From an uncultured Chloroflexia bacterium (GTDB lineage: Bacteria > Chloroflexota > Limnocylindria > Limnocylindrales > CSP1-4), in contig CAVZKO010000008.1 of the NCBI GenBank assembly GCA_963775855.1, forward strand, positions 3,422 through 67,421: a stretch of 64,000 bases of DNA. Reading direction: 5' to 3'. Below, piece after piece: positions 1 to 64,000 of this stretch. The notes beneath the pieces are model-generated. The model saw only the letters and a list, made by a program, of their open reading frames with translations. It ran no database searches and had not been told where the DNA came from. The stretch's first letter is position 1; each line of letters begins with the position of its first letter. A program made the position numbers and the translations under genes.

Positions 1-441
1 GCCGCCCTGTGCGGCTGCCACGAGGCAGTGCTGCCGCTCCAGCCGCACGGGCTGGACGCTTCGGGGGTCGATCCGGTCCTCGAGGAAATGGCCCGGATCA
101 GGCGGCAGCTCAACCCCGGCCTCGTCCTGACCGGCATCGTCATTGGTCGTGTCAGCCGAACGAATCACGCCCGGGACGTCATGGCGTGGCTCCGACAGAC
201 CTACGGACGCGACGTGTTCGAGCCCACGATTCGCGACAGCATCCGGGTGCCCGAGGCGGCGACGGCCGGACTCCCCGTCACTGCCTTTGCGCCGGATGCG
301 AAGGTGGCCGCCGATGTCCGCGGTGTCGCCGACGAACTCATTGCGCGCGACCCCGACCCGCCGCCCGCCCACGCGGACGATGCCGATGGGCAGGCCGGCT
401 GGCGAGGCCTGATGGGCCGGCTGGTCGGATCGCGGTCCTGA
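1..441 (+). CDS. ParA/Soj family ATPase, C-terminal part (5' truncated by window edge)
   Basis: Frame is open from base 1: AALCGCHEAVLPLQP...LTGIVIGRV...RDVFEPTIRDSIRVPEAATAGLPVTAFAPDAKVAADVRGVADEL, a typical ParA C-terminal pattern. Confidence 0.8.
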   Translation, partial: AALCGCHEAVLPLQPHGLDASGVDPVLEEMARIRRQLNPGLVLTGIVIGRVSRTNHARDVMAWLRQTYGRDVFEPTIRDSIRVPEAATAGLPVTAFAPDAKVAADVRGVADELIARDPDPPPAHADDADGQAGWRGLMGRLVGSRS

Positions 442-477
442 TACTGCCCCGGCCCCGCGGGCCGGACTCGCCCGGTC

Positions 478-1308
478 CTACTCGACGATCACGCCGGTGA
501 GGTCCTCGGTCGGCTCCGGATAGCGCGGATCGAGGTCGTCGAGCGTGTCGGCCAGGATGTCGCTGACGGCGAGGTTGCGGAACCACTTCTTGTTCGATGG
601 GATGACGTACCACGGCGCCTTGTCCGTCGAGCAGCGCGACAACGCGTCCTCGTAGGCCGCGATGTACTCGTCCCAGTGCTTCCGCTCCTCGAGGTCGCCC
701 AGCCGGAACTTCCAGCGCTTGGTGGGATCGTCCAGCCGGGCCTGGAAGCGCTCGCGCTGCTCGTCGCGGTCGATGTAGAGGAAGAACTTGACGATCGTCG
801 TGCCCTCGTCGGCGAGCAGCTGCTCGAAGGCGTTGATCTGGTCGTAGCGGCGTGACCAGACGGCTTTCGGGACGATGTCGTGGACGCGCACGACGAGGAC
901 GTCCTCGTAATGCGAGCGGTTGAAGACGCCGATCTCGCCCTTGCCGGGGACGCGCCGGTGGATCCGCCAGAGGTAGTCATGTGCCAGCTCCTCGGCGGAT
1001 GGCACCTTGAACGCGGTGACGGGACAGCCCTGCGGGTTGAACGCGCCCATCACGTGGCGGAGCGTGCCGTCCTTGCCGGCGGCGTCGATTCCCTGGAGGA
1101 CGATGAGGACCCGATGCTTGCCCTCGGCCCAGAGGCGGTCCTGGAGATCCGTCAGCCGGGCGAGGCCGGTCTCGAGCTCCTCGGCCGCAGCATCCTTCGA
1201 CCGCCCGTAGGTCGCCGCCGGATCGACCTTCGCCAGGTCGAGGCGCGTGCCCGGACGGACGCGGAGGGCGGCGCGCAGGTCGGCGGGGTCGGCGGGCGAT
1301 CGGGCCAT
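478..1308 (-). CDS. ppk2: Polyphosphate kinase 2 (class III-like)
   Basis: Walker A LQGIDAAGKDG, FNRSHYEDVLVVRV, KFFLYIDRDEQRERF, lid region KRWKF. Confidence 0.93.
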   Translation of the reverse strand: MARSPADPADLRAALRVRPGTRLDLAKVDPAATYGRSKDAAAEELETGLARLTDLQDRLWAEGKHRVLIVLQGIDAAGKDGTLRHVMGAFNPQGCPVTAFKVPSAEELAHDYLWRIHRRVPGKGEIGVFNRSHYEDVLVVRVHDIVPKAVWSRRYDQINAFEQLLADEGTTIVKFFLYIDRDEQRERFQARLDDPTKRWKFRLGDLEERKHWDEYIAAYEDALSRCSTDKAPWYVIPSNKKWFRNLAVSDILADTLDDLDPRYPEPTEDLTGVIVE

Positions 1309-1352
1309 CGGCTGTAGGATGACACGCAGGCCACACGCATGGAGTTCTTCCG

Positions 1353-2797
1353 ATGACGACCACCGCCGGCACCAAGCCGCACCCGATCTTCCTCGCCGGC
1401 CGCTGGGTCGAATCGGACGATCCGCTGGTCGTCACGAACCCGGCCAATCCGGACGAGCCGGCCGGCGCAACGTTCAATGCCAGCGAGGCCCAGTACGAGG
1501 AAGCGGTCGAGGCGGCCGTCGCGGCCTTCGAGGTGACCCGGACGCTGCCAGCCTACGAGCGCGGCGCGATCCTGCGGAACATCAGCGCCGGGATCAAGGC
1601 TCGCCGCGAGGAGCTCGGCAAGATCATGGCCCGCGAGGCCGGCAAACCGATCCGGGACGCGCTCATCGAGGTCGATCGGGCGGTCATCACGTTCCGGCTC
1701 GGCGCCGAGGAGGCGGAGCGGATGGTCGGCGAGACGATCCCGCTCGACCTCATGCCGGCGTCGAAGGGCCGCGTCGGCATCACCCGCCGCTTCCCGATCG
1801 GCCCGATCGCCGGGATCAGCCCGTTCAACTTCCCGCTCAACCTCGCCGCCCACAAGGTGTCGCCGGCGATCGCCTCGGGCAACACGATCGTCCTCAAGCC
1901 GCCGTCGAAGGACCCGCTCACGATGCTGACGGTCGCCGAGATCATCGAGGAGGCCGGCCCGCCGGCCGGTTCGGTCAGCATCCTGCCGATGACCCGCGAG
2001 CTCGGCGACAAGATGGTCGCTGACGAGCGCTTCAAGCTCCTGACGTTCACCGGCAGCCCGTCGGTCGGCTGGCGGATGAAGGAACGGGCCGGCAAGAAGA
2101 AGGTCGTCCTGGAGCTGGGCGGCAACGCCGGGGTCATCGTCGACAAGTCGGCCGACCTCGACTGGGCCGTCCGCCGGCTGCTCGTCGGTGCGTTCACGTA
2201 TGCCGGTCAGGTCTGCATCAGCGTCCAGCGGATGTTCGTCCACGAGGACATCTGGGACGAGCTGATGAAGCGCTTCGTCGAGGGCGCGAAGTCAATCAAG
2301 ATGGGCGATCCGCTCGATCCGGAGACGGAGCTCGGGCCGATGGTCGACGGGGCCGCCGCCGAGCGCACCCAGCGCTGGGTCGACGAGGCGGTGGCGATGG
2401 GCGGCAAGATCCTGCTGGGCGGCAAGGCCGACGGCAACTTCTTCCCGCCGACGATCCTCACGGACGTCCCACCGACGGCCCAGGTCTGCTCGAACGAGGC
2501 GTTCGCCCCGCTCGCCGTCGCCTTCCGGTTCAACGACTTCGGCGACGCGATCAACCAGGTCAACGACTCGATGTTCGGGCTGCAGACGGGCGTGTTCACG
2601 AACGATCTCGCCAACTCGTGGCGGGCGTTCAACGAGCTCGAGGTCGGCGGGGTGATCGTCAACGACGTGCCGACCTACCGGATCGACCACATGCCCTACG
2701 GCGGGGTCAAGGATCGGGCCTCGGCCGGGAGGGCCTCCGCTGGGCGATCGAGGACATGACCGAAATCCGAATCATGGTGCTGGCCCAGCCGGGATAA
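1353..2797 (+). CDS. Aldehyde dehydrogenase family protein (apparent 1-nt frameshift near 2714)
   Basis: PFNFP, FTGS, catalytic LELGGN and GQVCIS. The conserved tail GGVKD(S)GLGREGLRWAIEDMTEIRIMVLAQPG continues in a shifted frame to TAA at 2795-2797. Confidence 0.9.
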
Positions 2798-2833
2798 CGT
2801 CCGGCTCCCTGGTCCGCGTAAATGGGGCTCCCT

Positions 2834-2994
2834 GGTCCGCCAGCCGGACCAACGGACGATCGGGACTCTCGACCTGGCCCGATTCGGCCTGCTCCACCGT
2901 CTACTGGTCCGGCAGCCGGACCACTAGACGATCAGAAGCTCGAATCCGGGCCCGACGGAGCCGCTCGCTCGTCCGTTGGTCCGCGAGCCGGACC
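2834..2994. repeat. Triple-hairpin repeat, copy 1
   Basis: Three GGTCCG-N5-CGGACC palindromes at 2834-2850, 2906-2922 and 2978-2994, 72-bp period. Confidence 0.9.
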
Positions 2995-3008
2995 GCGTGC
3001 CGACGGGT

Positions 3009-3671
3009 TCAGAGGATGATGATTCCCCCGCGTCCAGGATCGGTTCCTGCACTCAGCGCCGCCATCATCTCGCGAGTGCGGGCCGGCATCAGGTCGTCCA
3101 ATCCCACTCCGATCGACGCCAGAGCCCGACGATTAGCCCGGGTGTCGGACACCAACAGGATCAGGTAACCACTCGGATCGTCGCGGAACTTAAGCCCGAG
3201 GCGCCGCTCCAGTGCCTGTCCATCGGCGATCCGCGTCTCAGCTTCGACGCGGGCCCGCCACGGCGTCGGATGGCGACAGGTGATCTCCGCATCCCATGCC
3301 CGCAGGTCGCCCTCGATGGGAAGCGGCACCTCGGTTCGCCACCGTAGGCTCGGGTGAAGTCGTGCCCGGAGGCGGTCGAGGAGCTGCAGCTGTGCGCGAT
3401 CTCGGATCGGGTCACCGGCTGGGTAGGCTCGAAGGCCCAGGTCGAGACCCACGACTGCGCACCACGCTCCGAGCTCGGCGATCGACACGCGCTCCAACTC
3501 CCCTCGCTCGAAGCGCAAGAGCTGTTGATGCGAAGCGGTTGACGCGGCCGCGACCTCCCGAAGGCTGAGGCCGGCGCCCACGCGCGCCAGACGATGTTCC
3601 TGCCCCAAACGCCTGAAGGCGTCCTTCGCGCGTCGGCGCCCTCGATCCGGCGGTCGCTCGCGGGTTCCCAT
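3009..3671 (-). CDS. XRE-family HTH fused to a PD-(D/E)XK / Vsr-DUF559-like nuclease domain
   Basis: N-terminal RLARVGAGLSLREVAAASTASHQQLLRFERG (XRE HTH). C-terminal RWRTEVPLP...RAWDAEI...RVEAETRI resembles a restriction-like nuclease core. Confidence 0.65.
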   Translation of the reverse strand: MGTRERPPDRGRRRAKDAFRRLGQEHRLARVGAGLSLREVAAASTASHQQLLRFERGELERVSIAELGAWCAVVGLDLGLRAYPAGDPIRDRAQLQLLDRLRARLHPSLRWRTEVPLPIEGDLRAWDAEITCRHPTPWRARVEAETRIADGQALERRLGLKFRDDPSGYLILLVSDTRANRRALASIGVGLDDLMPARTREMMAALSAGTDPGRGGIIIL

Positions 3672-3718
3672 GCTCGCATCATCCGACGCTGGGCTTTACC
3701 GGCGCTTTACTGACACCC

Positions 3719-3880
3719 GGTCCGCCAGCCGGACCAACGGACGAACGGGCGAGTCGAACCGGGCCGAATCGACCCGCTCCTCCGTCTGTTGGTCCGGTGG
3801 CCGGACCAATACACGAACGAAGCATGGAATCCCGGCCCGGATGAGCCGCCCCGTCCGCTCGTTGGTCCGCGAGCCGGACC
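3719..3880. repeat. Triple-hairpin repeat, copy 2
   Basis: Palindromes at 3719-3735, 3791-3807 and 3864-3880. The first 26 nt (GGTCCGCCAGCCGGACCAACGGACGA) are identical to copies 1 and 3. Confidence 0.9.
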
Positions 3881-3903
3881 AAGGGCCCGAGATCAGAGAA
3901 GTG

Positions 3904-3933
3904 ACGAACCCGCCGGTCGCCCGGCGGGTTCGT
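3904..3933 (-). terminator. GC-rich hairpin, probable terminator of the 5858-3957 gene
   Basis: Perfect 13-bp stem ACGAACCCGCCGG-tcgc-CCGGCGGGTTCGT, about 23 nt past the stop codon. Confidence 0.65.
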
Positions 3934-3956
3934 TCTGCGACTAGCTCCGAGGGAGC

Positions 3957-5858
3957 CTAGGACCGCTGCATCACGAAGAACGCGTCGACGGCGAACCATG
4001 GCCGGCCCGACGTCCGGAGGACGCGGACCGTGACCGTATGGTCGCCGGCGGACGTGAAGATCGTCTGGAGGATTCGTCTCGCCCGGAAGCTTGACGAATA
4101 GGTATCGATGGTGACCAGCAGCGCACCGTCCAGGTAGACGTCCGCCTTGCCCCGGGTCGGACCGGTGGGCCCGACGAGCCCGAAGCTCGGACCGTTGAAC
4201 GTGAACGTGACCTCCGAGCCCCTCGTCTCCGAGGCCTTCGCCTTGCCACCGAGGTAGTCGGAGTGGCCGGCGGTGACCCACGTCCCGGTGTAGGTTGCCG
4301 CCGTCTCCTGGGCGACGCTCGCGGTGAGCGTCGGTCCCGTGACCCAGGCAGAGGCCCTATCGGACTTGTCGAACGCTCGGGCCCGGTAGCGGTAGGCTCG
4401 TCCCGGCGCCACGGCGACGATCGCGGATGTCGCGGTCGCGGACGCCAGGCTGACATTTGCCCACGATCCGCCGTCGGTCGACTGCTGGAGCTGGTACAGC
4501 TTCAGCGTCGCGGCATCGCCGGTGAGCTTCCACGCCGTGTACAGCGGCACGGTCCCGGCCGCGAACGTCAAGCCTCCGGGAATCCGGGTCGACGGCTCGG
4601 TCGTTCCAACCGTGGCCGGTCCGGTAACCGGCGTCGGTATTGGCGTGGGCGTTGGCGTGGGGGTCGGGGCCGGTGTCGGGGGAGGCGTCGGGTCCGTGCC
4701 GCCGCTGGCATTCGGGCCGTAGATCCAGTCGGTGAACCCGAAGTTCTTGCCGAACCGGATCGGCGGCGAGAGCTTGTAGCTCGTGCCATACCGGGCGTCG
4801 AGCAGCCAGGTCTGCCACTCGTCATCGGCCGTCGCCGGCCACTTCGCTCGGTTGTAGAGGAATCGGACCGCTCGCAGCAGTGCCTTGTTCTCCCAGTTCC
4901 AGCTGTCGTAGCCGGCGACGCGGAGGAGCTCCGCCTGGAGAAGGGCGCCCTGCAGGCTTTCCCACGGATACCCGGTCCCGGTCGGCGGCCAGCGGAACGA
5001 ACCACCGCGGCGCATGTCGTCCGGGATGACGCCGTCAATGCTGACGCCGGCCTTCGTGCAGCCGGAGGGGTTGATTCCCACCGGTTGCGCCGCATTGCAC
5101 TGCCACGTCAGGTCGTCGCCGAAGTTGAATCCCGCGTACGTGGCGCGCGATCCGAGGAACCCCCGGAAGACCGTGGCCGCTCGCGCCATTTGCGCCGTAT
5201 CGCCGAGGTAGGCGGCGATCGCGACCCGGGCAGCGCCCGCATGGTTGCCCCAATTGTTGGGGCGCTTCTCGTGGGTTATGACGAGCGACTGCTCATCGAG
5301 GACCTTCGTGAGCAAAGAGCGAAGCCAGGGCCTGAACTTCTGGTCGTATGCGGGGTCGGCAGTCTTGAGCGAGATCAGGTCGGCCGCGATCACGAGGCTC
5401 GGCAGGTTACGTCCGAGCGCGAGCGTCCGCCCGCCGACTTCGGTGCCTTTGGCTGCCTTCAACGCCGCGATGACGGCCGTTCGATAGGCCACGGTCCCGG
5501 TCCGCGCGTACACCAGCGCCTTCGCCAGGACGGTGATGTCCGAGTTCTCGTCCTGGTCGGACAGGGTAAGGGTGCCGACGGCCTGATCGGCAACGGCCTT
5601 GAGGCCTCTCCAGGCCGCGCCGGACATCGGCTTCGTCCGAAGGGTGGCCGCCGAGACGAGCACGGGCCGTGTGGCGGCCTCAGCGCTATCAAGTCCCGGG
5701 TCGACGAACAGCTGCGAGAGGATCAACGTGGCGGCGAGAAGAACCTGTCCGACCACGATGACGCTGCGGTGACGGTTCCTGCGTGGTAGACCGAGGGTGA
5801 CTCCCCCGGCCGCTTGACGTGGTGCCCTCTGGGCGCCGTTGGGCGGAATCCCCGACAT
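3957..5858 (-). CDS. Secreted or membrane-anchored alginate-lyase-fold protein with Pro/Thr linker, FN3-like and C-terminal beta-sandwich domains (paralog A)
   Basis: ATG 5858 preceded by SD GGGAG. Hydrophobic N-terminal segment, EKRPNNWGNH motif (alpha/alpha-toroid lyase NN[HW] type), PTPTPTP linker, YRYRARA FN3-like strand, GPTGPTRG module. Confidence 0.65.
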   Translation of the reverse strand: MSGIPPNGAQRAPRQAAGGVTLGLPRRNRHRSVIVVGQVLLAATLILSQLFVDPGLDSAEAATRPVLVSAATLRTKPMSGAAWRGLKAVADQAVGTLTLSDQDENSDITVLAKALVYARTGTVAYRTAVIAALKAAKGTEVGGRTLALGRNLPSLVIAADLISLKTADPAYDQKFRPWLRSLLTKVLDEQSLVITHEKRPNNWGNHAGAARVAIAAYLGDTAQMARAATVFRGFLGSRATYAGFNFGDDLTWQCNAAQPVGINPSGCTKAGVSIDGVIPDDMRRGGSFRWPPTGTGYPWESLQGALLQAELLRVAGYDSWNWENKALLRAVRFLYNRAKWPATADDEWQTWLLDARYGTSYKLSPPIRFGKNFGFTDWIYGPNASGGTDPTPPPTPAPTPTPTPTPIPTPVTGPATVGTTEPSTRIPGGLTFAAGTVPLYTAWKLTGDAATLKLYQLQQSTDGGSWANVSLASATATSAIVAVAPGRAYRYRARAFDKSDRASAWVTGPTLTASVAQETAATYTGTWVTAGHSDYLGGKAKASETRGSEVTFTFNGPSFGLVGPTGPTRGKADVYLDGALLVTIDTYSSSFRARRILQTIFTSAGDHTVTVRVLRTSGRPWFAVDAFFVMQRS

Positions 5859-6048
5859 TCTGCTCCCTTCTACCAGAACGGCACGCTGGGGCGTGCCGAA
5901 CGAAGTTATGGCCCGGCCGCTCGGAGGGCGGGGCATTGACGGTAGAACGGGTGCTGCGCGTGACCTCGCGCCTGGGGGTCGCCCGTCCTGACCCTAGTTT
6001 GCACCGCGCGTCAAATGCGGTTCTGCCCGCGCCGCACCAACTTCTCCC

Positions 6049-6212
6049 GGTCCGCCAGCCGGACCAACGGACGAACGGGACCCTGGAAACGGGCCGAATT
6101 GACCGACCCGCACCACCGTGTGCCGGTCCTGTAGCCGGACCAAGTGACGACCGAAGCCGGGAATCCGGGCTACCTGGAGCATCCCACCGCTCGTTGGTCC
6201 GCCAGCCGGACC
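6049..6212. repeat. Triple-hairpin repeat, copy 3 (no adjacent nuclease gene)
   Basis: Palindromes at 6049-6065, 6125-6141 (imperfect) and 6196-6212, same orientation as copies 1 and 2. Confidence 0.88.
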
Positions 6213-6288
6213 AGGCGCCGACGGATGGAGCGTCCCGTCGCCCGGGACGCTTGGATCGACGGTACGGCGGGCGCATCATGCTCCGGCG

Positions 6289-7465
6289 ATGGACCTGACG
6301 CTTGATCCAGGGCAACTGGAGTTGCAGGCACGTGCGCGGGCGTTCGTCACGGAGGTGCTCCAGCCGCTCGAGGAGGAGTTCGAGCGGGCGGTGGGCGGCT
6401 GTCGCGGAAACAGGGCGAGCGACCTGCGCTCGGCCGCGATCGAGGCCCGGCTCCAGGGCGGCTCGTTGCCGCGGGAGGTCGGCGGCCAGGGCTGGACGGT
6501 CCTCGAGCAGGTCATCGTCCACGAGCAGCTGGGCCAGGTGACGGGCGGGCTCTGGTCGTACATCCCGGGCGCCTACAACGCGCTCGTCCACGCGACGCCG
6601 GAGCAGCGCGCGCGCTACCTCGATCCGTCGCTCCGCGGCGAGCGATCCGGCAGTTACGCCGTCACCGAGGATGCCGCCGGCTCCGACGCTCGGACCCTCG
6701 CGGCGACCGCGATGCGAGACAAGGCCACCGGGGACTACATCCTCAACGGCGAGAAGTGGTTCGTCACCGGCCCCGACGACACCGACTTCATGATCTTCCA
6801 CTGCGTCATGGTCGACGGCGACAAGCGGCTGCCGACGCTCTTCCTCGTCGACTACGAAACGCCCGGTCGTCACGATGAAGCACGACCCGGACTTCATGCA
6901 CACGTTCGCCGACCGCCATCCGCAGTTCGTCCTCGAGGACGTCCGCGTGCCGGCGACAGCAGTCCTGGGCGGCGTGGGGGAGGCCGACGCGCTGACGAAC
7001 GAGTGGTTCGTCGAGGAACGGATCCACATCGGGGCGCGCTGCAGCGGGGCGATGGAGCGGCTGCTCTCGCTGGCGGTCGAATGGGCGACCGGCCGGCGAC
7101 AGTTCGGCGAGCGGATCTACGACTTCCAGGGCGTTTCGTTCCCGCTCGCCGACTCGGCTGCCGACGCGTCCGCCGCGCGGCTGCTCACCCGCGAGGCCGC
7201 CTGGCTCGCGGACACCGGCGCGGACCAGAAGGTCGTCCACGCCAAGGCCTCGCTCGCCAAGCTGTTCGCGTCGGAGGCCGCGTTTCGGTGCGCCGATCGG
7301 GTCGTCCAGGTCTTCGGTGGCCGCGGCTATATGCGCGAGTTCCCGGCCGAGCGCTTCTTCCGCGAGCTGCGGGTCGACCGGATCTGGGAGGGCACCTCGG
7401 AGATCCAGCGACTGATCGTCGCCCGGGCGATGGAGAAGCGCGGCGTGTCGAGGGTCGTCGGATGA
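6289..7465 (+). CDS. Acyl-CoA dehydrogenase (frameshift near 6867)
   Basis: YAVTEDAAGSDA and LNGEKWFVT in the first frame. QFGERIYDFQGVSF, QVFGGRGYMRE and RIWEGTSEIQR in the second frame. Confidence 0.9.
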
Positions 7466-9692
7466 GCACCGGGGCCGGCGCCGAGGCGAAGGCCGCGCCG
7501 CCGACGCCGCGAACGATCGACCTTCGGCCCCTTTTCGCCCCGCGATCCATCGCCGTCGTCGGAGCCTCGCCGCGGAGTGGCATCGCCAATATCGTCCAGC
7601 ACAACCTGACGGTCATGAAGAGCGCGACCCGCTGCCACTTCGTCAACCCGCGCTACGAGGAGCTGCTACGACCAGCCCTGCTACCCCTCGCTCGACGCGC
7701 TGCCGGAGATCCCGGACACCGTGCTCGTGGCGCTCAACCCGCTCCGGGCGGCCGCCGTCACCGAGGAGGCGGCCCTGGCCGGCGTCCCGAGCGTGATCAT
7801 CCCGGGCGGCGGCGTCGTCGAGGGCGGCGAGGCGGCGGCCCAGATGCAGCGCGACGTCCGGGAGATCGCGATCCGCCACGGGATCGCCCTCCTCGGCCCG
7901 AATTGCATGGGCATGATCGACCTGACGACGAACGCGGCCACCTATATCGGCGACGTGAATCCCTGGCTGCCGCGGGGCGGCGTCGCGGGAATCGCCCAGT
8001 CCGGCTCGGTGACGGACGCGTTCATCCACTCCGGGTCGCGGATCGGCTTCTCGCGGGTCATCGGCTGCGGCAGCGAGGTCGTCCTCGATGCCTGCGACTT
8101 CCTCGCCTACTGCCTCGACGACCCCGAGACCCACTCGGTCATCCTGTTCATGGAGGGCTTCAAGCGGCCGGAGCGGTTCCTCGCCCTCGCCGATCACGCA
8201 CTGGAGCTCGGCAAGCCGATCATGGTCGTCAAGGTTGGCCGCAGTCCGCAGGCGCAGGCCGCGGCGGTCGCCCATTCGGGCTCGCTCGCGGGCGAGGACC
8301 GGGCAACCGATGCCGCCCTGCGGGCCGCGGGCGTCATCCGCTGCGACGACCTCGACGAGCTGCTGGAGACCTCGGAGCTCGTCGCCGGCTGCCGGCGGCT
8401 CGGGCGGAGCGTGGGTCGCGGTCGGACGGGTGTCGTGACCGTGTCGACGGGCGAGGCCTCACTCATCGCCGACCTCGCGCCGCGAACCGGCATCGATCTG
8501 CCACCGGTCCCGGCGGAGACCCGCGCCCGGCTGCTGCGTGACCTCCCGACGCTCGGCTACGTCGGCAACCCGCTGGACCCGTGGGGCGCGACGGACCCGA
8601 CGACGGCCTACGCCGCGGCGTTCGATGCGTTCGCCGACTCCGGCGCCTACGACGTCCTCGCGATCGTCCACGACTTCCCGTACCGATCCCTTCCCGGCGA
8701 GGTCGAGGTCGCGCACGACGTGACCGACGAGCTGATCCGCGCGACGTCGGATCGTCCCGAGCTCATGCCGGTCTACATCTCGCTCACCTCGGGCGAGCCG
8801 CCGCCCGAGACGAAGCGCCATCTCGACGAAGCAGGCGGCGTGCCGATTCTCCGGGGGACCGTCGAGGCGTTCACAGCGATCGCCTCGCTGGCCGACTGGG
8901 AGGGCGCCCGAACCCGACGGCTGGACGCGGGCCCGATCCGAACGGGCTGGCCTGCCCTGGCCTCCGACCGGACGCCGTGGGGGTATGACAGCGACCGGGA
9001 AACCGGGAGCGCGCCCGGCACCGGTGACGCCCGCGCGCTCCCCGAGCGCGAGAGCCTGGCCCTCCTCGCCGCCGCCGGGATCCCGGTCGTGTCGGCCCGC
9101 TGCCGCCGCCGACGCCGATGCCGCCGTTGCGGCCGCCGCCGAGATCGGGGGCAGCGTCGCCCTCAAGCTCGACGCCGAGGGCCTCGCCCACAAGAGCGAC
9201 GTCGGCGCCGTGAGGCTGGACCTGGCCGGCGACGACGCGGTCCGCGAGGCGGCGGACGAGCTGCTCGCGCTCGGCGCGCGGCTGGCGGCCGCCGGGACGG
9301 CGACGATCAGGGGCCTGCTCGTCGAGCCGATGGCGCCGCCCGGCCTCGAGCTCATCGCCGGCGTCAGCCGCGACCCGCAGTTCGGCCCGATCGTCCTCGT
9401 CGGGATCGGCGGCGTCCTCGCCGAGGTCCTCGACGACGTCGCCCTCCGCCTCGCACCGGTGCCCCTGAGCGAGGCACTGGCGATGCTGGCGGAGCTCCGC
9501 GGCGCCAAACTCCTGGACGTCACGAGGGGCCGGCCGGCGATCGATCGCGAGGCCGTCGCCGCGATCCTCGTCGCGCTCGGGGCGCTGGCGGTGGAACGCC
9601 CGGACATCAGGGCGATCGATCTCAACCCCGTCATCGCCGGCCCCGACTCCGCGATCGCGGTCGACGCCCTCGTCGTCCTGGAGCCCGGATGA
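7462..9692 (+). CDS. ADP-forming acyl-CoA synthetase (acetate-CoA ligase family; CoA-binding plus ATP-grasp), frameshifts near 7666 and 9097
   Basis: LFAPRSIAVVGAS, LGPNCMG, AQSGS, KVGRS...HSGSLAG, GNPLD, ALKL...HKSDVGAV, DPQFGP, DLNPV spread over three frames. ATGA overlap with the upstream gene. Confidence 0.88.
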
Positions 9693-10525
9693 GCGGCGAC
9701 ACCGACCTCGTCCTGCGCGAGCCGACGTCGTGGGGCGTCCGCCTCACGCTCAATCGGCCGGCAAAGCTCAACGCGATCAGCAAGGAGCTGCGCGAGGCGC
9801 TCACCGAGGCGATCGAGGCGGCGACGAACGACGACGCCGTCCGGGTCATCGCCATCGCCGGAGCCGGCCGCGCGTTCTGCGCGGGCTACGATCTGTCCGA
9901 GGGCCAGCCGGAGAGTGCCTGGGAGTGGCGCGCAGTCCTCGGCGAGGACGTCGCCGCGACGCTCGCCGTCTGGCGCTGCCCGAAGCCGGTGATTGCCCAG
10001 GTCCACGGTTACGCCCTGGCGGGCGGCCTCGAGCTGGCGATGGCCTGCGACCTCATCGTCGCCTCAGACGATGCACGGCTCGGCGAGCCGGAGATCCGGT
10101 TCGGATCGGCGCCCGTGACCCTCCTGATGCCGTTCCTCATCGGCCAGAAGAAGACCCGCGAGCTGTTGATGACGGGCGACCTAATCGACGCCCGCGAGGC
10201 GGAGCGGATCGGCCTCGTCAACCGCGTCGTTCCCGCCGGGCAGCTCGTCGCGGAGGTCGATGCGCTGGCGGATCGCCTCGCCCGGGTCCCGCCAGACGTC
10301 ATGGCCCCGACGAAGTTGATGCTCAACCGGGCGATGGAGGTCGCCGGCTTCGCCGACGCGGTCGAACTGGGGCTCGACATCCAGTCGTTCATCAACATGT
10401 CGGAGACGTCTCGGGCGTTCGACGAGATCGTCCGGCGCGACGGGCTCAAGGCCGCCCTAGCCTGGCGCGACGAGCGCTACGACGAGCGCCTTCGCGACAC
10501 CGGGAAGGCGCCAGACACAGCCTGA
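9689..10525 (+). CDS. Enoyl-CoA hydratase/isomerase family protein
   Basis: LTLNRPAKLNAIS, FCAGYDL, KPVIAQVHGYALAGGLELAMACD, GEPEIRFG. ATGA overlap at 9689. Confidence 0.92.
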   Translation: MSGDTDLVLREPTSWGVRLTLNRPAKLNAISKELREALTEAIEAATNDDAVRVIAIAGAGRAFCAGYDLSEGQPESAWEWRAVLGEDVAATLAVWRCPKPVIAQVHGYALAGGLELAMACDLIVASDDARLGEPEIRFGSAPVTLLMPFLIGQKKTRELLMTGDLIDAREAERIGLVNRVVPAGQLVAEVDALADRLARVPPDVMAPTKLMLNRAMEVAGFADAVELGLDIQSFINMSETSRAFDEIVRRDGLKAALAWRDERYDERLRDTGKAPDTA

Positions 10526-10821
10526 CGGCGCGCGCCCGCCGAACTAACGCACCGGTGCACGCGCGCGCCACGCCAGTCCCGACCCCGGACCGCGCACCTC
10601 GCAACGCCTCCGCACCCTACCCGCCATGACGAAGGTACTGGCAGTCGTGGTCCCCTCGTCCTGTATCTGTCTACGTAGTTTGAGCCTGACTATCGGGTGG
10701 AACGGCGTCACCCGTTCGGGCACCGCGAGGTCCTTCGCCCGCATCAGACGTCCGATCGATATTCATCAGCACTGGTTCTCGGCGTATGCCGAGCCGGCCA
10801 ACGACGAAGGGGAATGCCCGA

Positions 10822-11415
10822 ATGGATCAACTCGTTATCGAGCGCAGGGTCGAACGCCGCCGCAAGCGGCGGCGCGGGATCGTCGCGCTGCTTGCCGCGC
10901 TCTCGGCCCTGACGATCGGCGCCGGCTCCGTCTCCCTCGCGCTGTTCACCGATCAGGACAGCTCGACCTGGTCGTTCACGGTCGGCACGATCGACATCGA
11001 GTCGAACCCGGCGGTCATGGCCGCCATCACCGACATGATGCCCGGCGACACCGTTGCTGACAGCCTGACGATCTCGAATGCCGGGACCGCCGACTTCCGC
11101 TACGCGATGGCAACCGTCGCGACGAACGCGCTCGGCGACGAGCTCGATGTCGCGGTCCGCGGGGAAGATCTCGACGGCGCCTGCGATGACTTCGACGGCG
11201 CAGTCGTCGTTGCCGCGGGCACGGCGCTCGACGGCGCGGGCTTCGGCAGCGCCGCCCAGGGCCCCAACGCGGGCGACAGGGTCCTCGTCGGGGGCGCCAG
11301 CGAGGTGCTGTGCTTCCAGGTGAGCCTGCCGCTCGCCACGGACAACACCTTCCAGGGCGCCACGTCCCTGGCCACGTTCAACTTCCTCGCTGAGCAGACT
11401 GCCAACAACCCGTAA
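10822..11415 (+). CDS. TasA/CalY-like protein with SipW-cognate signal peptide
   Basis: Basic N-terminus, hydrophobic stretch, then SLALFTD (SipW-class cleavage motif). GTIDI...MMPGDTV...ISNAGT pattern and C-terminal FQG...F.AEQ typical of TasA/camelysin-like proteins. Confidence 0.78.
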   Translation: MDQLVIERRVERRRKRRRGIVALLAALSALTIGAGSVSLALFTDQDSSTWSFTVGTIDIESNPAVMAAITDMMPGDTVADSLTISNAGTADFRYAMATVATNALGDELDVAVRGEDLDGACDDFDGAVVVAAGTALDGAGFGSAAQGPNAGDRVLVGGASEVLCFQVSLPLATDNTFQGATSLATFNFLAEQTANNP

Positions 11416-11436
11416 CTCGCACGTCGGCTGCGCTGC

Positions 11437-11466
11437 GCTGCGACCTGCCATTCGGCGGGTCGCAGC
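11437..11466 (+). terminator. Intergenic stem-loop between the tasA-like gene and sipW
   Basis: GCTGCGACCTGCC-attc-GGCGGGTCGCAGC, 13-bp stem with one G-U pair and no U-tract. Confidence 0.55.
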
Positions 11467-11512
11467 CCAGTACCCGGACCGCGATCGCTCGATCACTCAA
11501 CCGGAGGCAACT

Positions 11513-12253
11513 ATGAGGATCCTCGCGTCGGCGACTGCCGGCCTGCGGCAATTCCTCGACCTCCTGCTGATCGGACTCGTCCTCGCCGTGCTGGTGGGCA
11601 TCCTGCTCGCCAAGCTCGTTCCGCTGACCGGCCGCCAGACGATCATCGTCGGCGGCTCGTCCATGGAGCCCGCGATCGGGCTCGGGGCCGCGATCGTCAT
11701 CCGGCCCGTCCCGGCCGAGGCCCTCGCCGTCGGTGATGTCGTCACCCTGCACGCCGGCGCGAAGAGCGCCATCTACACGCACCGGATCATCGAGGTCGTC
11801 GACCGGCCGGACGGCCGCTGGATCCGGACGCAGGGCGACGCCAACGCCCATCCCGACCCGACCCTGATCCACGCTTCGGCAGTCGTGGGCCGGACCGAAC
11901 TCGCGATCCCCCTTGTCGGATACCTTCTCGCGCTGCTATCGATCCCGACCGGCGTCCTGTTCCTCGTCGGCGTCGCCGCGACGCTGCTCGCGGCGGCGTG
12001 GTTGCTGGAGTCGCTCGAACTGGAGCAGACGTCCATGGTCACGATGACCCTCTCGCCGGGAACCAACCGCGGCCAGGGCGAGCCCATCGCCGCCCGGCCG
12101 ATCGCGCCTCGGGACCTCGCGCCCGACGGCGGCTTCCTGGGCGGCGCCCGTCTGAACCGGGCCGAGAAGCTCGCGTTCATGCGAGCCTCGCGGCAGCACC
12201 GGACCTCGCCGATGCAGACCGCGTCGAGGCCGACCACCCGCCGGCCCGGCTGA
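11513..12253 (+). CDS. sipW: Signal peptidase I, SipW (ER/archaeal) type
   Basis: GGSSMEP (catalytic Ser), YTHRII (His in place of Lys), RTQGDAN. N- and C-terminal TM segments. SD GGAGG upstream. Confidence 0.88.
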   Translation: MRILASATAGLRQFLDLLLIGLVLAVLVGILLAKLVPLTGRQTIIVGGSSMEPAIGLGAAIVIRPVPAEALAVGDVVTLHAGAKSAIYTHRIIEVVDRPDGRWIRTQGDANAHPDPTLIHASAVVGRTELAIPLVGYLLALLSIPTGVLFLVGVAATLLAAAWLLESLELEQTSMVTMTLSPGTNRGQGEPIAARPIAPRDLAPDGGFLGGARLNRAEKLAFMRASRQHRTSPMQTASRPTTRRPG

Positions 12254-12263
12254 CAGGCGCCTC

Positions 12264-13193
12264 GTGCACAAGCGGTTCGGCCTGTCGGCCCTGCTCGTCG
12301 CCGTCGTCGTCACGGGTGCGACGGGCAAGGCGACGCTCGCCCGCCTCACCGACCAGGACGCCTCGACGAAGTCCTTCTCGACCGATACCCTCGCGCCGCC
12401 GACGAACGTCGCCGCGACGCCGGTCGGTCTGACCGCGCATCTCACCTGGACCCCCAGCGTCGACGCCTACGCCGCCGGTTACGAGATCTGGCGGAGCACG
12501 ACGAGCGGCAGCGGCTACGTGCTGGTCGGGACAGCGACGCCCGGCACCGCCTCGAGTGCCACCGATGCGGCAGGGGTCGGGCTCTTCTACTACGTCCTCC
12601 GCTCGTACTTCCAGAACTGGCGCAGCGTCAATAGCAACCAAACGAGCGTGACGATATCGCTCGGCCCGGTCAGCACCGGACCGAAGGCCTGCGGCACGAG
12701 CGCGGCGGACACCGGTGGCGACGGCAACGGCTACGAGACCGGGACCGCGAGCGCCTGCACCGACGACAGCGTGATGGCGACCGACGTCAACACGGGGACC
12801 GGCGCCCGCTCGACGGCATGCGCGAACGTTGCCAACGATCGCCATCGGTTCCGCGACTTCTCGCTGGGCATGCCCGGCAGCGTGACCCTCGTCAGCGGGA
12901 TCCAGGTCCGGGCCGACGTCGGGATGAACAACAACGGCGGCACGTCGCGCCTGTGCGTCGAGCTGTCGGGTGACGGCGGGTCGACCTGGACCGCGGCCAA
13001 GGTGCTCACGCTATCGGGTGCCGCGGAGGCGACGTACCTGTTCGGCGGCGCGGCCGACACCTGGGGCAAGGTCTGGACGGCAGGCGAGTTCAGCAACGCC
13101 AATTTCCGGGTTCGCTTCACCGATGCGACGAACCAGCCGAACAAGGACTACCTGCTCGACTACGTCTCGGTGAACGTCACCTACACGCCCTAG
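12264..13193 (+). CDS. Second SipW-dependent secreted protein (FN3-like plus Cys-containing domain; TapA-like position)
   Basis: Signal peptide ending ATLARLTDQD, LAPPTNVAA...LTWTPS...YEIWRS FN3-like domain, four Cys in the C-terminal half. Confidence 0.65.
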   Translation: MHKRFGLSALLVAVVVTGATGKATLARLTDQDASTKSFSTDTLAPPTNVAATPVGLTAHLTWTPSVDAYAAGYEIWRSTTSGSGYVLVGTATPGTASSATDAAGVGLFYYVLRSYFQNWRSVNSNQTSVTISLGPVSTGPKACGTSAADTGGDGNGYETGTASACTDDSVMATDVNTGTGARSTACANVANDRHRFRDFSLGMPGSVTLVSGIQVRADVGMNNNGGTSRLCVELSGDGGSTWTAAKVLTLSGAAEATYLFGGAADTWGKVWTAGEFSNANFRVRFTDATNQPNKDYLLDYVSVNVTYTP

Positions 13194-13645
13194 GAGCCCT
13201 CGAAGGCCTCGATCGCCGCCCGGTACTGCGGCGGGATCGGCGTCGGGCGACGCTCGGCGACCTCGATCAGCACGAGCGTCTGGACGGCCGTGCACATAAG
13301 GCGGTCATCGTCGACGCGGTAGGCGGCACACTCGACGGTAGCGCTCGAGCGGCCGATCCGGGACGTCCGAACGAAGACCTCCAGCAGGTCGTCGAAGACC
13401 GCCGGCGCCTCGTACTCGACGCTCATCGCCCGCATCACGAACTCCTGGTCGCCCTGCCACAGTGCTCGCAGCCCGAGATGGCGGTGGTACTCGAGCCGGG
13501 CGTGATCGAAATAGGGCAGGTACCGGCCGTAGTAGACGACGCCCTGGGCATCGGTGTCGGAGAACCACACCCGGGCGTGCGCCGAGAATCGGAAGGGCGG
13601 CTTGCGGTCCGTGGGTCCGGCGTCGTAAATGTCGCGATCGGTCAT
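13190..13645 (-). CDS. Acyl-CoA thioesterase (4HBT/YbgC hot-dog fold)
   Basis: RVWFSDTDAQGVVYYGRYLPYFDHAR, VEYEAPAVFDDLLEV, IGRSS. ATG 13645 with TACGAT-N6 upstream. Confidence 0.88.
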   Translation of the reverse strand: MTDRDIYDAGPTDRKPPFRFSAHARVWFSDTDAQGVVYYGRYLPYFDHARLEYHRHLGLRALWQGDQEFVMRAMSVEYEAPAVFDDLLEVFVRTSRIGRSSATVECAAYRVDDDRLMCTAVQTLVLIEVAERRPTPIPPQYRAAIEAFEGS

Positions 13646-13921
13646 CGGCCGATCGTACGCGAGTCCCCGATCGCCGATCTCGTCGGGAGGCCCGGGCCTC
13701 ACGCCGGCCTGGGTGGTGCGCCGGCGCGCCAGCAACTCGCGATTGATTACGCCTGCGGATCGCCTGTGGGGCGACGTACGTACCGCACCCTAGCGCACCC
13801 TCCGTATCAGGACCCCCAACCAACACGCCAGCCGCCGACGGACCAAGGTCGGGCTTGGCCCGGGGCGAGATCGTCGGGCAAGGTAGGGGAGTCGCATTCC
13901 GCTGACCCTCAGCCCCGGAAT

Positions 13922-14000
13922 GCGCGACCAAAGGCACACCCGTCGCGAGGCGGGGTCGCAAAGCTTCGGACCTGGGAACAGGTGGCCGGGCTGCCGTCTG
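13922..14000 (+). ncRNA. c-di-GMP-I (GEMM-I) riboswitch
   Basis: GGCACACC(13933-13940)-CGTC-GCGA tetraloop-GGCGGGGTCGCAAAGC-...ACCTG-ggaa-CAGGT-GGCCGGGCTGCCG matches the GEMM-I architecture. G at the position-20 equivalent favours c-di-GMP over cGAMP. Confidence 0.85.
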
Positions 14001-14077
14001 AGCTAGCCGTGACGTCACCGCGGCATCGGTAGCACGCGCCTCCTGCCCGCACGGCCCGCCGGTAGGAGTCGCACCCC

Positions 14078-15781
14078 ATGCGAAACATCCGTGTCGCCGA
14101 TCCTCGGGATCGCGTACTCGTCGACCCGAATCCCCCGATCCCGACCCGGCGCTCTCGCGGCTCTCGCGCTCGCGACATCCTGCTCACGATCCCAATCGCG
14201 CTCCTACTGCCTGCGATCGTCCTCTTGTCCGCGCCCGCGGCCGCCGGCGGCCCGACCCTGACTGCAACCCCGACGATGATCGCGGCCGGCACGAAGGTGA
14301 CCTTGCGCGCCGCAAGCTTCCCCGCTGGCAGCGACGGCATGATCTTCCTCGACGACGGCGCGAAGGAGCTGGCCCGGTATCGCGTCAATGGCAAGGGCAA
14401 GTTCCGCGTGGCGGTCGTCATGCCGGCCGCCGTCGCGGCCGGAAAGCACACGGTGCGAGCCCAGTCGGGCTCCGAGACAGTCGCCGAGCTCGTCGTCACC
14501 GTGACCTCCGAGAACGCGGAGCCGACTCCGGTCCCGACGCCCAACCCAACGCCGGTAGTCACGCCTCCGCCCACGCCCGCCCCAACGCCTCCCCCGACGC
14601 CGGTCGTCACGCCCGCCCCCACGCCCGCCCCGACGCCGGTCGTCACGCCGCCGCCGACGCCTACCCCCACACCGCCACCGACGGTCGCTCCGGCGCCCAC
14701 GGCCACGCCGACTCCGAGTCCGACGCGAACACCAACCCCAACCGCCGCGCCGACGGCGACCCCCCGGCCGACCTCGACTCCGACACCGCTGCCGACCGCG
14801 ACGCCCGCCCCGACGCCCGCCCCGACCACCGGCCCGGCCCCGGCGAGCGGCACGATCCTCATCGACCGGGCGACGCTGATGTCCCTCCCGATGAGCGGCT
14901 CAGGGTGGCTCGCGCTCAAGGCGCGCGCCGATCTCCCGGTGGGTTCCCCGAACCTCTCCAACCAGGATGACCCGAACGATGTCACGGCCCTCGCCAAGGC
15001 GCTCGTGTACGCCCGCACCGGCGTGGTCCGCTACCGCGATGAAACAATCACGATGCTCAAGGCCGCTGTCGGCACCGAGTATCCGGGCGACGCCCTCGGC
15101 ATCGCCCGAGGTGTCGCGCCGCTCGTCCTGGCCGCAGACCTCGTCGGCTGGCGCGAGCCCACCTGGATGAGCTGGCTCAGCAGGCTCCGAACCTGGGCCA
15201 ACCCCGACCGTGGCTTCACCCTGATCAGCATGCATGACAAGCGCCCGAACAACTGGGGGGCGCACGCCGGTGCGGGTCGCATCGCGACCGACCTCTACCT
15301 CGGCGACATGGTCGACCTCGCTCGCGCCGCGAAGGTGTTCAAGGGGTACCTCGGCGACCGGGCCTCGTACGCCTCGTTCAGCTACGGCAGCGACCTGAGC
15401 TGGCAGGCGAGCGCGGTCTCGCCCGTCGGCATCAATCCGGCCGGGGGGACACTCGACGGGATCATGCCGGACGACATGCGCCGCGGCGGCCCGAGCCCGG
15501 TCGTCGGCGATCTCGGCCAGAGCTACACCTGGGAGGCCCTCCAGGGCACTCTCCTGCAGGCTGAGCTCCTCTCCCGGAACGGCTATCCCGCCTGGGACTG
15601 GCAGAACCAGGCCATCCTGCGGGCGTTCTACCGCATCAACGCCCTCGGCTACCCCGCCGTCGGTGACGACCGCTGGCAGCCCTGGCTCATCAACCGCCGC
15701 TACGGCACGTCGTTCGCGGCGTCGACGAGCACGACCGCAGGCAAGAGTTTCGGCTACACCGACTGGCTCTTCGCGAGGTAG
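14078..15781 (+). CDS. Secreted alginate-lyase-fold protein with long Pro/Thr linker (paralog B)
   Basis: Signal-like hydrophobic segment, Ig-like domain, about 105-aa PT linker, [32 protein letters not shown] and WEALQG shared with paralog A. Confidence 0.68.
14520..14840 (+). repeat. Pro/Thr-rich low-complexity linker repeats
   Basis: Recurring ccgacgcc/cccacgcc units encoding [15 protein letters not shown]... Confidence 0.8.
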
Positions 15782-15813
15782 GCCCGCGGCCGCCCAGCCA
15801 AGCTCCATCCCAG

Positions 15814-15850
15814 CGGCTCCGTTGCCAGTCGGCAACGGAGCCGTCCCTTT
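15814..15850 (+). terminator. Intrinsic terminator
   Basis: CGGCTCCGTTGCC-agtc-GGCAACGGAGCCG, perfect 13-bp stem followed by tcccttt. Confidence 0.75.
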
Positions 15851-15935
15851 GTAATGCCAACATCGGCAGGCCTCGGCTACCATCAGGTTCCCCAGTGCTC
15901 ATCCTCCCGCCGTTTTCTTTTCGGGGGTTACCTGC

Positions 15936-18920
15936 ATGCCGAAGTCTCGCCGCGCCGCGTCCCGCGCCCTCGTTCGCTGGCTCTCGGGCCTTGTCGCCAT
16001 CGTCGTCCTGGCCTCTCTGGCCTCGGCGCTCGTCGGCAGCGTCGCTGCTGCGACCCCCGTCACGGCCGGCTGGCGCGACGACCTCCAGTACGGCGATCCG
16101 TCGTCGCCCGGCGGCGACGACGTCACCGCGAATCGGAGCCAGAGCAAGCTCTGGACGAACGACGGCTTCTGGTTCGGGGTCAGGTTCGACCCGCGCTCTA
16201 CACCGGCCGCCAAGTTCCGGATCTGGCGCTTCGACATGGCAACGCAGAACTGGACCAACACCAGCATCGCCGTCGATGACCGCAATCGCTCGCACGCCGA
16301 CGTGCTTCCGGACGGCAACCTCGTCTACGTCGCCTCGGCCCGGGCGGAGGGTCCCGGGGGGAGCGTCGGCCGCGACCTCCGCATCTACAAGTACACGTAC
16401 AACACGGTTTCGAACACCTACGCAATCGTCGCTGGCTTTCCGAAGCTCATCCCAGGGACGGCTGCCGGGACCGGGCACTCAACGATCGCCAGGGATGGCA
16501 ACGGCGACCTCTGGGTCGCGTTCACGCAGTCGAACCGTGTCCGGATCTCGAGGTCGACCGACAACGGTGTCACCTGGGGTGCGCCGTTTGACCTGCCCAA
16601 CATGGGCAACAACATCACCTCGAACGACACCGCGGCGATCGCGAATCTGAACGGCGGTGTGGGCGTTCTCTGGTCCAACCAGGCGGCGACCGACGACGCG
16701 TTCTACTTCGTCGCCCATGCCAGCGTCGATCCGGCCGGCACGTGGCAGGCCCGCGAGGACGCATTCAAGACTGCGAACGCGTTTGACGCCGACGGCCACA
16801 TCAGCGTCAAGACGGACGCGACCGGCAATATCCTGGCCGCCGTCAAGACGAACCGCAACGATGACCCTGCCCCGAACGGGGGCGATCCTCTGATCACCGT
16901 CCTGAAACGGGCCGGCTCGGCCGGAACGCCCGGCTCGTGGGTCTCCCACCCGGTGACGTCAGTCACGGTCGGCGGCACTCGGCCGATTCTCGTGCTCGAC
17001 GATGCCGCGGGCCAGGCCAACGTCTTCCTGACCAGTCCCGAGCAGGCCGCCGACGGCCCGCAGGGGATCTACCGCCGGACGGCCCCGCTCTCGACACTGA
17101 ACTTCGGGGCGGCCTCGATCGGGACGGCCTTCATCAAGAGCGCCACCGAAGTGGCGATCAACGACGCGACGTCGATGAAGGCGAGGACAACGGCGGCGAC
17201 GGGGATCCTCGTCGAAGCAACGAACATCCCGACGCGCCACTACCTCCACAACTGCGTCGGCGGCCTATGCCCCGCACGGCCCGTTGCGAATTTCACCGGG
17301 ACGCCAACGAGCGGCCTCAAGCCGCTAACGGTTCAGTTCACCGACACGTCGACGAACGCGCCGACCAGTTGGATATGGAACTTCGGTGACGGCACTCCGA
17401 CGTCGGCGGTGAAGAACCCCAGCCACGTCTACGCGAATGCTGGGAACTACACCGTCACCTTGACGGCCACGAACGCCGCCGGCCCTGACACCGAGACGAA
17501 GACGAACTACATCACCGTCTCGAACCCGCTGCCGCCCGTCGCCAACTTCACGGGAACCCCGAGAAACGGCACAGCGCCGCTCACGGTCCAGTTCACCGAC
17601 ACGTCGACGAACACGCCCACCGCCTGGGCATGGACATTCGGCGACGGCGGGACCTCGACCGCGAAGAACCCCAGTCACGTGTACGCGGATCCAGGGACCT
17701 ACAACGTCAGCCTGAAGGCCACCAACGGTGGCGGCAACGACACCGCGACGAAGACCGGTTACATCACGGTCCAGGCGCCGCCGGAGACTGCCTACTTCGC
17801 GATGCCTCCGAAGCGCATCCTCGACAGCCGGCCCGGCATCGGGATCGGCCTGTCCGGCGCGTTCGCCCACGGCGTGCCGCGGTCGCTCAACGTCGCCGGC
17901 GCGAACAACATCCCGGCCGACGCCGTGGCAATCACCGGCAACCTCACGGTCGCCGGCCAGACGCGGGCCGGCTACCTGTCCATCACCAAGACGTCGATCG
18001 CCAACCCGACGACGTCGACGCTCAACTTCCCGCTTGCCGACACCCGGGCCAACGGCGTGACGGTTCCGCTGAACCCGTCCGGCGACATCTTCATCGTCTA
18101 CCGGGGCTCGGCCGGGGCGACCGCCCACGTACTTCTCGACGTCACCGGCTACTTCCGCATCACGACGTCCGGTACCACCTACCACTCGCTCGCGCCGAAG
18201 CGCGTCCTCGACAGCCGCTTCGGGGTCGGCCTGTCAGGCACGTTCTCACCGAACACTCCGCGGCTACTGAGCATCGCCGGGGCGAACCAGATCCCCGCGG
18301 CGGCGAGGGCGATCACCGGCAACCTGACCGTGGTCGGCCAGACCCGCGCCGGGTACCTCTCGATCACCACCGCATCGGCGCCCAATCCGACGACGTCGAC
18401 GCTCAACTTCCCGCTGTCCGACACACGGGCCAATGGCGTGACGGTCCCGCTCAATGCTCAAGGCGACCTGTTCATCGTCTACAAGGCGTCCGGCGGATCG
18501 ACGCACGTGATCCTCGACGTCACGGGCTACTTCCTCGACGGTCTGTCGGGGGCGACGTTCGTGCCCGTGACGCCGGCGCGGATCCTCGATACGCGATTCG
18601 ATACGGGGCTGCCCAACTCGTTCGCAGCAAACGTGCCCCGGACGTGGGACGTCGCGGGCAGGGGTGGCGTCGGCTCAGACGCGATCGCCGTGATCGGGAA
18701 CGTGGCCGTCGTCGGCCAGACGAAGGCCGGCTACGTCTCGCTCACCCCGAACTCCCAGGTGAACCCGACGACCTCGACGATCAACTTCCCACTGGGCGAC
18801 ACCCGGGCTAACAACTTCACGGTCGAGTTGTCCGGCGGCGGCGGCCTCTTCGGTGTTTACAAGGCGCCAACCGGCGCCCGGACCGATCTCCTCATGGATG
18901 TGACCGGCTACTACAAATAG
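15936..18920 (+). CDS. Large secreted surface protein: unnamed propeller-like N-domain, 2 PKD domains, 3 C-terminal repeats
   Basis: Signal peptide, Asp-box STDNGVTW, two PKD units (VQFTDTST...WxWxFGDG...HVY), three ~125-aa repeats beginning P[KA]R[IV]LD[ST]R. Confidence 0.8.
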   Translation: MPKSRRAASRALVRWLSGLVAIVVLASLASALVGSVAAATPVTAGWRDDLQYGDPSSPGGDDVTANRSQSKLWTNDGFWFGVRFDPRSTPAAKFRIWRFDMATQNWTNTSIAVDDRNRSHADVLPDGNLVYVASARAEGPGGSVGRDLRIYKYTYNTVSNTYAIVAGFPKLIPGTAAGTGHSTIARDGNGDLWVAFTQSNRVRISRSTDNGVTWGAPFDLPNMGNNITSNDTAAIANLNGGVGVLWSNQAATDDAFYFVAHASVDPAGTWQAREDAFKTANAFDADGHISVKTDATGNILAAVKTNRNDDPAPNGGDPLITVLKRAGSAGTPGSWVSHPVTSVTVGGTRPILVLDDAAGQANVFLTSPEQAADGPQGIYRRTAPLSTLNFGAASIGTAFIKSATEVAINDATSMKARTTAATGILVEATNIPTRHYLHNCVGGLCPARPVANFTGTPTSGLKPLTVQFTDTSTNAPTSWIWNFGDGTPTSAVKNPSHVYANAGNYTVTLTATNAAGPDTETKTNYITVSNPLPPVANFTGTPRNGTAPLTVQFTDTSTNTPTAWAWTFGDGGTSTAKNPSHVYADPGTYNVSLKATNGGGNDTATKTGYITVQAPPETAYFAMPPKRILDSRPGIGIGLSGAFAHGVPRSLNVAGANNIPADAVAITGNLTVAGQTRAGYLSITKTSIANPTTSTLNFPLADTRANGVTVPLNPSGDIFIVYRGSAGATAHVLLDVTGYFRITTSGTTYHSLAPKRVLDSRFGVGLSGTFSPNTPRLLSIAGANQIPAAARAITGNLTVVGQTRAGYLSITTASAPNPTTSTLNFPLSDTRANGVTVPLNAQGDLFIVYKASGGSTHVILDVTGYFLDGLSGATFVPVTPARILDTRFDTGLPNSFAANVPRTWDVAGRGGVGSDAIAVIGNVAVVGQTKAGYVSLTPNSQVNPTTSTINFPLGDTRANNFTVELSGGGGLFGVYKAPTGARTDLLMDVTGYYK
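17790..18917 (+). repeat. Three tandem ~375-bp domain repeats (PxRxLDxR...LLDVTGYY/F)
   Basis: Each unit contains GQTRAGY(L/V)S...NPTTST(L/I)NFP..DTRAN. Confidence 0.8.
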
Positions 18921-19068
18921 CCTGGCGCGCCGCTGCTGCCCGGCCGCAGCCAGAAGGTGGTGCGCAAGGACAACGCGCTTTTCGGCGATCCCGTCTTCGT
19001 GACGACCCGGTGTTACCCTCGCGGCACGGCTCCGGCCCGGGGCCGAAACGCAGCGCTGGGAGGCACCG

Positions 19069-19380
19069 ATGCGTCGCTCCATCACCGCGCTCATGGCCGC
19101 CTTCGCTCTGGCCACTGTGATGGCGGTTCCCGCACTCGCGACCAAGCCGATCGGCCTCTGTCCGAACGGCCAGTTCGAGGCGATGACGTACGCGGAGTTC
19201 CTGGCCCTGTCGCGCTCCGTCGGAGTGCCTGAGGAGTTCCTCGGCGCCGACCATTTCGCGACGTTCCAGACATTCGACAAGAACCACGACGGACTCGTCT
19301 GCATCAAGGACCTTCCCGACACGCCGGGGCATCTCGGCGCCTGGGTCTTCAATGCCATTGACAACACGGCGCACCCGTGA
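19069..19380 (+). CDS. Small secreted protein with an EF-hand-like DxNxDG loop and two Cys
   Basis: Signal peptide ending PALA, FDKNHDGLVCIK, SD GGAGG upstream. Confidence 0.65.
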   Translation: MRRSITALMAAFALATVMAVPALATKPIGLCPNGQFEAMTYAEFLALSRSVGVPEEFLGADHFATFQTFDKNHDGLVCIKDLPDTPGHLGAWVFNAIDNTAHP

Positions 19381-19768
19381 CCGCAAAGCCAGCGCGCGCC
19401 TAGCGCGCAGATTGCCGCACGCCGGTTAGGCCGGGCCTGACGACGATCTCGCACGGCACTGGGCGACCAGTCGAGCTGGCGCGACCGTGGGCTTTTTCAA
19501 ATCGGCGCAATTGCATCCTCACGAAGTCGCCGATCACGGCCGGATAATGGTGGCCGGCCGACTTAGCCCAAGGGCAGCCTGCGCGGCCCGGAACCCCCCT
19601 CCCGGCCCGCGCTGGGCTTGCCCCCTATGTCGCAGTAGGCTCCGTTGGATTGGGCGGGTCGACCCCTCGCATTCGCGGAGTTGCGTCACCACCGCGATGG
19701 CGCTCGGCATCCTGAAGCGTCGGGAAGGCCTCGCGTGCTCTACTGCTGCTACAAATAGCCGGACACGC

Positions 19769-21322
19769 TCAGGGGGTCGCGGCTCCCGGGGCGGGGGCCG
19801 CGACGACGTCTCCATCGGCGTCGTCTGTGTCGTTGCCCTCTGTCGCTGTCGCGTCGTCATCATCCGTCGCCTCGAGAATCACCGTGGCGGCCGCGCCGCC
19901 CAGGGCCAGGATCAGCCAGAAGTAGCGGGCGTACGACAGGTGGAGGAAGAGCCCGCTGGCGAGGTAGCCGACGAGCGCCAGCATGAAGCCGGCAGCCATC
20001 GCCGCCAGGTCCGGCCGACGGCTCAACGCCTGCGTCCGAGCGCGGGCGAGCTGGACCAGCGTTGCGACGACCGCTCCGAGGAACATCGTCAGCCCGAGGA
20101 TCCCGGTCTCAGCAGCGAGGCCGAGATAGAGGTTGTGGGCCTCGCGGTCGGCAGCCCGGACGCTGACCCCGATCTCGTCGGCGTAGTCGCGGTAGTAGTT
20201 GGGAAACTGACCCGGGCCGACACCGAGCATCGGGTGGTCGGCGAACACTCGCAGGGCTGTCAGGTTCTCGGTCGCCCGGCTCAGCAGCGAGTTGTCGGTC
20301 TGGGCGCTTGCGGGCTCGTCGGACAACAGCGCCCCGAGGTCGGCGAGACTGGCCAGGCGTGCCCCGTAGGCGGGGACGGCGATGAGGACGACCGCGATCA
20401 ACGCGGCGGCGGCGACGAGGTGGCCGATCCGGATATAGCGGAGCGCGACCATCGCGACGAGGATGAGCCCCGCGGCCAGTGCCGCTCCCCGCGAGAACGT
20501 CAGCGCAGTCGCGATCGCCGCGAGGAGGGCGCAGCCCAGCGCGGCCACCCGCAGCCAGCGTTGCCGCTCGCCGGTGAACTGCATGACCGCGAGCGGGATG
20601 AGCATCAGCATGATCTGGGCATAGCGGTTCTTCTCGCCGATGGGGCCGGCGAGCCGGGCGATGCCCGTCTCCGTAACGCCGGTGGCGGCGGCCTCGGTCT
20701 GGGCGAACCCGAAATACGACGAGCTGTATGTCTCGGTGATCTCCTGATAGAAGGAGAGCGCCCCGAGGGCGGCCCCGACAAGGAGGAGCACCCAGATCAC
20801 CGCGCGCATGAGCTCGGGCGAGCGGATCGTGTTCGTGATGAGCAGATAGAGGCCGATCCCCTCGACAAAGAACGTGCCGAGCGACGCTGCCGCATCGCTC
20901 GGGTCGCGGGCGGTCAGCGTCGACAGAATCTGGACCACGAGGAGACCCGCGATCCACGGCATGGCCGGCGTCAGCACGATCTTGTGGCGGCGGATCAAGA
21001 TGTCGTAGGCGAGCGGCGCGGCCAGGATGATCGGTACCGAAGCGCCGATGGCGAGCGGCAGACTGTGGAACTGGACGAAGACGACCGGGGCATTGCTGTA
21101 GATCAGCCCGACCACGATCAGGACCGCCGCCTCCGGCCGAATCGCCACCACTGCCACGCCGAGCAGGGCGAGCACCCCCGCGATCGCGAGGACCGGCTCA
21201 AACGCTGCAACGATCCCGACCGCGAGGCTGATCGCGATCGTCAGGATGAGCGCGATGAGCAGCAGGATCGGTCGCGATCGCTCGCGAGGCGGAGCGCCGA
21301 TTTCCGGGGCTACCGCGCTCAT
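19769..21322 (-). CDS. Wzy polymerase / O-antigen ligase family membrane protein
   Basis: About 12 TM segments, RLAGPIGEKNRYA, LTFSRGA, GVGPGQF, AHNLYLGLAAETGILG. Confidence 0.85.
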   Translation of the reverse strand: MSAVAPEIGAPPRERSRPILLLIALILTIAISLAVGIVAAFEPVLAIAGVLALLGVAVVAIRPEAAVLIVVGLIYSNAPVVFVQFHSLPLAIGASVPIILAAPLAYDILIRRHKIVLTPAMPWIAGLLVVQILSTLTARDPSDAAASLGTFFVEGIGLYLLITNTIRSPELMRAVIWVLLLVGAALGALSFYQEITETYSSSYFGFAQTEAAATGVTETGIARLAGPIGEKNRYAQIMLMLIPLAVMQFTGERQRWLRVAALGCALLAAIATALTFSRGAALAAGLILVAMVALRYIRIGHLVAAAALIAVVLIAVPAYGARLASLADLGALLSDEPASAQTDNSLLSRATENLTALRVFADHPMLGVGPGQFPNYYRDYADEIGVSVRAADREAHNLYLGLAAETGILGLTMFLGAVVATLVQLARARTQALSRRPDLAAMAAGFMLALVGYLASGLFLHLSYARYFWLILALGGAAATVILEATDDDDATATEGNDTDDADGDVVAAPAPGAATP

Positions 21323-22491
21323 CGGTCGACCGACCCGGGGTCGCTGCCGCTTCGCGTCGGCTCCCAGCGCTCAATCCGCTTCCCTCGCAGGACGTTGATC
21401 GCTGCATGAAGCGAGGCGAGGTTGACCATCACGAAGAAGCTGCCCAGAGCGACCGGGCGTGACCGACCGATGCGGGACGCAGGCGCCAGGAGGCCGATCG
21501 CCGCCGCGGCGTAGCCGCCGAGCTGGAGGATCGCGAGCAAGCGATGGAGCGCGCTCTCCCGGGCGAGGCTGAGGCTCATCGCTCCGGCCAGCAGCACCGG
21601 GACAGCCATCAACCGCCGGAGGAGCTTGTGCCAGGCGAGCTGTATTGCATAGAAGCCGGTCCGCCGCGGGTCAAGGAGTGCCCGTCGCGCCGCCACGCCT
21701 CGGAATCCCCTGCTGATGATCCGGACCTTCCGGCCGTACTCCCTGCTCGTCGTCGTGGCCGGTGGCTCGAACGCGATCGCGTCAGGGGCGAACACGAGCC
21801 GTCTCCCCCGGTCGATGACCGCTGTCGAGGTGTAGAAGTCGTCGGTCACGCCGGCGATGATCGTCGGGACCAGCGATCGGCGCACGGCGTAGATCGCGCC
21901 GGTGGCTGAGACGGTACTGCCCGCGGCGCTCTCGGCGCGCTTCATCAGTCGATCGAAGTCCCAGTAGCTCCGCTCGCCCAGCCCTGCGGTCGAGGGATCG
22001 TCGGAAGTGTAGACCTGGTTGCCCGCGACGCCGCCGACGCTCGAGTCGGCCAGCGGCCGGACGATCGCCCGCAAGGCATCCCGGGCGAACGCGCTGTTGG
22101 CGTCGGTGAAGACGACCACGTCGCCGGTCGCCCGTTCCACGGCCGCATTCAACGCGTCGGCTTTACCTACCCGCCCGAGATCGAGGACGGTGACCCGCCC
22201 GGTTGAGGCGGCCCGGGCGATTGCGACGGTGTCATCCTCCGACCCGTCCGAGGCGACGATCACCTCGAGCAGGTCTGACGGGTAGTCGAGCTCGGCCAGG
22301 TTGGCAAGGCGATCTGCGATGCTGGCGGCCTCGTTTCGGGCGGCGATCACGACGGAGATGGACGGCTCGATCGCCGCCCTGCTGACCGGTCGCGGCCGGA
22401 GAGCCGCCCGAGCCAGGATCAGAAGCGGTGCGCCGGCAAAGGTGAACGAGATGAGGCCGGCGGAAGCCCAGAAGATGATGCGCCGGATCAC
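21319..22491 (-). CDS. GT2 glycosyltransferase (membrane-associated)
   Basis: SVVIAARNEA, SDGSEDDT, GKADALN, FTDANS, TGAIYAVRR, TDDF, C-terminal TM helices. Confidence 0.9.
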   Translation of the reverse strand: MIRRIIFWASAGLISFTFAGAPLLILARAALRPRPVSRAAIEPSISVVIAARNEAASIADRLANLAELDYPSDLLEVIVASDGSEDDTVAIARAASTGRVTVLDLGRVGKADALNAAVERATGDVVVFTDANSAFARDALRAIVRPLADSSVGGVAGNQVYTSDDPSTAGLGERSYWDFDRLMKRAESAAGSTVSATGAIYAVRRSLVPTIIAGVTDDFYTSTAVIDRGRRLVFAPDAIAFEPPATTTSREYGRKVRIISRGFRGVAARRALLDPRRTGFYAIQLAWHKLLRRLMAVPVLLAGAMSLSLARESALHRLLAILQLGGYAAAAIGLLAPASRIGRSRPVALGSFFVMVNLASLHAAINVLRGKRIERWEPTRSGSDPGSVDR

Positions 22492-22564
22492 GCCGTCGAC
22501 GCTCCTCGGACGACGGTCACCGGGCGGCCGGCGCCGCCGATGACGATGGCGCGCACGTATCGAA

Positions 22565-24031
22565 TCAGCCGGCGGAGAGTCCGGCGTCGTCCGGCTCGGT
22601 CAGTGGGAAGGACGGGGCAGCGCGCGATGTGGTTGCCCGGGAGCGCTTCCGAGGCTCCCCTCGGCCGCCGGCCGTGGCGGACGCCCGAGTCGCGGCGGGT
22701 GCCCGGACGTCGACCGCAACCGTCGACGGGGCGTTGTCGGCGCGGGCAGCGCGACGCAGGCGGATCGGTCCGCGCTCAGTCAGGATCACGCCCGACGGCG
22801 ACGCTCCGATGAGACGAAGCGACTCGCCTGCGAACGCGACATCCTCGCGGCGGGACCGGTCGCGCCGGGCGACGAGGAGGACGGAGTCGGCGGCACGGGC
22901 CAGGGCGAGGGTGACGGGCGACGCCTGGATTGGCGCACCGACGATCACGACGAGGCCTTCGTCGCCGGCCAGCTTCGCGACGATCTCCCGCAGTTGTTCC
23001 GGGTCTGCCCCGTCCAGCCGGGCGCGGCCCGCGGGCAGGAGTGAGAGCGATCCTTCGCGGTCCGCCCGACGCACGGGAACGAGACCGTCTGCAAGAAGCT
23101 CGGACAGCCCGGCGCGGTCCTGCATGCCGTTGATCCGGGTGACGGTCCCGCCGGCCCCGGCTCCGTCGACCAGGACGACCTGGCGCCCGAACCGGCTCAG
23201 CGCGGCCGCCAGGTTGGCGCCGACGACAGCCGCCTCGCCCTCCCGGTCGACGTCGGTCACCAGGATGGATTTGAGGTTTGCCCGCTCCGGTCCGAGGGCG
23301 ACCTTCGCCGAGATGAGGCGGTACGGTGCCGCCGAGCGAGAGCCCGGCGCCGTGAGCACGACGAGATCCGCGGGTCCGGGCGGGTCGCCGCTCGGTGCGG
23401 GGACGGCTCCGAGGAATGGCGCCTGGGCGATCCTCGCCAGTTCCTGGCCAGTCCGGATGGTGTTGCCGAAGTATTCAAGCAGGAGGACGAGGATGATCGC
23501 GACGACGACGCCGGCCAGGGCCGCGAGCAGGACGAGGAGCGAGACCTGGGGCGCGACGGGAGTCGTCTCGGGCCGCGCGAACTCGATGATCTGGATGAGA
23601 CCCTCGGGCCGGCTGAGGCCGCGCGACGTCAGCTGCTCGAGCTCCGTCGCAAGCGTGTTGGCAAGCTTCGTCGCGACTTCCGGATCGCCCGCCTGGACAC
23701 GGATCGTCAGGATTCGAGTCACGTCGTTGGCCGTCGCGCGCGTCGCGGCCGCGAAGTCGTCGGGGCTCAGATCGAGCCCCAGCTCCTGAATCGTCGAGGT
23801 GAGAACCTCGCGCGTCGTCACGTACTGGGCGAAGGTCTGCACGAGCGCCTGGCTCGCTCGAAGCGTGTCGGTATCGGTGTTCAACGGCCCGACCAGGACC
23901 TTGACCTGCGACTCGTACGTGGGCGGGATCGTCTGGGCGACAAGGTAGCCGCTCAGGCCGGCGATCCAGGCAGCGACGACCAGCGTCCACCACCAGCGCT
24001 TGGCGACTGCTAGATACCCGGACAGCTCCAA
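22565..24031 (-). CDS. Wzz/Wzc-like polysaccharide co-polymerase with degenerate tyrosine-kinase domain
   Basis: RWWWTLVV TM1, PPTYESQVKVLV, TM2, then a kinase-like fold lacking canonical Walker motifs (TDVDREGEAAVVGANLA; VIVGAP). TTG start with SD GAGG. Confidence 0.8.
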   Translation of the reverse strand: MELSGYLAVAKRWWWTLVVAAWIAGLSGYLVAQTIPPTYESQVKVLVGPLNTDTDTLRASQALVQTFAQYVTTREVLTSTIQELGLDLSPDDFAAATRATANDVTRILTIRVQAGDPEVATKLANTLATELEQLTSRGLSRPEGLIQIIEFARPETTPVAPQVSLLVLLAALAGVVVAIILVLLLEYFGNTIRTGQELARIAQAPFLGAVPAPSGDPPGPADLVVLTAPGSRSAAPYRLISAKVALGPERANLKSILVTDVDREGEAAVVGANLAAALSRFGRQVVLVDGAGAGGTVTRINGMQDRAGLSELLADGLVPVRRADREGSLSLLPAGRARLDGADPEQLREIVAKLAGDEGLVVIVGAPIQASPVTLALARAADSVLLVARRDRSRREDVAFAGESLRLIGASPSGVILTERGPIRLRRAARADNAPSTVAVDVRAPAATRASATAGGRGEPRKRSRATTSRAAPSFPLTEPDDAGLSAG

Positions 24032-24169
24032 GTTTCGTTCCTCAGGATCCGCGCTTGGCCGGATGGGGCGCGCGAGCCGCGTCGTTTTCCGGTCGGTGGG
24101 TGCAGCCTATCATCGACACCCGGACAGGCGGGTATTGGGCGGCCAGCGGCTCCCGCGCGGACGCTGACA

Positions 24170-25147
24170 TCAACGGACCATCTGCACGCGGACCGCCGAC
24201 AGCGGCGTCCGAACCGAGACATTGATCCGGCGGAGCAGGAGCCAGCTCGCCGTGCGCAGGTCGTTGACGCCCCGGGCAGTCGTGAAGGCAATCCGGAGAC
24301 CGGCCGCACTGACGGCCTCGGCGACCGCGGGCGAGGCCGCCCCTGATGGATAGGCGAAGACCGGCAGGTTCGACCCCGTCTCGCGAGCGAGGTCATCCCG
24401 GGAACCCGCGATCTCGGCTTCGAGGGCTTCAGGCTCCAGGCGGGGCAACAGCGGGTGTGTCCGCGTATGGGGCGCCAGCGCTGCTCCTTCGCCGGCCAGG
24501 TCACGGAGCTTGGCCCAGCCGAGCACGAGGTTCCCGGGCTGCTCGCCGCCGAGCTCCGCGACGAGCCTGTCGACGGCCTCGAGCATTCGATCGTGGGCCA
24601 TCGCCTTGAGGGCATCCCGGATGGCGCGGTACGCATGCACCCGCTCCCGGGCCGATCCGAGGGGCAACTCGCCGCTCGGGGACACTACGGAGGGACGCGA
24701 CGACGTCGAAACGGCCCGATGGATACGGTCCCACCAGAAGCTGAGCTTTGGAGCGTCCGGGTAGGCGGTTGGTACGAAGAGGACGGCCGACAGCCCGCGG
24801 GCGCGGAGCGCCGGCCAGGCGTGCTCGGCGAAGTCGACGTAGGCGTCGTCGAACGTGAGCAGCAACGACCGAGGCGGGAGGGCCGGGCCGCCGTTCGAAC
24901 GCCGGACGAGGTCGTCGACGGAGATCACGGCGTGGCGCTTGGCGAGCGTATCGAGCAGCTCGCAGAAGCCGGCCGGGGTCGCGCTGAGCAGTCCAGGCGC
25001 GACGTCGACGCCGGGCGGCGCGACGCGATGGAATGTCAGGACCGCCAGTGAGTCCGGCCGGCGAGGGACGAGCCGCTCGAGGATGTCGACCGCCGCCGCC
25101 GCGGGCGGGCCGGCGGCGAGCGCCCGAAGAACGCCTGTGAGCGCCAT
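24170..25147 (-). CDS. Polysaccharide deacetylase (NodB/CE4)
   Basis: VLTFHRV, LLLTFDDAY, HTRTHP and FAYPSG motifs. Start placed at ATG 25147, 2 nt after the upstream stop. Confidence 0.88.
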   Translation of the reverse strand: MALTGVLRALAAGPPAAAAVDILERLVPRRPDSLAVLTFHRVAPPGVDVAPGLLSATPAGFCELLDTLAKRHAVISVDDLVRRSNGGPALPPRSLLLTFDDAYVDFAEHAWPALRARGLSAVLFVPTAYPDAPKLSFWWDRIHRAVSTSSRPSVVSPSGELPLGSARERVHAYRAIRDALKAMAHDRMLEAVDRLVAELGGEQPGNLVLGWAKLRDLAGEGAALAPHTRTHPLLPRLEPEALEAEIAGSRDDLARETGSNLPVFAYPSGAASPAVAEAVSAAGLRIAFTTARGVNDLRTASWLLLRRINVSVRTPLSAVRVQMVR

Positions 25148-25149
25148 CC

Positions 25150-26436
25150 TCAGCCGGCCGGTCGCGCGGCGTCTACCCTCGCCGGCTCGGCCGCCTCGGC
25201 CGGCCTCCGGCCCATCGCCGTCGAGAACAGGCGCCTGCCGGCTGCCCGGAACCCGGCGGCGGCGGTGTGCACGACGTCCGCGACGAATGGCAGCGGATCG
25301 TGCCGCGAGAAGACCGCCTCGACCTTTGGCCCCTTCACGGATGTCAGCCAATCGCCGACCGACAGCTGACCGCGACGGGCTCGGACGAGTGCGGCCTGGA
25401 GGTCGTGGCGCCAGTAGATCCACTTGACGCCGCGATATTCCTGCGTGACCGCGTCCGGCAAGGGCTCGCCGAGGGCGTCCCGGTACGCTGACATGAGGAG
25501 CTCCACGCCACCCTTCTCGGCAATCGCCGAGCGGCCGGTCGGCCGCCCGATGTTCGGCTCGATGATCATCAGCCGGCCGGTCCGTTCATCCTCCTTCGCC
25601 TCGACGTAACCGAGTCCACGGTAGGCAACGCTCCCGAAGAGGTCCCGGGCGATCGACTCGGCCTCCGGGCTTCGCACCTCCTCGCCGAGGCAGCTCGTGC
25701 CGGTATCGAGGGGCCATTGCCGGAGCTTGCGAGCGACGAAGGAGACGCGCTGCGCCGATGCCCGGTCGTAATAGGTGTTGACCGAGTAGAGCGAGCGTTC
25801 TGGGCCCGGGACCCACGACTGGGCGATCAGGACGTCCGCCCAGGAAGCGCAAGCGTCGTAGCGGGCGAGCAGCTCGTCGGGCGTATCGACCCGGATTGCC
25901 TTCGCCCTCGTCGCAGCGAGCCACGCCGGGCCCTTGAGGCCGGGCTTCAGGACCGCCGGGAACGTCAGGGACGCCGCTGCGAGTTCGGCGTCGACCCGCG
26001 AGCGGAGGACGGCCGTCGGTGGGATCGCCAGGCCCGTTGCTATCGCGTGCTCGGCGAAGCCGACCTTGTCCATGAGCCGCTCGACGTCGGCGTGGTCGGG
26101 CAGTACGAAGCGGAACGCACCGGCCAGGCGTTCGCGGCCGGCGGAGACCGCAAGCACCGCCGCGTCGGTGCAGGGGATGAGCACGCCCGGCTGGTCAAGT
26201 CGGGCGCCGAGCGCCACGAGGGCGTCGACGAGCGCTTCGCCTCGGAGCGTTGCCCGGACGATCGCGACCGGCAGTCGGGTCCGGGCGCAGAAGTGCTGGG
26301 CATCGGCGACGACGCCGACGACCGGGATGCCCCGAGCGTCGAAGATCCGGGTCGACTGCAGGCCGGTGATGCAGTCCAGCCCGACGATGACAGCGGGCGG
26401 GCGGTCGGTCGGGATCCGACCCGTCGTTCGGATCAA
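25150..26436 (-). CDS. ATP-grasp carboxylate-amine ligase (D-aspartate-ligase-like)
   Basis: LMDKVGF, FPAVLKP, IAQSWVPG, RKLRQWP..GTSC, YVEAKED...IIEPN. TTG start overlaps the pepM stop (TTGA). Confidence 0.82.
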   Translation of the reverse strand: MIRTTGRIPTDRPPAVIVGLDCITGLQSTRIFDARGIPVVGVVADAQHFCARTRLPVAIVRATLRGEALVDALVALGARLDQPGVLIPCTDAAVLAVSAGRERLAGAFRFVLPDHADVERLMDKVGFAEHAIATGLAIPPTAVLRSRVDAELAAASLTFPAVLKPGLKGPAWLAATRAKAIRVDTPDELLARYDACASWADVLIAQSWVPGPERSLYSVNTYYDRASAQRVSFVARKLRQWPLDTGTSCLGEEVRSPEAESIARDLFGSVAYRGLGYVEAKEDERTGRLMIIEPNIGRPTGRSAIAEKGGVELLMSAYRDALGEPLPDAVTQEYRGVKWIYWRHDLQAALVRARRGQLSVGDWLTSVKGPKVEAVFSRHDPLPFVADVVHTAAAGFRAAGRRLFSTAMGRRPAEAAEPARVDAARPAG

Positions 26437-27344
26437 GCCGGACCGGCCTCGTCCTCGAGGGCGATCGCTTCCTTCGTGCCGACGAGGTCGAAAATGTGAT
26501 TGACCGACACGATGTCGTCCTCGACGTCGGACGCTCGCCCGGCGACGGCCAGCTTGGCGAGGGTCGCCTCCATCGCCCCAACCGCGGCGCGCATCGGATG
26601 GTTGGCAAGGATGACGAGGTTGAAGCCCCGCTCGTAGAGCTGGGCCGACGAGAAGGTCGGGAAGAGCGTCGGAACGGCGACCAGAGGGAGCTTGCCGAAG
26701 CCCTTCCACGACGACAGGAATCCGTCGATCTCGGCCAGGGTCTTGTCGCGCGAGTGGATGAGGATGGCGTCGACGCCCGCGTCAGCGTAGGCATCGGCCC
26801 GTTCGCAGGCATCTTCCACGCCGTGACCGGCGATCAGGCTCTCGACCCGGGCGATGAGGATGAAGTCATCGGTCTGCTGCGCCCGCTTTGCCGCCCGCAA
26901 CCGGCGTGCCTGCTCTGCCGCCGGGATCAACTCGCGCTTCGTCTCCGCGCCGAGGAGGCTGTTCCGCTTGGGGAACAGGTTGTCCTCGATGCTGATCCCC
27001 GAGATCCCGGCCCGCTCGTACTCCACGAGCGTGCGCACGACGTTGCCGAGACCCCCGAAGCCGTTGTCGCAGTCGGCGATGACCGGGAGCTCAGTTGCGC
27101 CGTCGATCCGCTGGGCCGCCGCAAGCGTCTCCGACATCGTCGTGAGGTTCAGGTCGGGCAGGGCATGGGCCATCGTCGCGACGCCAAGCCCGCTGACCCA
27201 GACGGCGTCGAAGCCGTGCTCGCCGATCAGCTTTGCGCTGAGGGCATCGTGAGCCCCGACGGCGACGATCGATCGGGTGCCGTGGAGACCTTCCTTGAGT
27301 CGTCTCCGCTTTGCGTCTGCCCTATTCACGGTGGCTCGGGACAT
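26433..27344 (-). CDS. pepM: Phosphoenolpyruvate mutase (ICL/PEPM superfamily)
   Basis: AHDALSAK, WVSGLG, LPD, IADCDNGFG, EDNLFPKRNSL loop, IARVES, ILIHS. Lacks the K[KR]CGH motif of isocitrate/methylisocitrate lyases. Confidence 0.78.
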   Translation of the reverse strand: MSRATVNRADAKRRRLKEGLHGTRSIVAVGAHDALSAKLIGEHGFDAVWVSGLGVATMAHALPDLNLTTMSETLAAAQRIDGATELPVIADCDNGFGGLGNVVRTLVEYERAGISGISIEDNLFPKRNSLLGAETKRELIPAAEQARRLRAAKRAQQTDDFILIARVESLIAGHGVEDACERADAYADAGVDAILIHSRDKTLAEIDGFLSSWKGFGKLPLVAVPTLFPTFSSAQLYERGFNLVILANHPMRAAVGAMEATLAKLAVAGRASDVEDDIVSVNHIFDLVGTKEAIALEDEAGPA

Positions 27345-28293
27345 GGATCGGGGACATCTGTTCCTCCGCGGAGACTGGATCGAAACGATCGATGATTGCG
27401 ATGACTTCCTGGCCGATTTCCTCCTGCGCATCAATCGTCTGCGCGCCGATGTGCGGCGTCAGGACGACATTCGGCAGGTCGGCCAATGGCGATCGCTTGC
27501 CCTCGCCCTCTGCCACGTGGACATCGAGTGCGGCGCCACGGAGCCGGCCGCCGGGCTGCAGGGCGTCGAAGAGCGCCGCCTCGTCCACGACCCCGCCACG
27601 GGCGATATTCACGAGGAAGGCGCCGGGCTTGACCTTTGCCAGCTCAGCCGCGCCGATCATCCCGCGGGTGGTGTCACTGAGGGGGACATGCAGAGAAATG
27701 AAGTCGCCCTCGGCGAGGACGCGATCGAGGTCGGCGAGGTCGATCCCCTGGTCGGCGAAGGCACGCGAACGCTCCTCGCTCGGCCGCTCGACGACGCCGA
27801 TCGGGCGCATTCCCCAGGCCCCGCCAAGAGCCGCGACGCGGGAACCTATCGAGCCCAGCCCCACGATCCCCAGCCGCTTGCCGCGCAGGTTGTAGCCCAC
27901 CAGCTCCGACTTCGCCCAGTGGGCCGCCCGCAGATGGCGATCGGCCAGGACGATGCTGCGGGCCAGCGCGATCATCAAGCCGAACGTCAACTCGGCGACG
28001 GCCTGGGCGCCGGGTCCCGGGATGCGGATCAGCTCGATTCCGCGCTCCCGGACCGTCGCGAGGTCGAGGTTGTCGAGCCCGGAGCCGGCTCGGACCAGGA
28101 GTCGCAGGTCGGGTGCGGCGAGCACGCCCGGCCCGATGCTGACGCCGCTCCGGAAGACGATCGCCTGGCGGTCGGCCGCGGCCTCGGCGAGGACGTCCTC
28201 GGACGCGCCGATTGCCGTCCGGACATCGTGCCTGGACTGGAGTGCCGCGAGCGCGGCGGGGGCGATCTGGCTCGCGACGAGGATTCGCATCAC
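27322..28293 (-). CDS. D-isomer-specific 2-hydroxyacid dehydrogenase (SerA-like, no ACT domain); candidate phosphonopyruvate reductase
   Basis: RAGSGLDNLD, AVAEL, LGIVGLGSIG, ISLHVPL, LVNIARGGVVDE, AALDV, LTPHIGA. Confidence 0.88.
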   Translation of the reverse strand: MMRILVASQIAPAALAALQSRHDVRTAIGASEDVLAEAAADRQAIVFRSGVSIGPGVLAAPDLRLLVRAGSGLDNLDLATVRERGIELIRIPGPGAQAVAELTFGLMIALARSIVLADRHLRAAHWAKSELVGYNLRGKRLGIVGLGSIGSRVAALGGAWGMRPIGVVERPSEERSRAFADQGIDLADLDRVLAEGDFISLHVPLSDTTRGMIGAAELAKVKPGAFLVNIARGGVVDEAALFDALQPGGRLRGAALDVHVAEGEGKRSPLADLPNVVLTPHIGAQTIDAQEEIGQEVIAIIDRFDPVSAEEQMSPIHVPSHRE

Positions 28294-29162
28294 GAACCTG
28301 CCACCGACGGGTTGTCCACGATCGTCGGCTGCCCGATCGAGGCGGCCAGTTCGTCGACCAGGTCCGGCGCCAGGACCGATGCCTGCGTCCCCTCGGCCGG
28401 CTCAGCGACCCCCTCCGCCTGGCCGCTCGTGTCGCCGACGATGGTGCCGCCCGCTACGAAGGCGACAATTCGTCCGACGATGTCGTCGACGACTTCGCCA
28501 ACGGGCCGGTTTGCGTCGACCACCTGGAATGCCGGGAGGACACGCTCGAGATCGAGGTACTCGAGCCGGCGCTTCGCCACTCGCTCGAGCGATTCTCCCG
28601 GCTTGCGCGCGGTCAACACCTCTGGCGGGGCGTCGAGGAACAGCGTCAGCTCCGGCTTCGGATACCAGTGGCGAAGCACGTAGCCGTGAATTCGCGCGTC
28701 GAGCGGCCGCCGACGGTTGGTTGGCGCGATCGTGGTTGCGTAGTAGTCGGCGAAGAAGTGACGGTCGAAGACGACGACCGCGGGGCGTCGCTGGATGCGC
28801 CGCGCGAGGGCGGCCCGATAGGCCTCCTCGGCGAGCCAGTTCGTGATCCGGATCAAACGCCGGGCGGCCGCGAGCGGGCCACCGTGGCGCGAGTCTGGTT
28901 CCGAATGCCCGACGGTCATGTCAGGGTTGCCGCCGCGACGGCGCTTGATGGCCAGGGCCAGGCGGGTCGTTGGCAGCATGACCGGGCTCGCCGCGAGGTT
29001 GACGCCCATGTACAGGTAGCTGGCGTCGAAGGGCAGTCGCCCGATCAGTTCGTGGGCGACGGTCGACTTGCCGGCGCCGTCGATTCCGATGAGCGCGACG
29101 CTTCGACCGATCTGCACGGGTGGGGCTGGTGATGCCCGACCGGCCGCGTCGTAATTCCTCAT
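28290..29162 (-). CDS. Thymidylate-kinase-like P-loop kinase (start uncertain)
   Basis: ALIGIDGAGKST, VVFDRHF, PKPELTLFLDAPPEVL.ARK. Confidence 0.7.
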   Translation of the reverse strand: MRNYDAAGRASPAPPVQIGRSVALIGIDGAGKSTVAHELIGRLPFDASYLYMGVNLAASPVMLPTTRLALAIKRRRGGNPDMTVGHSEPDSRHGGPLAAARRLIRITNWLAEEAYRAALARRIQRRPAVVVFDRHFFADYYATTIAPTNRRRPLDARIHGYVLRHWYPKPELTLFLDAPPEVLTARKPGESLERVAKRRLEYLDLERVLPAFQVVDANRPVGEVVDDIVGRIVAFVAGGTIVGDTSGQAEGVAEPAEGTQASVLAPDLVDELAASIGQPTIVDNPSVAGS

Positions 29163-29320
29163 CTGCGTACTAGGACCCCCACCCGAATGTACCGGCGGCG
29201 CCGCCGGATCAACGAACCGGGAGTGTAGGTCAAGTTGGGCCCCGCTGCGCGGAGTAGTTGGTGCCCGACGGGTCGTTGGGGCCATGTCGCGGCACGGAAT
29301 GCGTTGCTAGTCAGCAACAT

Positions 29321-30469
29321 TCACGAAGGTGCGTCAGCCGGAAGACCGATTGCCCCGGCGATCAGCTCGTGAAGCGCCGGGATATCCGGCGGGTATGGGT
29401 GCCGGACGGAGACGCACGGCTTCCCGCTGAATGCGTCGACCAGGCATTTCTCAACGATGGCGGGCAGCGACTCGATGAACGGGTTGCGGCGATCGGGGAA
29501 GGCGTACCGGAACGTGAGATAGAGCGCCTGGAGGTCGAGGAGCTCGTGGACCACGGTTGCGGCCGTACGGCGAGCGACGATCGTCCCGTCGATCGGCTCG
29601 GCGACGGCCTCCGGATCGCCCGAACTCTCGACCAGGACAATCGCGTCGAGCGGCGTGAGGCCCACCGAGACGCGCCCGTCGAACACGCGTTTCGGCGGGA
29701 TCTGGAGCGATCGCTGGTTGTCGGCGATCGCCCCGAGCCGCCGGGCGAGGTCGCCTGGGGCCGACGAGCGGATCAGTGGCAAACGTGCGGCGCCGGCGAG
29801 GAGTCGCGCGGCCGACGCAGCCGCCCCCAGCCGTAGGCGTCGACCCGTCCCGATCCGGTCGCGCAGTCGAGGCACCATCGCAAGCTGCCAGTCCCACAGC
29901 CGCATGGGCTCGGGAAGGCCGGCCATCGCGGACCCATCGCCGGTCACGAAGACCCACTCGTCGCCGACATAGGTCGCGCCGCGGTCGGCGAACGCCAGCA
30001 GCACCTCGGACTTGCCGCCCTTCGCCCACCCCGTCACCAGTGTTCCGCGGCCGCCCGCGATGAACGCGCTGGCATGGACCGGCACAATTCCTTTCGAGAG
30101 GAGCGTCAGGTTGATGATCGGAAGGAGGTAGGGGACCGCTGAGAGGCCGCGCTCGGCGACGATCTCGAGCGGTGTCGTGCCGATCTGGGCGACCGGGATC
30201 GCGACTTTGACGGTCGTCTTGCGGCGCCCGCGCAGGACGACAAACTCATCATCGCCGTAGGCCGCTTCTCGACCGAGCGGTCGGAGGACGCCGCGAACCT
30301 CGAGGCGGTCGACGAAACGTATCGTGATGTCGCCGGTGGCCGCGTCGACCTGGGGCAGGGGTCCAAGCTGGCGAACGATGGCCGCGACCTCGGGTCGGCC
30401 GGCATCCACGAGCACGATCGTCAGCAGCCCGTGGAGATCGAGGACGGTCGTGGCCCGATCAGACGACAC
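29321..30469 (-). CDS. HPr-kinase-like P-loop protein (start uncertain, ORF open to 30499)
   Basis: VPVHASAF, GWAKGGKS P-loop, YVGDEWV acidic motif. Confidence 0.65.
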   Translation of the reverse strand: MSSDRATTVLDLHGLLTIVLVDAGRPEVAAIVRQLGPLPQVDAATGDITIRFVDRLEVRGVLRPLGREAAYGDDEFVVLRGRRKTTVKVAIPVAQIGTTPLEIVAERGLSAVPYLLPIINLTLLSKGIVPVHASAFIAGGRGTLVTGWAKGGKSEVLLAFADRGATYVGDEWVFVTGDGSAMAGLPEPMRLWDWQLAMVPRLRDRIGTGRRLRLGAAASAARLLAGAARLPLIRSSAPGDLARRLGAIADNQRSLQIPPKRVFDGRVSVGLTPLDAIVLVESSGDPEAVAEPIDGTIVARRTAATVVHELLDLQALYLTFRYAFPDRRNPFIESLPAIVEKCLVDAFSGKPCVSVRHPYPPDIPALHELIAGAIGLPADAPS

Positions 30470-32036
30470 GGCGTTCGACCTCGCTTTCCGGCTTGCCAAT
30501 CAGCTCGCGAATTACCGGGATCTTCAGCAACTCCGGAAAGTAGCGGCCGATCTGGAGTGACCTGCGGGTGATGCGAAGGAGCCCGACGGAGACGGCCGCG
30601 ACGAGCGGGACTCCGAGAAGCAGCGGCATGTTGGTGACCAGCTGGACAACCGTCAGCGCCGCGAGCGCGACCGCGACCGTCGCGTACGTCAGGACGTGCC
30701 GAAGCGAGGGCAAGCCGATCGCCGATAGAGAAAGACCCGCCTGGTAGAGGAGGTTCTGGATGATCAGGGTCGATGCCGTCGCGATGCCCGCCCCGAGCGC
30801 GCCGTACGAGCCGATGAGCAGGACGCTGGCCGTGAGGCTGATGACCGCCGACAGGACGTCGACGGCGACGATGAACCGGATCGATCCCTGGACCCGGAGC
30901 GTCAGCGCATTGAAGCCGAGCGCGGCATTGACGTAGTGGCCGATGGAGAGGATGGCGAGGACCGCGCCCGCGTCCGCATACGCCGCGCCGAACAGGAGCA
31001 CGGTCAGGGGCCCGGCGAGCGCGACCGTCATGGCGAGAGCCGGGAACGTCGCCACGGCGATCCAGGCCGAGGTCTGCCAGTACATGTTGCGCAGCCGGTT
31101 GTACTCGCCCCGGGCGAACAGTCGTGCCGCAACCGGGACGAACAGAAAGCCGAAGCTCTGGTAGATGACGAGGTTCTGGCGCGCGAGGGGTAGCACGGCG
31201 GCGTAGGCGGCGACTTCGTTCGAGGTGGCCAGGCGCTGGAGGATGATGACAACCGCCGACGTCCGTAGCAGGAAGACGATATCGGACGACAGCAACGGCA
31301 GGCTGAAACCGAACATCGCCCGGACCGGAAGGCTGAAGTCGCGGCGCAGGATCCGGCCCGCGATCCCCTTCTGTTCCAGCAGCCGGGCGAGGAGGATCGC
31401 GAACGCGGCCACCCCGACAATTCCCGCAACGACGTAGCCGATCGCCAGGACCTCCGCGGGCTGGTCGGCGAGGATGACGACGGCGACGACGATCAGCTGC
31501 AGCCCCGGCGCGAGGATGTTGCGTCGTAGGACGATCGAGCGGGCGCTCCCGAAGATCGCAAAGCAGGCGGTCGCGAGGCTGTCGAAGGCGCGAACCGGAG
31601 CGAGAAGGAAGAGAATCAGCATGAGCTGCCGAGCGAGCTCGTTCTCGACGATGTCGCTGCCGAACCTGGACTGGAAGCCGATGAGGGCGAGCAGCATCGC
31701 GGCACAGACCCCGCCGACCACGCCGAACGCGAGGACCAGGGAGCCCGCCAGCCGACGCTCGTCCCCCTGCTCCTCGTAGAGAGGCACGAACCGCGAGATC
31801 GTCTTGTCGAGGCCAAGCAGGGCCAGGGTTGCCGCCAGCGAGGCCACGGACAGGCCGAAGGCGAATGCTCCGAACTCCGTCCGCGACAGCGCCCTGACGA
31901 TGAGGATTTGCGTCGACAGATCGAGTATCAGCCCGATGAACTTGCCGAAAACGAGAATCGTCGAGCCGCGGAAGTGGCCGGCCTCTTCGTGAAGCGTCCC
32001 CTCCTCGCCCGTGGCTACCCGATCTTCCGGCTCCAT
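30459..32036 (-). CDS. Wzx-type oligosaccharide flippase
   Basis: About 14 TM segments, RALSRTEFGAF, GLDKTISRFVP, EVAAYAAV, YGALGAGIAT. ATG 32036. Confidence 0.88.
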   Translation of the reverse strand: MEPEDRVATGEEGTLHEEAGHFRGSTILVFGKFIGLILDLSTQILIVRALSRTEFGAFAFGLSVASLAATLALLGLDKTISRFVPLYEEQGDERRLAGSLVLAFGVVGGVCAAMLLALIGFQSRFGSDIVENELARQLMLILFLLAPVRAFDSLATACFAIFGSARSIVLRRNILAPGLQLIVVAVVILADQPAEVLAIGYVVAGIVGVAAFAILLARLLEQKGIAGRILRRDFSLPVRAMFGFSLPLLSSDIVFLLRTSAVVIILQRLATSNEVAAYAAVLPLARQNLVIYQSFGFLFVPVAARLFARGEYNRLRNMYWQTSAWIAVATFPALAMTVALAGPLTVLLFGAAYADAGAVLAILSIGHYVNAALGFNALTLRVQGSIRFIVAVDVLSAVISLTASVLLIGSYGALGAGIATASTLIIQNLLYQAGLSLSAIGLPSLRHVLTYATVAVALAALTVVQLVTNMPLLLGVPLVAAVSVGLLRITRRSLQIGRYFPELLKIPVIRELIGKPESEVERRVV

Positions 32037-32048
32037 CAACGCCGACGC

Positions 32049-33155
32049 ATGAGCGGGCGCGTGGCTGGTAGTCTCGGAACGGTGGATGCCCTCGAGTCGA
32101 TCCTCGCCGAACTCCGGCCCCTGGTTCGCGAGTGGTACCCGGATGCGGACGCGACGGCGGAGCTCGACGTCCTCGACGTCAATTCGCGCGTCGTCGTGCA
32201 CGTGATTCGAGTCCGGGTGGCCCGGACGAATGGGCCCCCGGCGACGCTCATGGTCAAGGCCGGCGCGGCCGACATCGCCCCGGACACATCCGATCGGCCA
32301 CGCCTCATGCCAATGACCGACCAGCCCGAACGTCCGCAACTGGAGTTCGAGGCGCTGCGGACCGTAGAGGCCAGAGTGGGGGAGGTCGGCGACCCCCAAT
32401 TCGTGGCCGTCCGCCCGCTCGGCGTCCTGCCCGTGGCGAACGCGCTCGTCATGGAGGCGTTCGATGGCGAGCCGCTCCATCAATTCCTCTTGCGGCGTCC
32501 GTTTCGATCGGGAGCCGCGCTCGCGCCCTCGATCCTGGCGCGGGCGACCGGACGGTGGCTCCGCATCCTGCACGACACGCCGTCATCGACCCAGGCGGTG
32601 CGGCAGGGGACCAGGGAGGAGGTCGTCGACGCGTTTGCCGCATTCGGCTCGTACCTGGCCGCCGAGAAGGTTTCGCCCCACCTCGACGAGGTCGTCGAGG
32701 CGGGAATCGCGTCTGCACGTCGGCTCCCCGATCCGCTGCCGACCGTCATCACCCACGGAGACTTCGCGCCGCGAAACATCCTCGTGGACCGATCCGGCCG
32801 GATGGCCGTCATCGACCTGCTCCTCCGATGGCAGGCGCCGGCCTTCGAGGATCTCGCGGGGTTCCTCGTGGCGCTCCAGACGAGCCGGGCAAACGCGGCG
32901 ACGCGCGGACTACTATTCGGGCGCACCATCGAGAGGCTGGAGCCTGCCTTTCTTACGGGGTATTACGGTTCGGAGCCGGTGCCGCGGAACGCGATCCGGG
33001 TCTACGAGCTCCTGCTCGTCCTCGACAAATGGTCCGCCCGGGCGATCCGGAATCGGACGCTCGGGGGCGTCCGGCGCATGCGCGAACGGCTGATCGACAG
33101 CCACTTCGACGCCCGGTCACGGTTACTTGCTCGCCGCCTCCGCGAGCGTGTCTGA
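32049..33155 (+). CDS. Aminoglycoside-phosphotransferase/choline-kinase-like protein
   Basis: LMVKA, ALVMEA, THGDFAPRNIL (catalytic loop), AVID (Mg-binding). Confidence 0.8.
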   Translation: MSGRVAGSLGTVDALESILAELRPLVREWYPDADATAELDVLDVNSRVVVHVIRVRVARTNGPPATLMVKAGAADIAPDTSDRPRLMPMTDQPERPQLEFEALRTVEARVGEVGDPQFVAVRPLGVLPVANALVMEAFDGEPLHQFLLRRPFRSGAALAPSILARATGRWLRILHDTPSSTQAVRQGTREEVVDAFAAFGSYLAAEKVSPHLDEVVEAGIASARRLPDPLPTVITHGDFAPRNILVDRSGRMAVIDLLLRWQAPAFEDLAGFLVALQTSRANAATRGLLFGRTIERLEPAFLTGYYGSEPVPRNAIRVYELLLVLDKWSARAIRNRTLGGVRRMRERLIDSHFDARSRLLARRLRERV

Positions 33156-33929
33156 CTTCCTGAGATAGAGCACGCCGTAGCGACAGAGTCGCCAGGCCTC
33201 CGGGATGCGCCGGAGGATCATCCCGTCGAGCCGCCGCAGGATCGGGATCTTGCGCCCGAAACCAAACGCCCGCTCGACCATGCTCAGGAGCTGGATCGGG
33301 CGGAGCCGGAACTCCGCGAACGGCGCACGCCAGGCGGCGAGGTCATTGACCGTCAGCGGCCGGTCCGCGCCTCGTTCGTGCTTGCCGGGGTACGGCAGGT
33401 GGGCCCGAGCGAAGACAACGAGCGGGTTGGTGCCGAGCGGCTCGGAGAAGGTTGCCCGGCCACCGGGCGCGAGCACGCGGGCGAGCTCCCCGGCGCCGAC
33501 CTTGGGATCGAGGTGGTGAAGGATCGCTTTGCCGATGGCGAGGTCGAAGCTCCCCGTCTCGAACGGGAGCTCCTCGCCAGAGGCAGCGATGAACTCGATC
33601 CGATCGGCCACGCCGTTGAGCTCAGCGCGCTTTCTGGCAACCTCGATGCTGGCCTCGGACAGGTCGAACGTCGTGACCCGGGCGCCGCTCCGGGCCAGAA
33701 CCACCGAGAGCTTGCCGAGACCGCAGCCGTACTCGAGGATCCGGCGATCTTTGAGGTCGCCGAGGAACTCCGCCATCCCCGACAAGGCGAGGTGGTCCGC
33801 GGAGTAGCGCTCGAACGTCATGTCCAACGGGAGGATGTCTTCAGGGCCAAGTTCGCGGGTGCCGTCGGTGTGGTGAGCGTGCGCGTCCCATTTCGCGCGC
33901 TCGACCTCGTACCGGGTCTGCTGATCCAT
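33123..33929 (-). CDS. Class I SAM-dependent methyltransferase
   Basis: RILEYGCGLG, TFDLS, LPFETGSFDL, LHHL, RVLAPGG. SD GGAGGGG. Confidence 0.88.
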   Translation of the reverse strand: MDQQTRYEVERAKWDAHAHHTDGTRELGPEDILPLDMTFERYSADHLALSGMAEFLGDLKDRRILEYGCGLGKLSVVLARSGARVTTFDLSEASIEVARKRAELNGVADRIEFIAASGEELPFETGSFDLAIGKAILHHLDPKVGAGELARVLAPGGRATFSEPLGTNPLVVFARAHLPYPGKHERGADRPLTVNDLAAWRAPFAEFRLRPIQLLSMVERAFGFGRKIPILRRLDGMILRRIPEAWRLCRYGVLYLRKSDTLAEAASK

Positions 33930-34011
33930 GTGCCCCTCCAATGTCGGTACAGCGTTTCGGCCAGGATGAACGCTACAATACCCGCCCTTCGCCCGACGCC
34001 TACGAGGAGCC

Positions 34012-36000
34012 ATGGCAACCGAGCCCGACGAAGGACAACCGGCTGCCGCAACCAGCAACGCTTCAGGAGGCGTCGCGGGCTCGCCGCTTGGCGATCCCGC
34101 TGAACCGCCGACCACGGATGCTGTTGAGCTGCCGCCTGCCGATCTCCGACGACGAGCTCTCATTCTGACTCCCCTCGTCGCGATCATCGTCGGGCTTGCC
34201 GTCGGCCTTGCCAATCTCCCCACCGGGCGGGCCGTCACGCCCGGCGACAGTTCGCAGTCACCATCGGCTGGGGTGGTGGCCGAACCGGGCTACCTCGTCA
34301 GCCTCGACGAGCTGCGTCGGCGGGGCGAGATGGCGGCCCGCGGGGAGGAGCCCCACGCATCCGCCGTGACGAATCTCATGGAATGGGCCGACAACGCCGT
34401 GACCGAAGCTGCCCGTCCCACGCAGCCGCTACGGATCGTGGGAACCGACAATGAATTCGTCGACGACGCCCGTCGCGCATACGGTCTCGGCCTGGCCTTT
34501 GGACTGAGCGGCGACGAGCGATATGCCCAGGCTGCCCGTCGAACGATCCGCAACTGGATGGACGTGGTAACGACGACGACCGACACGTGCCCGGACGGTG
34601 GTGGTTGCCACACGTCGCTGATCATCGGTCGCGCCGGCGCGGGTTTTGCCTTCGGCGCTGACCTCATCGCCAGCTCCGAATCCTGGACGGCAGACGATCG
34701 GGCCGACCTCCAGGCCTGGATGCGGAACGTCCTCCTGCCCGCGGTCTCCCACCGCCCGAACAACTGGGGCGACGCGGGGACGTTTCTGCGCGTGGTGGCG
34801 GCCGACTACGCGGGGGACCAGGGCGAGTTCGATCTGGCAATCGAGAAGTGGCGATCCCTCATCGATCTGATCGAGCCGGACGGCCGGATTCCCGAGGAGG
34901 TCCGGCGCGGCGCGGCGGGAATCCTGTACACGCAAGAAGCGCTCCAGTACAAGGTGGCCGTCGCGCGAATCGCCGAGCGCCGCGGAATCGACGTCTGGGA
35001 CTACGTCGGTGCGCGGGGCGGGTCGCTGCGCAAGGCAGTCGACCGCCTGGCGTATTACTGGCAGCGACCCGCCGACTGGCCGGACTACAAGGGACCCATG
35101 GTTCCCAGCCCCGGACCGCTGTGGGAGATCGTGTACGCCCACTGGCAGGACAAACGCTGGCTCGACATCCTGCTGGACGGCCGTCCGTACGGAGATCAGG
35201 GGCACTCGGCCATCCGCTGGACCACGCTGACCAACGGCATCCCCGTCGAGCCGCTGGTGGCTGGGGGGCCGAGCGGAAGCCCCGGAGCCACGGCGCGCCC
35301 TAGTGCCTCGGTGTCACCAACGCCGCCGCTGGCTCCGGCCCCACCAATCAGCGGATTGGCAGTTGCGCTCGGGTCTTCCCTGGGCAACCCCCTGCCCATG
35401 GTGATCAGGTGGGTCGCGCCGGAAGTCGCGGGCGCCAACGTCGAGCTGGAACGGTCTGTCGGCGGGGCCTGGTCGGCCATGAAGATTGGTTCAGACGGTC
35501 AATCGGCGCGCGATTCGCTGCGGCTCGGCCGCGTCACGGCGTACCGGGTTCGGGCCGTCGTCGCGGGCAGCGCGGGGCCATGGGCCGCGCTCGATAGCGT
35601 CTCGGTCGAGCGCATCGAGGCGACGAGCCGGACCGCCGATTTGAGCGGGACATGGACCCGGGTTGCGTTTTCCGGCTACTCGGGCGGATCCGCCCTCACG
35701 ACGGACGCCAGCGGGGCGAAGATGGTCTGGCGTGGCACGACCCAGTCCATCGCCATCATCGGGCCCACCGGTCCCACCCGCGGCCGGATGGTCGTCACCG
35801 TCGACGGCGTCCGTGCCGACGATATCGACCTTCGGTCGAGCCGCTACCGGGCTCGGAACGTACTCTTCACGACGTCCTGGAGCGATGCGGCAGTCCACGA
35901 GCTTGTGATCGAAGCCCGATCATCGAGCGGCCGCCGGACGGTCGCGGTGGACGACATCGTTACGTTGACATCGACCCTCATCGCTCCACAAGGTTCATGA
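34012..36000 (+). CDS. Membrane-anchored alginate-lyase-fold protein with FN3-like and C-terminal beta-sandwich domains (paralog C)
   Basis: Single N-terminal TM, GLAFGLSGDERYAQAA, HRPNNWGD, PEEVRRG...YTQEALQ, GPTGPTRG module shared with paralog A. Confidence 0.68.
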   Translation: MATEPDEGQPAAATSNASGGVAGSPLGDPAEPPTTDAVELPPADLRRRALILTPLVAIIVGLAVGLANLPTGRAVTPGDSSQSPSAGVVAEPGYLVSLDELRRRGEMAARGEEPHASAVTNLMEWADNAVTEAARPTQPLRIVGTDNEFVDDARRAYGLGLAFGLSGDERYAQAARRTIRNWMDVVTTTTDTCPDGGGCHTSLIIGRAGAGFAFGADLIASSESWTADDRADLQAWMRNVLLPAVSHRPNNWGDAGTFLRVVAADYAGDQGEFDLAIEKWRSLIDLIEPDGRIPEEVRRGAAGILYTQEALQYKVAVARIAERRGIDVWDYVGARGGSLRKAVDRLAYYWQRPADWPDYKGPMVPSPGPLWEIVYAHWQDKRWLDILLDGRPYGDQGHSAIRWTTLTNGIPVEPLVAGGPSGSPGATARPSASVSPTPPLAPAPPISGLAVALGSSLGNPLPMVIRWVAPEVAGANVELERSVGGAWSAMKIGSDGQSARDSLRLGRVTAYRVRAVVAGSAGPWAALDSVSVERIEATSRTADLSGTWTRVAFSGYSGGSALTTDASGAKMVWRGTTQSIAIIGPTGPTRGRMVVTVDGVRADDIDLRSSRYRARNVLFTTSWSDAAVHELVIEARSSSGRRTVAVDDIVTLTSTLIAPQGS

Positions 36001-36244
36001 CCATGAGCAGGATCAGTCCACATGTCACGGCCACGATCACCCACGGCAGAGCGAACGTCTCGAAGTCGTCCGGCACGAAATCCATGATCAGCGCCCCGAC
36101 GATCAGCGTCCCGATCAGACCGGGCACGAGTCCGATCAGCGCGCGCGTCCGGAGCCGCTGCTGGCCCGGCGCGAGCGCCATGACGAGCGCGATCACGCCG
36201 GCGAGCGACAGGATGACAACGGCTGCGATTCCGACATTAGCCAC
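35978..36244 (-). CDS. Small 3-TM membrane protein of unknown function
   Basis: Three hydrophobic segments. TATCAT-N6-GTG leaderless signature. Confidence 0.55.
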   Translation of the reverse strand: MANVGIAAVVILSLAGVIALVMALAPGQQRLRTRALIGLVPGLIGTLIVGALIMDFVPDDFETFALPWVIVAVTCGLILLMVMNLVER

Positions 36245-36323
36245 GAGTCGATGATACGAACCTTGGGGCTAGGCGGCTGTAAGGTCCAGCGCGCCGACGC
36301 AAGGCGCCATCGTTCGAACGCAC

Positions 36324-38306
36324 GTGACTGAAACTGGCCGGCGGATCGCGATCGGCCTGACCGCCGTGACCGCAATTCTTGGCGTCGCCGTCGCCGTGTC
36401 GGTGGCAGGTCAGACTCCTCCACCGGCGTCCACCGGAAGCTTGGAACCGCGGGCCACGCCCCCAGCGGAGGAGTCGGACTTGACCGTCCAGTCGTTCAAG
36501 GACTTCTCCGTGCTCCCGGGCCTACCGACAGAGCCTGCCGGTCGGGAACTCCAGTCCCGCCTGTGGACGATCGACGGGCGCTGGTGGGCGGCCATGGTTG
36601 AGCCCGTGTCGCGAGAAACGCGAATTTATGAACTGAGCCTCGATCGTGCGTCGTGGTCGGACACCGGCGTCCTCCTCGACGAGCGAGGTGGCGCCATGTC
36701 CGACGTGCTCTGGTCGGGCGACCACCTCTACGTTGCGAGCGCCGTCCCGGGGCGGTCGACCTCGAACGGCGTGCGCGTTAGTCGGTTCAGCCGACAGCCC
36801 GGTGGGCGTTTCCTGCTCGACCCGAATTTCCCCGTCCCGTTGACGGAACGCGGTGTCTCGGCGGTGTCGGTCGCGCGCGACGAATCAGGCCGTCTGTGGG
36901 CCGCCTTCGTCCAAGACGGGCGCGTCCTTGTTGCGCACTCATCCGTCGACGATGCCGTTTGGGACGCACCTGAGCCAGTCCCCGGCGACGCCACGCCTGT
37001 CGGCCCGGCGGATGTTGCCACCCTTGTCGACGATGGCACTGGCGGTCTCGGCCTCATCTGGAGCGACGCGAACGCCCGATCGATCCAATTCGCCGCACGC
37101 GACCATCTCGACGCCCCCGACCAGTGGTCCGAATCGGAGGTGGCATTCGAGGGCTTGCCGCTCGCCGACGACCCCATCAGCGCCACTGCCGGTGGCGACG
37201 GCACGATCTTCGTCGCCGTCGAGACTGCGGTGGCCGACAAGCCAGATGCGGGCCAGGCCGAGCCCGGCAGCGTGATCCTTGCCCGAGATTCCGACGGCGG
37301 GTGGAGGACGGCGCTGATCGCGCGGGTCGAGGACCACCTGGGCCAGCCGATCGTCGTCGTCGACCGAGCCGTGACAGAGGTATACGTGTTCGAGACGTCG
37401 CCGCGCCACGGAGGGACGGTCTATCTGAAGCGCGCCGGCGTCGACCGGCTCGAGTTTCCGCCCGGGCGCGGCTTGACCGTGATCGCCGACCCGAGCAACC
37501 CGGATATCGCCTACCTGACATCGACGAAGCAGGCGATCGACACCGAGGACGGCTTGGTCGTACTCGGGTTCGACAAAGACACGGGACTCTACTGGCATGC
37601 GGTGATTGCTCCTCGGGTGGCGGACGTGACCCCATCCGCGACGCCGGTCGCTTCGGGCGCGGGCAGCCCAGGCCCATCGCTCCCAGGCCCATCCCTCGCA
37701 CCGTCGGCTCCCGGTCCTTCCGCGTTGTTCACGGACAACTTCGATCCGTGGCCGCCGAACGGCCCGATCGGCAATGGCTGGGCGATCGCGCCGGCCGATG
37801 CGCGCGGGTCAATCACCGCGGTGGCCGATGGGTCGAACCCCGGCCAGAACGCCTGGCTTCAGGCCACGGGGCCGGCCGCCGTGCGCGCCTGCAAGTCGTT
37901 TGCTCCGGTGGCGGCCGGCACGTTGGTGGCCGAGATTCGCGTCCGCCTCGAGCAGATCGGCGCGGCTGACGCCGTGATCACCAGCCTTCGCGACCGGAGC
38001 GGCGAGTCGGTCTCGGTCCGGTTCGGCCAGGGAGGCACGTTTGCCTACTACTCCGGGCAGGTCAAGGTCCGCTCGGCCGTTCCCGTCCGGCTCAACACCT
38101 GGTACAGGTCGGCCGTGACCGTCAACCTCGAATCTCGAACGTACGATTGGCGTCTGAGCGGCGACGATGGCTCGCGCATCGTTGCGGTGAAAGGGATTCC
38201 GTTCCGGGAGGTGGCGGCGACCCAGGTATCGGAGATCTGTGTCCAGACCTCCGTCGGCGCAACGGGGGCCGGTCTCCGGTTCGACGACGTGCGCGTCAGC
38301 CGCTAG
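36324..38306 (+). CDS. Secreted protein: unnamed propeller-like domain plus C-terminal lectin-like beta-sandwich
   Basis: Signal/anchor. QSRLWTIDGRWW...WSDTGVLLD...DVLWSGDHLYVAS is homologous to the 15936 and 44270 proteins. Confidence 0.65.
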   Translation: MTETGRRIAIGLTAVTAILGVAVAVSVAGQTPPPASTGSLEPRATPPAEESDLTVQSFKDFSVLPGLPTEPAGRELQSRLWTIDGRWWAAMVEPVSRETRIYELSLDRASWSDTGVLLDERGGAMSDVLWSGDHLYVASAVPGRSTSNGVRVSRFSRQPGGRFLLDPNFPVPLTERGVSAVSVARDESGRLWAAFVQDGRVLVAHSSVDDAVWDAPEPVPGDATPVGPADVATLVDDGTGGLGLIWSDANARSIQFAARDHLDAPDQWSESEVAFEGLPLADDPISATAGGDGTIFVAVETAVADKPDAGQAEPGSVILARDSDGGWRTALIARVEDHLGQPIVVVDRAVTEVYVFETSPRHGGTVYLKRAGVDRLEFPPGRGLTVIADPSNPDIAYLTSTKQAIDTEDGLVVLGFDKDTGLYWHAVIAPRVADVTPSATPVASGAGSPGPSLPGPSLAPSAPGPSALFTDNFDPWPPNGPIGNGWAIAPADARGSITAVADGSNPGQNAWLQATGPAAVRACKSFAPVAAGTLVAEIRVRLEQIGAADAVITSLRDRSGESVSVRFGQGGTFAYYSGQVKVRSAVPVRLNTWYRSAVTVNLESRTYDWRLSGDDGSRIVAVKGIPFREVAATQVSEICVQTSVGATGAGLRFDDVRVSR

Positions 38307-38317
38307 CCTTCCGCGAC

Positions 38318-39265
38318 ATGCGAATACTCATCACGGGCGTCGCCGGCTTCGTCGGGTCGCATCTCGCAGAAGCGCTGGTCGACCGGGGCCACGAGGTCGT
38401 CGGTGTCGACGCGTTCATCGACTACTACCCGCGCCGGGTGAAGGAAGCGAATCTCGCTGGCCTGATCGAGCGCCCGGGCTTCGAGTTTCATGAGCTCGAC
38501 CTACGCACCGCTCAAATCCGGCCGCTGCTCGACGGCGCGACATCGGTCGTCCATCTCGCAGCGATGCCTGGCCTCGCGCGGAGCTGGACAGACGTGGAGC
38601 TCTACACGACGTGCAACCTGCTGGCCACCCAGCGCCTGGTCGAGGCGGCGCTCGATGCGGCAGTGCCCAAGCTCGTCCATGCATCGACCTCGTCTGTCTA
38701 CGGGTCCGATGCCGTCGGCGACGAGACAACCCCGACCCAGCCGATCTCGCCGTACGGGGTGACCAAGCTGGCCGCGGAGCACCTGATCCTCGCCCACGTC
38801 CGAACTGGCGGCCTGCCGGCCACGATCCTCCGGTACTTCTCGATGTTCGGACCGCGCCAGCGGCCGGACATGGCGTATCACGTCTTCATCGAGGCGCTCA
38901 TCGACGGGCGGCCGATCACGGTCTTTGGCGACGGCGAGCAATCACGGTCCAACACGTTCATCGCCGATTGCGTCCGCGGGACGATCGCAGCGATCGAGGA
39001 TGCAGACGTGGGCCAGATCTACAACATCGCGGGCGGCGAGTCGATCACTCTCAACGAGGCCATCTCGAAGATCGCCGGAGTTCTCGGCGTCCAGCCGGTC
39101 ATCAACCACGAACCAGCACGACCGGGCGACCAGCGGAGGACCTTCGCCGACACGTCGAAGGCTCGGGCGGCGTTCGGGTTCGAGCCCGTCGTCGGCGCGA
39201 CCGAGGGCCTCGAGGCCCAGGTCGCCTGGCAATTGGCCAGACGCGCGGGCAGCCCTCTCGGCTGA
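38318..39265 (+). CDS. NAD-dependent epimerase/dehydratase (UDP-glucuronate 4-epimerase-like)
   Basis: ITGVAGFVGS, ASTSSVYG, YGVTK (YxxxK), RYFSMFGPRQRPDMA. Confidence 0.88.
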   Translation: MRILITGVAGFVGSHLAEALVDRGHEVVGVDAFIDYYPRRVKEANLAGLIERPGFEFHELDLRTAQIRPLLDGATSVVHLAAMPGLARSWTDVELYTTCNLLATQRLVEAALDAAVPKLVHASTSSVYGSDAVGDETTPTQPISPYGVTKLAAEHLILAHVRTGGLPATILRYFSMFGPRQRPDMAYHVFIEALIDGRPITVFGDGEQSRSNTFIADCVRGTIAAIEDADVGQIYNIAGGESITLNEAISKIAGVLGVQPVINHEPARPGDQRRTFADTSKARAAFGFEPVVGATEGLEAQVAWQLARRAGSPLG

Positions 39266-39291
39266 TCAGGCCCGCCCGCTCCCGGCCGGGC

Positions 39292-40434
39292 TCAGTCCGG
39301 CAATTCGTGGACGATGATGTTGTCGAACCAGACAGTCGCTTCGGACCGACCAAGGTCAAGCGCAAGCTTGACGTTCGGATCGGCGACGAGATGGGTGACC
39401 TCGAAGCTGATGGCGCTCCATGTCGTCCCAACCTGCAGCACGCGAGATGCCGTGATCTGGCCGCCAGCGGCGATCAGCCGAACCGTCACCTCGCGCGCCG
39501 CCGCCGCCTTCATGGAGAGGTTGACGACGTACGTCACGCCTTGGCCGAGCGCGAAGTCGTCGGACGTGAGGGAGATCCCCGAGCGTGCGGCGCTGCCGAT
39601 GCTGATATCGACGCGAGCGGCCGCCGATCCATCCGGGCCCGCGAGTGGCTCGTGGGTCAAGGTGGCTTGCGCGCGGTCGGTCAGCTGGAGCTGCCAGCCA
39701 TTGACTCCGTCCTCGAATCCGGGGTTGAAGACGAGGCTCGCCGGGACTCCCGACGGCGGCGGGGAGGCCGGTGGCGGAACGGTGGGCGTGGGTGGCGGCA
39801 GCGTTGGCGGGGGCGGCGTCGGGCGGGGCGGCGAGGGACTCGCTGCCGGCGGAGTCGAGCTCGGCGCGACGCTCGGGCCTGAACGACCGGCGAGTGCATC
39901 GGTGATCCGCTCGTTGAGCGCGGGCAGGGCAGCGAGCAGCTCGATGACGGCCCGCGCGCCCGCGACGTACGCGTCGACGTTCCGGATGGAATTCTGCAGC
40001 GTTTCGGTGTTGCTAGCCATGACCGCGTTGTAGAAGGCGCCGAGGTCGGCTCCCAGTTCGGCCGTGTCATCGCCTAGCTGGAGTCGATCAGCGGCCTCCC
40101 TGCCGGCCGTCAGGTCCGTGTTGACCGACCGGAGGTGGCCGGCGATCTCGGGAGCGAGCGGGACCTCGACTGCGATCGCCGCATCGAGCGCCAGGGCACG
40201 GCTGGCGAGGCTCTGATTCACGACCAGGGCAGTTGCCAGCGCTCGCCGGATCTCAGGGTCCATCGTCGGCAACGCACTCGGTTCGACGGACGGGCCCGAT
40301 GACGGGGCCGGGTCGTTTGGTAGGCCGTCAACGGCGAAGGCCTGCGCCGCGATCAGGGCCACCGCGAGCAATCCGACGAGCGCCGAGGCGATCAATTCCG
40401 GCGACGCCAAGTCGCGGATGCGCCGGCCACTCAT
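39292..40434 (-). CDS. Membrane-anchored protein with Pro linker and C-terminal CBM4/9-like carbohydrate-binding domain
   Basis: ATG 40434, TM, helical region, Pro linker, LVFNPGFEDGVNGWQL...TYVVNLSMKA...VWFDNI. Confidence 0.65.
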   Translation of the reverse strand: MSGRRIRDLASPELIASALVGLLAVALIAAQAFAVDGLPNDPAPSSGPSVEPSALPTMDPEIRRALATALVVNQSLASRALALDAAIAVEVPLAPEIAGHLRSVNTDLTAGREAADRLQLGDDTAELGADLGAFYNAVMASNTETLQNSIRNVDAYVAGARAVIELLAALPALNERITDALAGRSGPSVAPSSTPPAASPSPPRPTPPPPTLPPPTPTVPPPASPPPSGVPASLVFNPGFEDGVNGWQLQLTDRAQATLTHEPLAGPDGSAAARVDISIGSAARSGISLTSDDFALGQGVTYVVNLSMKAAAAREVTVRLIAAGGQITASRVLQVGTTWSAISFEVTHLVADPNVKLALDLGRSEATVWFDNIIVHELPD

Positions 40435-41175
40435 GTGGCCACGACCTTCCGCCTGCGTCTGCACCTGAAGCTGCTGCTCCAGATCGACGCCGGGCTCGGC
40501 CATTACGGCAGAGAACGCGAGGGACAGTTCGACGCCCTGCCGCCCGGTGATCAGCAGCCGATCCGCGAGGACCGCCACCTCGGCGTCGGCGAGCGAGATG
40601 CTCGCCGCGACAGCCGACGGGCTGATGTGAATCGGACCGAGCACGTTCAGCTTCGTGCCGACTCGGGCGAGGAAATAGCGGCTCCCGATCTGGAGTGACC
40701 CCATGCCGCCCATGAAGATCCCGCTACCCAGGATCGCGACCGTCCCACTCGACCTGGCGACGGGCGCCGGCGCCGCCTCGAGCGTCGCCCTGCGTCCGAG
40801 CATTGTTGCGGAGCGGCGACCGGGCGCAACTCCGTTACCAGGCGGAGCGGCCGTCCGAGCAGGACCGCGCGGCTCAGGCCCGGGCGAGGCAATCGTCGTG
40901 GGAGCTCCAGCGACAGCGGCCTCCGTCTCCGCGCCGCTGCGCCGGAACTCGGCGCCGCACGCGTCGCATCGCCCTGGCCAACCCCGTGTTCGCGCCCCGC
41001 AGGTCGGGCAACGGCCGGGGGGTGCCAGTGCAAGGAGTCCGACGGCGATCGGGCCGAGGGCGATTCCGAAGGCGAACCAGGCTGCCCAGGATCGCCCGCG
41101 CTGGATTGCGAGCCAGCTGGCGAGCGGCGCGAAGACGATTGCCGAGACGATGAGGGCAATGAAGGGAAGTGGCAA
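40431..41175 (-). CDS. Membrane protein with CxxC...CxxC zinc ribbon (in-frame with the downstream gene as assembled)
   Basis: Two TM segments, RGRSW..WF.FG..LGPI, CPTCG...CDACG. Start uncertain (TTG 41175). Confidence 0.55.
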
Positions 41176-41338
41176 TCCGGATACGACTCCTTTGGGCGCA
41201 CCCGTCCGGGCGCGCCGGCCAATGGTAGGCGGCACCGGCGGCACGCGCTGCAGGGAGAGATGCCCCAAAACGGTGCCTACCGTCAACGAGAATGACGCCG
41301 TGGACCCGCTTAAGCACGCGTTTGACAGCAAATCGTTA

Positions 41339-41367
41339 TTGAGCCCGCAAGGTGAAGCTAATACAGT
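41339..41367 (+). promoter_or_regulatory. Putative sigma70-type promoter of the ugd operon
   Basis: TTGAGC-N17-TACAGT in a locally AT-rich stretch, about 160 nt upstream of ugd. Confidence 0.5.
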
Positions 41368-41526
41368 GGTACTACGAGCGCGCAGGACTAAAGGTCTACG
41401 GTCTCATTCGGTCATCTTCTTTTTGGGGACCTGCGAACTCGTTCCCGTCGGCCGGGCAAGCCGCGGACCTTGGATACCCGCGTCCCGTGGGGCAAATCGG
41501 GAAGTTGGGGCAGGGGGAGATCAGAC

Positions 41527-42942
41527 TTGAAGGTCACCGTTATCGGTCAAGGCTACGTGGGTCTCGTCACGTCGGCAGGGGCAGCCGCGTGGGGACACGA
41601 AGTCGTCGGAGTCGAGCGGCAGGAGGACCGCCTTCGGGCGCTGCTGTCCGGACACGTACCGTTCCATGAACCGTCCCTCAGCGAGCTGGTCGAACTTCAC
41701 CTGGGAGACGGCCGCCTCCGGTTCACCGCCGATTCCCAGGGGCCAGTGTCCGCGTCGAGCCTGACCTTCGTGGCGGTCGGCACAGTCAACGCGGACCAGG
41801 AGTGGGAGACGAACACGATCCGAGCCTGTCTGGCCGAGGTCGTCCCGCACATCCCGGACGACGGGGCCGTGGTGGTCCGGTCGACCTGCCCGCCTGACTT
41901 CATCGGACAGCTTCCCGCGTACGTCGACGGGCTCCGCCGGGATGCCGGTCGCGAACCGATCGCGGTGATGCTCAACCCCGAGTTCACCAAGGAAGGTACC
42001 GCGGTCCAGGACTTCCTCACGCCGGACCGCGTCGTCATTGGTGTGGCATCGGACCCGCACGAGCACGGGGTGGCGCTGCTGCGCGAGTTCTACGCCCAGG
42101 TCGAGGCCCCGGTTCTCGTGCTCTCGGCGATGGATGCCATCCTGGCCAAGCTGGGTGCCAACCTGTTCCTTGCAACGAAGATCTCGTTCGCCAACGAGCT
42201 GGCGGCTCTGTGCGATCTGTACGGCTCGCAGATCGAGCGGGTCATCGAGGGCATGGCTCATGACCCCCGAATCGGCGGCTCGTTCCTGCGAGCCGGTATC
42301 GGGTTCGGAGGCTCGTGCCTGCCGCACCAGGTGACGATGACCGTCCGCGAGGCGGCGGCCCGGGGCCACGATACGCCGTTGTTCGCCGCCGTCGATGACA
42401 TCAATCTCCGCCAGCGGCTCACCTTTGTCGATCGCATCGACGCGTTGGTCGGCGGCGTCGCAGGCCGGCGCATTGCGCTCCTCGGATTGACGTTCAAGCC
42501 CCACACGGACGATCTCCGTGCGGCACCGTCGCTGGACATCGCCAGCATGCTGATCGATCGGGGCGCGTCGGTCGTCGCCTTCGATCCCATGGAGACCGCG
42601 CGCCGCAACGCCAAGGCCCAGATCCGGCGGTTGGTCGTGGTAAGCAGCGCCCTCGAGGCCGTCAGCGACGCCGACGTGATCGCCCTCGTAACCGAGTGGC
42701 CCGAATTCGTGACGCTGCCGTGGGCACAGATCGCGAGCATAGTCCGCCAGCGGATCGTCATCGACGGGCGCAACGCGCTCGACCCCGACGCCCTCCTCGA
42801 GGCCGGCTTCGTCTATTCATCCTTCGGGCGCGGCCATCGGATCCCGGCCGAGCTCGGGAGCCCAGCCGCCCAGGCCCGGGCCCCAGAAGGCACCCGGATG
42901 GGAATTCCAATCGGCGCCGAGTTCGCCGTCGGCGACTTCTAG
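41527..42942 (+). CDS. ugd: UDP-glucose/GDP-mannose dehydrogenase family protein
   Basis: KVTVIGQGYVG, NPEF, AKLGANLFLATKISFANE, GFGGSCLP, LGLTFKPHTDDLR, IDGRN. TTG start after GGGGGAG. Confidence 0.88.
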   Translation: MKVTVIGQGYVGLVTSAGAAAWGHEVVGVERQEDRLRALLSGHVPFHEPSLSELVELHLGDGRLRFTADSQGPVSASSLTFVAVGTVNADQEWETNTIRACLAEVVPHIPDDGAVVVRSTCPPDFIGQLPAYVDGLRRDAGREPIAVMLNPEFTKEGTAVQDFLTPDRVVIGVASDPHEHGVALLREFYAQVEAPVLVLSAMDAILAKLGANLFLATKISFANELAALCDLYGSQIERVIEGMAHDPRIGGSFLRAGIGFGGSCLPHQVTMTVREAAARGHDTPLFAAVDDINLRQRLTFVDRIDALVGGVAGRRIALLGLTFKPHTDDLRAAPSLDIASMLIDRGASVVAFDPMETARRNAKAQIRRLVVVSSALEAVSDADVIALVTEWPEFVTLPWAQIASIVRQRIVIDGRNALDPDALLEAGFVYSSFGRGHRIPAELGSPAAQARAPEGTRMGIPIGAEFAVGDF

Positions 42943-42973
42943 CCATGGTGGGGCACACCGGGGGCGATCAGCC

Positions 42974-43636
42974 ATGATCACTTGGTTCACCACGATCTTC
43001 GCCGGCCTCGTCGGACTGGTCGTCGGGCTGCTGGTTGGCGACCCGTTGCCCGGCGTGGCGTTCGGGCTCGGACTGCTCGTTGGCGGCGCCGCATCGGTCG
43101 TCGTCGTCCCCGCGTTGCGATCCGCCCCGGCCGGCATCAAGGGCGCCGCCATCGACGACGTGGCTGCGGGCTGGATCGAATTCCACCGCGAGCTGGCGCG
43201 GGCGAGGCGGTTCGATCGCCCGTTCGCCATCGTCCGCTTCTCAGTCGGTCGCTCGCCGGACGAGGGGGTCCTGGTCGGGCTGCGCAACGAAATCGCCGCA
43301 ATCTCCCGCCGCATCGACCGGCTGTGGATCGACGAGGACCATATCCTGCTTCTTCTCCCGGAGGCCACCGAGGCAGCAGCGAAAGCCGCTCTGTCCAGGG
43401 TCTACGTCGGGGTCCCGGCAGCAGTTGCCTTCGCGCCCGGGCTCGCGCTGTATCCGGAGCATGGAATCACGAGCGGTGCATTGATCGCAGCGGTCTACGG
43501 CAACGGGCAGGCGGAGGTCCCGACGCCGATCGCCGCGGCGCGCCCGGAACTGTGGCTCCAGCCGGCCGCGGGTATAGCCATCCAGACGGAGGGCGCTCCG
43601 GGCGGGTCGGACGAAGTGGCGAGCCAGAGTGGCTGA
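42974..43636 (+). CDS. 2-TM membrane protein with degenerate GGDEF-like domain
   Basis: FHRELARARRFDRPFAIV, RRID (RxxD), IDEDHILLLLPE in place of GGDEF..LLPE, GLALYPEHG. Confidence 0.68.
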   Translation: MITWFTTIFAGLVGLVVGLLVGDPLPGVAFGLGLLVGGAASVVVVPALRSAPAGIKGAAIDDVAAGWIEFHRELARARRFDRPFAIVRFSVGRSPDEGVLVGLRNEIAAISRRIDRLWIDEDHILLLLPEATEAAAKAALSRVYVGVPAAVAFAPGLALYPEHGITSGALIAAVYGNGQAEVPTPIAAARPELWLQPAAGIAIQTEGAPGGSDEVASQSG

Positions 43637-44252
43637 TCCCCGAGCGCTCAGCTACCGTCGGTTCAGCCGCACGAAGCGGGCCATGGATCTCATCATCTGC
43701 ATCGTCGCGATGCCCCTCCTCGTACCGGTTCTCCTGGTTTGTGCGCTCGCCGTCCGGCTGGAGTCGCCCGGCCCAATCCTCTTCCGCCAGCAACGAACCG
43801 GGCGTCACGGCGTCCGCTTCGGCATGTACAAGTTCCGCACGATGGTCGCCAACGCCGAGGAGTTGAAGGCGTCGCTCGCCCATCTGAACATCCTGCCGCC
43901 GCCGGATTTCAAGATCATCGACGACCCGCGGATCACACGGGTTGGCCGCATTCTCCGAACGACCAGCCTCGACGAGCTGCCACAGATCCTCAACGTCGTG
44001 CGCGGCGAGATGTCGCTGGTCGGCCCGCGGCCGACGTCCTTTGCGGCGAGCACCTACCGGTTGTGGCATGCTGAGCGTCTCGAAGTGGTGCCCGGGATCA
44101 CGGGCTTCTGGCAGATCCGCGGCAGAAACGCGTCAACCTTTGACGAGCGGCTCCGGCTCGACGTGGAATACATCCAGCAGATGTCGCCGTTGCTCGATCT
44201 CAAGATCCTCATCTGGACAATCGGATCGGTCGTGAAGAGATCCGGAGCGTAG
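43629..44252 (+). CDS. Priming polyprenyl-phosphate sugar transferase (Bac_transf domain)
   Basis: KRAMDL, SPGPILFRQQRTG, MYKFRTM, DPRITRVG, LDELPQ, MSLVGPRP, PGITG.WQ. Confidence 0.92.
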   Translation: MADPRALSYRRFSRTKRAMDLIICIVAMPLLVPVLLVCALAVRLESPGPILFRQQRTGRHGVRFGMYKFRTMVANAEELKASLAHLNILPPPDFKIIDDPRITRVGRILRTTSLDELPQILNVVRGEMSLVGPRPTSFAASTYRLWHAERLEVVPGITGFWQIRGRNASTFDERLRLDVEYIQQMSPLLDLKILIWTIGSVVKRSGA

Positions 44253-44269
44253 TGCGGGGGAATACCGTC

Positions 44270-47200
44270 ATGACGTCGCGACGAGCGACGTGGCTCGAGC
44301 GTCGCCAGCGCCGGTCGCGATTGGTCGCCATCCTTGGCTTCCTTGTGATCGTTGGGTCGGCTTTGCCGATGGCCGCTCTCGCCGCCCCAGGCGACATCGG
44401 CAATGAGGGCCCGTCATTCGATGGCGCCAGCGGCACGGCCACAGGGTCCAAGCCCGAAAGCAAGCTGTGGTGGAACGACGGGATCTGGTGGGGGAGCCTG
44501 TGGGACACCGATACCCTGACCTACCACATTCATCGGCTTGACCTGGCCACCAGCAGCTGGGTCGACACGGGGGTTCAGCTCGACAATCGGCCCGGCACCC
44601 GAGCCGACACGCTCTGGGACGGGACGAAACTCTACGTCGCCTCGCATCGGTATTCGTCGACTCCGGCGGCCGGCTACGCGGCCCGGCTCTACCGGTTCAG
44701 CTACAACGCGGCAGCCAAGACCTACACGCTCGACTCAGGCTTTCCGGCGACGATCCACAATTACAGGGTCGAGACCCTCGTGATCGATAAGGACACCACG
44801 GGGATGCTCTGGGCGACCTGGATCCAGAACAGCCAGGTTCACGTCAGCCACACGAACGGCTCCGACAGCAGCTGGGTCACGCCGTTCGTCCTACCTGGGC
44901 CGGGCACGACCGTCAACATCGACGACATCTCGTCGGTCATCCACTTCCAGAAGTCTGGCGAGACCGGTCGCATCGGTGTGATGTGGAGTAACCAGAACGA
45001 CTCGAAGGTCTACTTCGCGATTCACGTCGATGGCGCTGCGGACACCGTTTGGGACAGCAGCAAGACCGCCCTCCAGGGCCCGGGCGACGCCGACGACCAC
45101 ATCAATCTCAAATCTGTCCAGTCGGACGGCAACGGCAAGGTCTACGCGGCGATCAAGACGAGCCACTCGTCGTCTTCCGCTCCGCTGATCATGGCTCTCG
45201 TCTTCAATCCCGCAACCGGAACGTGGTCCAACAGCGTCGCCGGGCGCGTCTCAGACAGCCATACGCGCCCGATCATCGTCATCGACGACGAGCACAACGT
45301 CGCCCATGTCGTCATGACCGGCCCCCAGCCGCCCGCGACAAGCGGCCAGAACGGCGGCTCCATCTACGACAAGACCGCCCCGCTCGGGACGATGGCCTTC
45401 GCTACCGGCGTCGGTACGCCGATCATCCGCGACGCAGACAGTCCCGACATGAACGACGCAACGTCGACGAAGCAGAACGTCAGCAGCACCACCGGCCTTG
45501 TCATCCTCGCGGGCAATGACACGACCAACCGGTACTGGTGGAGCTTCGATCCGCTCGGCGGTACGCCGCCGCCAGTGAACCCGCCGGTGGCCGCATTCTC
45601 GGCGACCCCGACGTCAGGACCGGCACCGCTCGCGGTCACATTCACCGACGGCTCGACGAACCTGCCCACGAGCTGGGCCTGGGACTTCGACAACAACGGT
45701 TCCGTCGACTCGACCGTCAAGAACCCGGTCCATACCTACGCCGCTCCGGGGACGTACTCGGTGAAGCTCACCGCCACCAATTCGGCTGGCAGCGACGACG
45801 AGATCAAGACGGGTTTCGTCACGGTCGGCGCCCCGCTCACGTTTGTCACATTCACGCCGGGGGCCGATGCCTTCGTGAGCTCGTCGAGCCCGACGAAGAA
45901 CTATGGCTCTGACGTGCAATTGCGGGTCCGCGCGTCCTCGACCACCTATCGCTCGTACCTGAAGTTCACCGCGAGCGGCCTCGACGGCCCGGTCAAGTCG
46001 GTCCGCCTGCGGCTCTTCGTCAGCGACGCCAGCCCGGACGGCGGTTCGATCTACGCCGTCCCGAGCGGTTGGACGGAGACCGGCATCAACTACAACAACG
46101 CCCCGGTGCTGCCTGGATCGCCGATCCGCGCGATCGGCGCCACGCCGCCCGTTGGCAGCTGGGTCGACGTCGATCTCGGCACGGCCATCACCGGCAATGG
46201 CACGTACAGCTTCGGCATCGCCAACAACAACACCAACAGCGCCTACTACTCGAGCCGGCAGGGGACGAATCCACCCCAGCTGATCGTCGGCTATGAGGCG
46301 GGTGGAACGCCCGAGATCGCGCCCGTTGCGGCCTTCTCCGCGACGCCGACATCCGGTCCGGCGCCGCTCTCGGTGACGTTCAGCGACGCCTCGACGAATC
46401 AGCCGACGAGCTGGGCGTGGGACTTCCAGAACGACGGCACGGTCGACTCGACCGCCCAGAACCCGGTGTTCGCCTACGGCACGGACGGCACGTACTCGGT
46501 GAAGCTGACCGCGTCGAACGGGGCCGGCAGCGACGACGAGATAAAGGTCGACTACGTGACGGTTGCGACGACACCGCCGCCGGAGATTGCGCCCGTCGCT
46601 GCCTTCTCGGCGACGCCGACGTCCGGTCCGGCGCCCCTATCGGTGACGTTCAGCGATGCCTCGACAAACCAGCCGACGAGCTGGGCGTGGGACTTCCAGA
46701 ACGACGGCACGGTCGACTCGACGACCCAGAACCCAATCTTCGCCTACAGCACGGCCGGCACGTACTCGGTGAAGCTGACCGCGGCAAACGGGGCCGGCAG
46801 CGATGACGAGGTCAAGGTCGGTTACGTGGTCGTTGGGACGACTCCACCGGGCGGTGGAACGATCACGGTGACCCCGACCGCCGACTCCCGGACCAGCCAG
46901 GCGTTCCCCGCGAGCAACTACGGCGGCGATGCATCTCTCCGGGTCCGCCTCGACCCAACCGGGGCGTACCGAAGCTACCTCCGCTTCGCGGTTGCGGGCA
47001 TCACTGGGACGGTCGGCTCGGTAACGCTGCGGCTGTTCGTCACGGATGCGAGCCCGAGCAGTGGGACCGTCTACCCCACGACCAACACGTGGACGGAGTC
47101 GTCGATCAATTGGGGCAACGGCCCGGCCGCCAGTGGATCCGCGATCCGCTCGATCGGGGCCACCACGCTCGGGGCCTGGGTCGACGTGAACCTGACCGGC

Positions 47201-47320
47201 GCGATCACCGCCGACGGGACGTACAACTTCCTGATCAGCGACGGCAACACCAACAGCGCGTTCTTCTCGAGCCGCGAGGGGGCCAACCCGCCGCAGCTGG
47301 TGATCACCCAGTCCCCCTGA
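44270..47320 (+). CDS. Large secreted protein: propeller-like domain, 3 PKD domains, 2 DNRLRE/CBM96-like domains
   Basis: ESKLWWNDGIWW domain, PKD units (VTFSDASTN.PTSWAWDF), ADAFVSSSSPTKNYG...YRSYLKF and ADSRTSQAFPASNYG...YRSYLRF. Confidence 0.8.
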   Translation: MTSRRATWLERRQRRSRLVAILGFLVIVGSALPMAALAAPGDIGNEGPSFDGASGTATGSKPESKLWWNDGIWWGSLWDTDTLTYHIHRLDLATSSWVDTGVQLDNRPGTRADTLWDGTKLYVASHRYSSTPAAGYAARLYRFSYNAAAKTYTLDSGFPATIHNYRVETLVIDKDTTGMLWATWIQNSQVHVSHTNGSDSSWVTPFVLPGPGTTVNIDDISSVIHFQKSGETGRIGVMWSNQNDSKVYFAIHVDGAADTVWDSSKTALQGPGDADDHINLKSVQSDGNGKVYAAIKTSHSSSSAPLIMALVFNPATGTWSNSVAGRVSDSHTRPIIVIDDEHNVAHVVMTGPQPPATSGQNGGSIYDKTAPLGTMAFATGVGTPIIRDADSPDMNDATSTKQNVSSTTGLVILAGNDTTNRYWWSFDPLGGTPPPVNPPVAAFSATPTSGPAPLAVTFTDGSTNLPTSWAWDFDNNGSVDSTVKNPVHTYAAPGTYSVKLTATNSAGSDDEIKTGFVTVGAPLTFVTFTPGADAFVSSSSPTKNYGSDVQLRVRASSTTYRSYLKFTASGLDGPVKSVRLRLFVSDASPDGGSIYAVPSGWTETGINYNNAPVLPGSPIRAIGATPPVGSWVDVDLGTAITGNGTYSFGIANNNTNSAYYSSRQGTNPPQLIVGYEAGGTPEIAPVAAFSATPTSGPAPLSVTFSDASTNQPTSWAWDFQNDGTVDSTAQNPVFAYGTDGTYSVKLTASNGAGSDDEIKVDYVTVATTPPPEIAPVAAFSATPTSGPAPLSVTFSDASTNQPTSWAWDFQNDGTVDSTTQNPIFAYSTAGTYSVKLTAANGAGSDDEVKVGYVVVGTTPPGGGTITVTPTADSRTSQAFPASNYGGDASLRVRLDPTGAYRSYLRFAVAGITGTVGSVTLRLFVTDASPSSGTVYPTTNTWTESSINWGNGPAASGSAIRSIGATTLGAWVDVNLTGAITADGTYNFLISDGNTNSAFFSSREGANPPQLVITQSP
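46313..46820 (+). repeat. Near-identical tandem duplication of a PKD-coding unit (270-bp period)
   Basis: Units start at 46313 and 46583 and share long identical stretches, e.g. cagccgacgagctgggcgtgggacttccagaacgacggcacggtcgactcgac. Confidence 0.85.
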
Positions 47321-47368
47321 CGGCCCCGCCTGCCGATCCCCGCCCGCGTTATCGTCCCGAGCCGTGTG

Positions 47369-48097
47369 TCAGGTGAACAATTCGCCGGGTCGAACCGCGT
47401 GCACCTCGACGCCTCCGAGGCCTCGACCCTGCAGCGCCACTCGCAGCTGATCCGGGGTCCCGACGAGGATCGGAAATGTCCCGTAATGGATTGGGGCAAC
47501 GTGCTTCACTCCGAGCAGCTCCGTCGCAATGGCGGCCCCGGCGGGATCCATCGTGAAGTGGCCGCCGATCGGCAGGAAGGCGAGCTCCGGTCGGTATCGC
47601 TCCGCGATGAGCCGCATGTCGCCGAACACGTCCGTGTCGCCGGCGAAATAGAACCGGAACCCGTTCTCGAGTTCGACCACGAGGCCGACTGGCTCGCCGA
47701 AGTAGATCGGCGCTTCGGCGCCGCCGTAGATGTCGCCGGCCGAGTGGTCGGCGTGGACCATCGTGACCTTGATCCCCGCCGCCTCGACGGTCCCGCCCTT
47801 GTTCATGCCGATGACCGAATCCTTGTGGGCAAAGTTCCGCGCCAGCCAGAGGCTCATTTCGTGCATGCAGGGCCACGTCGGGCGGGTCCGGCTGCCGACC
47901 ATGAGCGCGTCACCGAAGTGGTCGAAGTGGCCGTGCGTGACGAGGAGGAGATCGCAGCGGTCCACCAAATCCGCGGACTTCGGGCTGCTCGGATTCGAGA
48001 ACCAGGGATCGATGATGATCGTCCGGCCGCCCGGCGTCGTCACCTCCCAGCAGGAGTGTCCGTACCACGTGAAGGTCGTGTCTCGATCGATGGCCAC
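47369..48097 (-). CDS. Metallo-beta-lactamase-fold metal-dependent hydrolase (UPF0173-like)
   Basis: FTWYGHSC, IIIDPW, LVTHGHFDHFGD, HADHS, FAGDT, LPIGG.FTM, PIHYGTF. GTG start after AGAGGAGG. Confidence 0.88.
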   Translation of the reverse strand: MAIDRDTTFTWYGHSCWEVTTPGGRTIIIDPWFSNPSSPKSADLVDRCDLLLVTHGHFDHFGDALMVGSRTRPTWPCMHEMSLWLARNFAHKDSVIGMNKGGTVEAAGIKVTMVHADHSAGDIYGGAEAPIYFGEPVGLVVELENGFRFYFAGDTDVFGDMRLIAERYRPELAFLPIGGHFTMDPAGAAIATELLGVKHVAPIHYGTFPILVGTPDQLRVALQGRGLGGVEVHAVRPGELFT

Positions 48098-48172
48098 GTC
48101 GCCTCCTCTGTCTCTTGTCGATGACATCGTAGGCCGGTCGGCCGGCGGCGTGCCCTCGGCTACACTCGGACG

Positions 48173-49010
48173 GTGCCTGCCGAACAAATCGCGGAGAACC
48201 TCGCGTTCATCAACTGGACCGTCCTGACGGCTCTCGCCATCGGGTCGTTCGGGGCGGTTGCGCTGGCCAGCCTCCGGACCGAGGCGACCCGCGGCTTCCT
48301 GGCGTTCACGGCGGGCTGCGCGGTCGTCCTTGCGGTTCTCGCCTTTGCGTCCGACCAGGCGTTGCCCGCCACGCTTGGCGGCTCGCCGATCGTCGCCGAT
48401 GCGTCGTTCGACATGCCCCGGCGGATTGCCCTCGGAGCGTTCGGCGGTACTCGCGGCGGCCTACACGATCGCCCTGATCCGGCGCCGCCGCGAACCGCTC
48501 CTCGCCGGGGCCGCGATGCTCGCCGCGGCGGCGGTCCTGATCTGTGCGGCGCTTGCCTGGGGCGGTGGGTCATTCGGGGCGGTGCCGCTCCTGCTCCAGC
48601 TGGTGGTCCTCGCGGTGGCCACGGGCGGCGTGTTCGCCGCGATGATCCTCGGCCACTGGTATCTCGTGACCCCGAAACTGCCCGAGGCGCCGCTCATCCT
48701 CATCGCTCGGTTGCTCCTCGCGGTCGTCGTGATCCAGATCGTGCTGTTCGCGGTGTGGGTCGCGACCGGGGCCGGACCTGCCGGTGGCGCACCGTTCGCC
48801 GTCCTCGTCGGCCAGTGGGCGCTCTTCGTCTGGCTGCGATTGATCGTCGGCCTCGTGTTCCCGCTCGTCGTGTCGTGGGCCGCCGTGCAGACCGCGCGGT
48901 CGCGGTCGATGGAATCGGCGACGGGGCTGCTCTACATCAATGTCGGCTCGATAGCGGCCGGGACGATCCTGGCCGCCGGGCTCTATTTCGGCGCGGGGCT
49001 CCTGGTATGA
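48173..49010 (+). CDS. Multi-pass membrane protein with MILGHWYLV motif (frameshift near 48444)
   Basis: Hydrophobic coding runs through ORF 48173 and continues in the frame of ORF 48258-49010. TACACT-N6-GTG start. Confidence 0.6.
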
Positions 49011-49041
49011 CCGGCCGGCGCCGGTGACGGCCGAAATCGCG

Positions 49042-49839
49042 ATGCGAGTCAGGGTGCGGCTGTTCGCGATCCAGCGCGAATTGGTCGGAGCTCGCGAGGT
49101 CGAGCTGGAGCTGCCCCACGGAGCATCGATCGAGAACGCCTGGTCGGCGCTCATCGACCTCCACCCGACGCTTGCGCCGGGCCGGGCGTATGTCCAATTC
49201 GCGAGGAACGCTGACTACGCCGACCCCGACACTCCGCTCGCCGATGGCGACGAGCTGGCGATCATCCCGCCGGTGAGCGGCGGGGCGGGATCGAGCGGTG
49301 ACCGCGCGGGCGGAGGCGGCGGCGCCTCCCGGATCCTGGAGCTCCGCGACGAGCCATTCGGACCGTCCATCCTCGCCGAGCTTGGCGACCGGCTCGCGAC
49401 CGACGCGGACGGCGCGGTCGTCGGGTTCATCGGCCGGACGCGCGAATCGCCGGGAACGCCGGCACCGGGGCAGGAAGCGGAGGCAGCCCGACACGCTGGC
49501 CGTTTCGTCGAATCGCTCGGCTACGAGGCGCACGAGCCGATGGTCCTCTCGATCCTCGGCCAGATCGCCGACGAGATCGCGGAACGTTTCGGCGTGGAGC
49601 GGATCGCCATCGTCCACCGGACCGGCGACGTGCCGCTCGGCGAAGCTAGCGTGGCGATCGTCGCCGTGTCACCGCATCGGGACGCGGCATTCGACGCCGC
49701 TCGATACGCGATCGACGAAACGAAGGCGAGGGCGCCGATCTGGAAGGCGGAGCGGTTCGCGGACGGCCACGTGTGGGTCGGTGAGCCGGCGCGCGTCCGG
49801 CCCACGACCGCGAGCGAGGCGAACGAGGAGGGCCGGTGA
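49042..49839 (+). CDS. Fused molybdopterin synthase MoaD-MoaE
   Basis: VRVRLFA...DGDELAIIPPVSGG (MoaD with internal GG), then GAVVGFIGRTR, YEAHEPM, HRTGDVPLGEAS, ETKARAPIWKAE (MoaE). Confidence 0.88.
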   Translation: MRVRVRLFAIQRELVGAREVELELPHGASIENAWSALIDLHPTLAPGRAYVQFARNADYADPDTPLADGDELAIIPPVSGGAGSSGDRAGGGGGASRILELRDEPFGPSILAELGDRLATDADGAVVGFIGRTRESPGTPAPGQEAEAARHAGRFVESLGYEAHEPMVLSILGQIADEIAERFGVERIAIVHRTGDVPLGEASVAIVAVSPHRDAAFDAARYAIDETKARAPIWKAERFADGHVWVGEPARVRPTTASEANEEGR

Positions 49840-50663
49840 AGGTCTACATCAGCGTCGACATGGAGGGGATCGCAGGCGTCAGCCACCCGAAGCCGACCGA
49901 ACGGGCGGACAGCGGTTACCCGGCAGCGGTGGACCTCATGGTCGGCGAGGCGAACGCCGCGATCGAGGGGGCACTTGCCGGTGGCGCGACCGAGGTCCTC
50001 GTGAACGACAGCCACGGCGGAATGTTCAACCTCCGCCCGGCCGATCTCCACCCGGGAGCCCGTGTCCTACAGGGCCAGAAGGCGTGGTCGATGGTCGCGG
50101 GCGCCGGTCCGGACGCAGGGTTCGGTGTCGCGCTCTTCGTCGGGTACCACGCTCGCGCGGGCCATCCCACCGGAACGATCGCCCACACGTTTTCCGGGCG
50201 ACCGACCCTCACCCGGCTCAACGGACGGCTCGTCGGGGAGACGGGGATCAACGCCTCGGTGCTGGGCGCCTGGGGGATTCCGGTCGGGCTCGTCGCCGGC
50301 GACGACGCGCTGGCTGGCGAGGTCGCCGACTGGCTGCCATGGGCCGAGCGGGTCGTGGTCAAGGAGGGCAGCGGCGGCAACGCCGCCGCTTCCCTTCATC
50401 CGACGCTTGCCGCCGGCCTCGTCCGAGCCGGAGCTGAGCGAGCCGTTCGCCGGGCCGTGGCGGGCGAGCTCGAGCCGCTCGTCGTCCCGCCGCCCGTCGT
50501 CATCGAGGTCGAGTACCGCAACGCGATCGCCGCCGACTATGCCGCGATCGTCCCCGGTGTCGAGCGGATTGGGGATCGGGGCGTCCGTTTCGAGGCCGCC
50601 GACCCAGTGACCGCCTATCGCGGATTCCTCGCAGGCGTACGGCTGGCGGGCATCGTCGACTGA
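49836..50663 (+). CDS. dppA: D-aminopeptidase, M55 family
   Basis: KVYISVDMEG, VNDSHG, FVGYHA, AHTFS, AGDD. Confidence 0.9.
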   Translation: MKVYISVDMEGIAGVSHPKPTERADSGYPAAVDLMVGEANAAIEGALAGGATEVLVNDSHGGMFNLRPADLHPGARVLQGQKAWSMVAGAGPDAGFGVALFVGYHARAGHPTGTIAHTFSGRPTLTRLNGRLVGETGINASVLGAWGIPVGLVAGDDALAGEVADWLPWAERVVVKEGSGGNAAASLHPTLAAGLVRAGAERAVRRAVAGELEPLVVPPPVVIEVEYRNAIAADYAAIVPGVERIGDRGVRFEAADPVTAYRGFLAGVRLAGIVD

Positions 50664-50800
50664 CCCTCACAATCACCGGCCCCCGACTTTCTGATACGGA
50701 TTTCGCACAATTGGGGGGTAAGTAGTAATGAATTCTGGTGATGTCTGCGCCCACCCCACCCGATACGATGGAATGACACCATCCAGCCAATCAGGGAGTC

Positions 50801-52657
50801 GTGACAAGCCACCAACGCAGTCGCCCGGCGACGCCTGGGGTCACGGATCCCGGGCATAACTCTGCGCGCGGCGAGGCGCTCCTCCGCGCCACGAATGAGT
50901 TCCTTCGGGCCGACGACCTGCCTGCCCTGGGTCATGCGGTCACCGACGCCGCTCTCGCGATGTTCGGCGAATCGAAGGCGGCCGTCACCCTGGCCCGAGC
51001 CGATGGCTCGATGGAGCTCATGTCGACTGCCGGCCTGTCGACGGCCGAAATCGACAAACTCGAACCCCTCGTTGCGGAAGACGGTCGCCTGCTGGCTTCG
51101 GTGATCGCCGGCGAGGAGCTCTGGTCGGACGAGGGTGCCGCCGAGGATCTCCAGGCCCGGGTCGCCGCATGGGGTGGGGGTTCGGGGCTCAGCATCCCGA
51201 TCTGTTCGAGTACGGGCGTCGCCGGCATCCTCAGCATGATGTTCGCCGAACAGCGCGTCTTCGATCCCGGGTTCCGGGACTCGATCCGCAACCTCGCCGC
51301 GCAGGCCGGACTCGCCCACGAGCTGATCGCGGCCCGGGACGACTTGCGCCGGGCGGCGTCGGACGCCGATGCTCAGCGGCGGATCGCGACGGCATTCTTC
51401 GAGGTGGCGACTCGCCTGTCGACCGTGACTGATGTGAATTCGGTCCCGGGTGAGCTCACCAGCGCGATTCGCGAGGCCACGGACGCGGCGACGGCCGGCG
51501 TGGCGCTCCGGCAAGGCGACACCGAGGAGTTCACCTTCGTTGTGACCCAAGGCCTGTCGCCGGAGCAGGCGGCAAGGCTCGCCTCGGTGCCCGTCACCTC
51601 AGAGAACTACCCGCACCTGCGGGATCTGCTCGACGGCAAGGTGCTCGCCTGGACCGCCCCCACGGAGGCCGCCGTTCGCCTCGACCTTGGTGGTGGCGCG
51701 GCTGCGCCGATCATCGCCGACGGCAAGGTTCGCGGCTTCCTGAGCATCACGGTCGCACCGGGCGACACATTCGATGTCGACCGCTGGAAGGAGCTGGCGC
51801 AGGGTTTCGCGTCGGTCGCCGCCACCGCCATCTCGCGTGGCGATGCTCTCGCCGAGCTCCGCGACCAGCGCGAGCTCCTCGCCTCCTCGGTCGCCGAGCG
51901 GACCGTCCAGTTGCGCGGCGCAATCGAGGAGCTGCGCAACGCAAGCCAGGCGAAGACCGACTTTCTCACCAATGTCAGCCACGAGTTGCGGACCCCGCTC
52001 ACGGCCATCCTCGGTTTCAGCGAGGTGCTGCTCAGAGGCGACGACGGTCCGCTCAACCCGCGCCAGCACGAGGACGTCACGACCGTCCTGTCGAGCGGCC
52101 GGCGGCTTCTCGACCTGATCGACGACCTCATCGACATCTCGCGGATCGAGGGCAATCGGCTGGAGCTCGACATGCAGCCGCTCGATCTCGGGCCGCTGTT
52201 GTCCGGCGCCGTCGAGGAGCTGCGCGCGCTGGCAGGAGCGAAGGGCATCGGGTTGAAGTTCGCCCAGGCCCCCGACTCGATGACCGTCGTCGCAGACCGG
52301 GTGCGGCTCCACGAGGTCTTCCTGAATCTCGTTTCGAATGCGGTGAAGTTCACCCAACCAGGCGGGACCGTCCGGGTTGCGGCCGGCATCGAAGCGCCCG
52401 CTGACTCCGCGTCGAACCCGATGGTCCGGATCGATGTCATCGACACCGGGATTGGCGTCCCGGAGGCGGAGCGCGAGCAAATCTTCGAGAAGTTCCACCG
52501 AATCGCAGGACCCGAGTACCCGGGGACGGGGCTGGGGCTCTCGATCGCGCGCGAGCTTGTTTTGCGCCATGGCGGGACGCTCACCCTCGAGTCCACCGTG
52601 GGCCTGGGCAGCCGCTTCTCCGTATTGTTTCCCCTGGCAGCGGCGCCAGCCCGCTGA
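50801..52657 (+). CDS. Cytoplasmic GAF-GAF sensor histidine kinase
   Basis: H-box NVSHELRTPL, N-box NLVSNAVKFT, G1 DTGIGV, F-box FEKF, G2 GTGLGLSI. Confidence 0.92.
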   Translation: MTSHQRSRPATPGVTDPGHNSARGEALLRATNEFLRADDLPALGHAVTDAALAMFGESKAAVTLARADGSMELMSTAGLSTAEIDKLEPLVAEDGRLLASVIAGEELWSDEGAAEDLQARVAAWGGGSGLSIPICSSTGVAGILSMMFAEQRVFDPGFRDSIRNLAAQAGLAHELIAARDDLRRAASDADAQRRIATAFFEVATRLSTVTDVNSVPGELTSAIREATDAATAGVALRQGDTEEFTFVVTQGLSPEQAARLASVPVTSENYPHLRDLLDGKVLAWTAPTEAAVRLDLGGGAAAPIIADGKVRGFLSITVAPGDTFDVDRWKELAQGFASVAATAISRGDALAELRDQRELLASSVAERTVQLRGAIEELRNASQAKTDFLTNVSHELRTPLTAILGFSEVLLRGDDGPLNPRQHEDVTTVLSSGRRLLDLIDDLIDISRIEGNRLELDMQPLDLGPLLSGAVEELRALAGAKGIGLKFAQAPDSMTVVADRVRLHEVFLNLVSNAVKFTQPGGTVRVAAGIEAPADSASNPMVRIDVIDTGIGVPEAEREQIFEKFHRIAGPEYPGTGLGLSIARELVLRHGGTLTLESTVGLGSRFSVLFPLAAAPAR

Positions 52658-52659
52658 TC

Positions 52660-53055
52660 GTGACCGAACGCCCGCCGCTCATCCTCGTAGTCGACGACAC
52701 GGTGGAAACGCGGCGGCTGATGCGGCGTCTCCTCGAGCGTGGCGGGTTCCGCGTGATCGAAGCGGCGACGGGTGAGGAAGCGCTTCGTTCGATCGAGTCG
52801 GGCCGGCCTCAGCTCGTCGTCCTCGACCTGCGCCTTCCCGGAATGTCGGGCTTCGATGTCGCCCGCGCCGTGCGCGCGAGCGCCGATCCGATCATGGCGG
52901 CGACATTCCTCCTCGCCTGCAGCGCTTCGGTCCAGGCGGAGGTTCGCCGAGAGGCCCTCGATGCCGGCTGCGACGACTTCGAGGGCAAGCCGTTCGACGT
53001 TCGCCGGTTCGCCGATCGCATCCGCGAGCTGATCGCACAGCCCGGGCGCTCCTAG
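52660..53055 (+). CDS. Single-domain (CheY-like) response regulator
   Basis: LVVDD, LDLRLPGMSG (phospho-Asp), GKPF. Confidence 0.9.
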   Translation: MTERPPLILVVDDTVETRRLMRRLLERGGFRVIEAATGEEALRSIESGRPQLVVLDLRLPGMSGFDVARAVRASADPIMAATFLLACSASVQAEVRREALDAGCDDFEGKPFDVRRFADRIRELIAQPGRS

Positions 53056-53167
53056 CGCCATACTCAGCCCCTCACGGTGCCCGCGATCCGCGTGGCGGAC
53101 GGGCGCCGAGCTGTCGCGGGGAGGCCGTGTCGAGGGCGGAGTTCACACCACTGACGCGCCGCACGGA

Positions 53168-54781
53168 GTGGCCAAGGAGCGAACGGTGAGCGCCGTGTCC
53201 GCGCCGTTCGGGCCGCTCGATCGCCTCGCGGAACGGGCCGAGACGCTGGCCGGCGCCTGGGCGGCGCGGGCCCGGGCGTCGACGACCGTCGGGCGCGAGC
53301 GGGCGCTCCTGCGCCTGTGCGGCGTGGGTGGCCTCGATGGGGCGGGCCGGCCACTGGCCTGGTCGGTCGTGGACCGCTATCTCGCCGGTCGCCGCGGTCG
53401 TCTCGGCAGCGGGCTGCTCCTGCCGTTTGCGATGGCCCTCGTTGAGTACGACCTCCAGCCGCAGCGCCTCGCGCTCGACGTCGCGTCGGGGGCGGTCGAT
53501 CTCGGGATGGAGGCGGAGCTCCTCCGTGAATCGGACCGCCGGGCCGTCGCTGAGGAGGAGGCCCGACGGCTGGCGGCAGCGGCCATCGACCGGATCGATG
53601 CCAACCGGACCGCCCGGCGCGAGCTGCTCGACGTGCTCGGCGACCCGCCGCGGCCGTGGATCGGAATGACCCTGGCCGACCCCGATATCGACGCAGCGCT
53701 CACGGCGGCCCGTCGGGCCCTCGATGCCGGGGTCGATCTCGTCCAGGTCGCGGTCCCGATCGGTCGCGAGCTCGCCGATCGACTCCGTGACGCGGGACTC
53801 GAGGCGCCCGTGTGGCGACCGCGCGACGGCGAGGGCGCGTCTGCCGAGGCGGACCACGCCCCGACCGGCAGCCAGCGGGCCCTCACAGCACTGCGGCGAC
53901 ACCTCGACGAGATCGCCGCACAGCGCCGCAACTACGTCCGTTTGGCCGCGATCCCGCCGGCCCTCGGCGGGCCCGAGCTGGCCGTCGTGGCCGCGTTCGA
54001 GCGGGTCGACGTGGCCGATGCCGACGTCATGACCGAGATCGTCGGAGGGCGGGTCGCTCCCGAGCGAGCGCTCGCCGACCACGCGTTCGCCCACGCGCTC
54101 CTCGCCCGCGCCGGCGTGATCGTGTCGCTGTCGGCCGGGCCGCTCGTCGTGGCGCCAGACCTCGCCAGCGGCGTGCCATCCGATCCTGCGACCCGCGCCG
54201 GCCGGGCGCTCGCGCTGCAGGCGCTGTCGGTGGCGATTGCCCGCGGCAACGGGCTGTCCCCCGATCAGCTGATCATCGGGGCGATGCCGTCATGGCTGGT
54301 CGGGGAGTCGCAGCCCGCGGCCCGGGCGGCCGCCGAGGTCGCCATCCGCCGGACGCTGTTCGCCGGGATGTCCCTGACGTTCGAGGAACCGGCGGGCGAC
54401 ATGCGGCGGTCGGCTACGGAGACCTGGTCGGCGATCGTGGCCGCGATCGCACCGTCCGGCCCGACCGGCGGGCTGATCCTCCTCCGCGCCTCGCCCGATT
54501 CGGATCGGGCTGCGGCCCGCGCGCGGCTGACCTCGCGGGTCGCCGCGGAGCTGGAGGGATCGTTGACCCGGCCGGAGCTCTCGGGAGTCGCCCTCGACCA
54601 CGCCCGATCGACCGTGACCGCGGCCGTCGCAACCCTCGACCTTCTGGCCGATCGTGGCTGGCGCTCGGTCCTCGGGGACTCGCCGGATGGCCGGGACCAG
54701 GCAAGGCTCGGCGCCGACTCGGTGGCGGAGCGGACCGAGACGTTCGATCCGTTCGCGGCCGCGCTGGCTGCCGTCAGCTGA
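53168..54781 (+). CDS. Divergent D-lysine 5,6-aminomutase alpha-subunit (KamD)-like protein
   Basis: STTVGRERALLRLCGV...PL..SVVD resembles KamD HTTVTVERAVCRLLGI...PLPNIVVD (recalled). Similar length, but PLP-site motifs are not recognisable. Confidence 0.6.
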   Translation: MAKERTVSAVSAPFGPLDRLAERAETLAGAWAARARASTTVGRERALLRLCGVGGLDGAGRPLAWSVVDRYLAGRRGRLGSGLLLPFAMALVEYDLQPQRLALDVASGAVDLGMEAELLRESDRRAVAEEEARRLAAAAIDRIDANRTARRELLDVLGDPPRPWIGMTLADPDIDAALTAARRALDAGVDLVQVAVPIGRELADRLRDAGLEAPVWRPRDGEGASAEADHAPTGSQRALTALRRHLDEIAAQRRNYVRLAAIPPALGGPELAVVAAFERVDVADADVMTEIVGGRVAPERALADHAFAHALLARAGVIVSLSAGPLVVAPDLASGVPSDPATRAGRALALQALSVAIARGNGLSPDQLIIGAMPSWLVGESQPAARAAAEVAIRRTLFAGMSLTFEEPAGDMRRSATETWSAIVAAIAPSGPTGGLILLRASPDSDRAAARARLTSRVAAELEGSLTRPELSGVALDHARSTVTAAVATLDLLADRGWRSVLGDSPDGRDQARLGADSVAERTETFDPFAAALAAVS

Positions 54782-54819
54782 CCGGCGCCGCCCCGGCCCG
54801 GACGCCCGCCGGGCAAGGG

Positions 54820-55083
54820 TCAGCCCCCGGATACCGCCGGGATGACGTGGATGACGGACTCCGATCCGAGCGGAGTCGCCAGGGACGCCGGCTCGCCGTC
54901 GACGAACACGTTGATGTGCCGCCGGATCGTCGGCCCCGAGTCGACCAGTCGGTTGCGGATGCCGGGCGCGACCTCGTCGAGCCGATCGATCGCTTCGGCC
55001 ACGCTCGCCGCCTCGACCTCGCAGCGCCGCGGGGCGGCGGGAATCAATGAGACGAGCGAACGTGGCAGGAGGATCGTCGCCAC
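54820..55083 (-). CDS. MoaD/ThiS ubiquitin-like sulfur-carrier family protein
   Basis: HINVFVDGE...VIHVIPAVSGG with C-terminal di-Gly. Confidence 0.88.
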   Translation of the reverse strand: MATILLPRSLVSLIPAAPRRCEVEAASVAEAIDRLDEVAPGIRNRLVDSGPTIRRHINVFVDGEPASLATPLGSESVIHVIPAVSGG

Positions 55084-55088
55084 GGCGG

Positions 55089-56159
55089 TCAGTCGACGAC
55101 GAGCGTCTCGACGCTCCAGATCGGCGGCAGGTTGGCGGCCACGACATTCCAGGTCTGGCCCTCGTCAGTCGACCCGTAGAGCTGGCCGGTGCTCGTCCCG
55201 AAGAAGACCCCGACCGGTTCGAGTTGGTCGATGGCGAGCGCCTCGCGCAGGACGCCGACGAACGCGTTCTCCTGTGGCAGGCCGTCGCCGTGTCGCTCCC
55301 AGCTGTCCCCGCGGTCGCGCGTCCGCCACACCGCCAACGCTGCGTCGGGGGCAAGCCTGCCCTCTTCGGGATGGGTCATCGGGATGACCCACCCGGTATT
55401 CACATCGCGCGGATGGGCGGCCATCACGAACCCGAATTCCGACGGCAGGCCCTCGCTGATGTCTTCCCAACTCAGCCCGGCGTCGGCCGAGCGATACACG
55501 CCGGAATGGTTCTGCTGGTAGAAGCGGTCCGGATCGCCCGCGGCCATGACGAGCTTGTGGACGCACTGGCCGGTCTCCGGGTAGAGATCCGGCCCGCCGA
55601 CGGCCGCAACCCCGCGATTGCGGGCCTCCCAGGTCGCGCCGTCATCTTCCGTCGCGAACGTGCCGACCGCGCTGATCGCGACCCACATCCTGGCCGCATC
55701 CATAGGATGGGGAACGATCGTGTGGCAGATGAGGCCGCCTGCTCCCGGTTGCCAGCCCGGCCGGCTCGGGTGATCGCGCAGGCCCGACACGTGAGACCAC
55801 GTCGCGCCGTCGTCGTCGCTCCGGAAGAGCCCGGCCGGCTCGACGCCGGCCCAGATCGAACCGTGAGCCGCGGTGACGTTCCAGATCGTCGGGATCTTCG
55901 GCCCGTCGTCGCCGTACGTCAGGCCTTCGGACGAGTGCGTCCATGTCGAACCCAGGTCCTCGCTCCGGAATACGGCTGGCCCGTACCAGGGCGATCCGCC
56001 GGCGGCCAGGATCGCCCCGGTCGCCGGGTCGACCGACAGGTCGTAAATCGGCCAGCCCTCGCAGAGCGGCCCGCGCAGCGACCACGACGTTCGATTCGCA
56101 TCGCCGTCGAACAGGAAGGCACCCTTCGGCGTGCCGACGAGCAGCATGTGGCGTGTCAT
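55089..56159 (-). CDS. BNR/Asp-box (sialidase-like) beta-propeller protein
   Basis: Six Asp-box motifs (SEDLGSTW, SDDDGATW, TEDDGATW, SADAGLSW, TRDRGDSW, STDEGQTW). No signal peptide. Confidence 0.85.
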   Translation of the reverse strand: MTRHMLLVGTPKGAFLFDGDANRTSWSLRGPLCEGWPIYDLSVDPATGAILAAGGSPWYGPAVFRSEDLGSTWTHSSEGLTYGDDGPKIPTIWNVTAAHGSIWAGVEPAGLFRSDDDGATWSHVSGLRDHPSRPGWQPGAGGLICHTIVPHPMDAARMWVAISAVGTFATEDDGATWEARNRGVAAVGGPDLYPETGQCVHKLVMAAGDPDRFYQQNHSGVYRSADAGLSWEDISEGLPSEFGFVMAAHPRDVNTGWVIPMTHPEEGRLAPDAALAVWRTRDRGDSWERHGDGLPQENAFVGVLREALAIDQLEPVGVFFGTSTGQLYGSTDEGQTWNVVAANLPPIWSVETLVVD

Positions 56160-56190
56160 CCGAAGCCCTCTCTCATCTCGGTTCGTTGGT

Positions 56191-56658
56191 TCAGTTGCCA
56201 GCCTTGAACGGGTAGACGACCCAGTGATCGGTCGTGACCGCGTGATGGTCGGGGCGGCCGGGGACCTTCGAGCGTTCTGGTTTGTAATGGAGCACAGCGG
56301 TCGTCGGGATGCCGCCCGCCTGGCGGACTCGCTCCGTGACGGCGTGGATCGTCGTCCCGCTGTCCCAGACCTCGTCGACGATGAGCACCCGCTGGCCGCG
56401 CAGTTGCGGATCGGCCGGGAACTGGAGGAACGTCGGCCTCGGACCGGGCCGCCCCTCGTCGTCGTAGTACTCGACGGCCGCCACGAGGATGTTCCGGATA
56501 CCGAGCCGATAGGCCAGCATGCCCGCCGGAACCAGGCCGCCGCGGGTGATCGCGAGCATGACGTCGTAGTCGCCCCGGACCGCGTCCGCGACGTCGGCGA
56601 CCATCGCCGCGAGCTCATCCCAGGAGACGATGTCCTTCTCGACGCCGACCTCGACCAT
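56191..56658 (-). CDS. Type I phosphoribosyltransferase (Gpt/XGPRT-like)
   Basis: LAITRGGLVPA, RVLIVDEVWDSGTT, WVVYPF. Confidence 0.85.
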   Translation of the reverse strand: MVEVGVEKDIVSWDELAAMVADVADAVRGDYDVMLAITRGGLVPAGMLAYRLGIRNILVAAVEYYDDEGRPGPRPTFLQFPADPQLRGQRVLIVDEVWDSGTTIHAVTERVRQAGGIPTTAVLHYKPERSKVPGRPDHHAVTTDHWVVYPFKAGN

Positions 56659-56663
56659 GCCCG

Positions 56664-58661
56664 TCAGGATACCGCCGCGGGGCCCGCCCGGCGGATCGCC
56701 TCGATCGTCGACGCGTCGTCCAGCGCCGAGAGGTCGCCGGGGTCGAGCCCCAGGTACGCTGCCCGGATGACACGCCGCATGATCTTGCCGGAGCGCGTCT
56801 TCGGAAGCGCTGGGACGACCACGATCGTCTCCGGCCGGAGGGTCTTGCCGAGGTCCTCGACGACCCGCCGGCCGATCGCCGCCCGGAGGTCGTCGCCGTC
56901 CGTCTCGCCCGCCCGCAGCGTGCAGACGACGACGATCGTCTCGCCCTTGACCGCGTGCGGAACGCCGATCGCGGCCGCTTCCACAACGGCGGGGTGGGCC
57001 GTGGCCGCGGCCTCGACCTCCGCAGGACCGACACGCTTGCCGGCGACCTTCAGGGTGTCGTCGGACCGGCCGCGGATGTACCAATAGCCGTCGGCATCGA
57101 CGATCGCCCAGTCACCGTGGACCCAGATCCCGGGATGCCGGCTCCAGTACGTCTCGACGTAACGATCCGGATCGTTCCAGAAACCGCGCGTCTGGCCCGG
57201 CTGTGGCCGCCGAATCACGAGCTCGCCGACCTCGCCCCGGAGCGGCTGCCCCTCTGAGCCGACGACATCTGCCGCCGTCCCGGGACACGGGCCGTTGAAC
57301 GATGCGGGCCGGATCGGGTGGAGGAGATTGCAGCCGACAATGCCGCCCGAGACCTCCGTTCCGCCGGAGTAGTTGACGACTGGACAGCGACCTCGCCCGA
57401 CCTCGCGGAAGTACCACCACCAGGAATCGGGATCCCAGGGTTCGCCGGTGGAGCCGAGTACCCGAAGCGAGCCGAGATCGTGAGAGCGGACCGGCTCGGT
57501 CCCGTGCGGGATGAGCGCCCGGACGACCGTCGGCGAGAGCCCGAGGTGGGTAACGCCGTGGCGCGAAGCGAGCGCCCAGATCCGGTCAGGGCCCGGGAAG
57601 TCCGGTGCGCCCTCGTACAGCACGAGCCGGGCGCCGAGCAGAAGCGACCCGGAGATCGCCCACGGTCCCATCATCCAGCCGAGATCGGTGAACCAGAACA
57701 GCGCGTCGCCGGCCCGGAGATCGAACGTGTGGGCGAGGTCCTGGGCGCCCTTGATCGGGAATCCGCCGTGAACGTGAACGGCGCCCTTCGGCCGGCCAGT
57801 GGTCCCCGACGTGTAGATCAGCATGTACGGCGTCTCGGGGTCGGTCGTCGCGGCCTCGACCGGCGATTCCGATTCGGCGGCGGCCATCGCCGCTTCCCAG
57901 TCGACGTCGCGGCCCTCCGTCCATGGAAGCTCGTCGGCGGTGCTCGCCAGACGCCTGACGACGACGACCTGCTCGACCGATGGGGCCGCGGCGACGGCCT
58001 CATCCGCGGTCGCCTTCAGGGGGACGGGGTTGCCGCGGCGCCAGAAGCCGTCGGCGGTTACAAGCAGCTTGGCCTCGCAATCGACGAGGCGTGCGGCGAC
58101 TGCCGGGGCCCCGTAGCCCGAGAAGATCGGGGTGTAGATCGCTCCGAGCATGCCGAGCGCGAGCACTGTGATCACTGTCTCGGGCAGCATCGGCAGGAAG
58201 ATCCCCACGCGATCGCCCGAACCGACACCCAACGAACGGAACGCCCGCGCGGCGCGTTCCACCGCGGTCCTCAGTTCCGCGTTCGTCAACGTCCGGACGT
58301 CGCCCGGTTCCCCCTCCCAGGCAAGTGCCCCGCCGTCGGGATCGCGTTCGGCGCGCGGTCGGGTGGCTGCATCCGCATAGTTGAACGCGCCGCCGATCCA
58401 CCAGCGGGCCCACTCCGGGCCGTGGGACTGGTCCAGGACCTGTGACGGCCGGCGTTGCCAGTCGAGCGCCAGGTCGTCCGCGGCCGCGCCCCAGAACCAG
58501 GCCGGATCGTCGACCGCGCGGGCTTGCAGCGCGGCGAGGTCGGGCAGGCCGGTCGCACGGAGATAGCGCGCCAGCCGGGAGTCGGCGAGGAGGTCGGCCG
58601 TCGGGCGCCAGGCCGCATCGGTGACGTCGCGGCCGAAGATGGGGGCGGAATCCGTCGGCAT
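56664..58661 (-). CDS. AMP-forming acyl-CoA synthetase (acetyl-CoA synthetase-like)
   Basis: YTSGTTGRPKG, WFTDLGWMMG, STGEPW, YSGGTE, GRSDDTLKVAGKRVG, LPKTRSGKIMRR. Confidence 0.92.
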   Translation of the reverse strand: MPTDSAPIFGRDVTDAAWRPTADLLADSRLARYLRATGLPDLAALQARAVDDPAWFWGAAADDLALDWQRRPSQVLDQSHGPEWARWWIGGAFNYADAATRPRAERDPDGGALAWEGEPGDVRTLTNAELRTAVERAARAFRSLGVGSGDRVGIFLPMLPETVITVLALGMLGAIYTPIFSGYGAPAVAARLVDCEAKLLVTADGFWRRGNPVPLKATADEAVAAAPSVEQVVVVRRLASTADELPWTEGRDVDWEAAMAAAESESPVEAATTDPETPYMLIYTSGTTGRPKGAVHVHGGFPIKGAQDLAHTFDLRAGDALFWFTDLGWMMGPWAISGSLLLGARLVLYEGAPDFPGPDRIWALASRHGVTHLGLSPTVVRALIPHGTEPVRSHDLGSLRVLGSTGEPWDPDSWWWYFREVGRGRCPVVNYSGGTEVSGGIVGCNLLHPIRPASFNGPCPGTAADVVGSEGQPLRGEVGELVIRRPQPGQTRGFWNDPDRYVETYWSRHPGIWVHGDWAIVDADGYWYIRGRSDDTLKVAGKRVGPAEVEAAATAHPAVVEAAAIGVPHAVKGETIVVVCTLRAGETDGDDLRAAIGRRVVEDLGKTLRPETIVVVPALPKTRSGKIMRRVIRAAYLGLDPGDLSALDDASTIEAIRRAGPAAVS

Positions 58662-59068
58662 GGAGGCAGCCTAGTACAGGTGGTACGAGAGTCCTATTCG
58701 CGGCGCCACATTCGTCGGGGTTGCGGCTACGCAACATGAGGGTCAGTCTCGCGAACATGTTCAGACGCCACCGGAGTGATCCGGACCCGACCATCGCCGC
58801 AACACTTCGGTCGCGACTCGACTCGATCGCGTTGACGACGCGCGCCGACGCAACGGCCTTCGACCCGCGGCTCGTCCGCGGTCGGCTAGCAGGCTCCGCG
58901 TCGGCAGGTCTCCGCGCCCGTCTCGGCCGGCCGGCGCTTTCCGCGCCTCGCGGCTAGACCCGCCCGGCGCCGCGCTCGCTCTGGGGGAGCCGCGGGGCGC
59001 CGGGCGCGGTCGAACCAGCCGGGGGAACGTCGCCACGCGGGACCTCCCACGCGGCGTATCGTGCCGCG

Positions 59069-60592
59069 ATGACGACCGAGGCCGGCCGCCGTCGAGTACG
59101 CCGGACGACCGGCGGCGTCGCCCAGCTCCCGTGGCGCACGGTCCGCAACCCCTACCGGCCGATCGAGATCCTCTCGGCCGACGAGGTCGAGACGCTCCAT
59201 CGAGCGTCGCTGCGGATCCTGGCCGAGATCGGCGTCGAGGTCCTCGGCGATCGCGCCATCGACCTGCTCGAGCGAAACGGCGCCAACGTCGACCCGGCTC
59301 GCCGCAACGTCCGTCTCGATCCCGACCAGGTGGAAGAGCTCGTTGCGCGCGCCCCGTCGGCCTTCGGGCTCCACGCCCGCAACCCTGAGCGGAATGTCCG
59401 GCTCGGCGACGGCCACGTCGTTTTCAGCTCCGTCGGCGGCCCGGCGTTCGTAACGGACATCGAGCGCGGCAGGCGACCCGGCAATCACGCCGACTTCCTC
59501 GATTACCTCCGCGTCATCGGCGCCCTCGACATCGTCCACCAGGAGGGCGGCGGGCCGCTGGAGCCGACCGACCTGCCCGTGGCGACCCGTCATCTCGACA
59601 TGTACCACGCGTTCATCACGCTCCTCGACAAGACGTGGCAGTGCCTCGGCTTCGGGGCGGGCGTCGTCGACGACGCGATCGAGATGATCTGCCTCGCTCG
59701 CGGGATCGATCGCGACCAGCTCGCCCGAGAGCCCAGCCTCATGACGATCATCAACACGAACTCGCCGCTCCGCCTCGACGGGCCGATGTCGGACGGGTTG
59801 ATCGAAATGGCGATCCACGGCCAACCGATTGTCGCGACGCCCTTCACCTTGGCCGGGGCGATGAGCCCGGCGACGCTCGCCGGGGCAATCGCCCAGCAGA
59901 ACGCCGAGGCGCTCTTCATGATCGCCCTGACCCAGCTCGCCCGGCCGGGCGTGCCGGTCGTCTACGGCGGGTTCACCTCGAACGTCGACATGCGGACGGG
60001 CTCACCCGCGTTCGGGACGCCGGAGTTCGTCAAGGCGGCGTTCGCGACGGGCCAGATGGCCCGTCGCTACGACCTGCCGTGGCGCTCGTCGAACGCGACG
60101 GCTTCCAATGTCGTCGACGCGCAGGCGGCCTACGAATCGCAGATGGCGATCTGGGGCGCGATCATGGGCGGCGTCAGCCTCCTCTACCAGGGCGCCGGCT
60201 GGCTCGAGGGCGGCCTGACGGCCTCGTTCGAGAAGCTCATCCTCGACGCGGAGATGCTCCAGATGATGGCCGAGGTCCTCGTCCCGTTCACGGTCGACGA
60301 CGCCGAGATCGGGCTCGAGGCGATGGCCGAGGTTGGCCCCGGCGGCCACCATTTCGCGACAAGCCACACCCTCGAGCGCTACGAGCACGCCTTCTACCGG
60401 CCGATCTTGTCCGACTGGCGGAACTTCGAGACCTGGCAGGAGGACGGCGCGAGGACGGCCACCGAGCGGGCGAGCCGGATCTGGCGGCAGCTCCTCGCTG
60501 AATACGAGCCGCCACCGCTCGACCCGGGTGCGGCTGAGGCATTGGACGCGTTCGTTGCCCGGCGGCGGGCCGAAATCGAGGCGGCGTCGTAG
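59069..60592 (+). CDS. Trimethylamine methyltransferase (MttB) superfamily, non-pyrrolysine
   Basis: EILAEIGV, ARNPERNV, NTNSPLRLD, PFTLAGAMSP, SNVDMRTGSPAFGTPE, GAGWLEGGL, GPGGHHF. No internal amber codon. Confidence 0.9.
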   Translation: MTTEAGRRRVRRTTGGVAQLPWRTVRNPYRPIEILSADEVETLHRASLRILAEIGVEVLGDRAIDLLERNGANVDPARRNVRLDPDQVEELVARAPSAFGLHARNPERNVRLGDGHVVFSSVGGPAFVTDIERGRRPGNHADFLDYLRVIGALDIVHQEGGGPLEPTDLPVATRHLDMYHAFITLLDKTWQCLGFGAGVVDDAIEMICLARGIDRDQLAREPSLMTIINTNSPLRLDGPMSDGLIEMAIHGQPIVATPFTLAGAMSPATLAGAIAQQNAEALFMIALTQLARPGVPVVYGGFTSNVDMRTGSPAFGTPEFVKAAFATGQMARRYDLPWRSSNATASNVVDAQAAYESQMAIWGAIMGGVSLLYQGAGWLEGGLTASFEKLILDAEMLQMMAEVLVPFTVDDAEIGLEAMAEVGPGGHHFATSHTLERYEHAFYRPILSDWRNFETWQEDGARTATERASRIWRQLLAEYEPPPLDPGAAEALDAFVARRRAEIEAAS

Positions 60593-60622
60593 CCGCTGCG
60601 TGGACGTCGTCGAGAACGCCGC

Positions 60623-61802
60623 CTAGGCCATCCGCCCCACGCCATCGGCGGCGGCGACCGGGATCACCATCGGCCGGAGCCCGGTCAGCGCCGGGTAGCG
60701 GTCCAGGACGGCCTGACGAAAGGGCTCGACCGCATCGGGTCGGACGAGGTTGATCGTGCACCCTCCGAAACCCGCGCCGGTCATCCGGGCGGCGACGACG
60801 CCACGGACCGTCCCGGCGATCTCGACGAGCGCGTCGAGCTCCGGGGAGCTCACCTCGAACAGGTCTCGCAAGGACGCATGGCCGGCGCGGAAGGACTCGC
60901 CGACGGTCGCCAGGTCGCCCGCCTCGAGGGCCGCGACCACCGTCCGGACGCGGTCGTTCTCGGCGACGATGTGGGCGGCCCGTCGCGCCACGACCGGATC
61001 CAGCGTGGCGGCGCCCCGGGCGAGCAACTCAGGAGCTGACGTCCCGGAGCGAGCGAATCGATGGGTCCAGGCGGGCGAGGCCCGCGACCGCCTCCTCGCA
61101 CTGCGCCCGCCGGATGTTGTACTCGGACGTCTCGAGGCGACGCTGCGAGCCGGTGTGGCAGACCACCAGCACGAGATCGCCCGGCAGGGCGACGGGTCGC
61201 CATTCGAGCGACCGGCAGTCGAGCAAGAGGGCGACGCCGGCCAGGGCGCATGAGACGGAGAACTGGTCCATGAGCCCGCACTGGACGCCGACGAACGCAT
61301 TCTCGGCACGCTGACAGATCTGAGCGAGGGCCAGCCGATCGACGCCGTCGGCCGCGTCGCCGAGGAGGGCCCAGGCGACCGCCAGCTCGATCGCCGCGGA
61401 CGATGACAGCCCGGCGTTCTCGGGCAGGCTGGAGGCGATGACCCCGCGCAGGCCACCGGTCGCAAGGCCGGCTTCCGCCAGGGCCGCTGCCGTCCCGGCG
61501 GCATAGTCGATCCACGTTCCGCTTGCCCGGTATGGATCGTCGAGATCGAAGCCTCGTCGCTCGCCATCTGCGAGGCGGGTCAGCTCGACCCGCCGATCGT
61601 CCGTCGGCCGGTAGGCGAGGCGGATCTCGCGGTCGATCGCGGCCGGCAGGACGAGGCCGTCGTTGTAATCGGTGTGCTCGCCGATGAGGTTGACCCGGCC
61701 CGGGGAGCGCACGACGCGAACGTCTTCACGTCGGGACGAGGCATCTGGCTCGTTCGCCACAAGGGCCTCGATGAGGTCATCGGGCTCGTACGGGCTCGTC
61801 AC
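60623..61802 (-). CDS. galK: Galactokinase (frameshift near 61035)
   Basis: SPGRVNLIGEHTDYNDG, GLSSSAA, CGLMDQ, EYNIRRAQC. The second frame carries AHIVAENDRV, SLRDLFEVS, ARMTGAGFGGC. Confidence 0.92.
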
Positions 61803-62624
61803 CTAGTCGAGGGCCCACCAGCGCCAGGTCATCGTGGCGACGAGCGGCACACCTGGAATCGTCGTCGATGGCGCCATGTTCACGAAGTCCGGTGGCGCGG
61901 TCTGGGGCTCGACGCAGACGGCATCCCGCGGCTCGTCGTACACGACCAGGTGATCGCACGACGACGCCACCTCCAGCCCAAGGACGCCGGGCCACGTGAG
62001 GCGAGGCGTGGAGCGCAGCCCAGTGAAGCAGTCGTCCCACGGCCCTGCCGGCGGCTCTACCAGCTCTCCGGTCGGGATGTCCTCGGCGTCGCGGAGATAC
62101 ATCCAGGCCGCATCGAGGTGGATCTCAACCGGCGCGGATGGCTCGGCCGATCGCCCGTCGCTACCAGCCCCGACTAGCCGGCGCCGGAACCACGGGTGCC
62201 AGCCGAGCGCCGCGGGCATCGGCTCGTCGGCGATGAGGGTCAGGGACACTTCGAGCTGGCTGTCGGTTAGCGCGAACTGCTGGACGACATGACCGGCGAA
62301 CGGCCAGCCCGGCCCCAGGTCGATCGACAGCGTCGTCGGATCGTCGACCTGCCACGGCCGCTCGAAGACCGTGCCGTGGATCGCATCGGGCCCAAAGTTG
62401 ATCGCCAGCTGGATGTCGCGGTCGTCGAACCGGAACCGGCCGCGACGGATCCGGCCGGCGAACGGCACCATCGGGAAGGAACCCCACATGACCGAGCTGG
62501 CGCCTTCCGTGACGAGCAGCTCGGAGCCGCGAACGACGAGCGACGAGATCCGGCCTCCGTCGACCGCGCTCACCTCGAGCCTAGCGTCGGCGGCTTCGAG
62601 GACGAGCGGCCCGTCAGCGTTCAC
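61803..62624 (-). CDS. Aldose 1-epimerase family (galM-like)
   Basis: PMVPFAGRIRRG, AIHG, GWHPWF, DDCF, VCVEPQT. Confidence 0.85.
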   Translation of the reverse strand: MNADGPLVLEAADARLEVSAVDGGRISSLVVRGSELLVTEGASSVMWGSFPMVPFAGRIRRGRFRFDDRDIQLAINFGPDAIHGTVFERPWQVDDPTTLSIDLGPGWPFAGHVVQQFALTDSQLEVSLTLIADEPMPAALGWHPWFRRRLVGAGSDGRSAEPSAPVEIHLDAAWMYLRDAEDIPTGELVEPPAGPWDDCFTGLRSTPRLTWPGVLGLEVASSCDHLVVYDEPRDAVCVEPQTAPPDFVNMAPSTTIPGVPLVATMTWRWWALD

Positions 62625-62631
62625 GGTCCGT

Positions 62632-62641
62632 ACGCTACCGT
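62632..62641. promoter_or_regulatory. Overlapping divergent -10 elements (bidirectional leaderless promoter)
   Basis: + strand TACCGT 62636-62641, N6, GTG 62648. - strand TAGCGT 62637-62632, N7, GTG 62624. Confidence 0.55.
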
Positions 62642-62647
62642 AATCGG

Positions 62648-63550
62648 GTGGACGGCTCACCTCCGGGAGGGCTGCGGTTCGGGCTCTTCCTCAGCCAGTC
62701 GAACAAGTCGCTCGCCCGTGTCTACGACGAGTTCCAGATGGCCGAAGACCTCGGTTTCGACCACGCCTGGCTCGTGGACCACCTGGTCGACACGGACGGG
62801 CCGCCGGAACACCCGATCCTCGAGGCGTGGACCCTGCTGGCCGCGATCGCTGCACGCACGAAGCGGATCCGGCTCGGCGTCCTGGTGACGAGCAACACGT
62901 TCCGCCATCCGGCGGTGCTGCTGAAGGCGGCGGTGACCGTCGACCACATCAGCGGCGGGCGGTTGATCCTCGGGCTGGGGTCCGGCTGGCACGGCGACGA
63001 ACATCGCCGCTACGGGATCGAGCTGCCGGAGCCGGCCGAACGGGTCGACCGCTTCGCCGAAGCAGTCGAGATGATCAGCCTCCTGATGAGCCAGCCGCGG
63101 ACGACGTTCCACGGACGGCACTATCGGCTGGACGACGCCCCGCTCGAGCCGCGACCGATCCAGCAGCCACGGATCCCGATCCTCATCGCGGCTCACCGGC
63201 CGCGCATGCTCCGCCTCGCGGCTCGCTTCGCGGACCAGTGGGACACGTTCGCGGCGTTGCCCGGTACGGCCACCGACGGCGTGACGACCGGCATCGAGGA
63301 GCGGATCCGAGCGCTCGACGACGCGTGCCGGGACGTCGGGCGCGACCCCGCGGATATCCGGCGATCTACCTGGGCCAGGGCGACGGCGCTCGAGAGCGAC
63401 GACGCGTACGCGGAATTCGTGAATAGCCACAGGCTCCTGGGCTTCACGGACTTCTCGGTTGTGCCGCCGGCGACTGGCTCTGAAGCCGCGCTACGCCGAG
63501 TCGCGGAAGGTGTGATCCCCGACCTTCGCCGGGCCGTCGCGAGCCAGGCA
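62648..63550 (+). CDS. LLM-class flavin-dependent oxidoreductase (absent from the ORF track; 3' end uncertain)
   Basis: Manual translation from GTG 62648: LRFGLFL...AEDLGFDHAWLVDHL...EAWTLLAAIAARTKRIRLGVLV...DHISGGRLILGLGSGW...IPILIA. No in-frame stop before the window end. Confidence 0.85.
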
Positions 63551-64000
63551 TTAGCCCGGCCGGCCCGTCGCAGCGACCACCGCCCGGGTCAGCCGATCGG
63601 TTTTGAGGGCGTCCGGATACGAGGACAGCACCCGTCCGGGATCGCCGGCGTCCACGGCATCGAGGAAGGCTTCCGCCTGAACTTCATACGGGTCGCGACC
63701 CGGCGCCACCGTCCTTCTAGACCTGCCATCCGCGAACGACACCTCGAACGATCCGGGCCCGTCGCCGACCCGCCGAACGGTCGTGATCAATTCGGCGGAG
63801 GCGAGCTCGAACTCGACAACAGCCGAGGCCAGGCGGCGCGTGTTGGCGAAGCTGCCGATGGCGCCGGTCTCGAACTGGAGCAGCTGCCGCCGTGGCGTCG
63901 ACGACGTCCGCGCCTGGCGGCACGACCGGCTCCTCGCGAACCGAGACCGCCCCGACGACCTCGGCCTCGCCGACGAGCCACCGGGCGAGGTCGTAGAAAT
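63551..64000 (-). CDS. Gfo/Idh/MocA-like oxidoreductase, C-terminal part (5' truncated, frameshift near 63885)
   Basis: FYDLARWLVGE...DAT then LLQFETGAIGS...EAFLDAV...YPDALKTDRLTRA. Confidence 0.6.
   Translation of the reverse strand: MSTTSPGGSSARPRSSGRSRFARSRSCRQARTSSTPRRQLLQFETGAIGSFANTRRLASAVVEFELASAELITTVRRVGDGPGSFEVSFADGRSRRTVAPGRDPYEVQAEAFLDAVDAGDPGRVLSSYPDALKTDRLTRAVVAATGRPG

Follow-up and report, generated by a model that had tools for sequence, protein, structure and literature searches.

Gene and palindrome arrays at the locus

The window (the whole stretch of 64,000 nt analysed here) carries, between an ALDH gene and an acyl-CoA dehydrogenase (ACAD) gene, one gene for a protein that joins an XRE-type HTH domain to a PD-(D/E)XK-like domain, an alginate-lyase-like gene and three arrays of palindromes. 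The features are as follows.

2803-2817, no strand: truncated left half of a palindrome unit (GGCTCCCTGGTCCGC), repeated at 2825-2839, directly 3' of the ALDH stop codon (TAA, 2795-2797)
2834-2994, no strand: array copy 1, with 17-bp palindromes at 2834-2850, 2906-2922 and 2978-2994
3009-3671, minus strand: gene for the 220-aa XRE-HTH / PD-(D/E)XK-like protein, from the open reading frame and homologues
3012-3416, minus strand: putative C-terminal restriction-endonuclease-like domain, residues 86-220, from model and alignment
3426-3611, minus strand: HTH domain, residues 21-82, from profile and fold matches
3672-3718, minus strand: spacer from the last palindrome to the ATG, with a family-wide GTAAAGC...GGTAAAG...GATGAT motif
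3719-3880, no strand: array copy 2, the HTH-nuclease gene's own upstream array, with palindromes at 3719-3735, 3791-3807 and 3864-3880
3957-5936, minus strand: alginate-lyase-like gene, 659 aa (Pfam PF05426), enclosed by arrays 2 and 3
6049-6212, no strand: array copy 3, with palindromes at 6049-6065, 6125-6141 (degenerate) and 6196-6212

As described in an earlier sequence-only reading of this DNA, the arrays on either side of the HTH-nuclease gene each hold three GGTCCG-N5-CGGACC palindromes at a 72-bp period. The pattern GGTCCGNNNNNCGGACC matches at 2834, 2906 and 2978 in copy 1 and at 3719, 3791 and 3864 in copy 2, with spacings of 72/72 bp and 72/73 bp, respectively. The reported distances from the gene to copy 1 (14 bp, 2995-3008) and to copy 2 (47 bp, 3672-3718) were reproduced, AACGGACGA (2851-2859) and TCGTCCGTT (2969-2977) are exact reverse complements of each other, and the proposed extension of hairpin 2 was recovered as CGTCTAcTGGTCCGGcagCCGGACCAcTAGACG. 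The linkers, previously given as 54-59 nt, measure 55-56 nt. Eight exact GGTCCG-N5-CGGACC sites occur in the window versus 0.07 expected (100 shuffles, none of which reached eight).

Copy 1 is placed between the convergent 3' ends of the ALDH and HTH-nuclease genes, and the copy 2 palindromes lie at -64, -136 and -209 relative to the HTH-nuclease start codon. Copy 3, whose middle palindrome is degenerate (GGTCCTGTAGCCGGACC), sits in the spacer from which the lyase-like and acyl-CoA dehydrogenase genes diverge, and its orthologue is also found in G009. The claim that arrays flank the HTH-nuclease gene stands insofar as one lies on each side, but the three copies occupy three consecutive intergenic regions, so flanking is not limited to this gene. 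The half unit at 2803-2817 looks like a remnant of array contraction or of a cassette boundary. The three copies share 75-80% identity over ~170-185 bp, linkers counted. A CRISPR array was rejected because the ~55-nt linkers are conserved between units and between loci and are not unique spacers.

Each array as a whole is a quasi-palindrome, and copy 1 as ssDNA folds into one long hairpin (-55.7 kcal/mol, z = -5.8). This strong strand folding, and the location of many array copies just past stop codons, would suit arrays that function at the RNA level, whether as a small RNA, as terminators or as 3'-UTR stabilisers made of several hairpins, and whose link to the gene is incidental. We consider that highly improbable. 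The element is symmetric on both strands, an Rfam scan of 2500-6500 returned just chance miRNA-like matches, and a promoter/terminator scan found neither a T-run at the arrays nor a canonical sigma-70 match, which argues against intrinsic terminators. Furthermore, the gene's own array lies upstream of the probable promoter, and the co-variation with the protein's DNA-reading helix described below is unexpected for an RNA element.

The HTH-nuclease protein family and its palindromes

GC3 of the HTH-nuclease gene is 0.73, versus 0.92-0.95 in neighbour genes. More than 1,468 homologues were found, and at 50% identity the C-terminal domain family splits into 1,196 or more clusters. The family is large, uncharacterised and found in soil Chloroflexota (Limnocylindrales), with 1-11 paralogs per genome. 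A five-helix XRE / Cro-CI-type HTH domain was identified by PDB profile search (HigA3, 4e-5; ClgR) and by Foldseek, which gave probability 1.0 for ClgR, HipB, SinR and C-proteins, with C.AhdI, C.BclI and C.Esp1396I among the matches. PF13560 scores 24 bits for the window protein, under the 27-bit cut-off, and is on record for many homologues. NCBIfam returned weak HTH matches alone for the window protein, and PADLOC and PHROGs returned no defence or phage family. Its recognition helix is S-H-Q-Q-L-L-R (about residues 47-53).

The C-terminal domain was modelled separately, the whole-protein fold search having been dominated by the HTH. The resulting model (pLDDT 90, pTM 0.86) has the topology H-E-E-E-H-E, corresponding to the alpha-beta-beta-beta-alpha-beta core of PD-(D/E)XK nucleases that the sequence-only reading had predicted. 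In a 31-sequence alignment reaching down to 36% identity, E114 and D127 never vary, and at least 90% of the sequences retain E143 and E145; strands 1, 2 and 3 of the model carry E114, D127 and E143-A-E145, respectively. The motif (D...E-x-E) lacks the canonical lysine, and we take its acidic pattern to resemble the BamHI E/D/E-x-E site. Foldseek against the PDB gave weak matches to SfsA, EndoMS, DdmD, PfoI and PspGI (E >=0.05, probability <=0.54), and against viral structures it gave matches to VRR-NUC, restriction endonuclease, Mrr, homing endonuclease, MmcB-like and endonuclease-I-like (T7-endo-I-like) proteins at probability 0.75-1.0, the value of 1.0 being attained among the VRR-NUC, Mrr, homing endonuclease and T7-endo-I-like proteins. 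The best-ranked viral matches are unnamed proteins, and the named ones are mainly nucleases of the restriction-endonuclease-like superfamily. There is no Pfam model for the domain: Pfam on the 31 members gave scattered chance matches alone, a PDB profile search with the domain found nothing, and among the 150 matches listed from a profile search of 1.84 billion representatives all had the same architecture, with no bridge to a named nuclease family. The model, the named fold matches and the conserved acidic residues make a nuclease fold plausible.

Comparison of 81 homologous loci demonstrated three 17-bp palindromes upstream of the gene at about -67, -139 and -211, positions that recur in homologues of six specificity classes. 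A ~72-bp-period array whose nearest palindrome falls between -64 and -90 is present at L001, L003, L004, L007, L008, L009, L012, L013, L017, L019, L021-L023, L039, the genome's own paralog L078 and other loci. Downstream arrays are confined to a minority of loci (the closest orthologues, L014 and possibly L028/L029), and arrays on both sides were seen at L001-L004, L014 and L017. The expectation that homologues are always flanked by family-specific arrays thus holds for the upstream array, which is class-specific, and fails for the downstream one.

The palindrome half-site follows the recognition helix. Helix SHQQ(L/V) goes with GGTCC at 12 of the 13 loci with upstream sequence, among proteins that are 57-100% identical and fall in several tree clades. 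The other pairs are SHAR(V/I) with GAACG (4/4 loci), SHSKV with GGAAC (2/2), SYQQLF with GTTCC (2/2), SHAQLW with GGTTC (1/1) and SRSQLC with GTCCC (1/1). No crossed pairing, i.e. another class's palindrome at a locus, was observed among the loci of the six helix classes. Half-sites take the form 5-N7-5 in the GGTCC, GGAAC, GGTTC, GTTCC and GTCCC classes and 5-N5-5 in the GAACG class. This difference in spacing was dropped as an argument against one dimer geometry, since GAACG fits the common 17-bp frame. Because the half-site changes along with the HTH recognition helix, the arrays appear to be the protein's cognate sites. The pairing supports a window protein whose recognition helix would read the 5-N7-5 palindrome GGTCC-N7-GGACC, and comparative evidence, from co-variation and fixed positions, is strong for the predicted binding of the HTH protein to palindromic operators in its own promoter. 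The upstream array looks like an operator array before that promoter. The motif in the spacer at 3672-3718 is common to the family, and the spacer has no Shine-Dalgarno sequence (44 non-redundant upstream regions compared); we infer that the spacer probably serves as promoter for an mRNA with a short leader or none.

Alternatively, the arrays could be autonomous REP/BIME/MITE-like repeats whose movement depends on host functions or on a transposase that escaped detection, with the HTH gene a frequent neighbour or a gene that adopted the repeat as its operator. Repeats far from the gene, and unit numbers that vary like those of VNTRs or BIMEs, are consistent with this. The HUH transposase family PF01797 is absent from the source genome (profile search, positive controls found), as expected of the non-HUH element proposed by the sequence-only reading, and the MAG is 69% complete, so a transposase could be missed. 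We nonetheless judge autonomous repeats improbable, given the co-variation of helix and half-site in six classes, the fixed palindrome positions before the gene, the restriction of each repeat class to genomes that encode its protein class, and the promoter array retained by classes that are not dispersed.

Dispersal, turnover and locus history

Counted genome-wide, as the sequence-only reading had suggested, arrays of the window's GGTCC class amount to 26-115 palindromes per genome and are confined to genomes with the matching protein class. GGTCCG-N5-CGGACC is present 26, 57, 45, 115, 93, 24, 20, 14, 9, 5, 6 and 6 times in genomes with an SHQQ-class gene and 0-5 times in checked genomes without one (reversed-pattern control, 0-6), a genome-level correlation partly confounded by phylogeny, MAG completeness (58-92%) and repeat collapse in short-read assemblies. 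GGTTCG-N5-CGAACC occurs 42 times in the sole genome with an SHAQLW gene and 0-3 times elsewhere, and the GAACGC class has 29, 12, 9 and 8 copies in G003, G004, G012 and G013, respectively. The highest count (115) comes from G009, even though the gene's orthologue there reads as frameshifted, which long-read sequencing error may explain.

Whole arrays, linkers included, are copied at ~10-40 other intergenic sites with varying unit number. Dispersed copies show 70-80% identity over ~165 bp, again including the linkers, and those most similar to the gene's own array cluster on the gene's contig. Checked genome-wide, the GGAAC class (G000, the window's own genome) and the GTTCC class (G016/G024) have arrays at their own promoter only. 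Promoter-only classes keep the same conserved acidic residues, so such proteins exist without dispersal, and the two conserved-locus classes suggest a basal state that resembles an autoregulated DNA-binding protein rather than a selfish element.

The family's usual locus consists of an amidohydrolase gene (PF07969), the array, the HTH-nuclease gene and a glyoxalase-family gene, and most homologues sit between these amidohydrolase and glyoxalase-family genes. The protein tree needs at least six changes of locus type. In G003 the ALDH-ACAD spacer is 130 bp without the cassette, G004 has the order ALDH-array-gene-array-ACAD, and G000 and G005 have the cassette plus the lyase-like gene plus a third array. 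By synteny, the lyase-like gene is an extra insert limited to G000, G005 and G009. The comparison of empty and filled sites suggested by the sequence-only reading thus gave a spacer that is empty in more distant relatives. As read from gene order, it shows the window copy as a secondary array-gene-array insertion into the ALDH-ACAD spacer, and the lyase-like gene with one more array as a later arrival.

In the close clade, G000, G004, G005 and G009 share most arrays at orthologous sites, where unit number differs (1 vs 3, 1 vs 4, 3 vs 7). The view that the arrays are not fixed orthologous terminators is borne out by the empty site in distant relatives and by the missing T-run, but not by the close clade, where they are mostly orthologous. 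The outcomes seen are unit-number changes, one deletion and the cassette insertion. Neither array excision nor a fresh array insertion was seen: a candidate at C8:430300, the sole clean presence/absence site, was rejected as a loss in G000, where the "empty" site truncates a terminator hairpin and G009 has the array. Target-site duplications were sought at the cassette boundary and at a G005-only array, and none was convincing.

These observations bear on a rival explanation, an ordinary autoregulated transcription factor or architectural protein whose nuclease-like domain serves only oligomerisation or ligand binding, with the dispersed arrays as host-selected sites (regulon, insulators, roadblocks) duplicated by ordinary recombination. 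The protein would then control itself, the divergent amidohydrolase gene and other sites. The conserved-locus array in the divergent amidohydrolase / HTH spacer is a classic regulator-target layout, two classes have arrays at the conserved locus only, the 72-bp spacing suits cooperative binding on one helix face, the clade's arrays are old and orthologous, and Pfam and PDB searches gave no sequence match to any nuclease family. However, three or more of the 11 own-genome arrays sit where two genes converge, without a promoter to regulate; shared linkers indicate copying of a ~170-bp element, not binding-site evolution; operator arrays proliferated independently in at least three classes; and the acidic residues at the expected PD-(D/E)XK positions are conserved down to 36% identity. 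We hold an ordinary regulator to be a serious possibility, though on the doubtful side.

Proposed mechanism and comparison with known systems

Our preferred reading, held with evenly divided confidence, is that the region is a protein-and-repeat partner system, a single-gene XRE-HTH / PD-(D/E)XK-like cassette with its own binding-site arrays. The 72-bp spacing corresponds to about 7 helical turns, so the three sites lie on one DNA face. Dimers would assemble cooperatively on the array and autoregulate the leaderless or short-leader promoter. In the weakest step, the conserved nuclease domain would nick or cut the bound array, or its cruciform or long hairpin. Repair from another copy could then add or remove units, homogenise arrays locally, create a new copy now and then, and capture genes bounded by arrays. 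Such a system would work like a REPIN-RAYT pair, i.e. REP doublets with a REP-associated tyrosine transposase (PMC3337134, PMC3116915), built on an unrelated enzyme.

The earlier proposal of a REPIN/RAYT-like selfish unit is supported in part: pairing, class specificity and the nuclease fold favour it, and the mostly orthologous arrays in the clade and the promoter-only classes do not. A stronger version of the partner system, which we regard as rather unlikely, is a second, independently evolved bacterial repeat-and-enzyme replicator. The HTH-PD-(D/E)XK protein would recognise and cut arrays of three phased palindromes or their cruciform, and repair would copy, resize and homogenise arrays and would occasionally seed new intergenic copies and move cassettes (its own gene, the lyase-like gene), with co-diverging paralogs as mutually insulated lineages. 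Literature searches found no description of the gene-array pairing.

To our knowledge, REPIN-RAYT is the only well-described case of a bacterial chromosomal, vertically inherited gene with its own dispersed palindromic repeats. The window locus would reach the same logic from an unrelated protein, through class-matched gene and repeat, adjacency and class-specific dispersal, and it lies in Limnocylindrales, a lineage known almost solely from metagenomes. The soil class containing these genomes is very abundant. The helix/half-site table (QQ with TC, AR or SK with AA, AQ with TT) is a natural specificity series testable in vitro. In addition, the system could account for an origin of intergenic repeat arrays in operator arrays, and for the way in which single genes become bracketed and moved by them.

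Several known systems share parts of this arrangement. C proteins of type II restriction-modification systems are XRE-type HTH proteins that act on palindromic boxes before their own gene and are linked to a PD-(D/E)XK nuclease, and lambda CI binds triple operators, OL and OR, on both sides of its gene. The window protein resembles both in its XRE-type HTH and the palindromic boxes before its own gene; it resembles C proteins in the linkage to a PD-(D/E)XK-like nuclease, and lambda CI in having three operators per array and arrays on both gene sides. Unlike C proteins, it combines HTH and nuclease-like domain in one polypeptide with no methyltransferase gene nearby, and unlike either, its operators are 72 bp apart rather than adjacent and copies of the array are scattered on the chromosome. 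Enterobacterial BIMEs / REP clusters and mycobacterial MIRU are intergenic tandem repeats. The arrays are similar to these in their intergenic tandem palindromic units, conserved linkers, unit-number variation between strains and frequent location at gene 3' ends. All units here run in the same direction, whereas the Y/Z units of BIMEs alternate, and unlike BIMEs or MIRU a dedicated, co-varying DNA-binding protein is encoded beside the master copy.

The closest comparison is with REPIN-RAYT. The enzymes differ, with XRE-HTH plus a restriction-endonuclease-like domain here versus an HUH/Y1 transposase (PF01797) there; the window protein matches HTH families only, and no HUH-Y1 (IS200/IS605-like) transposase. 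One end of a REP bears a conserved tetranucleotide, GTAG or CGTC (PMC3733652); here certain units have CGTC in their outer arm (TCGTCCGT) and others lack it, e.g. copy 3 and C5:641421. The repeat unit is three 17-bp palindromes at 72-bp spacing, copy numbers are lower, and some classes are not dispersed. Both systems nevertheless pair a short gene, for the most part inherited vertically, with palindromic repeats of its own on either side (PMC3337134, PMC3116915), at the window locus 14 bp downstream and 47 bp upstream. Both have one repeat type per gene type and one copy per type per genome, seen here as six helix classes with six half-sites and class-specific genome counts. As with REPIN-RAYT, the repeats are extragenic, sometimes tandem and able to form long hairpins. 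Dispersal to tens of sites beyond the gene is seen for the GGTCC (26-115 palindromes), GGTTC (42) and GAACG (8-29) classes, and GGAAC and GTTCC are kept at the promoter.

Gene, arrays and predicted nuclease domain in the window

Six palindromes of the form GGTCCG-N5-CGGACC lie in two triple arrays around an open reading frame, 14 bp from the first array at its end and 47 bp from the second at its start, as the sequence-only reading had it; the complementarities quoted there are exact, and its linkers of 54-59 nt measure 55-56 nt. The arrays do flank the gene, but not as just two copies: a third lies beyond the lyase-like gene, and arrays therefore fill three intergenic regions in succession (ALDH-gene, gene-lyase and lyase-ACAD, the last bordering an acyl-CoA dehydrogenase gene).

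Features of the window
1353-2759, aldehyde dehydrogenase (ALDH) gene
2834-2994, array copy 1, palindromes starting at 2834, 2906 and 2978 (spacing 72 bp)
3009-3671, minus strand, gene for a 220-aa XRE-HTH/PD-(D/E)XK-like protein (HTH-nuclease gene)
3719-3880, array copy 2, palindromes starting at 3719, 3791 and 3864 (spacing 72-73 bp)
3957-5936, alginate-lyase-like gene
6049-6212, array copy 3

The window holds eight exact palindromes versus 0.07 in shuffles. Array copies share 75-80% identity over their full length, linkers included. Each array is a quasi-palindrome overall, and single-stranded copy 1 is predicted to form one long hairpin (-55.7 kcal/mol, z = -5.8). The arrays scanned have no terminator-like T-run and no Rfam match. 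GC3 is unusually low in the window's gene (0.73) and its paralog on contig C2 (0.78) versus 0.92-0.95 in neighbouring genes. The ALDH gene has a frame shift near 2713 (GATCGGG here vs GATTCGGG in relatives): its conserved C-terminus (...GLGREGLRWAIEDMTEIRIMVL) runs on in the other frame up to the TAA at 2795-2797, and its open frame has 478 aa here vs 491-493 aa in relatives. The shift probably reflects an error in long-read assembly.

The N-terminal part of the protein is an XRE-type HTH. Neither a Pfam match nor a PDB sequence match was found for the C-terminal 135 residues; their model (pLDDT 90) has the topology alpha-beta-beta-beta-alpha-beta, and its named structural neighbours are nucleases of the restriction-endonuclease-like superfamily, in agreement with the PD-(D/E)XK core anticipated from sequence. 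Structural matches in the PDB are weak (SfsA, EndoMS, DdmD, PfoI, PspGI) and those to viral models, with probabilities as high as 1.0, are stronger (VRR-NUC, restriction endonuclease, Mrr, homing endonuclease, MmcB-like and endonuclease-I-like proteins). In an alignment reaching down to 36% identity, E114 and D127 never vary; E143 and E145 occur in at least 90% of sequences. D127 on strand 2 and E143-x-E145 on strand 3 occupy the positions expected of a PD-(D/E)XK site; the lysine of such a site is absent from the aligned acidic motif. The putative site without lysine presumably resembles that of BamHI. A restriction-endonuclease-like fold is supported by modelling, and catalysis by this domain is plausible. 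There are more than 1,468 close homologs; the domain falls into 1,196 clusters at 50% identity, with the same architecture in all among the matches listed.

The main rival explanation takes the protein for an ordinary regulator, or an architectural protein, with sites that became duplicated and that the host retained. Conservation of acidic residues in a nuclease fold is hard to explain in that way.

Helix-palindrome pairing and class-specific dispersal

Many of the 81 homologous loci compared carry three palindromes about 72 bp apart 5' of the gene, the closest of them 64 to 90 bp before the start codon (-64 to -90). The test proposed with the sequence-only reading, whether homologs have family-specific arrays, comes out positive in this comparison. 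Palindrome sequence tracks the HTH recognition helix, and at no locus of the six helix classes compared does a palindrome of a foreign class occur.

Recognition helices, palindrome half-sites and supporting loci
SHQQ(L/V): GGTCC, 12/13 loci with upstream sequence (proteins 57-100% identical, several clades)
SHAR(V/I): GAACG, 4/4 loci
SHSKV: GGAAC, 2/2 loci
SYQQLF: GTTCC, 2/2 loci
SHAQLW: GGTTC, 1/1 locus
SRSQLC: GTCCC, 1/1 locus

The form 5-N7-5 is common to five of six classes, and the GAACG class is 5-N5-5 inside the same 17-bp frame. Several classes have outer arms of the form ACGGRCGA/TCGYCCGT. The stretch from the last palindrome to the ATG lacks a Shine-Dalgarno sequence and contains a motif of the form GTAAGC...GTGAAG...CAYGAT that is found in one class after another; we read it as the putative promoter of a leaderless or short-leader transcript, although this spacer has no canonical sigma-70 match. 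Helix tracking, shared frame and recurrent spacer motif give good support, at the level of sequence, to the arrays being the sites cognate to the protein, with the upstream array as its predicted operator. Locus L006 (helix SHVQLL) has asymmetric palindromes, TGGTACG-N5-CGGACCA, at -257, -165 and -83 (spacing 92 and 82 bp) and may be an intermediate in specificity change.

The window's genome (G000; 3.43 Mb, 8 contigs, 69% complete) contains 26 exact palindromes in 14 clusters, with about 11 two- or three-unit arrays; at least three of its arrays sit between converging genes. Related records come from soil Chloroflexota ("Candidatus Limnocylindrales") and are likewise MAGs. GGTCCG-N5-CGGACC occurs 26, 57, 45, 115 and 93 times in five long-read genomes with an 87-100% ortholog, 24 times in a short-read MAG with such an ortholog, 5-20 times in other genomes with SHQQ-class genes and 0-5 times in genomes checked and found without one (reversed-pattern control, 0-6), a gene-array correlation that is partly phylogenetic and is ambiguous in five genomes with intermediate counts (G001, G010, G011, G017, G022). 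In the sole genome with a SHAQLW gene, 42 copies of GGTTCG-N5-CGAACC (GGTTC class) are distributed over at least 12 arrays, against 0-3 copies elsewhere; four genomes contain GAACGC-N3-GCGTTC (GAACG class) in 29, 12, 9 and 8 copies (control, 0-2). All genomes are MAGs, 58-92% complete; short-read assemblies lose repeats, and several long-read assemblies have frameshifts, possibly sequencing errors. A sister family with genomes of about 1.1 Mb has neither gene nor arrays. At C2:224150-224217 in G000, two GGAACGC-N3-GCGTTCC palindromes lie 51 bp apart, a class pairing with the SHARV helix; the pair may form an orphan array, since the search of this 69% complete genome turned up no SHARV-class gene.

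Movement of the gene and turnover of the arrays

One arrangement recurs at 35 or more of the 81 loci: a divergent Amidohydro_3 gene, an array, the HTH-nuclease gene and a glyoxalase-family gene. A second copy in G000 (L078, C2:168649-169306), 71% identical to the window's gene and apparently frameshifted near residue 25, lies at this home locus. Its GGAAC-N7-GTTCC palindromes (C2:168438, about 168510 and degenerate, 168582) occur nowhere else in G000, and GTTCC-class palindromes are confined to the gene's own promoter in G016 and G024. The ordinary-regulator explanation accounts for the home-locus layout and for such non-dispersed classes; repeated proliferation of operator arrays in one family is hard to explain by it.

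The window's gene lies elsewhere, in the ALDH-ACAD spacer.

Content of the ALDH-ACAD spacer in relatives and in the window's genome (G000)
G003: 130 bp, nothing else
G002, G007, G015: small SHOCT-like ORF
G008: unrelated repeat
G004: array, gene, array
G000, G005: array, gene, array, lyase-like gene, array

The protein tree places the clade of the window's gene as sister group of L023, an SHQQ gene at the home locus, and requires at least six changes of the label "home locus versus elsewhere". These spacer states and tree changes show that the gene and its arrays have moved, more than once within the family. The spacer is a hot spot for small inserts: the SHOCT-like ORF (L085, L087, L088) encodes a membrane-anchored protein (...RYARGEIDAAEYEERRRTLGV) where the cassette is absent, and an unrelated tandem repeat of about 72 bp is present in the spacer of G008 (L089). 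The only genomes with the alginate-lyase-like gene that separates arrays 2 and 3 are G000, G005 (C5:882063) and G009 (C16:193732); this gene looks like a local duplicate landed between arrays, because a 52%-identical paralog lies about 10 kb away in a polysaccharide locus.

Within the clade of G000, G004, G005 and G009, most arrays are at orthologous sites and unit numbers vary (1 vs 3, 1 vs 4; upstream of the gene 3 vs 7, with 7 in G009). Some G009 arrays of 4-6 units have a shortened 51-bp period with the GGTCC palindrome (C2:138042-138239, C13:518946-519197); the palindrome can therefore persist while its linkers change in length. The closest matches to the gene's own array are on its contig. 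One site filled in G005 and empty in G000 was rejected as a new insertion and is a deletion in G000, because a terminator hairpin is truncated there and G009 has an array at the same site. No demonstrable recent insertion was found among the sites compared in this clade.

A partner system of protein and repeats

We conclude that a protein-and-repeat partner system, with the upstream array part of the gene's control region, is well supported. That the dispersed arrays are copies of the operator array is fairly well supported, because linkers are shared, some copies lie at promoterless sites, distribution is class-specific and arrays have proliferated independently in at least three classes. The nuclease-like domain would produce array copying, resizing and cassette movement, a role that is plausible.

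The literature searched yielded no description of an HTH-nuclease gene paired with palindrome arrays. BIME or MIRU-type repeats are likewise intergenic tandem palindromes, and in control logic the present gene is similar to restriction-modification C-proteins and to lambda CI, which has triple operators. In agreement with the proposal of a non-HUH element, no HUH/RAYT transposase was found in the window's genome (69% complete). Membership in the REPIN-RAYT family is rejected, because its defining HUH transposase is absent, as is a consistent GTAG or CGTC tag, but in mode of working REPIN-RAYT pairs (PMC3337134, PMC3116915) are the closest to the present system.

What the first reader, a model, noticed from the sequence alone, without database searches (positions are those of the whole stretch)
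10822..47320. About 36-kb biofilm-matrix super-locus joining protein fibre, EPS, remodelling enzymes and c-di-GMP control
Seen in one block: tasA-like/sipW/tapA-like genes, a c-di-GMP-I riboswitch, secreted lyase-fold, PKD and CBM proteins, and complete Wzx/Wzy machinery (priming transferase, GT2, flippase, polymerase, co-polymerase). It also has uronate precursor genes (ugd, GlcA-epimerase-like), a degenerate GGDEF protein and the phosphonate module. No Wza-type outer-membrane exporter is present, consistent with a monoderm. Inference: a coordinated matrix programme making an acidic, phosphonylated polyuronate plus TasA-like filaments.
Basis: inference. Interest (0 to 1): 0.7.

Follow-up and report, generated by a model that had tools for sequence, protein, structure and literature searches.

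The report
Variable matrix/EPS island in soil Chloroflexota
The 36-kb stretch really holds a TasA-type fibre operon beside a c-di-GMP-linked gene cluster for an acidic exopolysaccharide. Relatives show these are two independently assorting cassettes in a hypervariable surface-glycan island, not one fixed super-locus.

Summary
Nearly every listed gene is present: a TasA/camelysin-family gene, a SipW-type peptidase, a c-di-GMP-I riboswitch (54.5 bits), three lyase-fold proteins, PKD/CBM proteins, a full Wzx/Wzy set, Ugd, a UDP-GlcA-4-epimerase homologue, a fold-confirmed degenerate GGDEF protein, and PepM with a VlpB-like dehydrogenase. The 3.4-Mb MAG (uncultured Chloroflexota) has no Wza or BamA.

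I compared 41 genomes of the genus. The site between acyl-CoA genes and an MBL–MoaDE–M55 flank is a 21–53 kb hypervariable glycan island.

- **EPS block.** The 33.6-kb block from the riboswitch to PKD/CBM96 stays collinear wherever it occurs (9/41 genomes). That includes distant species at about 40–80% amino-acid identity. Its sub-blocks therefore belong together.
- **tasA operon.** It occurs in 24/41 genomes and assorts independently. It sits beside unrelated EPS types, lies at the other end of the island in one carrier, and is missing in three carriers.
- **c-di-GMP inputs.** There are two: the riboswitch before the lyase/PKD operon, and an RxxD-retaining GGDEF-like membrane protein overlapping the priming transferase. 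The ugd–dGGDEF–PGT trio recurs in distant Chloroflexota.
- **Product.** A uronate-containing heteropolysaccharide is better supported than a polyuronate. Phosphonylation is plausible but unproven.

Verdict: observation confirmed, interpretation partly supported, a new variant of known kinds.

The parts
10786..11415 (+). TasA/camelysin-family secreted fibre subunit with a SipW-type signal (…SLALFTDQDSS…)
   Evidence: PF12389 scores 49.9 bits against a cut-off of 22.5. The TIGR04088 cognate_SipW signal scores 17.6 bits, just under its cut-off of 19. An orthologue is present in 24/41 genus genomes.
11513..12253 (+). SipW-type (archaeal/ER-type) signal peptidase I
   Evidence: TIGR02228 scores 70.7 bits against a cut-off of 51.85. 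The Bacillus SipW equivalog NF046067 scores 67 bits, below its cut-off of 190.
12264..13193 (+). Second SipW substrate: TasA-like signal and N-terminal strand, then unrelated domains. It is a positional and functional analogue of TapA, not a homologue.
   Evidence: No Pfam or NCBIfam hit. Only the N-terminal 90 residues resemble the TasA-like protein (E 3e-6). It travels with tasA-sipW in relatives.
13190..13735 (-). 4HBT thioesterase. Belongs to the acyl-CoA flank, not to the matrix genes.
   Evidence: PF13279 and PF03061. In G004, G023 and G026 it abuts the upstream acyl-CoA gene directly, with no tasA operon between.
13923..13998 (+). c-di-GMP-I (GEMM-I) riboswitch aptamer. A hairpin that can sequester the SD of the 14078 gene follows at 14040-14068.
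   Evidence: RF01051 scores 54.5 bits against a gathering score of 35. The hairpin appears in the MFE fold. The aptamer is conserved upstream of the lyase1 orthologue in G005, G009, G061, G030 and G064.
14078..15781 (+). Secreted lyase-fold protein 'lyase1': signal/TM segment, Pro/Thr-rich linker, C-terminal Alginate_lyase-like domain
   Evidence: PF05426 scores 27.5-29.7 bits against a cut-off of 22.2. The C-terminal domain is 56-97% identical in relatives.
15936..18920 (+). Large secreted PKD-domain protein
   Evidence: PKD_4 scores 132 bits over two stretches.
19069..19380 (+). Small secreted protein with a weak EF-hand-like motif. This region is not conserved in G005.
   Evidence: EF-hand hits score 17 bits, below the cut-off. 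The blastn alignment with G005 has a gap at 18921-19797.
19769..21322 (-). Wzy_C-family polymerase (or ligase)
   Evidence: PF04932 scores 78.6 bits.
21319..22491 (-). GT2 glycosyltransferase
   Evidence: PF00535 scores 90.9 bits.
22565..24031 (-). Wzz/PCP co-polymerase fused to a P-loop, BY-kinase-like C-terminus
   Evidence: PF02706 scores 28.4 bits. TIGR01006 scores 84 bits and TIGR01007 38 bits, both below their cut-offs.
24170..25147 (-). CE4 polysaccharide deacetylase
   Evidence: PF01522 scores 61 bits. The start was set where conservation with G030 and G064 begins.
25150..26430 (-). ATP-grasp ligase (approximate start)
   Evidence: The best PDB hit is D-Ala-D-Ala ligase B, E 1.5e-5. 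A homologue in L043 carries PF15632 ATPgrasp_Ter.
26433..27325 (-). PEP mutase-like enzyme with motif EDNLFPKRNS (approximate start)
   Evidence: PF13714 scores 184 bits. TIGR02320 scores 260 bits against a cut-off of 319.55. The motif is identical in five orthologues.
27322..28293 (-). D-2-hydroxyacid (PGDH-like) dehydrogenase. Candidate VlpB-type phosphonopyruvate reductase.
   Evidence: PF02826 scores 180 bits. The VlpB class is defined as 2-Hacid_dh_C next to Ppm (PMC8942020).
28290..29285 (-). Thymidylate-kinase-like P-loop protein
   Evidence: PF02223 scores 29.4 bits.
29321..30460 (-). HprK-like P-loop protein (weak assignment)
   Evidence: TIGR04355 scores 19.4 bits and the FomB family 16.7 bits, both far below their cut-offs.
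30459..32042 (-). Wzx-type flippase (approximate start)
   Evidence: PF01943 scores 46.2 bits. Conservation with G030 begins at residue 200 of the long ORF.
32049..33155 (+). APH-family kinase, divergent from wzx
   Evidence: PF01636 scores 41 bits against a cut-off of 23.2. This frame is the best conserved, at 37% identity over 460 aa with G030.
33123..33929 (-). SAM-dependent methyltransferase
   Evidence: PF08241 scores 76 bits.
34012..36000 (+). Secreted Alginate_lyase-family protein 'lyase2'
   Evidence: PF05426 scores 101.5 bits.
36324..38306 (+). Secreted protein of unknown family (660 aa)
   Evidence: No Pfam or NCBIfam hit. Conserved at 38-92% identity in all carriers.
38309..39265 (+). 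UDP-glucuronate 4-epimerase homologue
   Evidence: The best PDB hits are the 6ZL6/6ZLA set (255 bits) and MoeE5 (210 bits). The next family scores 164 bits.
39292..41331 (-). CBM_4_9-bearing secreted or membrane protein
   Evidence: PF02018 scores 29 bits.
41470..42942 (+). UDP-glucose 6-dehydrogenase family protein (Ugd)
   Evidence: Three UDPG_MGDP_dh domains. TIGR03026 scores 349.8 bits against a cut-off of 189.8.
42974..43636 (+). Two-TM protein with a degenerate GGDEF fold. GGDEF is replaced by DEDHI, and R112-x-x-D115 is invariant. Its last 8 nt overlap the PGT gene.
   Evidence: The ugd-dGGDEF-Bac_transf trio is conserved in distant Chloroflexota.
43629..44252 (+). Small priming phosphoglycosyl transferase (Bac_transf)
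   Evidence: PF02397 scores 214.8 bits.
44252..47320 (+). Large secreted protein with PKD x3 and CBM96 x2
   Evidence: PF24517 scores 210.5 bits and PKD_4 128.6 bits.

Best explanation
The interval is this genome's version of a hypervariable cell-surface and matrix island. The island occupies one fixed chromosomal site in a genus of uncultured soil Chloroflexota. That site lies between acyl-CoA metabolism genes and an MBL-hydrolase/MoaDE/peptidase-M55 flank. The island holds two cassettes that assort independently.

**Cassette A (10.8-13.2 kb).** This is a tasA-like/sipW/second-substrate operon. By analogy with Bacillus TasA and archaeal bundling pili, it is predicted to make donor-strand-exchanged extracellular fibres. 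SipW would remove the signal peptides. The third protein offers a TasA-like N-terminal strand and would act as nucleator or anchor.

**Cassette B (13.9-47.3 kb).** This is one coherent Wzx/Wzy-dependent EPS type.
- Ugd and a UDP-GlcA 4-epimerase homologue supply UDP-GlcA and UDP-GalA.
- A small PGT and one GT2 build a short repeat on the lipid carrier.
- The repeat is tailored by deacetylation, ATP-grasp acylation (possibly with PepM/VlpB-derived phosphonolactate), methylation and phosphorylation.
- It is then flipped (Wzx), polymerised (Wzy_C) and length-controlled (Wzz/P-loop).
- No outer-membrane exporter is needed.
- Secreted lyase-fold, PKD and CBM96/CBM4_9 proteins bind and trim the acidic polymer.

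**c-di-GMP inputs.** The signal enters cassette B at two points. A GEMM-I riboswitch gates translation of the lyase1-PKD operon. An RxxD-retaining but catalytically dead GGDEF membrane protein is translationally coupled to the PGT and probably gates initiation.

**Shown versus inferred.** Gene identities, the GGDEF fold, synteny and the distribution across genomes are shown. The chemistry, ligand binding, the direction of riboswitch control and any co-regulation with the fibre operon are inferred.
For: **Gene content:**

**A fixed site with variable content**
- The same flanks enclose 21-53 kb of different genes in G035, G004, G017, G027, G033, G015 and G024.
- 118 ORFs from five such islands are rich in glycan genes: GT4 x9, epimerase/dehydratase x9, Bac_transf x4, Polysacc_synt_2 x4, Wzy_C x3, GT2 x3, DegT x3 and beta-helix x7.

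**Cassette B is a unit**
- About 26 genes are collinear in G005, G009 and G061 (65-99% aa) and in G030 and G064 (34-83% aa). There are minor indels, and G064 shows no wzx match at the site. The riboswitch sits in the same position in all of them.
- PepM is found only in the nine genomes that carry this EPS type.

**Cassette A is independent**
- TasA is in 24/41 genomes and EPS-X in 9/41. Six genomes have both.
- tasA lies next to other EPS types in G035, G017, G024 and G013.
- It lies at the far end of the island in G030.
- It is absent in G064, G026 and G028.
- Both traits are patchy on a tree built from the flank proteins.

**c-di-GMP**
- Riboswitch.
- GGDEF fold with an invariant RxxD.
- The ugd-dGGDEF-Bac_transf trio with overlapping stop and start codons recurs in 3 of 3 contexts of distant homologues, including Chloroflexi GWC2_73_18.
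- Riboswitches in other island types precede beta-helix proteins.
- Another riboswitch in this genome precedes a secreted subtilase.

**Monoderm envelope:** no Poly_export and no Omp85.

**Background from papers**
- TasA homologues are already known in Chloroflexota (PMC9245690).
- TapA works by strand complementation (PMC10151520).
- The founding CBM96 member binds alginate (PMC9971899).
- The VlpB-type branch of phosphonate biosynthesis is described (PMC8942020).
Against: - No expression data could be obtained, so co-regulation of the nine or more transcription units is untested.
- Wzy_C proteins can be ligases or O-oligosaccharyltransferases rather than polymerases.
- Only two glycosyltransferases are recognisable.
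- The PepM-like protein is below the NCBIfam trusted cut-off and lacks the Lys of the EDKX5NS motif.
- A related operon (L043) has deacetylase, ATP-grasp and TMK-like genes without PepM or the dehydrogenase. The tailoring genes are therefore not phosphonate-specific.
- The sequence evidence for the GGDEF domain is weak (E 0.08). The fold evidence rests on a model with pLDDT 77.
- Many of the genus genomes are fragmented MAGs, so some absences are uncertain.
- When present, the TasA orthologue lies in this island in 22-23 of 24 genomes. A looser functional link between fibre and EPS therefore remains possible.
Confidence: 0.62

Rival explanations
1. The whole 36 kb is a single coordinated biofilm-matrix programme. 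TasA-like fibres, a phosphonylated polyuronate, remodelling enzymes and c-di-GMP control are selected and regulated together.
For: - All components lie in one block.
- When the TasA orthologue exists, it almost always lies in this same island, beside whichever EPS type is there.
- c-di-GMP riboswitches recur in the islands of other species.
- In Bacillus, the eps and tapA-sipW-tasA operons are co-regulated although unlinked (my own knowledge).
Against: - tasA and this EPS type assort independently: 6 of 9 carriers have TasA against 18 of 32 non-carriers.
- tasA changes position in G030.
- G064 carries the block (no wzx match at the site) and no TasA anywhere in its genome.
- There are nine or more transcription units, one riboswitch, and no shared intergenic motif.
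Confidence: 0.2
2. Cassette B does not make a biofilm exopolysaccharide. It makes a cell-envelope glycan, such as a wall-linked polymer or a protein O-glycan. Its serotype-like variability would be driven by phages and predators. The Wzy_C protein would then be a ligase or O-oligosaccharyltransferase.
For: - Hypervariable content at a fixed site with conserved flanks is the pattern of capsule and O-antigen loci.
- Wzy_C is shared by WaaL and PglL-type enzymes. The best NCBIfam hit is a 'putative O-glycosylation ligase', at 80.9 bits and below its cut-off.
Against: - A Wzz/PCP protein with a kinase-like domain argues for polymerisation.
- Secreted lyases and CBM96 proteins, and the c-di-GMP inputs, are typical of matrix EPS systems.
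- The capsule and EPS readings overlap and are not strictly exclusive.
Confidence: 0.13
3. The lyase-fold, PKD and CBM proteins are a foraging set for foreign polyuronates such as pectin or alginate-like polymers. On this view they only happen to neighbour an EPS cluster.
For: Alginate_lyase-family domains and CBM96/CBM4_9 are typical of polysaccharide degraders. A further paralogue lies outside the island at 3957-5993.
Against: - These genes are interleaved with the biosynthesis genes and collinear with them across species down to about 35-60% aa identity.
- No uronate transporter or catabolic genes are in the block.
- PKD/CBM96 proteins follow the PGT gene even in distant Chloroflexota.
Confidence: 0.05

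Closest known systems
Bacillus subtilis matrix genes: epsA-O plus tapA-sipW-tasA
   Same: Both combine a TasA-family subunit, a dedicated SipW-type peptidase and a second SipW substrate in one operon with an EPS cluster as the other matrix component. Both organisms are monoderms.
   Different: - In Bacillus the two operons are unlinked and co-regulated by SinR and RemA. Here they are adjacent but assort independently.
- The gene order is tasA-sipW-X, not tapA-sipW-tasA.
- The third protein is not homologous to TapA.
- The peptidase fails the Bacillus SipW equivalog cut-off.
- Control involves c-di-GMP elements that are absent from the Bacillus operons.
Capsule and O-antigen loci, for example the Streptococcus pneumoniae cps locus between dexB and aliA
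   Same: Conserved flanks enclose alternative Wzx/Wzy cassettes of 20-50 kb. Types are distributed patchily across the phylogeny. No mobile-element hallmarks are present.
   Different: - The host is an uncultured soil Chloroflexota lineage.
- The island also carries a fibre operon.
- It carries c-di-GMP riboswitches and secreted lyase or beta-helix proteins.
PelD (Pel system) and Listeria PssE: degenerate-GGDEF c-di-GMP receptors that activate EPS synthesis
   Same: All are membrane-anchored proteins with a dead GGDEF fold that retains the RxxD I-site. All are encoded inside an EPS operon next to a glycosyltransferase. PelD is among the Foldseek hits.
   Different: - This protein is much smaller (220 aa, two TM helices, no GAF domain) and lacks part of the GGDEF core.
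- Its partner is the priming phosphoglycosyl transferase of a Wzx/Wzy pathway, not a synthase-type enzyme.
- Ligand binding is untested.
c-di-GMP riboswitch control of secreted matrix and adhesion factors, for example C. difficile ZmpI/CD2831 and V. cholerae gbpA
   Same: A GEMM-I aptamer sits directly upstream of a gene for a secreted extracellular protein.
   Different: - The controlled genes are a polysaccharide-lyase-fold protein and a PKD protein embedded in an EPS cluster.
- The direction of control (ON or OFF) is unknown.
VlpB-type phosphonate pathways (valinophos) and phosphonoglycans
   Same: PepM lies beside a 2-Hacid_dh_C dehydrogenase and no Ppd is present. This is the class defined in PMC8942020. 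As in phosphonoglycans, the genes are embedded in a glycan cluster.
   Different: - There are no vlpCDE genes.
- There is no cytidylyltransferase or LicD-type transferase.
- The PepM motif is EDN…NS, so the usual EDKX5NS filter would miss it.
- Attachment chemistry is only inferred (ATP-grasp plus deacetylase).

Membership tests
TasA/camelysin family (Pfam PF12389, Peptidase_M73) | Profile match above the gathering score | tested here: met
   49.9 bits against a cut-off of 22.5, residues 29-108.
TasA/camelysin family (Pfam PF12389, Peptidase_M73) | SipW-dependent N-terminal signal and an adjacent SipW-type peptidase | tested here: met
   The TIGR04088 signal scores 17.6 bits, just under its cut-off of 19. 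The neighbouring gene passes TIGR02228.
TasA/camelysin family (Pfam PF12389, Peptidase_M73) | Assembly into donor-strand-exchanged fibres | not testable with these tools
   No solved relative is detectable by sequence. Testing needs recombinant protein and electron microscopy.
TapA | Sequence homology to Bacillus TapA | tested here: not met
   No Pfam or NCBIfam hit for 12264-13193. Only the signal and N-terminal strand resemble the TasA-like protein.
c-di-GMP-I riboswitch (Rfam RF01051) | Covariance-model score above the gathering score, full-length aptamer | tested here: met
   54.5 bits against a gathering score of 35, model positions 1-87.
c-di-GMP-I riboswitch (Rfam RF01051) | Ligand binding and a regulatory response | not testable with these tools
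   Only an SD-sequestering hairpin is seen in the MFE fold, and the fold z-score of -1.0 is not significant.
Wzx/Wzy-dependent polysaccharide pathway | Priming phosphoglycosyl transferase, flippase, polymerase and co-polymerase all present in one cluster | tested here: met
   Bac_transf 214.8 bits, Polysacc_synt 46.2, Wzy_C 78.6 and Wzz 28.4, all above their Pfam cut-offs.
Wzx/Wzy-dependent polysaccharide pathway | The Wzy_C protein acts as a polymerase rather than a ligase | not testable with these tools
   The family includes ligases. TIGR04370 scores 28.4 bits, below its cut-off of 40.
GGDEF domain / diguanylate cyclase | Pfam PF00990 match | tested here: not met
   No Pfam hit even at E 5.
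GGDEF domain / diguanylate cyclase | GGDEF fold | tested here: met
   The top 25 Foldseek hits against the PDB are all GGDEF domains, best E 4.7e-5 with probability 1.0. A profile search against the PDB returns only diguanylate cyclases.
GGDEF domain / diguanylate cyclase | Catalytic GG(D/E)EF motif | tested here: not met
   The aligned position reads DEDHI, and the GTP-binding insert is missing.
PelD/PssE-type degenerate-GGDEF c-di-GMP receptor | Retained RxxD I-site | tested here: met
   R112 and D115 are invariant in 46 homologues down to 28% identity. They align to the RSSD of DosC.
PelD/PssE-type degenerate-GGDEF c-di-GMP receptor | PelD architecture (four TM helices, GAF domain, GGDEF domain) | tested here: not met
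   The protein has 220 aa, two N-terminal helices and one GGDEF-like domain, with no GAF domain.
PelD/PssE-type degenerate-GGDEF c-di-GMP receptor | c-di-GMP binding | not testable with these tools
   Needs ITC or DRaCALA on residues of about 55-185.
PEP mutase (TIGR02320; EDKX5NS) | Equivalog score above the trusted cut-off | tested here: not met
   260.3 bits against 319.55. It is still the best-scoring family, ahead of phosphonopyruvate hydrolase at 202.9 bits.
PEP mutase (TIGR02320; EDKX5NS) | EDKX5NS motif | tested here: not met
   The motif reads EDNLFPKRNS and is identical in five orthologues.
VlpB-type phosphonate branch | A 2-Hacid_dh_C gene next to ppm, with no Ppd | tested here: met
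   PF02826 scores 180 bits. The dehydrogenase gene ends where the PepM-like gene begins (stop at 27322, PepM start about 27325). No TPP decarboxylase is in the block. The class definition is in PMC8942020.
UDP-glucuronate 4-epimerase | Closest characterised relatives are UDP-GlcA 4-epimerases | tested here: met
   The 6ZL6/6ZLA set scores 255 bits and MoeE5 210 bits. dTDP-glucose dehydratases score 164 bits or less. The identities of these PDB entries come from my own knowledge.

The most novel reading that the evidence does not exclude
A soil Chloroflexota lineage keeps its matrix genes in one serotype-like, hypervariable island, and c-di-GMP acts inside each EPS cassette at two layers. The first layer is a riboswitch on the secreted lyase or beta-helix enzymes. 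The second is a minimal, PelD-like dead-GGDEF receptor translationally coupled to the priming phosphoglycosyl transferase. That receptor would be a dedicated c-di-GMP gate on initiation of a Wzx/Wzy pathway, which to my knowledge has not been described. In this allele, an ATP-grasp ligase would N-acylate a deacetylated amino sugar of the uronate-containing polymer with phosphonolactate. The phosphonolactate would come from a PepM that escapes the standard EDKX5NS filter.
Probability: 0.2. Interest if true: 0.7.

Novelty: new variant of a known kind. Interest (0 to 1): 0.45.

Why it matters
- Almost nothing is known about how uncultured soil Chloroflexota build extracellular matrices.
- This locus gives a concrete, testable parts list: a TasA-type fibre, a tailored acidic EPS, secreted trimming enzymes and two c-di-GMP inputs.
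- The comparison shows how these parts evolve. They are exchangeable cassettes at one chromosomal hot spot, like capsule serotypes.
- The conserved ugd–dead-GGDEF–priming-transferase trio is a candidate new way for c-di-GMP to gate a Wzx/Wzy pathway.
- The PepM variant (EDN…NS) shows that motif-based surveys can miss phosphonate producers.
- The comparison also corrects an attractive over-reading. Adjacency in one genome is not proof of a single coordinated programme.

Tried and rejected
- **Promoter and terminator scans** of 10.5-48.5 kb found no sigma-70-like sites. Terminator-like sites were no more frequent than in shuffles. This was uninformative.
- **Shared 10-mers** among 12 intergenic regions: none occurs in three or more regions, so there is no candidate common operator.
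- **Mobility hallmarks:** no tRNA genes in the window, no direct repeats bracketing the island, and no copies of the 2834/3719/6049 REP-like element inside it. An integrative element is unlikely.
- **The search for related loci** with the dGGDEF alignment failed for lack of a conserved stretch. The single-protein scan returned only three close relatives, which did at least name the lineage.
- **Conserved upstream riboswitch.** I asked whether the riboswitch about 16 kb upstream of the window extends the matrix region. It is followed by a 41-aa ORF and then ilvBNC/leuA housekeeping genes, so it does not.
- **The idea that the three kinase-like genes serve the phosphonate module** is weakened. 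A related operon has deacetylase, ATP-grasp and TMK-like genes without PepM or the dehydrogenase.
- **The long N-terminal extensions** of the wzx, methyltransferase, deacetylase and ATP-grasp ORFs were rejected as artefacts of high G+C content. Conservation starts further in.

Full report
**Observation**

The window has about 69% G+C. I called genes from codon-position G+C and from Pfam and NCBIfam scans.

*Fibre operon and flank*
- A Peptidase_M73 (TasA/camelysin) gene lies at 10786-11415.
- A signal peptidase at 11513-12253 passes TIGR02228, the archaeal/SipW-type model.
- A third secreted protein at 12264-13193 has no family match. It shares only the signal and N-terminal LA-x-(F/L)TDQD-ST-SF segment with the TasA-like protein.
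- A 4HBT thioesterase follows on the opposite strand.

*Riboswitch operon*
- A c-di-GMP-I aptamer at 13923-13998 scores 54.5 bits against a gathering score of 35.
- It precedes a secreted Alginate_lyase-like protein, a PKD protein and a small secreted protein.

*The 10-gene minus-strand operon*
- The order is wzx, HprK-like, TMK-like, 2-hydroxyacid dehydrogenase, PepM-like, ATP-grasp, CE4 deacetylase, Wzz/P-loop, GT2, Wzy_C.
- Most junctions have overlapping stop and start codons.

*Remaining units*
- An APH-family kinase on the plus strand at 32049-33155.
- A SAM methyltransferase on the minus strand.
- lyase2, an unknown 660-aa secreted protein, and an epimerase.
- A CBM_4_9 protein on the minus strand.
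- ugd, a 220-aa membrane protein, Bac_transf, and a 1022-aa protein with PKD x3 and CBM96 x2.

*Three finer checks*
- The epimerase's best solved relatives are the 6ZL6/6ZLA set and MoeE5. From my own knowledge these are UDP-GlcA 4-epimerases.
- The 220-aa protein has no Pfam hit. A profile of 46 homologues finds only diguanylate cyclases in the PDB. An AF2 model (pLDDT 77) has GGDEF domains, including PelD, as its top 25 Foldseek hits. GGDEF is replaced by DEDHI, while R112-x-x-D115 is invariant.
- The MAG has no Poly_export and no Omp85 gene. Its close relatives are deposited as 'uncultured Chloroflexia bacterium' MAGs. This fits a monoderm.

The window lies in a 3.43-Mb, 8-contig MAG. I compared the window with 40 other species of its genus by blastn. 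I fetched the region from 13 genomes with contiguous assemblies and mapped all window proteins onto them by tblastn.

*The site*
- The left flank (acyl-CoA dehydrogenase and an ADP-forming acyl-CoA synthetase/enoyl-CoA hydratase fusion) is conserved in most genomes of the genus.
- So is the right flank (MBL hydrolase, a membrane protein, MoaD/E and peptidase M55).
- Between them lie 21-53 kb of content that differs from genome to genome.
- A Pfam tally of 118 ORFs from five such islands is dominated by glycan genes. It includes GT4, epimerases/dehydratases, Bac_transf, Polysacc_synt_2, Wzy_C, GT2, DegT and beta-helix proteins.
- The site is therefore a hypervariable surface-glycan island, comparable to capsule or O-antigen loci.
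- It has no tRNA, no flanking repeats and no recombinase (and the Pfam scans).

*The EPS type of the window*
- It spans the riboswitch to PKD/CBM96, 33.6 kb and about 26 genes.
- It occurs in 9 of 41 genomes.
- It is collinear in all six carriers whose assemblies cover the site. These are the window's own MAG, three close relatives, and G030 and G064.
- G030 and G064 share only about 35-83% amino-acid identity with the window. On a flank-protein tree they sit among species that carry other types.
- The riboswitch keeps its place in front of the lyase1 orthologue in all of them.
- PepM was found only in these nine genomes.
- The EPS sub-blocks therefore behave as one evolutionary unit. This supports the part of the interpretation that joins biosynthesis, tailoring, secreted lyase/PKD/CBM proteins and c-di-GMP elements.

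*The tasA operon behaves differently*
- The orthologue is present in 24 of 41 genomes.
- It is nearly always in this island, inserted between the acyl-CoA gene and the thioesterase.
- It accompanies unrelated EPS types in G035, G017, G024 and G013.
- It lies at the opposite end of the island in G030.
- In G004, G023 and G026 the two flank genes abut where it would be.
- It is absent altogether from G064, which carries the EPS type except that wzx was not detected at the locus.
- Six of nine carriers have TasA, against 18 of 32 non-carriers.
- Sister genomes differ: G035 has it and G004 does not, and G017 has it and G015 does not.
- Fibre and EPS are therefore separate cassettes that share a hot spot.

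**c-di-GMP**

- Only one of at least nine transcription units has a riboswitch.
- An MFE fold places the SD of the lyase1 gene in a hairpin (CUCCUGCC with GGUAGGAG). The energy is not unusual (z = -1.0), and the direction of control is unknown.
- In other island types, riboswitches precede right-handed beta-helix proteins or unknown secreted proteins.
- A second riboswitch elsewhere in this genome precedes a secreted subtilase.
- The riboswitch regulon thus looks like a set of secreted extracellular enzymes.
- The second input is the dead-GGDEF protein. Its gene overlaps the PGT gene by 8 nt.
- In three of three contexts of distant homologues (28-33% identity) the order ugd–dGGDEF–Bac_transf is kept. 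Two of the three have overlapping codons. A PKD/CBM96 protein and an epimerase lie nearby. One of these contexts is Chloroflexi bacterium GWC2_73_18.
- This is the most conserved core of the cluster. It is the best candidate for post-translational c-di-GMP gating of initiation, by analogy with PelD and PssE.

**Product**

- The evidence for uronic acids is fourfold. It comprises Ugd with a UDP-GlcA 4-epimerase homologue and three Alginate_lyase-family proteins, one of them outside the island at 3957-5993. It also includes CBM96, whose founding member is alginate-specific (PMC9971899).
- One PGT, one GT2, a CE4 deacetylase and Wzx/Wzy/Wzz point to a short heteropolymer repeat containing an amino sugar, not a polyuronate.
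- PepM beside a 2-Hacid_dh_C enzyme without Ppd matches the VlpB-type branch to phosphonolactate (PMC8942020).
- However, the PepM-like protein is below the TIGR02320 cut-off. Its motif reads EDNLFPKRNS, conserved in five orthologues.
- A related operon has deacetylase, ATP-grasp and TMK-like genes without PepM or the dehydrogenase.
- Phosphonylation is therefore plausible but unproven. The kinase-like genes are not phosphonate-specific.

**Comparison with known systems**

- TasA homologues are already recorded in Chloroflexota (PMC9245690).
- The third gene resembles TapA only in logic, that is, an N-terminal strand able to complement TasA (PMC10151520).
- The island resembles cps and O-antigen loci in its population structure.
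- The dead-GGDEF protein resembles PelD and PssE in principle. It differs in size, architecture and partner enzyme.
- The riboswitch-controlled secreted enzymes recall the Clostridioides and Vibrio cases.
- Each element is a variant of a known kind. The combination in one hot spot of an uncultured soil lineage is new, and so is the conserved ugd–dGGDEF–PGT trio.

**Limits**

- Many genus genomes are fragmented MAGs.
- Several long-read assemblies show frameshift-like split matches.
- Gene starts in this G+C-rich DNA are approximate.
- All chemistry and ligand binding are inferred.

**Verdict**

The best reading is a two-cassette allele of a hypervariable matrix/glycan island (confidence about 0.6). 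It is of moderate interest as a new variant of known kinds.

Noticed in passing
G000 contig C6:10168-10258 (-), about 16 kb upstream of the window start. Same relative position in G005 C5:851091-851180 and in most genus genomes.: A second c-di-GMP-I riboswitch (61.8 bits) is conserved about 20 kb upstream of the island across the genus. It is followed by a 41-aa hydrophobic ORF and then, 660 nt on, by ilvB-ilvN-ilvC-leuA-leuB. Its target is unclear.
   Followed up: partly
G000 contig C5:558159-558244 (-), locus L047:5955-7133: The third c-di-GMP-I riboswitch of this genome (64.9 bits) lies 27 nt upstream of a secreted subtilase (Peptidase_S8, 118 bits).
   Followed up: partly
G000 contigs C6 (start) and C8 (start), compared with G005 C5:850500-870499: The starts of contigs C6 and C8 of the window's assembly are neighbours in the close relative G005, separated by about 2 kb. 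The window's contig therefore continues into C6 in reverse orientation.
   Followed up: yes
locus L043:12296-16389 (a distant relative, contig_28352): A related EPS cluster has deacetylase, ATPgrasp_Ter, a TMK-like gene and an unknown gene in the same order, but no PepM or dehydrogenase between them. The phosphonate pair in the window looks like an insertion into an older tailoring operon.
   Followed up: partly
G009, G061, G030 and G064 loci, between the GT2 and wzz orthologues (for example L006:12540-14913): These carriers of the same EPS type have about 2.4 kb of extra genes, including an SDR epimerase-like gene. The window and G005 lack them. In G064, tblastn with the window's wzx found no match between the HprK-like and methyltransferase genes, which lie only about 120 nt apart.
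   Followed up: no
window 3957-5993 (-): A third Alginate_lyase-family protein (43 bits, with a weak CBM35-like C-terminus) lies outside the island among metabolic genes. It is about 50% identical to lyase1 and conserved in G005, G009 and G061.
   Followed up: partly
window 2834-2994, 3719-3880, 6049-6212: Three copies of a ~160-nt palindromic REP-like element (75-80% identical) lie upstream of the island. No copy lies inside 10-48 kb.
   Followed up: partly
locus L044:1-1390 (Chloroflexi bacterium GWC2_73_18, MGMJ01000007.1): Two canonical GGDEF-domain genes sit next to the PKD/CBM96 – ugd – dGGDEF – Bac_transf cluster of this distant relative. This could be a local c-di-GMP source.
   Followed up: no
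window 35978-36244 (-), within the 323-nt gap between lyase2 and the 660-aa gene: An 88-codon ORF on the minus strand would encode a strongly hydrophobic small protein. Whether it is a real gene was not checked.
   Followed up: no
G005, G009 and G061 loci (L022-L030): Many orthologues appear as two adjacent tblastn pieces in different frames (for example TMK-like, HprK-like, lyase2, epimerase). This looks like long-read frameshift errors rather than pseudogenes.
   Followed up: no

Follow-up and report, generated by a model that had tools for sequence, protein, structure and literature searches.

A candidate phosphonolactate cassette with a non-canonical PEP-mutase-like enzyme in surface polysaccharide loci of Chloroflexota and Actinomycetota

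Phosphonate-decorated polysaccharides made by the phosphonopyruvate decarboxylase (Ppd) route include the AEP-bearing PS B of Bacteroides fragilis and the HEP-type phosphonoglycans of Glycomyces and Stackebrandtia, with activation through PntC and CMP-AEP. Kinases that act on phosphonates are known from fosfomycin resistance, in which FomA, an enzyme of amino-acid-kinase fold, and FomB phosphorylate the phosphonate sequentially. In the valinophos pathway of Streptomyces durhamensis the PEP mutase (PepM) VlpA acts together with the 2-hydroxyacid dehydrogenase VlpB to give phosphonolactate, with VlpF as the ATP-grasp enzyme (PMC8942020; PMC12871164; PMC12723261). A 2-hydroxyacid dehydrogenase that reduces phosphonopyruvate to phosphonolactate is an accepted means of driving the reaction (PMC8942020; PMC12871164).

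The window analysed here, the whole stretch of 64,000 nucleotides, comes from an uncultured soil Chloroflexota bacterium (MAG of 3.43 Mb, 69% complete). As in valinophos biosynthesis, a PepM-like gene is paired with a reductase of the 2-Hacid_dh family in place of Ppd, an ATP-grasp ligase is encoded within the same cluster and the first stable phosphonate is predicted to be phosphonolactate (PMC8942020; PMC12871164; PMC12723261), with the cassette dehydrogenase likened to VlpB by role and family. Unlike in valinophos, the PepM is an EDN variant, the cassette lies in Wzx/Wzy polysaccharide loci rather than in a small-molecule gene cluster, and it carries a thymidylate-kinase-like (TMK-like) and an HprK/PEPCK-fold kinase. 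No PGK-, GAPDH- or reductase-like gene of the VlpC, VlpD or VlpE kind was among those of the window that were scanned with Pfam or NCBIfam, so no route to dihydroxypropylphosphonate is encoded. The locus shares with the Ppd-route phosphonoglycans a PepM set within cell-surface glycan genes and a presumed phosphonate decoration of the polysaccharide, but the scanned window genes lack Ppd, AEP transaminase, an NTP_transf_3-type nucleotidyltransferase and a LicD-type transferase, with activation apparently proceeding via the carboxylate (ATP-grasp) and/or the kinases rather than a CMP conjugate. No description of such a module was found in the literature searched, and an earlier note on this DNA knew of none for a polymer of this kind.

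Table 1. Features of the polysaccharide locus and its embedded cassette, in window coordinates
Feature	Position	Strand	Evidence
Wzy polymerase	19769-21322	-	PF04932 5.5e-22
GT2 glycosyltransferase	21319-22491	-	PF00535 1.1e-25
Wzz/PCP chain-length determinant with tyrosine-kinase-like C-terminal region	22565-24031	-	PF02706, PF13807; TIGR01006 9e-24, TIGR01007 1e-9
CE4 polysaccharide deacetylase	24170-25147	-	Polysacc_deac_1 PF01522 6.4e-17
ATP-grasp carboxylate ligase (homologues annotated COG3919 / 'D-aspartate ligase'-type)	25150-26436	-	profile and structure match
Non-canonical PEP-mutase-like enzyme, pepM	26433-27344	-	PF13714 3e-54
Gating-loop motif EDNLFPKRNS	26958-26987	-	within PepM-like gene
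D-2-hydroxyacid dehydrogenase, short PGDH (SerA)-like, without ACT domain	27322-28293	-	PF02826 2.8e-53, PF00389 5.8e-18
TMK-like P-loop kinase	28290-29285	-	Pfam Thymidylate_kin 7.9e-7
HprK/PEPCK-fold P-loop kinase-like protein (392 aa), accessory cassette member	29321-30499	-	profile and fold
Wzx flippase, ORF over-extended at 5' end	30459-32573	-	PF01943 5.2e-12, PF13440
APH-like phosphotransferase, divergent from wzx	31908-33155	+	NF033068 APH(3') 3.4e-5; HGDFAPRN motif
Epimerase/dehydratase, same island	38147-39265	+	
UDP-glucose/GDP-mannose dehydrogenase, same island	41470-42942	+	
Bac_transf priming transferase, same island	43629-44252	+	

The region 24170-28293 holds four ORFs on the minus strand, and base-by-base inspection of the junctions bore out their head-to-tail coupling as first described. 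The dehydrogenase stop codon TAG (27322-27324) falls within the pepM start region, giving an overlap of 23 nt if translation starts at ATG 27344 or 8 nt if it starts at GTG 27329, the start used by most homologues (MNRAD...). A TTGA overlap joins the pepM and ATP-grasp genes, two bases (GG) separate the ATP-grasp TGA from the CE4 ATG, and upstream the TMK-like kinase and dehydrogenase genes overlap by GTGA.

The PepM-like protein resembles the canonical PEP mutases of Mytilus edulis (1M1B) and Streptomyces (5UNC), with approximately 40-45% identity and the same fold family, aligning to 5UNC at 1e-58 and to 1M1B at 2.5e-51. All catalytic residues and the K-x-N-S gating loop are retained (W44, S46, G47, L48, D58, D85, D87, E114, K120, N122, S123, R159 and H190 in Mytilus numbering), with K120, N122 and S123 separating PepM from PPH (KDTS) and the lyases (KRCGH). 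Unlike the canonical enzyme, and as the sole change among the residues compared, K116 is replaced by Asn such that the protein reads EDNLFPKRNS where the canonical motif is EDKX5NS, and EDN[LV]FPKRNS was present in 121/121 close homologues. TIGR02320 was the best-scoring model (260.8 bits vs 203.4 bits for the PPH model), with the score below its cut-off of 319.55 bits. In phylogenetic analysis the PepM-like proteins grouped in a clade of their own (SH-aLRT 100) and fell outside canonical PepM+PPH (99), where PPH is placed inside the canonical PepM clade; a sister position to PepM+PPH was not rejected by topology testing (p-AU 0.54). The identification of this gene as PepM stands as to the best model and catalytic residues, but the enzyme is non-canonical; activity as a PEP mutase is well supported but we infer it only, because of the EDN motif, the sub-threshold score and the position outside the canonical clade. 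Two operational criteria by which PepM is recognized in the field, EDKX5NS and the cut-off of TIGR02320, would both leave this enzyme out, and published surveys count phosphonate producers by a motif that this key enzyme misses by one residue.

Other relatives that depart from the EDK motif can be argued to be real PEP mutases because their neighbours are bona fide or split Ppd genes or 2-hydroxyacid dehydrogenases. One with EDN..CS (P0258) adjoins a Ppd of 379.8 bits, above the cut-off of 312.5, another (P0251) adjoins a split Ppd (148 + 178 bits), an EDN..NS protein fused to NTP_transf_3 (P0283) adjoins a Ppd-like gene and an Fe-ADH, and P0259 adjoins a split ThDP decarboxylase and an aminotransferase. 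Others have a 2-hydroxyacid dehydrogenase as fusion partner or neighbour. The pairing recurs as a PEP_mutase + 2-Hacid_dh fusion (P0288), as a PepM-like gene followed by a PGDH-like dehydrogenase gene (P0314), as a dehydrogenase upstream of PepM (L099), and as one stop-free frame of 620 aa that apparently fuses a dehydrogenase to the canonical EDK PepM downstream of it (L098). The cassette dehydrogenase itself comprises 2-Hacid_dh_C and 2-Hacid_dh domains, its best NCBIfam match being the PGDH model TIGR01327 (251.6 bits, below the cut-off of 454), and by analogy with VlpB it is the putative phosphonopyruvate reductase.

In keeping with a reductive route, the best match to the Ppd model TIGR03297 in the MAG was 41 bits, far short of the 312.5 required. 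Given the MAG's completeness of only 69%, the search was repeated in a further 16 genomes with the cassette, including four isolate genomes (4.8-5.1 Mb), and no Ppd was found, with nothing above 62 bits across all 17. Likewise, neither the MAG nor the 16 further genomes held a second PepM-like gene at cut-off, and no AEP transaminase reached its own. The earlier note's statement that Ppd and AEP transaminase are missing thus holds at these cut-offs, and its parallel statement for a cytidylyltransferase holds for the NTP_transf_3 family, which had no match on the window's contig.

Gene order was compared among 80 species-level loci drawn from Chloroflexota, Actinomycetota and KSB1. The PepM-like gene (80/80) was accompanied by the dehydrogenase in 75/80, directly upstream in nearly all, and by the ATP-grasp gene in 73/80, mostly around 930 nt downstream of the pepM start. 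Recurrence of the same collinear order in 80 loci of several phyla is far beyond chance. Upstream of this core usually lie the TMK-like kinase (61/80) and the HprK/PEPCK-fold kinase (54/80), the latter usually collinear with the cassette, and the existence of a minimal version without kinases (L088) indicates that the core chemistry can do without them. CE4 was adjacent in 28/80 loci, all but two labelled Chloroflexota-type, and was not beside the cassette in 52/80, including nearly all actinobacterial loci, which retain the cassette; as such CE4 is outside the cross-phylum core. The proposal of a Ppd-independent PepM module with a SerA-like dehydrogenase as driver and an ATP-grasp ligase is supported, with these three genes conserved across phyla, but its unit had included the deacetylase, which is not, and had omitted the two far better conserved kinase genes.

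Pfam gave no match for the ATP-grasp protein, which was identified by profile comparison with PDB (D-Ala-D-Ala ligase, 6e-8) and by an AF2 model (pLDDT 87.4) with Foldseek matches to PurK, biotin carboxylase, Ddl and RizA at E of about 1e-16. The CE4 translation has TFDD and HTRTH motifs and no signal peptide obvious by eye. The TMK-like kinase matches thymidylate kinases in PDB (2.7e-11) and has the invariant motifs GxDGAGKS (P-loop) and DR(H), its true start probably lying near 29100-29140 because the conserved core begins at about residue 62 of the ORF. The HprK-like protein matches HPr kinase in profile comparison with PDB over the P-loop region (1.9e-6), has weak NCBIfam matches to HprK-related kinase B (4.6e-4) and the FomB family (0.003, P-loop region only, a marginal similarity), and in its AF2 model (pLDDT 91.7) is closest by Foldseek over the whole chain to ATP-dependent PEP carboxykinases (E 2e-5, TMq 0.46), then HprK/P. 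Two kinases adjoining the PepM gene recall FomA and FomB, although FomA differs in fold from the TMK-like kinase; an enzyme of nucleotide-monophosphate-kinase type could accept a phosphonate in place of a phosphate for phosphorylation.

The flanking genes (Table 1) support the Wzx/Wzy setting reported earlier. Cassettes were almost always among Wzx, Wzy, Wzz or priming-transferase genes, with homologues of polysaccharide genes in 45/54 loci of at least 16 kb. Actinobacterial cassettes are flanked by Wzz-like, Wzx, Wzy, Bac_transf, GT4, sulfotransferase and glycosyltransferase genes, and in both phyla the cassette has Wzz on one side and the flippase or priming transferase on the other, all read from one strand and often overlapping at their stop and start codons. 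It is absent from same-genus and same-family genomes, and the locus is best explained as a Wzx/Wzy-dependent surface-polysaccharide cluster into which a mobile cassette has inserted. Homologues of the APH-like gene were detected by tblastn in 23/80 loci, the one in L008 being assigned to PF01636.

On balance we favour, by a little over even chances, a cassette that makes phosphonolactate for attachment to the surface polysaccharide. PEP would be converted by the PepM-like enzyme to phosphonopyruvate, which the dehydrogenase would reduce with NAD(P)H to 3-phosphonolactate, by analogy with VlpB pulling the unfavourable equilibrium in place of Ppd. The ATP-grasp enzyme would then activate a carboxylate, most simply that of phosphonolactate, as an acyl phosphate and attach the acid, via an amine or hydroxyl group, to a sugar precursor, lipid-linked repeat unit or small linker, to yield a polysaccharide with a C3 phosphonate decoration. 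In Chloroflexota, the adjacent CE4 may supply a free amino sugar as acceptor. The C3 acid is probably phosphorylated by the kinases, on its phosphonate or its 2-hydroxyl, the weakest step; these roles, like any N-phosphonolactyl amino-sugar chemistry, we infer.

The exact chemistry proposed earlier, in which phosphonolactate is amide-linked to CE4-unmasked amino sugars to give an N-phosphonolactyl EPS, is a special case of this scheme and a doubtful one, being one of several possible ligations, none singled out by the evidence. The 2-nt spacing of the two genes, the intact TFDD and H-T-x-x-H motifs and the adjacency kept in 28 loci speak for it, and a CE4 with no apparent signal peptide could be a cytoplasmic enzyme working alongside an ATP-dependent ligase. 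Against it, most loci lack an adjacent CE4, the scanned actinobacterial flanks have no obvious amino-sugar-generating gene (deacetylase or sugar aminotransferase), and phosphonate-pathway ATP-grasp enzymes can also form esters, as cited for VlpF in PMC12723261. It is unlikely that the PepM-like enzyme is instead a hydrolase, lyase or decarboxylase of the functionally diverse ICL/PEPM superfamily, acting on an oxaloacetate-, phosphonopyruvate- or hydroxy-acid-type substrate such that the cassette adds a non-phosphonate acid of glycerate, lactate or malate type, possibly kinase-phosphorylated. The sub-threshold score, EDN motif and separate clade would fit such an activity, as would two kinases and a PGDH-like dehydrogenase that could use 3-phosphohydroxypyruvate or hydroxypyruvate, and the placement of PPH within the canonical clade indicates that few changes can switch function. 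However, the gating loop is PepM-type KRNS without the lyase Cys-Gly-His or PPH Thr, the catalytic residues are all kept, bona fide Ppd, which would have no role absent phosphonopyruvate, flanks other non-EDK relatives, and a mutase with an unfavourable equilibrium would be expected to show just such tight translational coupling to a reductase.

A diffusible product, such as a phosphonolactyl-amino-acid conjugate like valinophos or the phosphonoalamides, with the polysaccharide position incidental or export-related, appears improbable. Phosphonopeptide clusters typically combine PepM and ATP-grasp ligases (PMC8942020; PMC12723261), and a compact unit that moves between phyla and is missing from close relatives resembles accessory natural-product clusters, but its same-strand insertion between flippase or priming transferase and Wzz in both phyla and the polysaccharide genes of the long loci argue otherwise, and no dedicated exporter, resistance gene, NRPS or extra amino-acid ligase is conserved with it. 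Hardly credible is a Ppd elsewhere in the genome driving the reaction towards ordinary AEP or HEP, for which the incomplete MAG leaves room; the 17 genomes searched, four isolates among them, the absence of an AEP transaminase at cut-off and the translational coupling of dehydrogenase to PepM all count against it. The cassette is present in cultured strains, among them Geodermatophilus telluris DSM 45421, Blastococcus carthaginiensis BMG 814 and Nocardioides caldifontis YIM 730233, which makes the favoured phosphonolactate decoration directly testable.

The window (C8:3422-67421, C8 being contig CAVZKO010000008.1) derives from a 3.43 Mb metagenome-assembled genome, 69% complete with a G+C content of ~69%; close homologues carry the label Candidatus Limnocylindrales. 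ORF checking located all four genes of the module proposed in the earlier note, encoding a dehydrogenase, a PepM-like protein, an ATP-grasp enzyme and a CE4 deacetylase, and bore out their junctions, with the dehydrogenase stop codon lying within the pepM start region, a TTGA overlap between pepM and the ATP-grasp gene and a 2 nt gap before the deacetylase gene. A GTGA overlap also joins the dehydrogenase gene to its upstream neighbour, encoding a thymidylate kinase (TMK)-like protein. The coordinates of these and other features are collected in the table.

Features of the window and of related loci (window positions unless a locus is named)
Feature	Position	Strand	Match
CE4 deacetylase	24170-25147	-	PF01522, 6.4e-17
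ATP-grasp enzyme	25150-26436	-	PDB profile search and AF2 model
PepM-like protein	26433-27344	-	PEP_mutase, 3e-54
D-2-hydroxyacid dehydrogenase	27322-28293	-	PF02826, PF00389; best NCBIfam model PGDH
TMK-like protein	28290-29285	-	Profile of 28 orthologues vs PDB thymidylate kinases, 2.7e-11
Predicted HprK/PEPCK-fold protein	29321-30499	-	Profile vs HPr kinase, 1.9e-6, over HprK-type P-loop region
Alginate-lyase-fold paralogue	3957-5936	-	PF05426
Alginate-lyase-fold paralogue	14078-15781	+	PF05426
Alginate-lyase-fold paralogue	34012-36000	+	PF05426
Peptidase_M73 protein	10786-11415	+	Camelysin/TasA type, 4.7e-13
c-di-GMP-I riboswitch aptamer	13923-13998	+	RF01051, 54.5 bits, E 6.8e-8
PKD-repeat protein	15936-18920	+	
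PKD-repeat protein	44252-47320	+	Also CBM96 module
CBM_4_9 protein	39292-41331	-	
Sulfotransferase, L058 (actinobacterial locus)	16859-18061	+	
Sulfotransferase, L058	19156-20061	-	
P0314 and following genes, L093 (Logan DRR438480 contig)	307-5828		
PepM and dehydrogenase frame, L098 (actinomycete locus)	475-2334		620-aa stop-free frame

The CE4 translation shows TFDD and HTRTH motifs, while that of the dehydrogenase, compared with the Rossmann GxGxxG motif and the Arg/Glu/His catalytic set, shows GLGSIG, ARGG and TPHIG. With its 2-Hacid_dh fold and its adjacency to PepM the dehydrogenase has the features looked for in a reductase of the type of VlpB, from the valinophos pathway of Streptomyces durhamensis. 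The ATP-grasp gene gave no Pfam match at E ≤ 0.001. A profile of 37 sequences nevertheless matched D-Ala-D-Ala ligase (6e-8), cyanophycin synthetase and RimK in the PDB, and its AF2 model (pLDDT 87.4) retrieved PurK, biotin carboxylase, Ddl and the L-amino-acid ligase RizA with Foldseek (E 1e-16 to 1e-13), which identifies it as an ATP-grasp enzyme; JGI names for its homologues are 'ATP-grasp carboligase' or 'D-aspartate ligase'. Among the TMK-like orthologues neither the P-loop nor the DR(H) motif varies. The HprK-like protein has weak NCBIfam matches to HprK-related kinase B and to FomB, the latter (NF000361) confined to the P-loop segment (E 0.003, 16.7 bits, cut-off 400). The best whole-chain similarity of its AF2 model (pLDDT 91.7) is to ATP-dependent PEP carboxykinases (E 2e-5, TMq ~0.46) with HprK/P next, such that profile and model together place the predicted fold in the HprK/PEPCK superfamily.

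A scan limited to a single genome from each species yielded 80 loci, in which genes were counted by tblastn with the window's proteins; this targeted search replaced single-linkage ORF clustering, which had been blurred by overlapping shadow ORFs in high-GC DNA. The loci belong mostly to Chloroflexota and Actinomycetota with a few from KSB1, and four come from isolates (Geodermatophilus telluris DSM 45421, Geodermatophilaceae URHB0062, Blastococcus carthaginiensis BMG 814 and Nocardioides caldifontis YIM 730233), the three named to species being non-pathogenic strains in culture. PepM-like genes were found in all 80 loci, the dehydrogenase in 75, nearly always directly upstream of PepM, and the ATP-grasp gene in 73, and the synteny search thus recovered this core of the proposed four-gene unit across species, while the deacetylase was present in only 28, all but two of them labelled Chloroflexota-type. 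The frame of that unit was also too small, as the TMK-like (61/80) and HprK-like (54/80) kinase genes belong to the same coupled string. The usual offsets from the pepM start are -2900 for the HprK-like gene, -1660 for the TMK-like gene, -970 for the dehydrogenase and +930 for the ATP-grasp gene. A minimal version in a Gaiellaceae genome (L088) consists of a priming transferase, dehydrogenase, PepM, a divergent ATP-grasp and a Wzz/BY-kinase without either the TMK-like or the HprK-like gene, which leaves dehydrogenase, PepM and ATP-grasp as the invariant core, with the two kinases as frequent accessories and the deacetylase as an extra gene found mainly at Chloroflexota-type loci.

The cassette is an accessory element: of 401 evenly sampled Chloroflexota genomes just three gave a match, one being the window's own and another only 43% identical, and genomes of the same genus and family lack it. 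A sample of 401 genomes from the class of G. telluris held only five PepM-like matches. Cross-phylum identities of 60-70% imply that the cassette has spread horizontally.

The setting is one of polysaccharide synthesis. The Chloroflexota loci run from Wzx through HprK-like, TMK-like, dehydrogenase, PepM, ATP-grasp, CE4, Wzz, (epimerase, GT4) and GT2 to Wzy, with alginate-lyase-fold genes bracketing the entire block. In N. caldifontis the cassette has GT4/Bac_transf on one side and a Wzz-like gene on the other, with sulfotransferases close by, and further actinobacterial loci hold Wzx, Wzy and sulfotransferases. Searching with a limited set of polysaccharide genes, at least one homologue was present in 45 of the 54 loci of at least 16 kb. 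One or more sulfotransferases occur at 14 loci in actinobacterial islands, such as L058, and the decorated polymer there may be sulfated too.

The surroundings of the window's island include other genes of interest. Three alginate-lyase-fold paralogues lie around it, and homologues likewise border the syntenic islands in two other loci (L006 and L008). The c-di-GMP-I aptamer lies ~80 nt upstream of one paralogue (14078-15781), which suggests that a matrix-remodelling enzyme beside the exopolysaccharide island is regulated by c-di-GMP. The two PKD-repeat proteins (~1000 aa) and the CBM_4_9 protein are probably secreted glycan-binding or glycan-processing members of the same island, and a Peptidase_M73 protein is encoded upstream of it.

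Reduction by a 2-hydroxyacid dehydrogenase is an accepted means of pulling the PepM equilibrium (PMC8942020; PMC12871164). The alternative that a phosphonopyruvate decarboxylase (Ppd) elsewhere in the genome supplies the driving step was rejected, as no TIGR03297 match above 62 bits (cut-off 312.5) was found in the window's own genome or in 16 other cassette genomes, extending the absence of Ppd reported for the window. Nor did these 17 genomes contain a second, canonical PepM. No AEP transaminase reached its cut-off, and no NTP_transf_3 gene was found on the window's contig.

The identity of the central enzyme is less straightforward. Its best family model is that for PEP mutase, TIGR02320, at 260.8 bits (16 orthologues tested gave 250-273 bits), which is under the curated cut-off of 319.55, followed by phosphonopyruvate hydrolase (PPH; 203.4 bits) and PrpB (164.4 bits). 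The PepM motif EDKX5NS is replaced by EDNLFPKRNS in the window and by EDN[LV]FPKRNS in 121/121 close homologues. Phmmer alignment with the crystallised mutases 1M1B and 5UNC found the catalytic and Mg-binding residues of the Mytilus enzyme (D58, D85, D87, E114, K120, N122, S123, R159 and H190) and the phosphoryl-binding W44, S46, G47 and L48 all to be conserved, such that the sole difference among the residues compared was the replacement of K116 by Asn (residue 122 in the window protein's own numbering). This Asn resembles the Gln that lyases have there (EDQ in 3EOO). The gating loop, K-R-N-S in the window protein compared with K-D-T-S in PPH (2DUA) and K-R-C-G-H in lyases, makes either function unlikely, and a PPH identity is further opposed by a score far under the TIGR02321 cut-off of 374.4 and by the position of PPH in the tree. 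In that quick IQ-TREE maximum likelihood search, rooted on a methylisocitrate lyase fragment, both crystallised PepMs and PPH fall within a canonical clade of proteins with the motif Lys (EDK; SH-aLRT 99), while the window clade (SH-aLRT 100) branches outside that clade, alongside other non-EDK lineages. A sister position of the window clade to the canonical clade was not rejected by the AU test (p-AU 0.54), and a firm basal placement was therefore withdrawn. The start of pepM is overlapped by the dehydrogenase gene, whose product is the putative consumer of phosphonopyruvate at 75/80 loci.

The contexts of other non-EDK lineages, drawn from a search of 1.84 billion representative proteins, offer the strongest indirect evidence for mutase function. 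Among the best 150 of the 50%-identity representatives (P0245-P0394), 90 are EDK..NS and ~55 are otherwise, including EDN..NS (21), EDN..CS (15), EDS, EDQ and EDH variants. The EDN..CS group has Cys at the position of catalytic Asn122, yet adjoins a bona fide Ppd: the decarboxylase neighbouring P0258 reaches 379.8 bits on TIGR03297 (cut-off 312.5). P0251, also EDN..CS and fused to NTP_transf_3, is upstream of a split Ppd (148 + 178 bits). P0283, an EDN..NS protein with the same fusion, belongs to a glycan cluster in which a Ppd-like gene and an Fe-ADH lie downstream of it, while P0259 is beside a split ThDP decarboxylase and an aminotransferase. P0288 (623 aa, EDQ..NS) is itself a fusion of PEP_mutase and 2-Hacid_dh, on a 3.9 kb contig without informative neighbours, and downstream of P0314 (EDN..NS; L093) come genes for a PGDH-like dehydrogenase, a dodecin and a possible F420-ligase-like protein (faint F420_ligase match). 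Enzymes whose sole role is the consumption of phosphonopyruvate are thus wired to non-EDK proteins, and the window enzyme is very probably a real PEP mutase.

Pairs of canonical EDK PepM and dehydrogenase also occur in actinomycetes, in one case as an apparent fusion in a single frame (L098), with dehydrogenases (L098 and L099) ~31% identical to that of the window; extended flanks of two such loci (L101 and L102) held nothing informative. A GAPDH-like/PepM fusion (P0252) was rejected as a VlpB-type context, its contig being an FR-900098-type cluster (HMGL-like, aconitase and Iso_dh). In another representative (P0311, 801 aa) the PepM-like domain is fused to an AMP-binding adenylating enzyme.

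The pathway proposed would convert PEP to phosphonopyruvate and then to D-3-phosphonolactate, the carboxylate of which would be activated by the ATP-grasp enzyme and joined to a glycan-related nucleophile. At Chloroflexota loci the CE4 enzyme, apparently cytoplasmic, might conceivably release an amino sugar to serve as the acceptor, and phosphorylation by the kinases could perhaps fall on the phosphonate or on the 2-OH. Oxaloacetate, PEP and sulfopyruvate, an analogue of phosphonopyruvate, all bind to PEPCK; the predicted PEPCK-like fold of the HprK-like kinase is suggestive, but is no evidence as to its substrate. A more ambitious reading, which we consider improbable as a whole, is that the EDN-type enzymes are genuine PEP mutases missed by motif-filtered inventories, that the two kinases convert phosphonolactate, or the conjugate formed from it by the ATP-grasp enzyme, in successive steps to a phosphono-diphosphate, a nucleotide-independent activation for glycan transfer, and that the product is a new class of C3-phosphonate-decorated, often sulfated, surface polysaccharides. 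Such a scheme would parallel the two-kinase logic of FomA/FomB but put it to biosynthetic use.

Of known systems, the early part of the valinophos pathway (VlpA/VlpB and the ATP-grasp VlpF) comes closest. The cassette differs in its non-canonical PepM, two unrelated kinases and Wzx/Wzy location and in lacking VlpC/D/E-type genes, no PGK-like, GAPDH-like or reductase domains being found in the cassette or the flanking window genes scanned. Known phosphonoglycans carry C2 phosphonates (AEP, HEP and methylphosphonate) made via Ppd; both Ppd and their CMP activation are absent from the window cassette. Full-text literature searches found no description of the cassette or of non-EDK PepMs, while one Ppm family with a thymidylate kinase at its flank has been noted (Li and Horsman).

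Surveys of phosphonate biosynthesis normally use EDKX5NS as a filter for pepM (PMC8942020; PMC6697681; PMC12723261), which the window clade and the wider non-EDK set fail, so that phosphonate producers may have been undercounted. If the non-EDK proteins are active mutases, such inventories overlook a share of biological C-P compounds, the share belonging to soil Chloroflexota and Actinomycetota, and this would bear on phosphorus cycling. A decoration derived from phosphonolactate would be new polymer chemistry, and the conserved kinases hint at an undescribed activation strategy.
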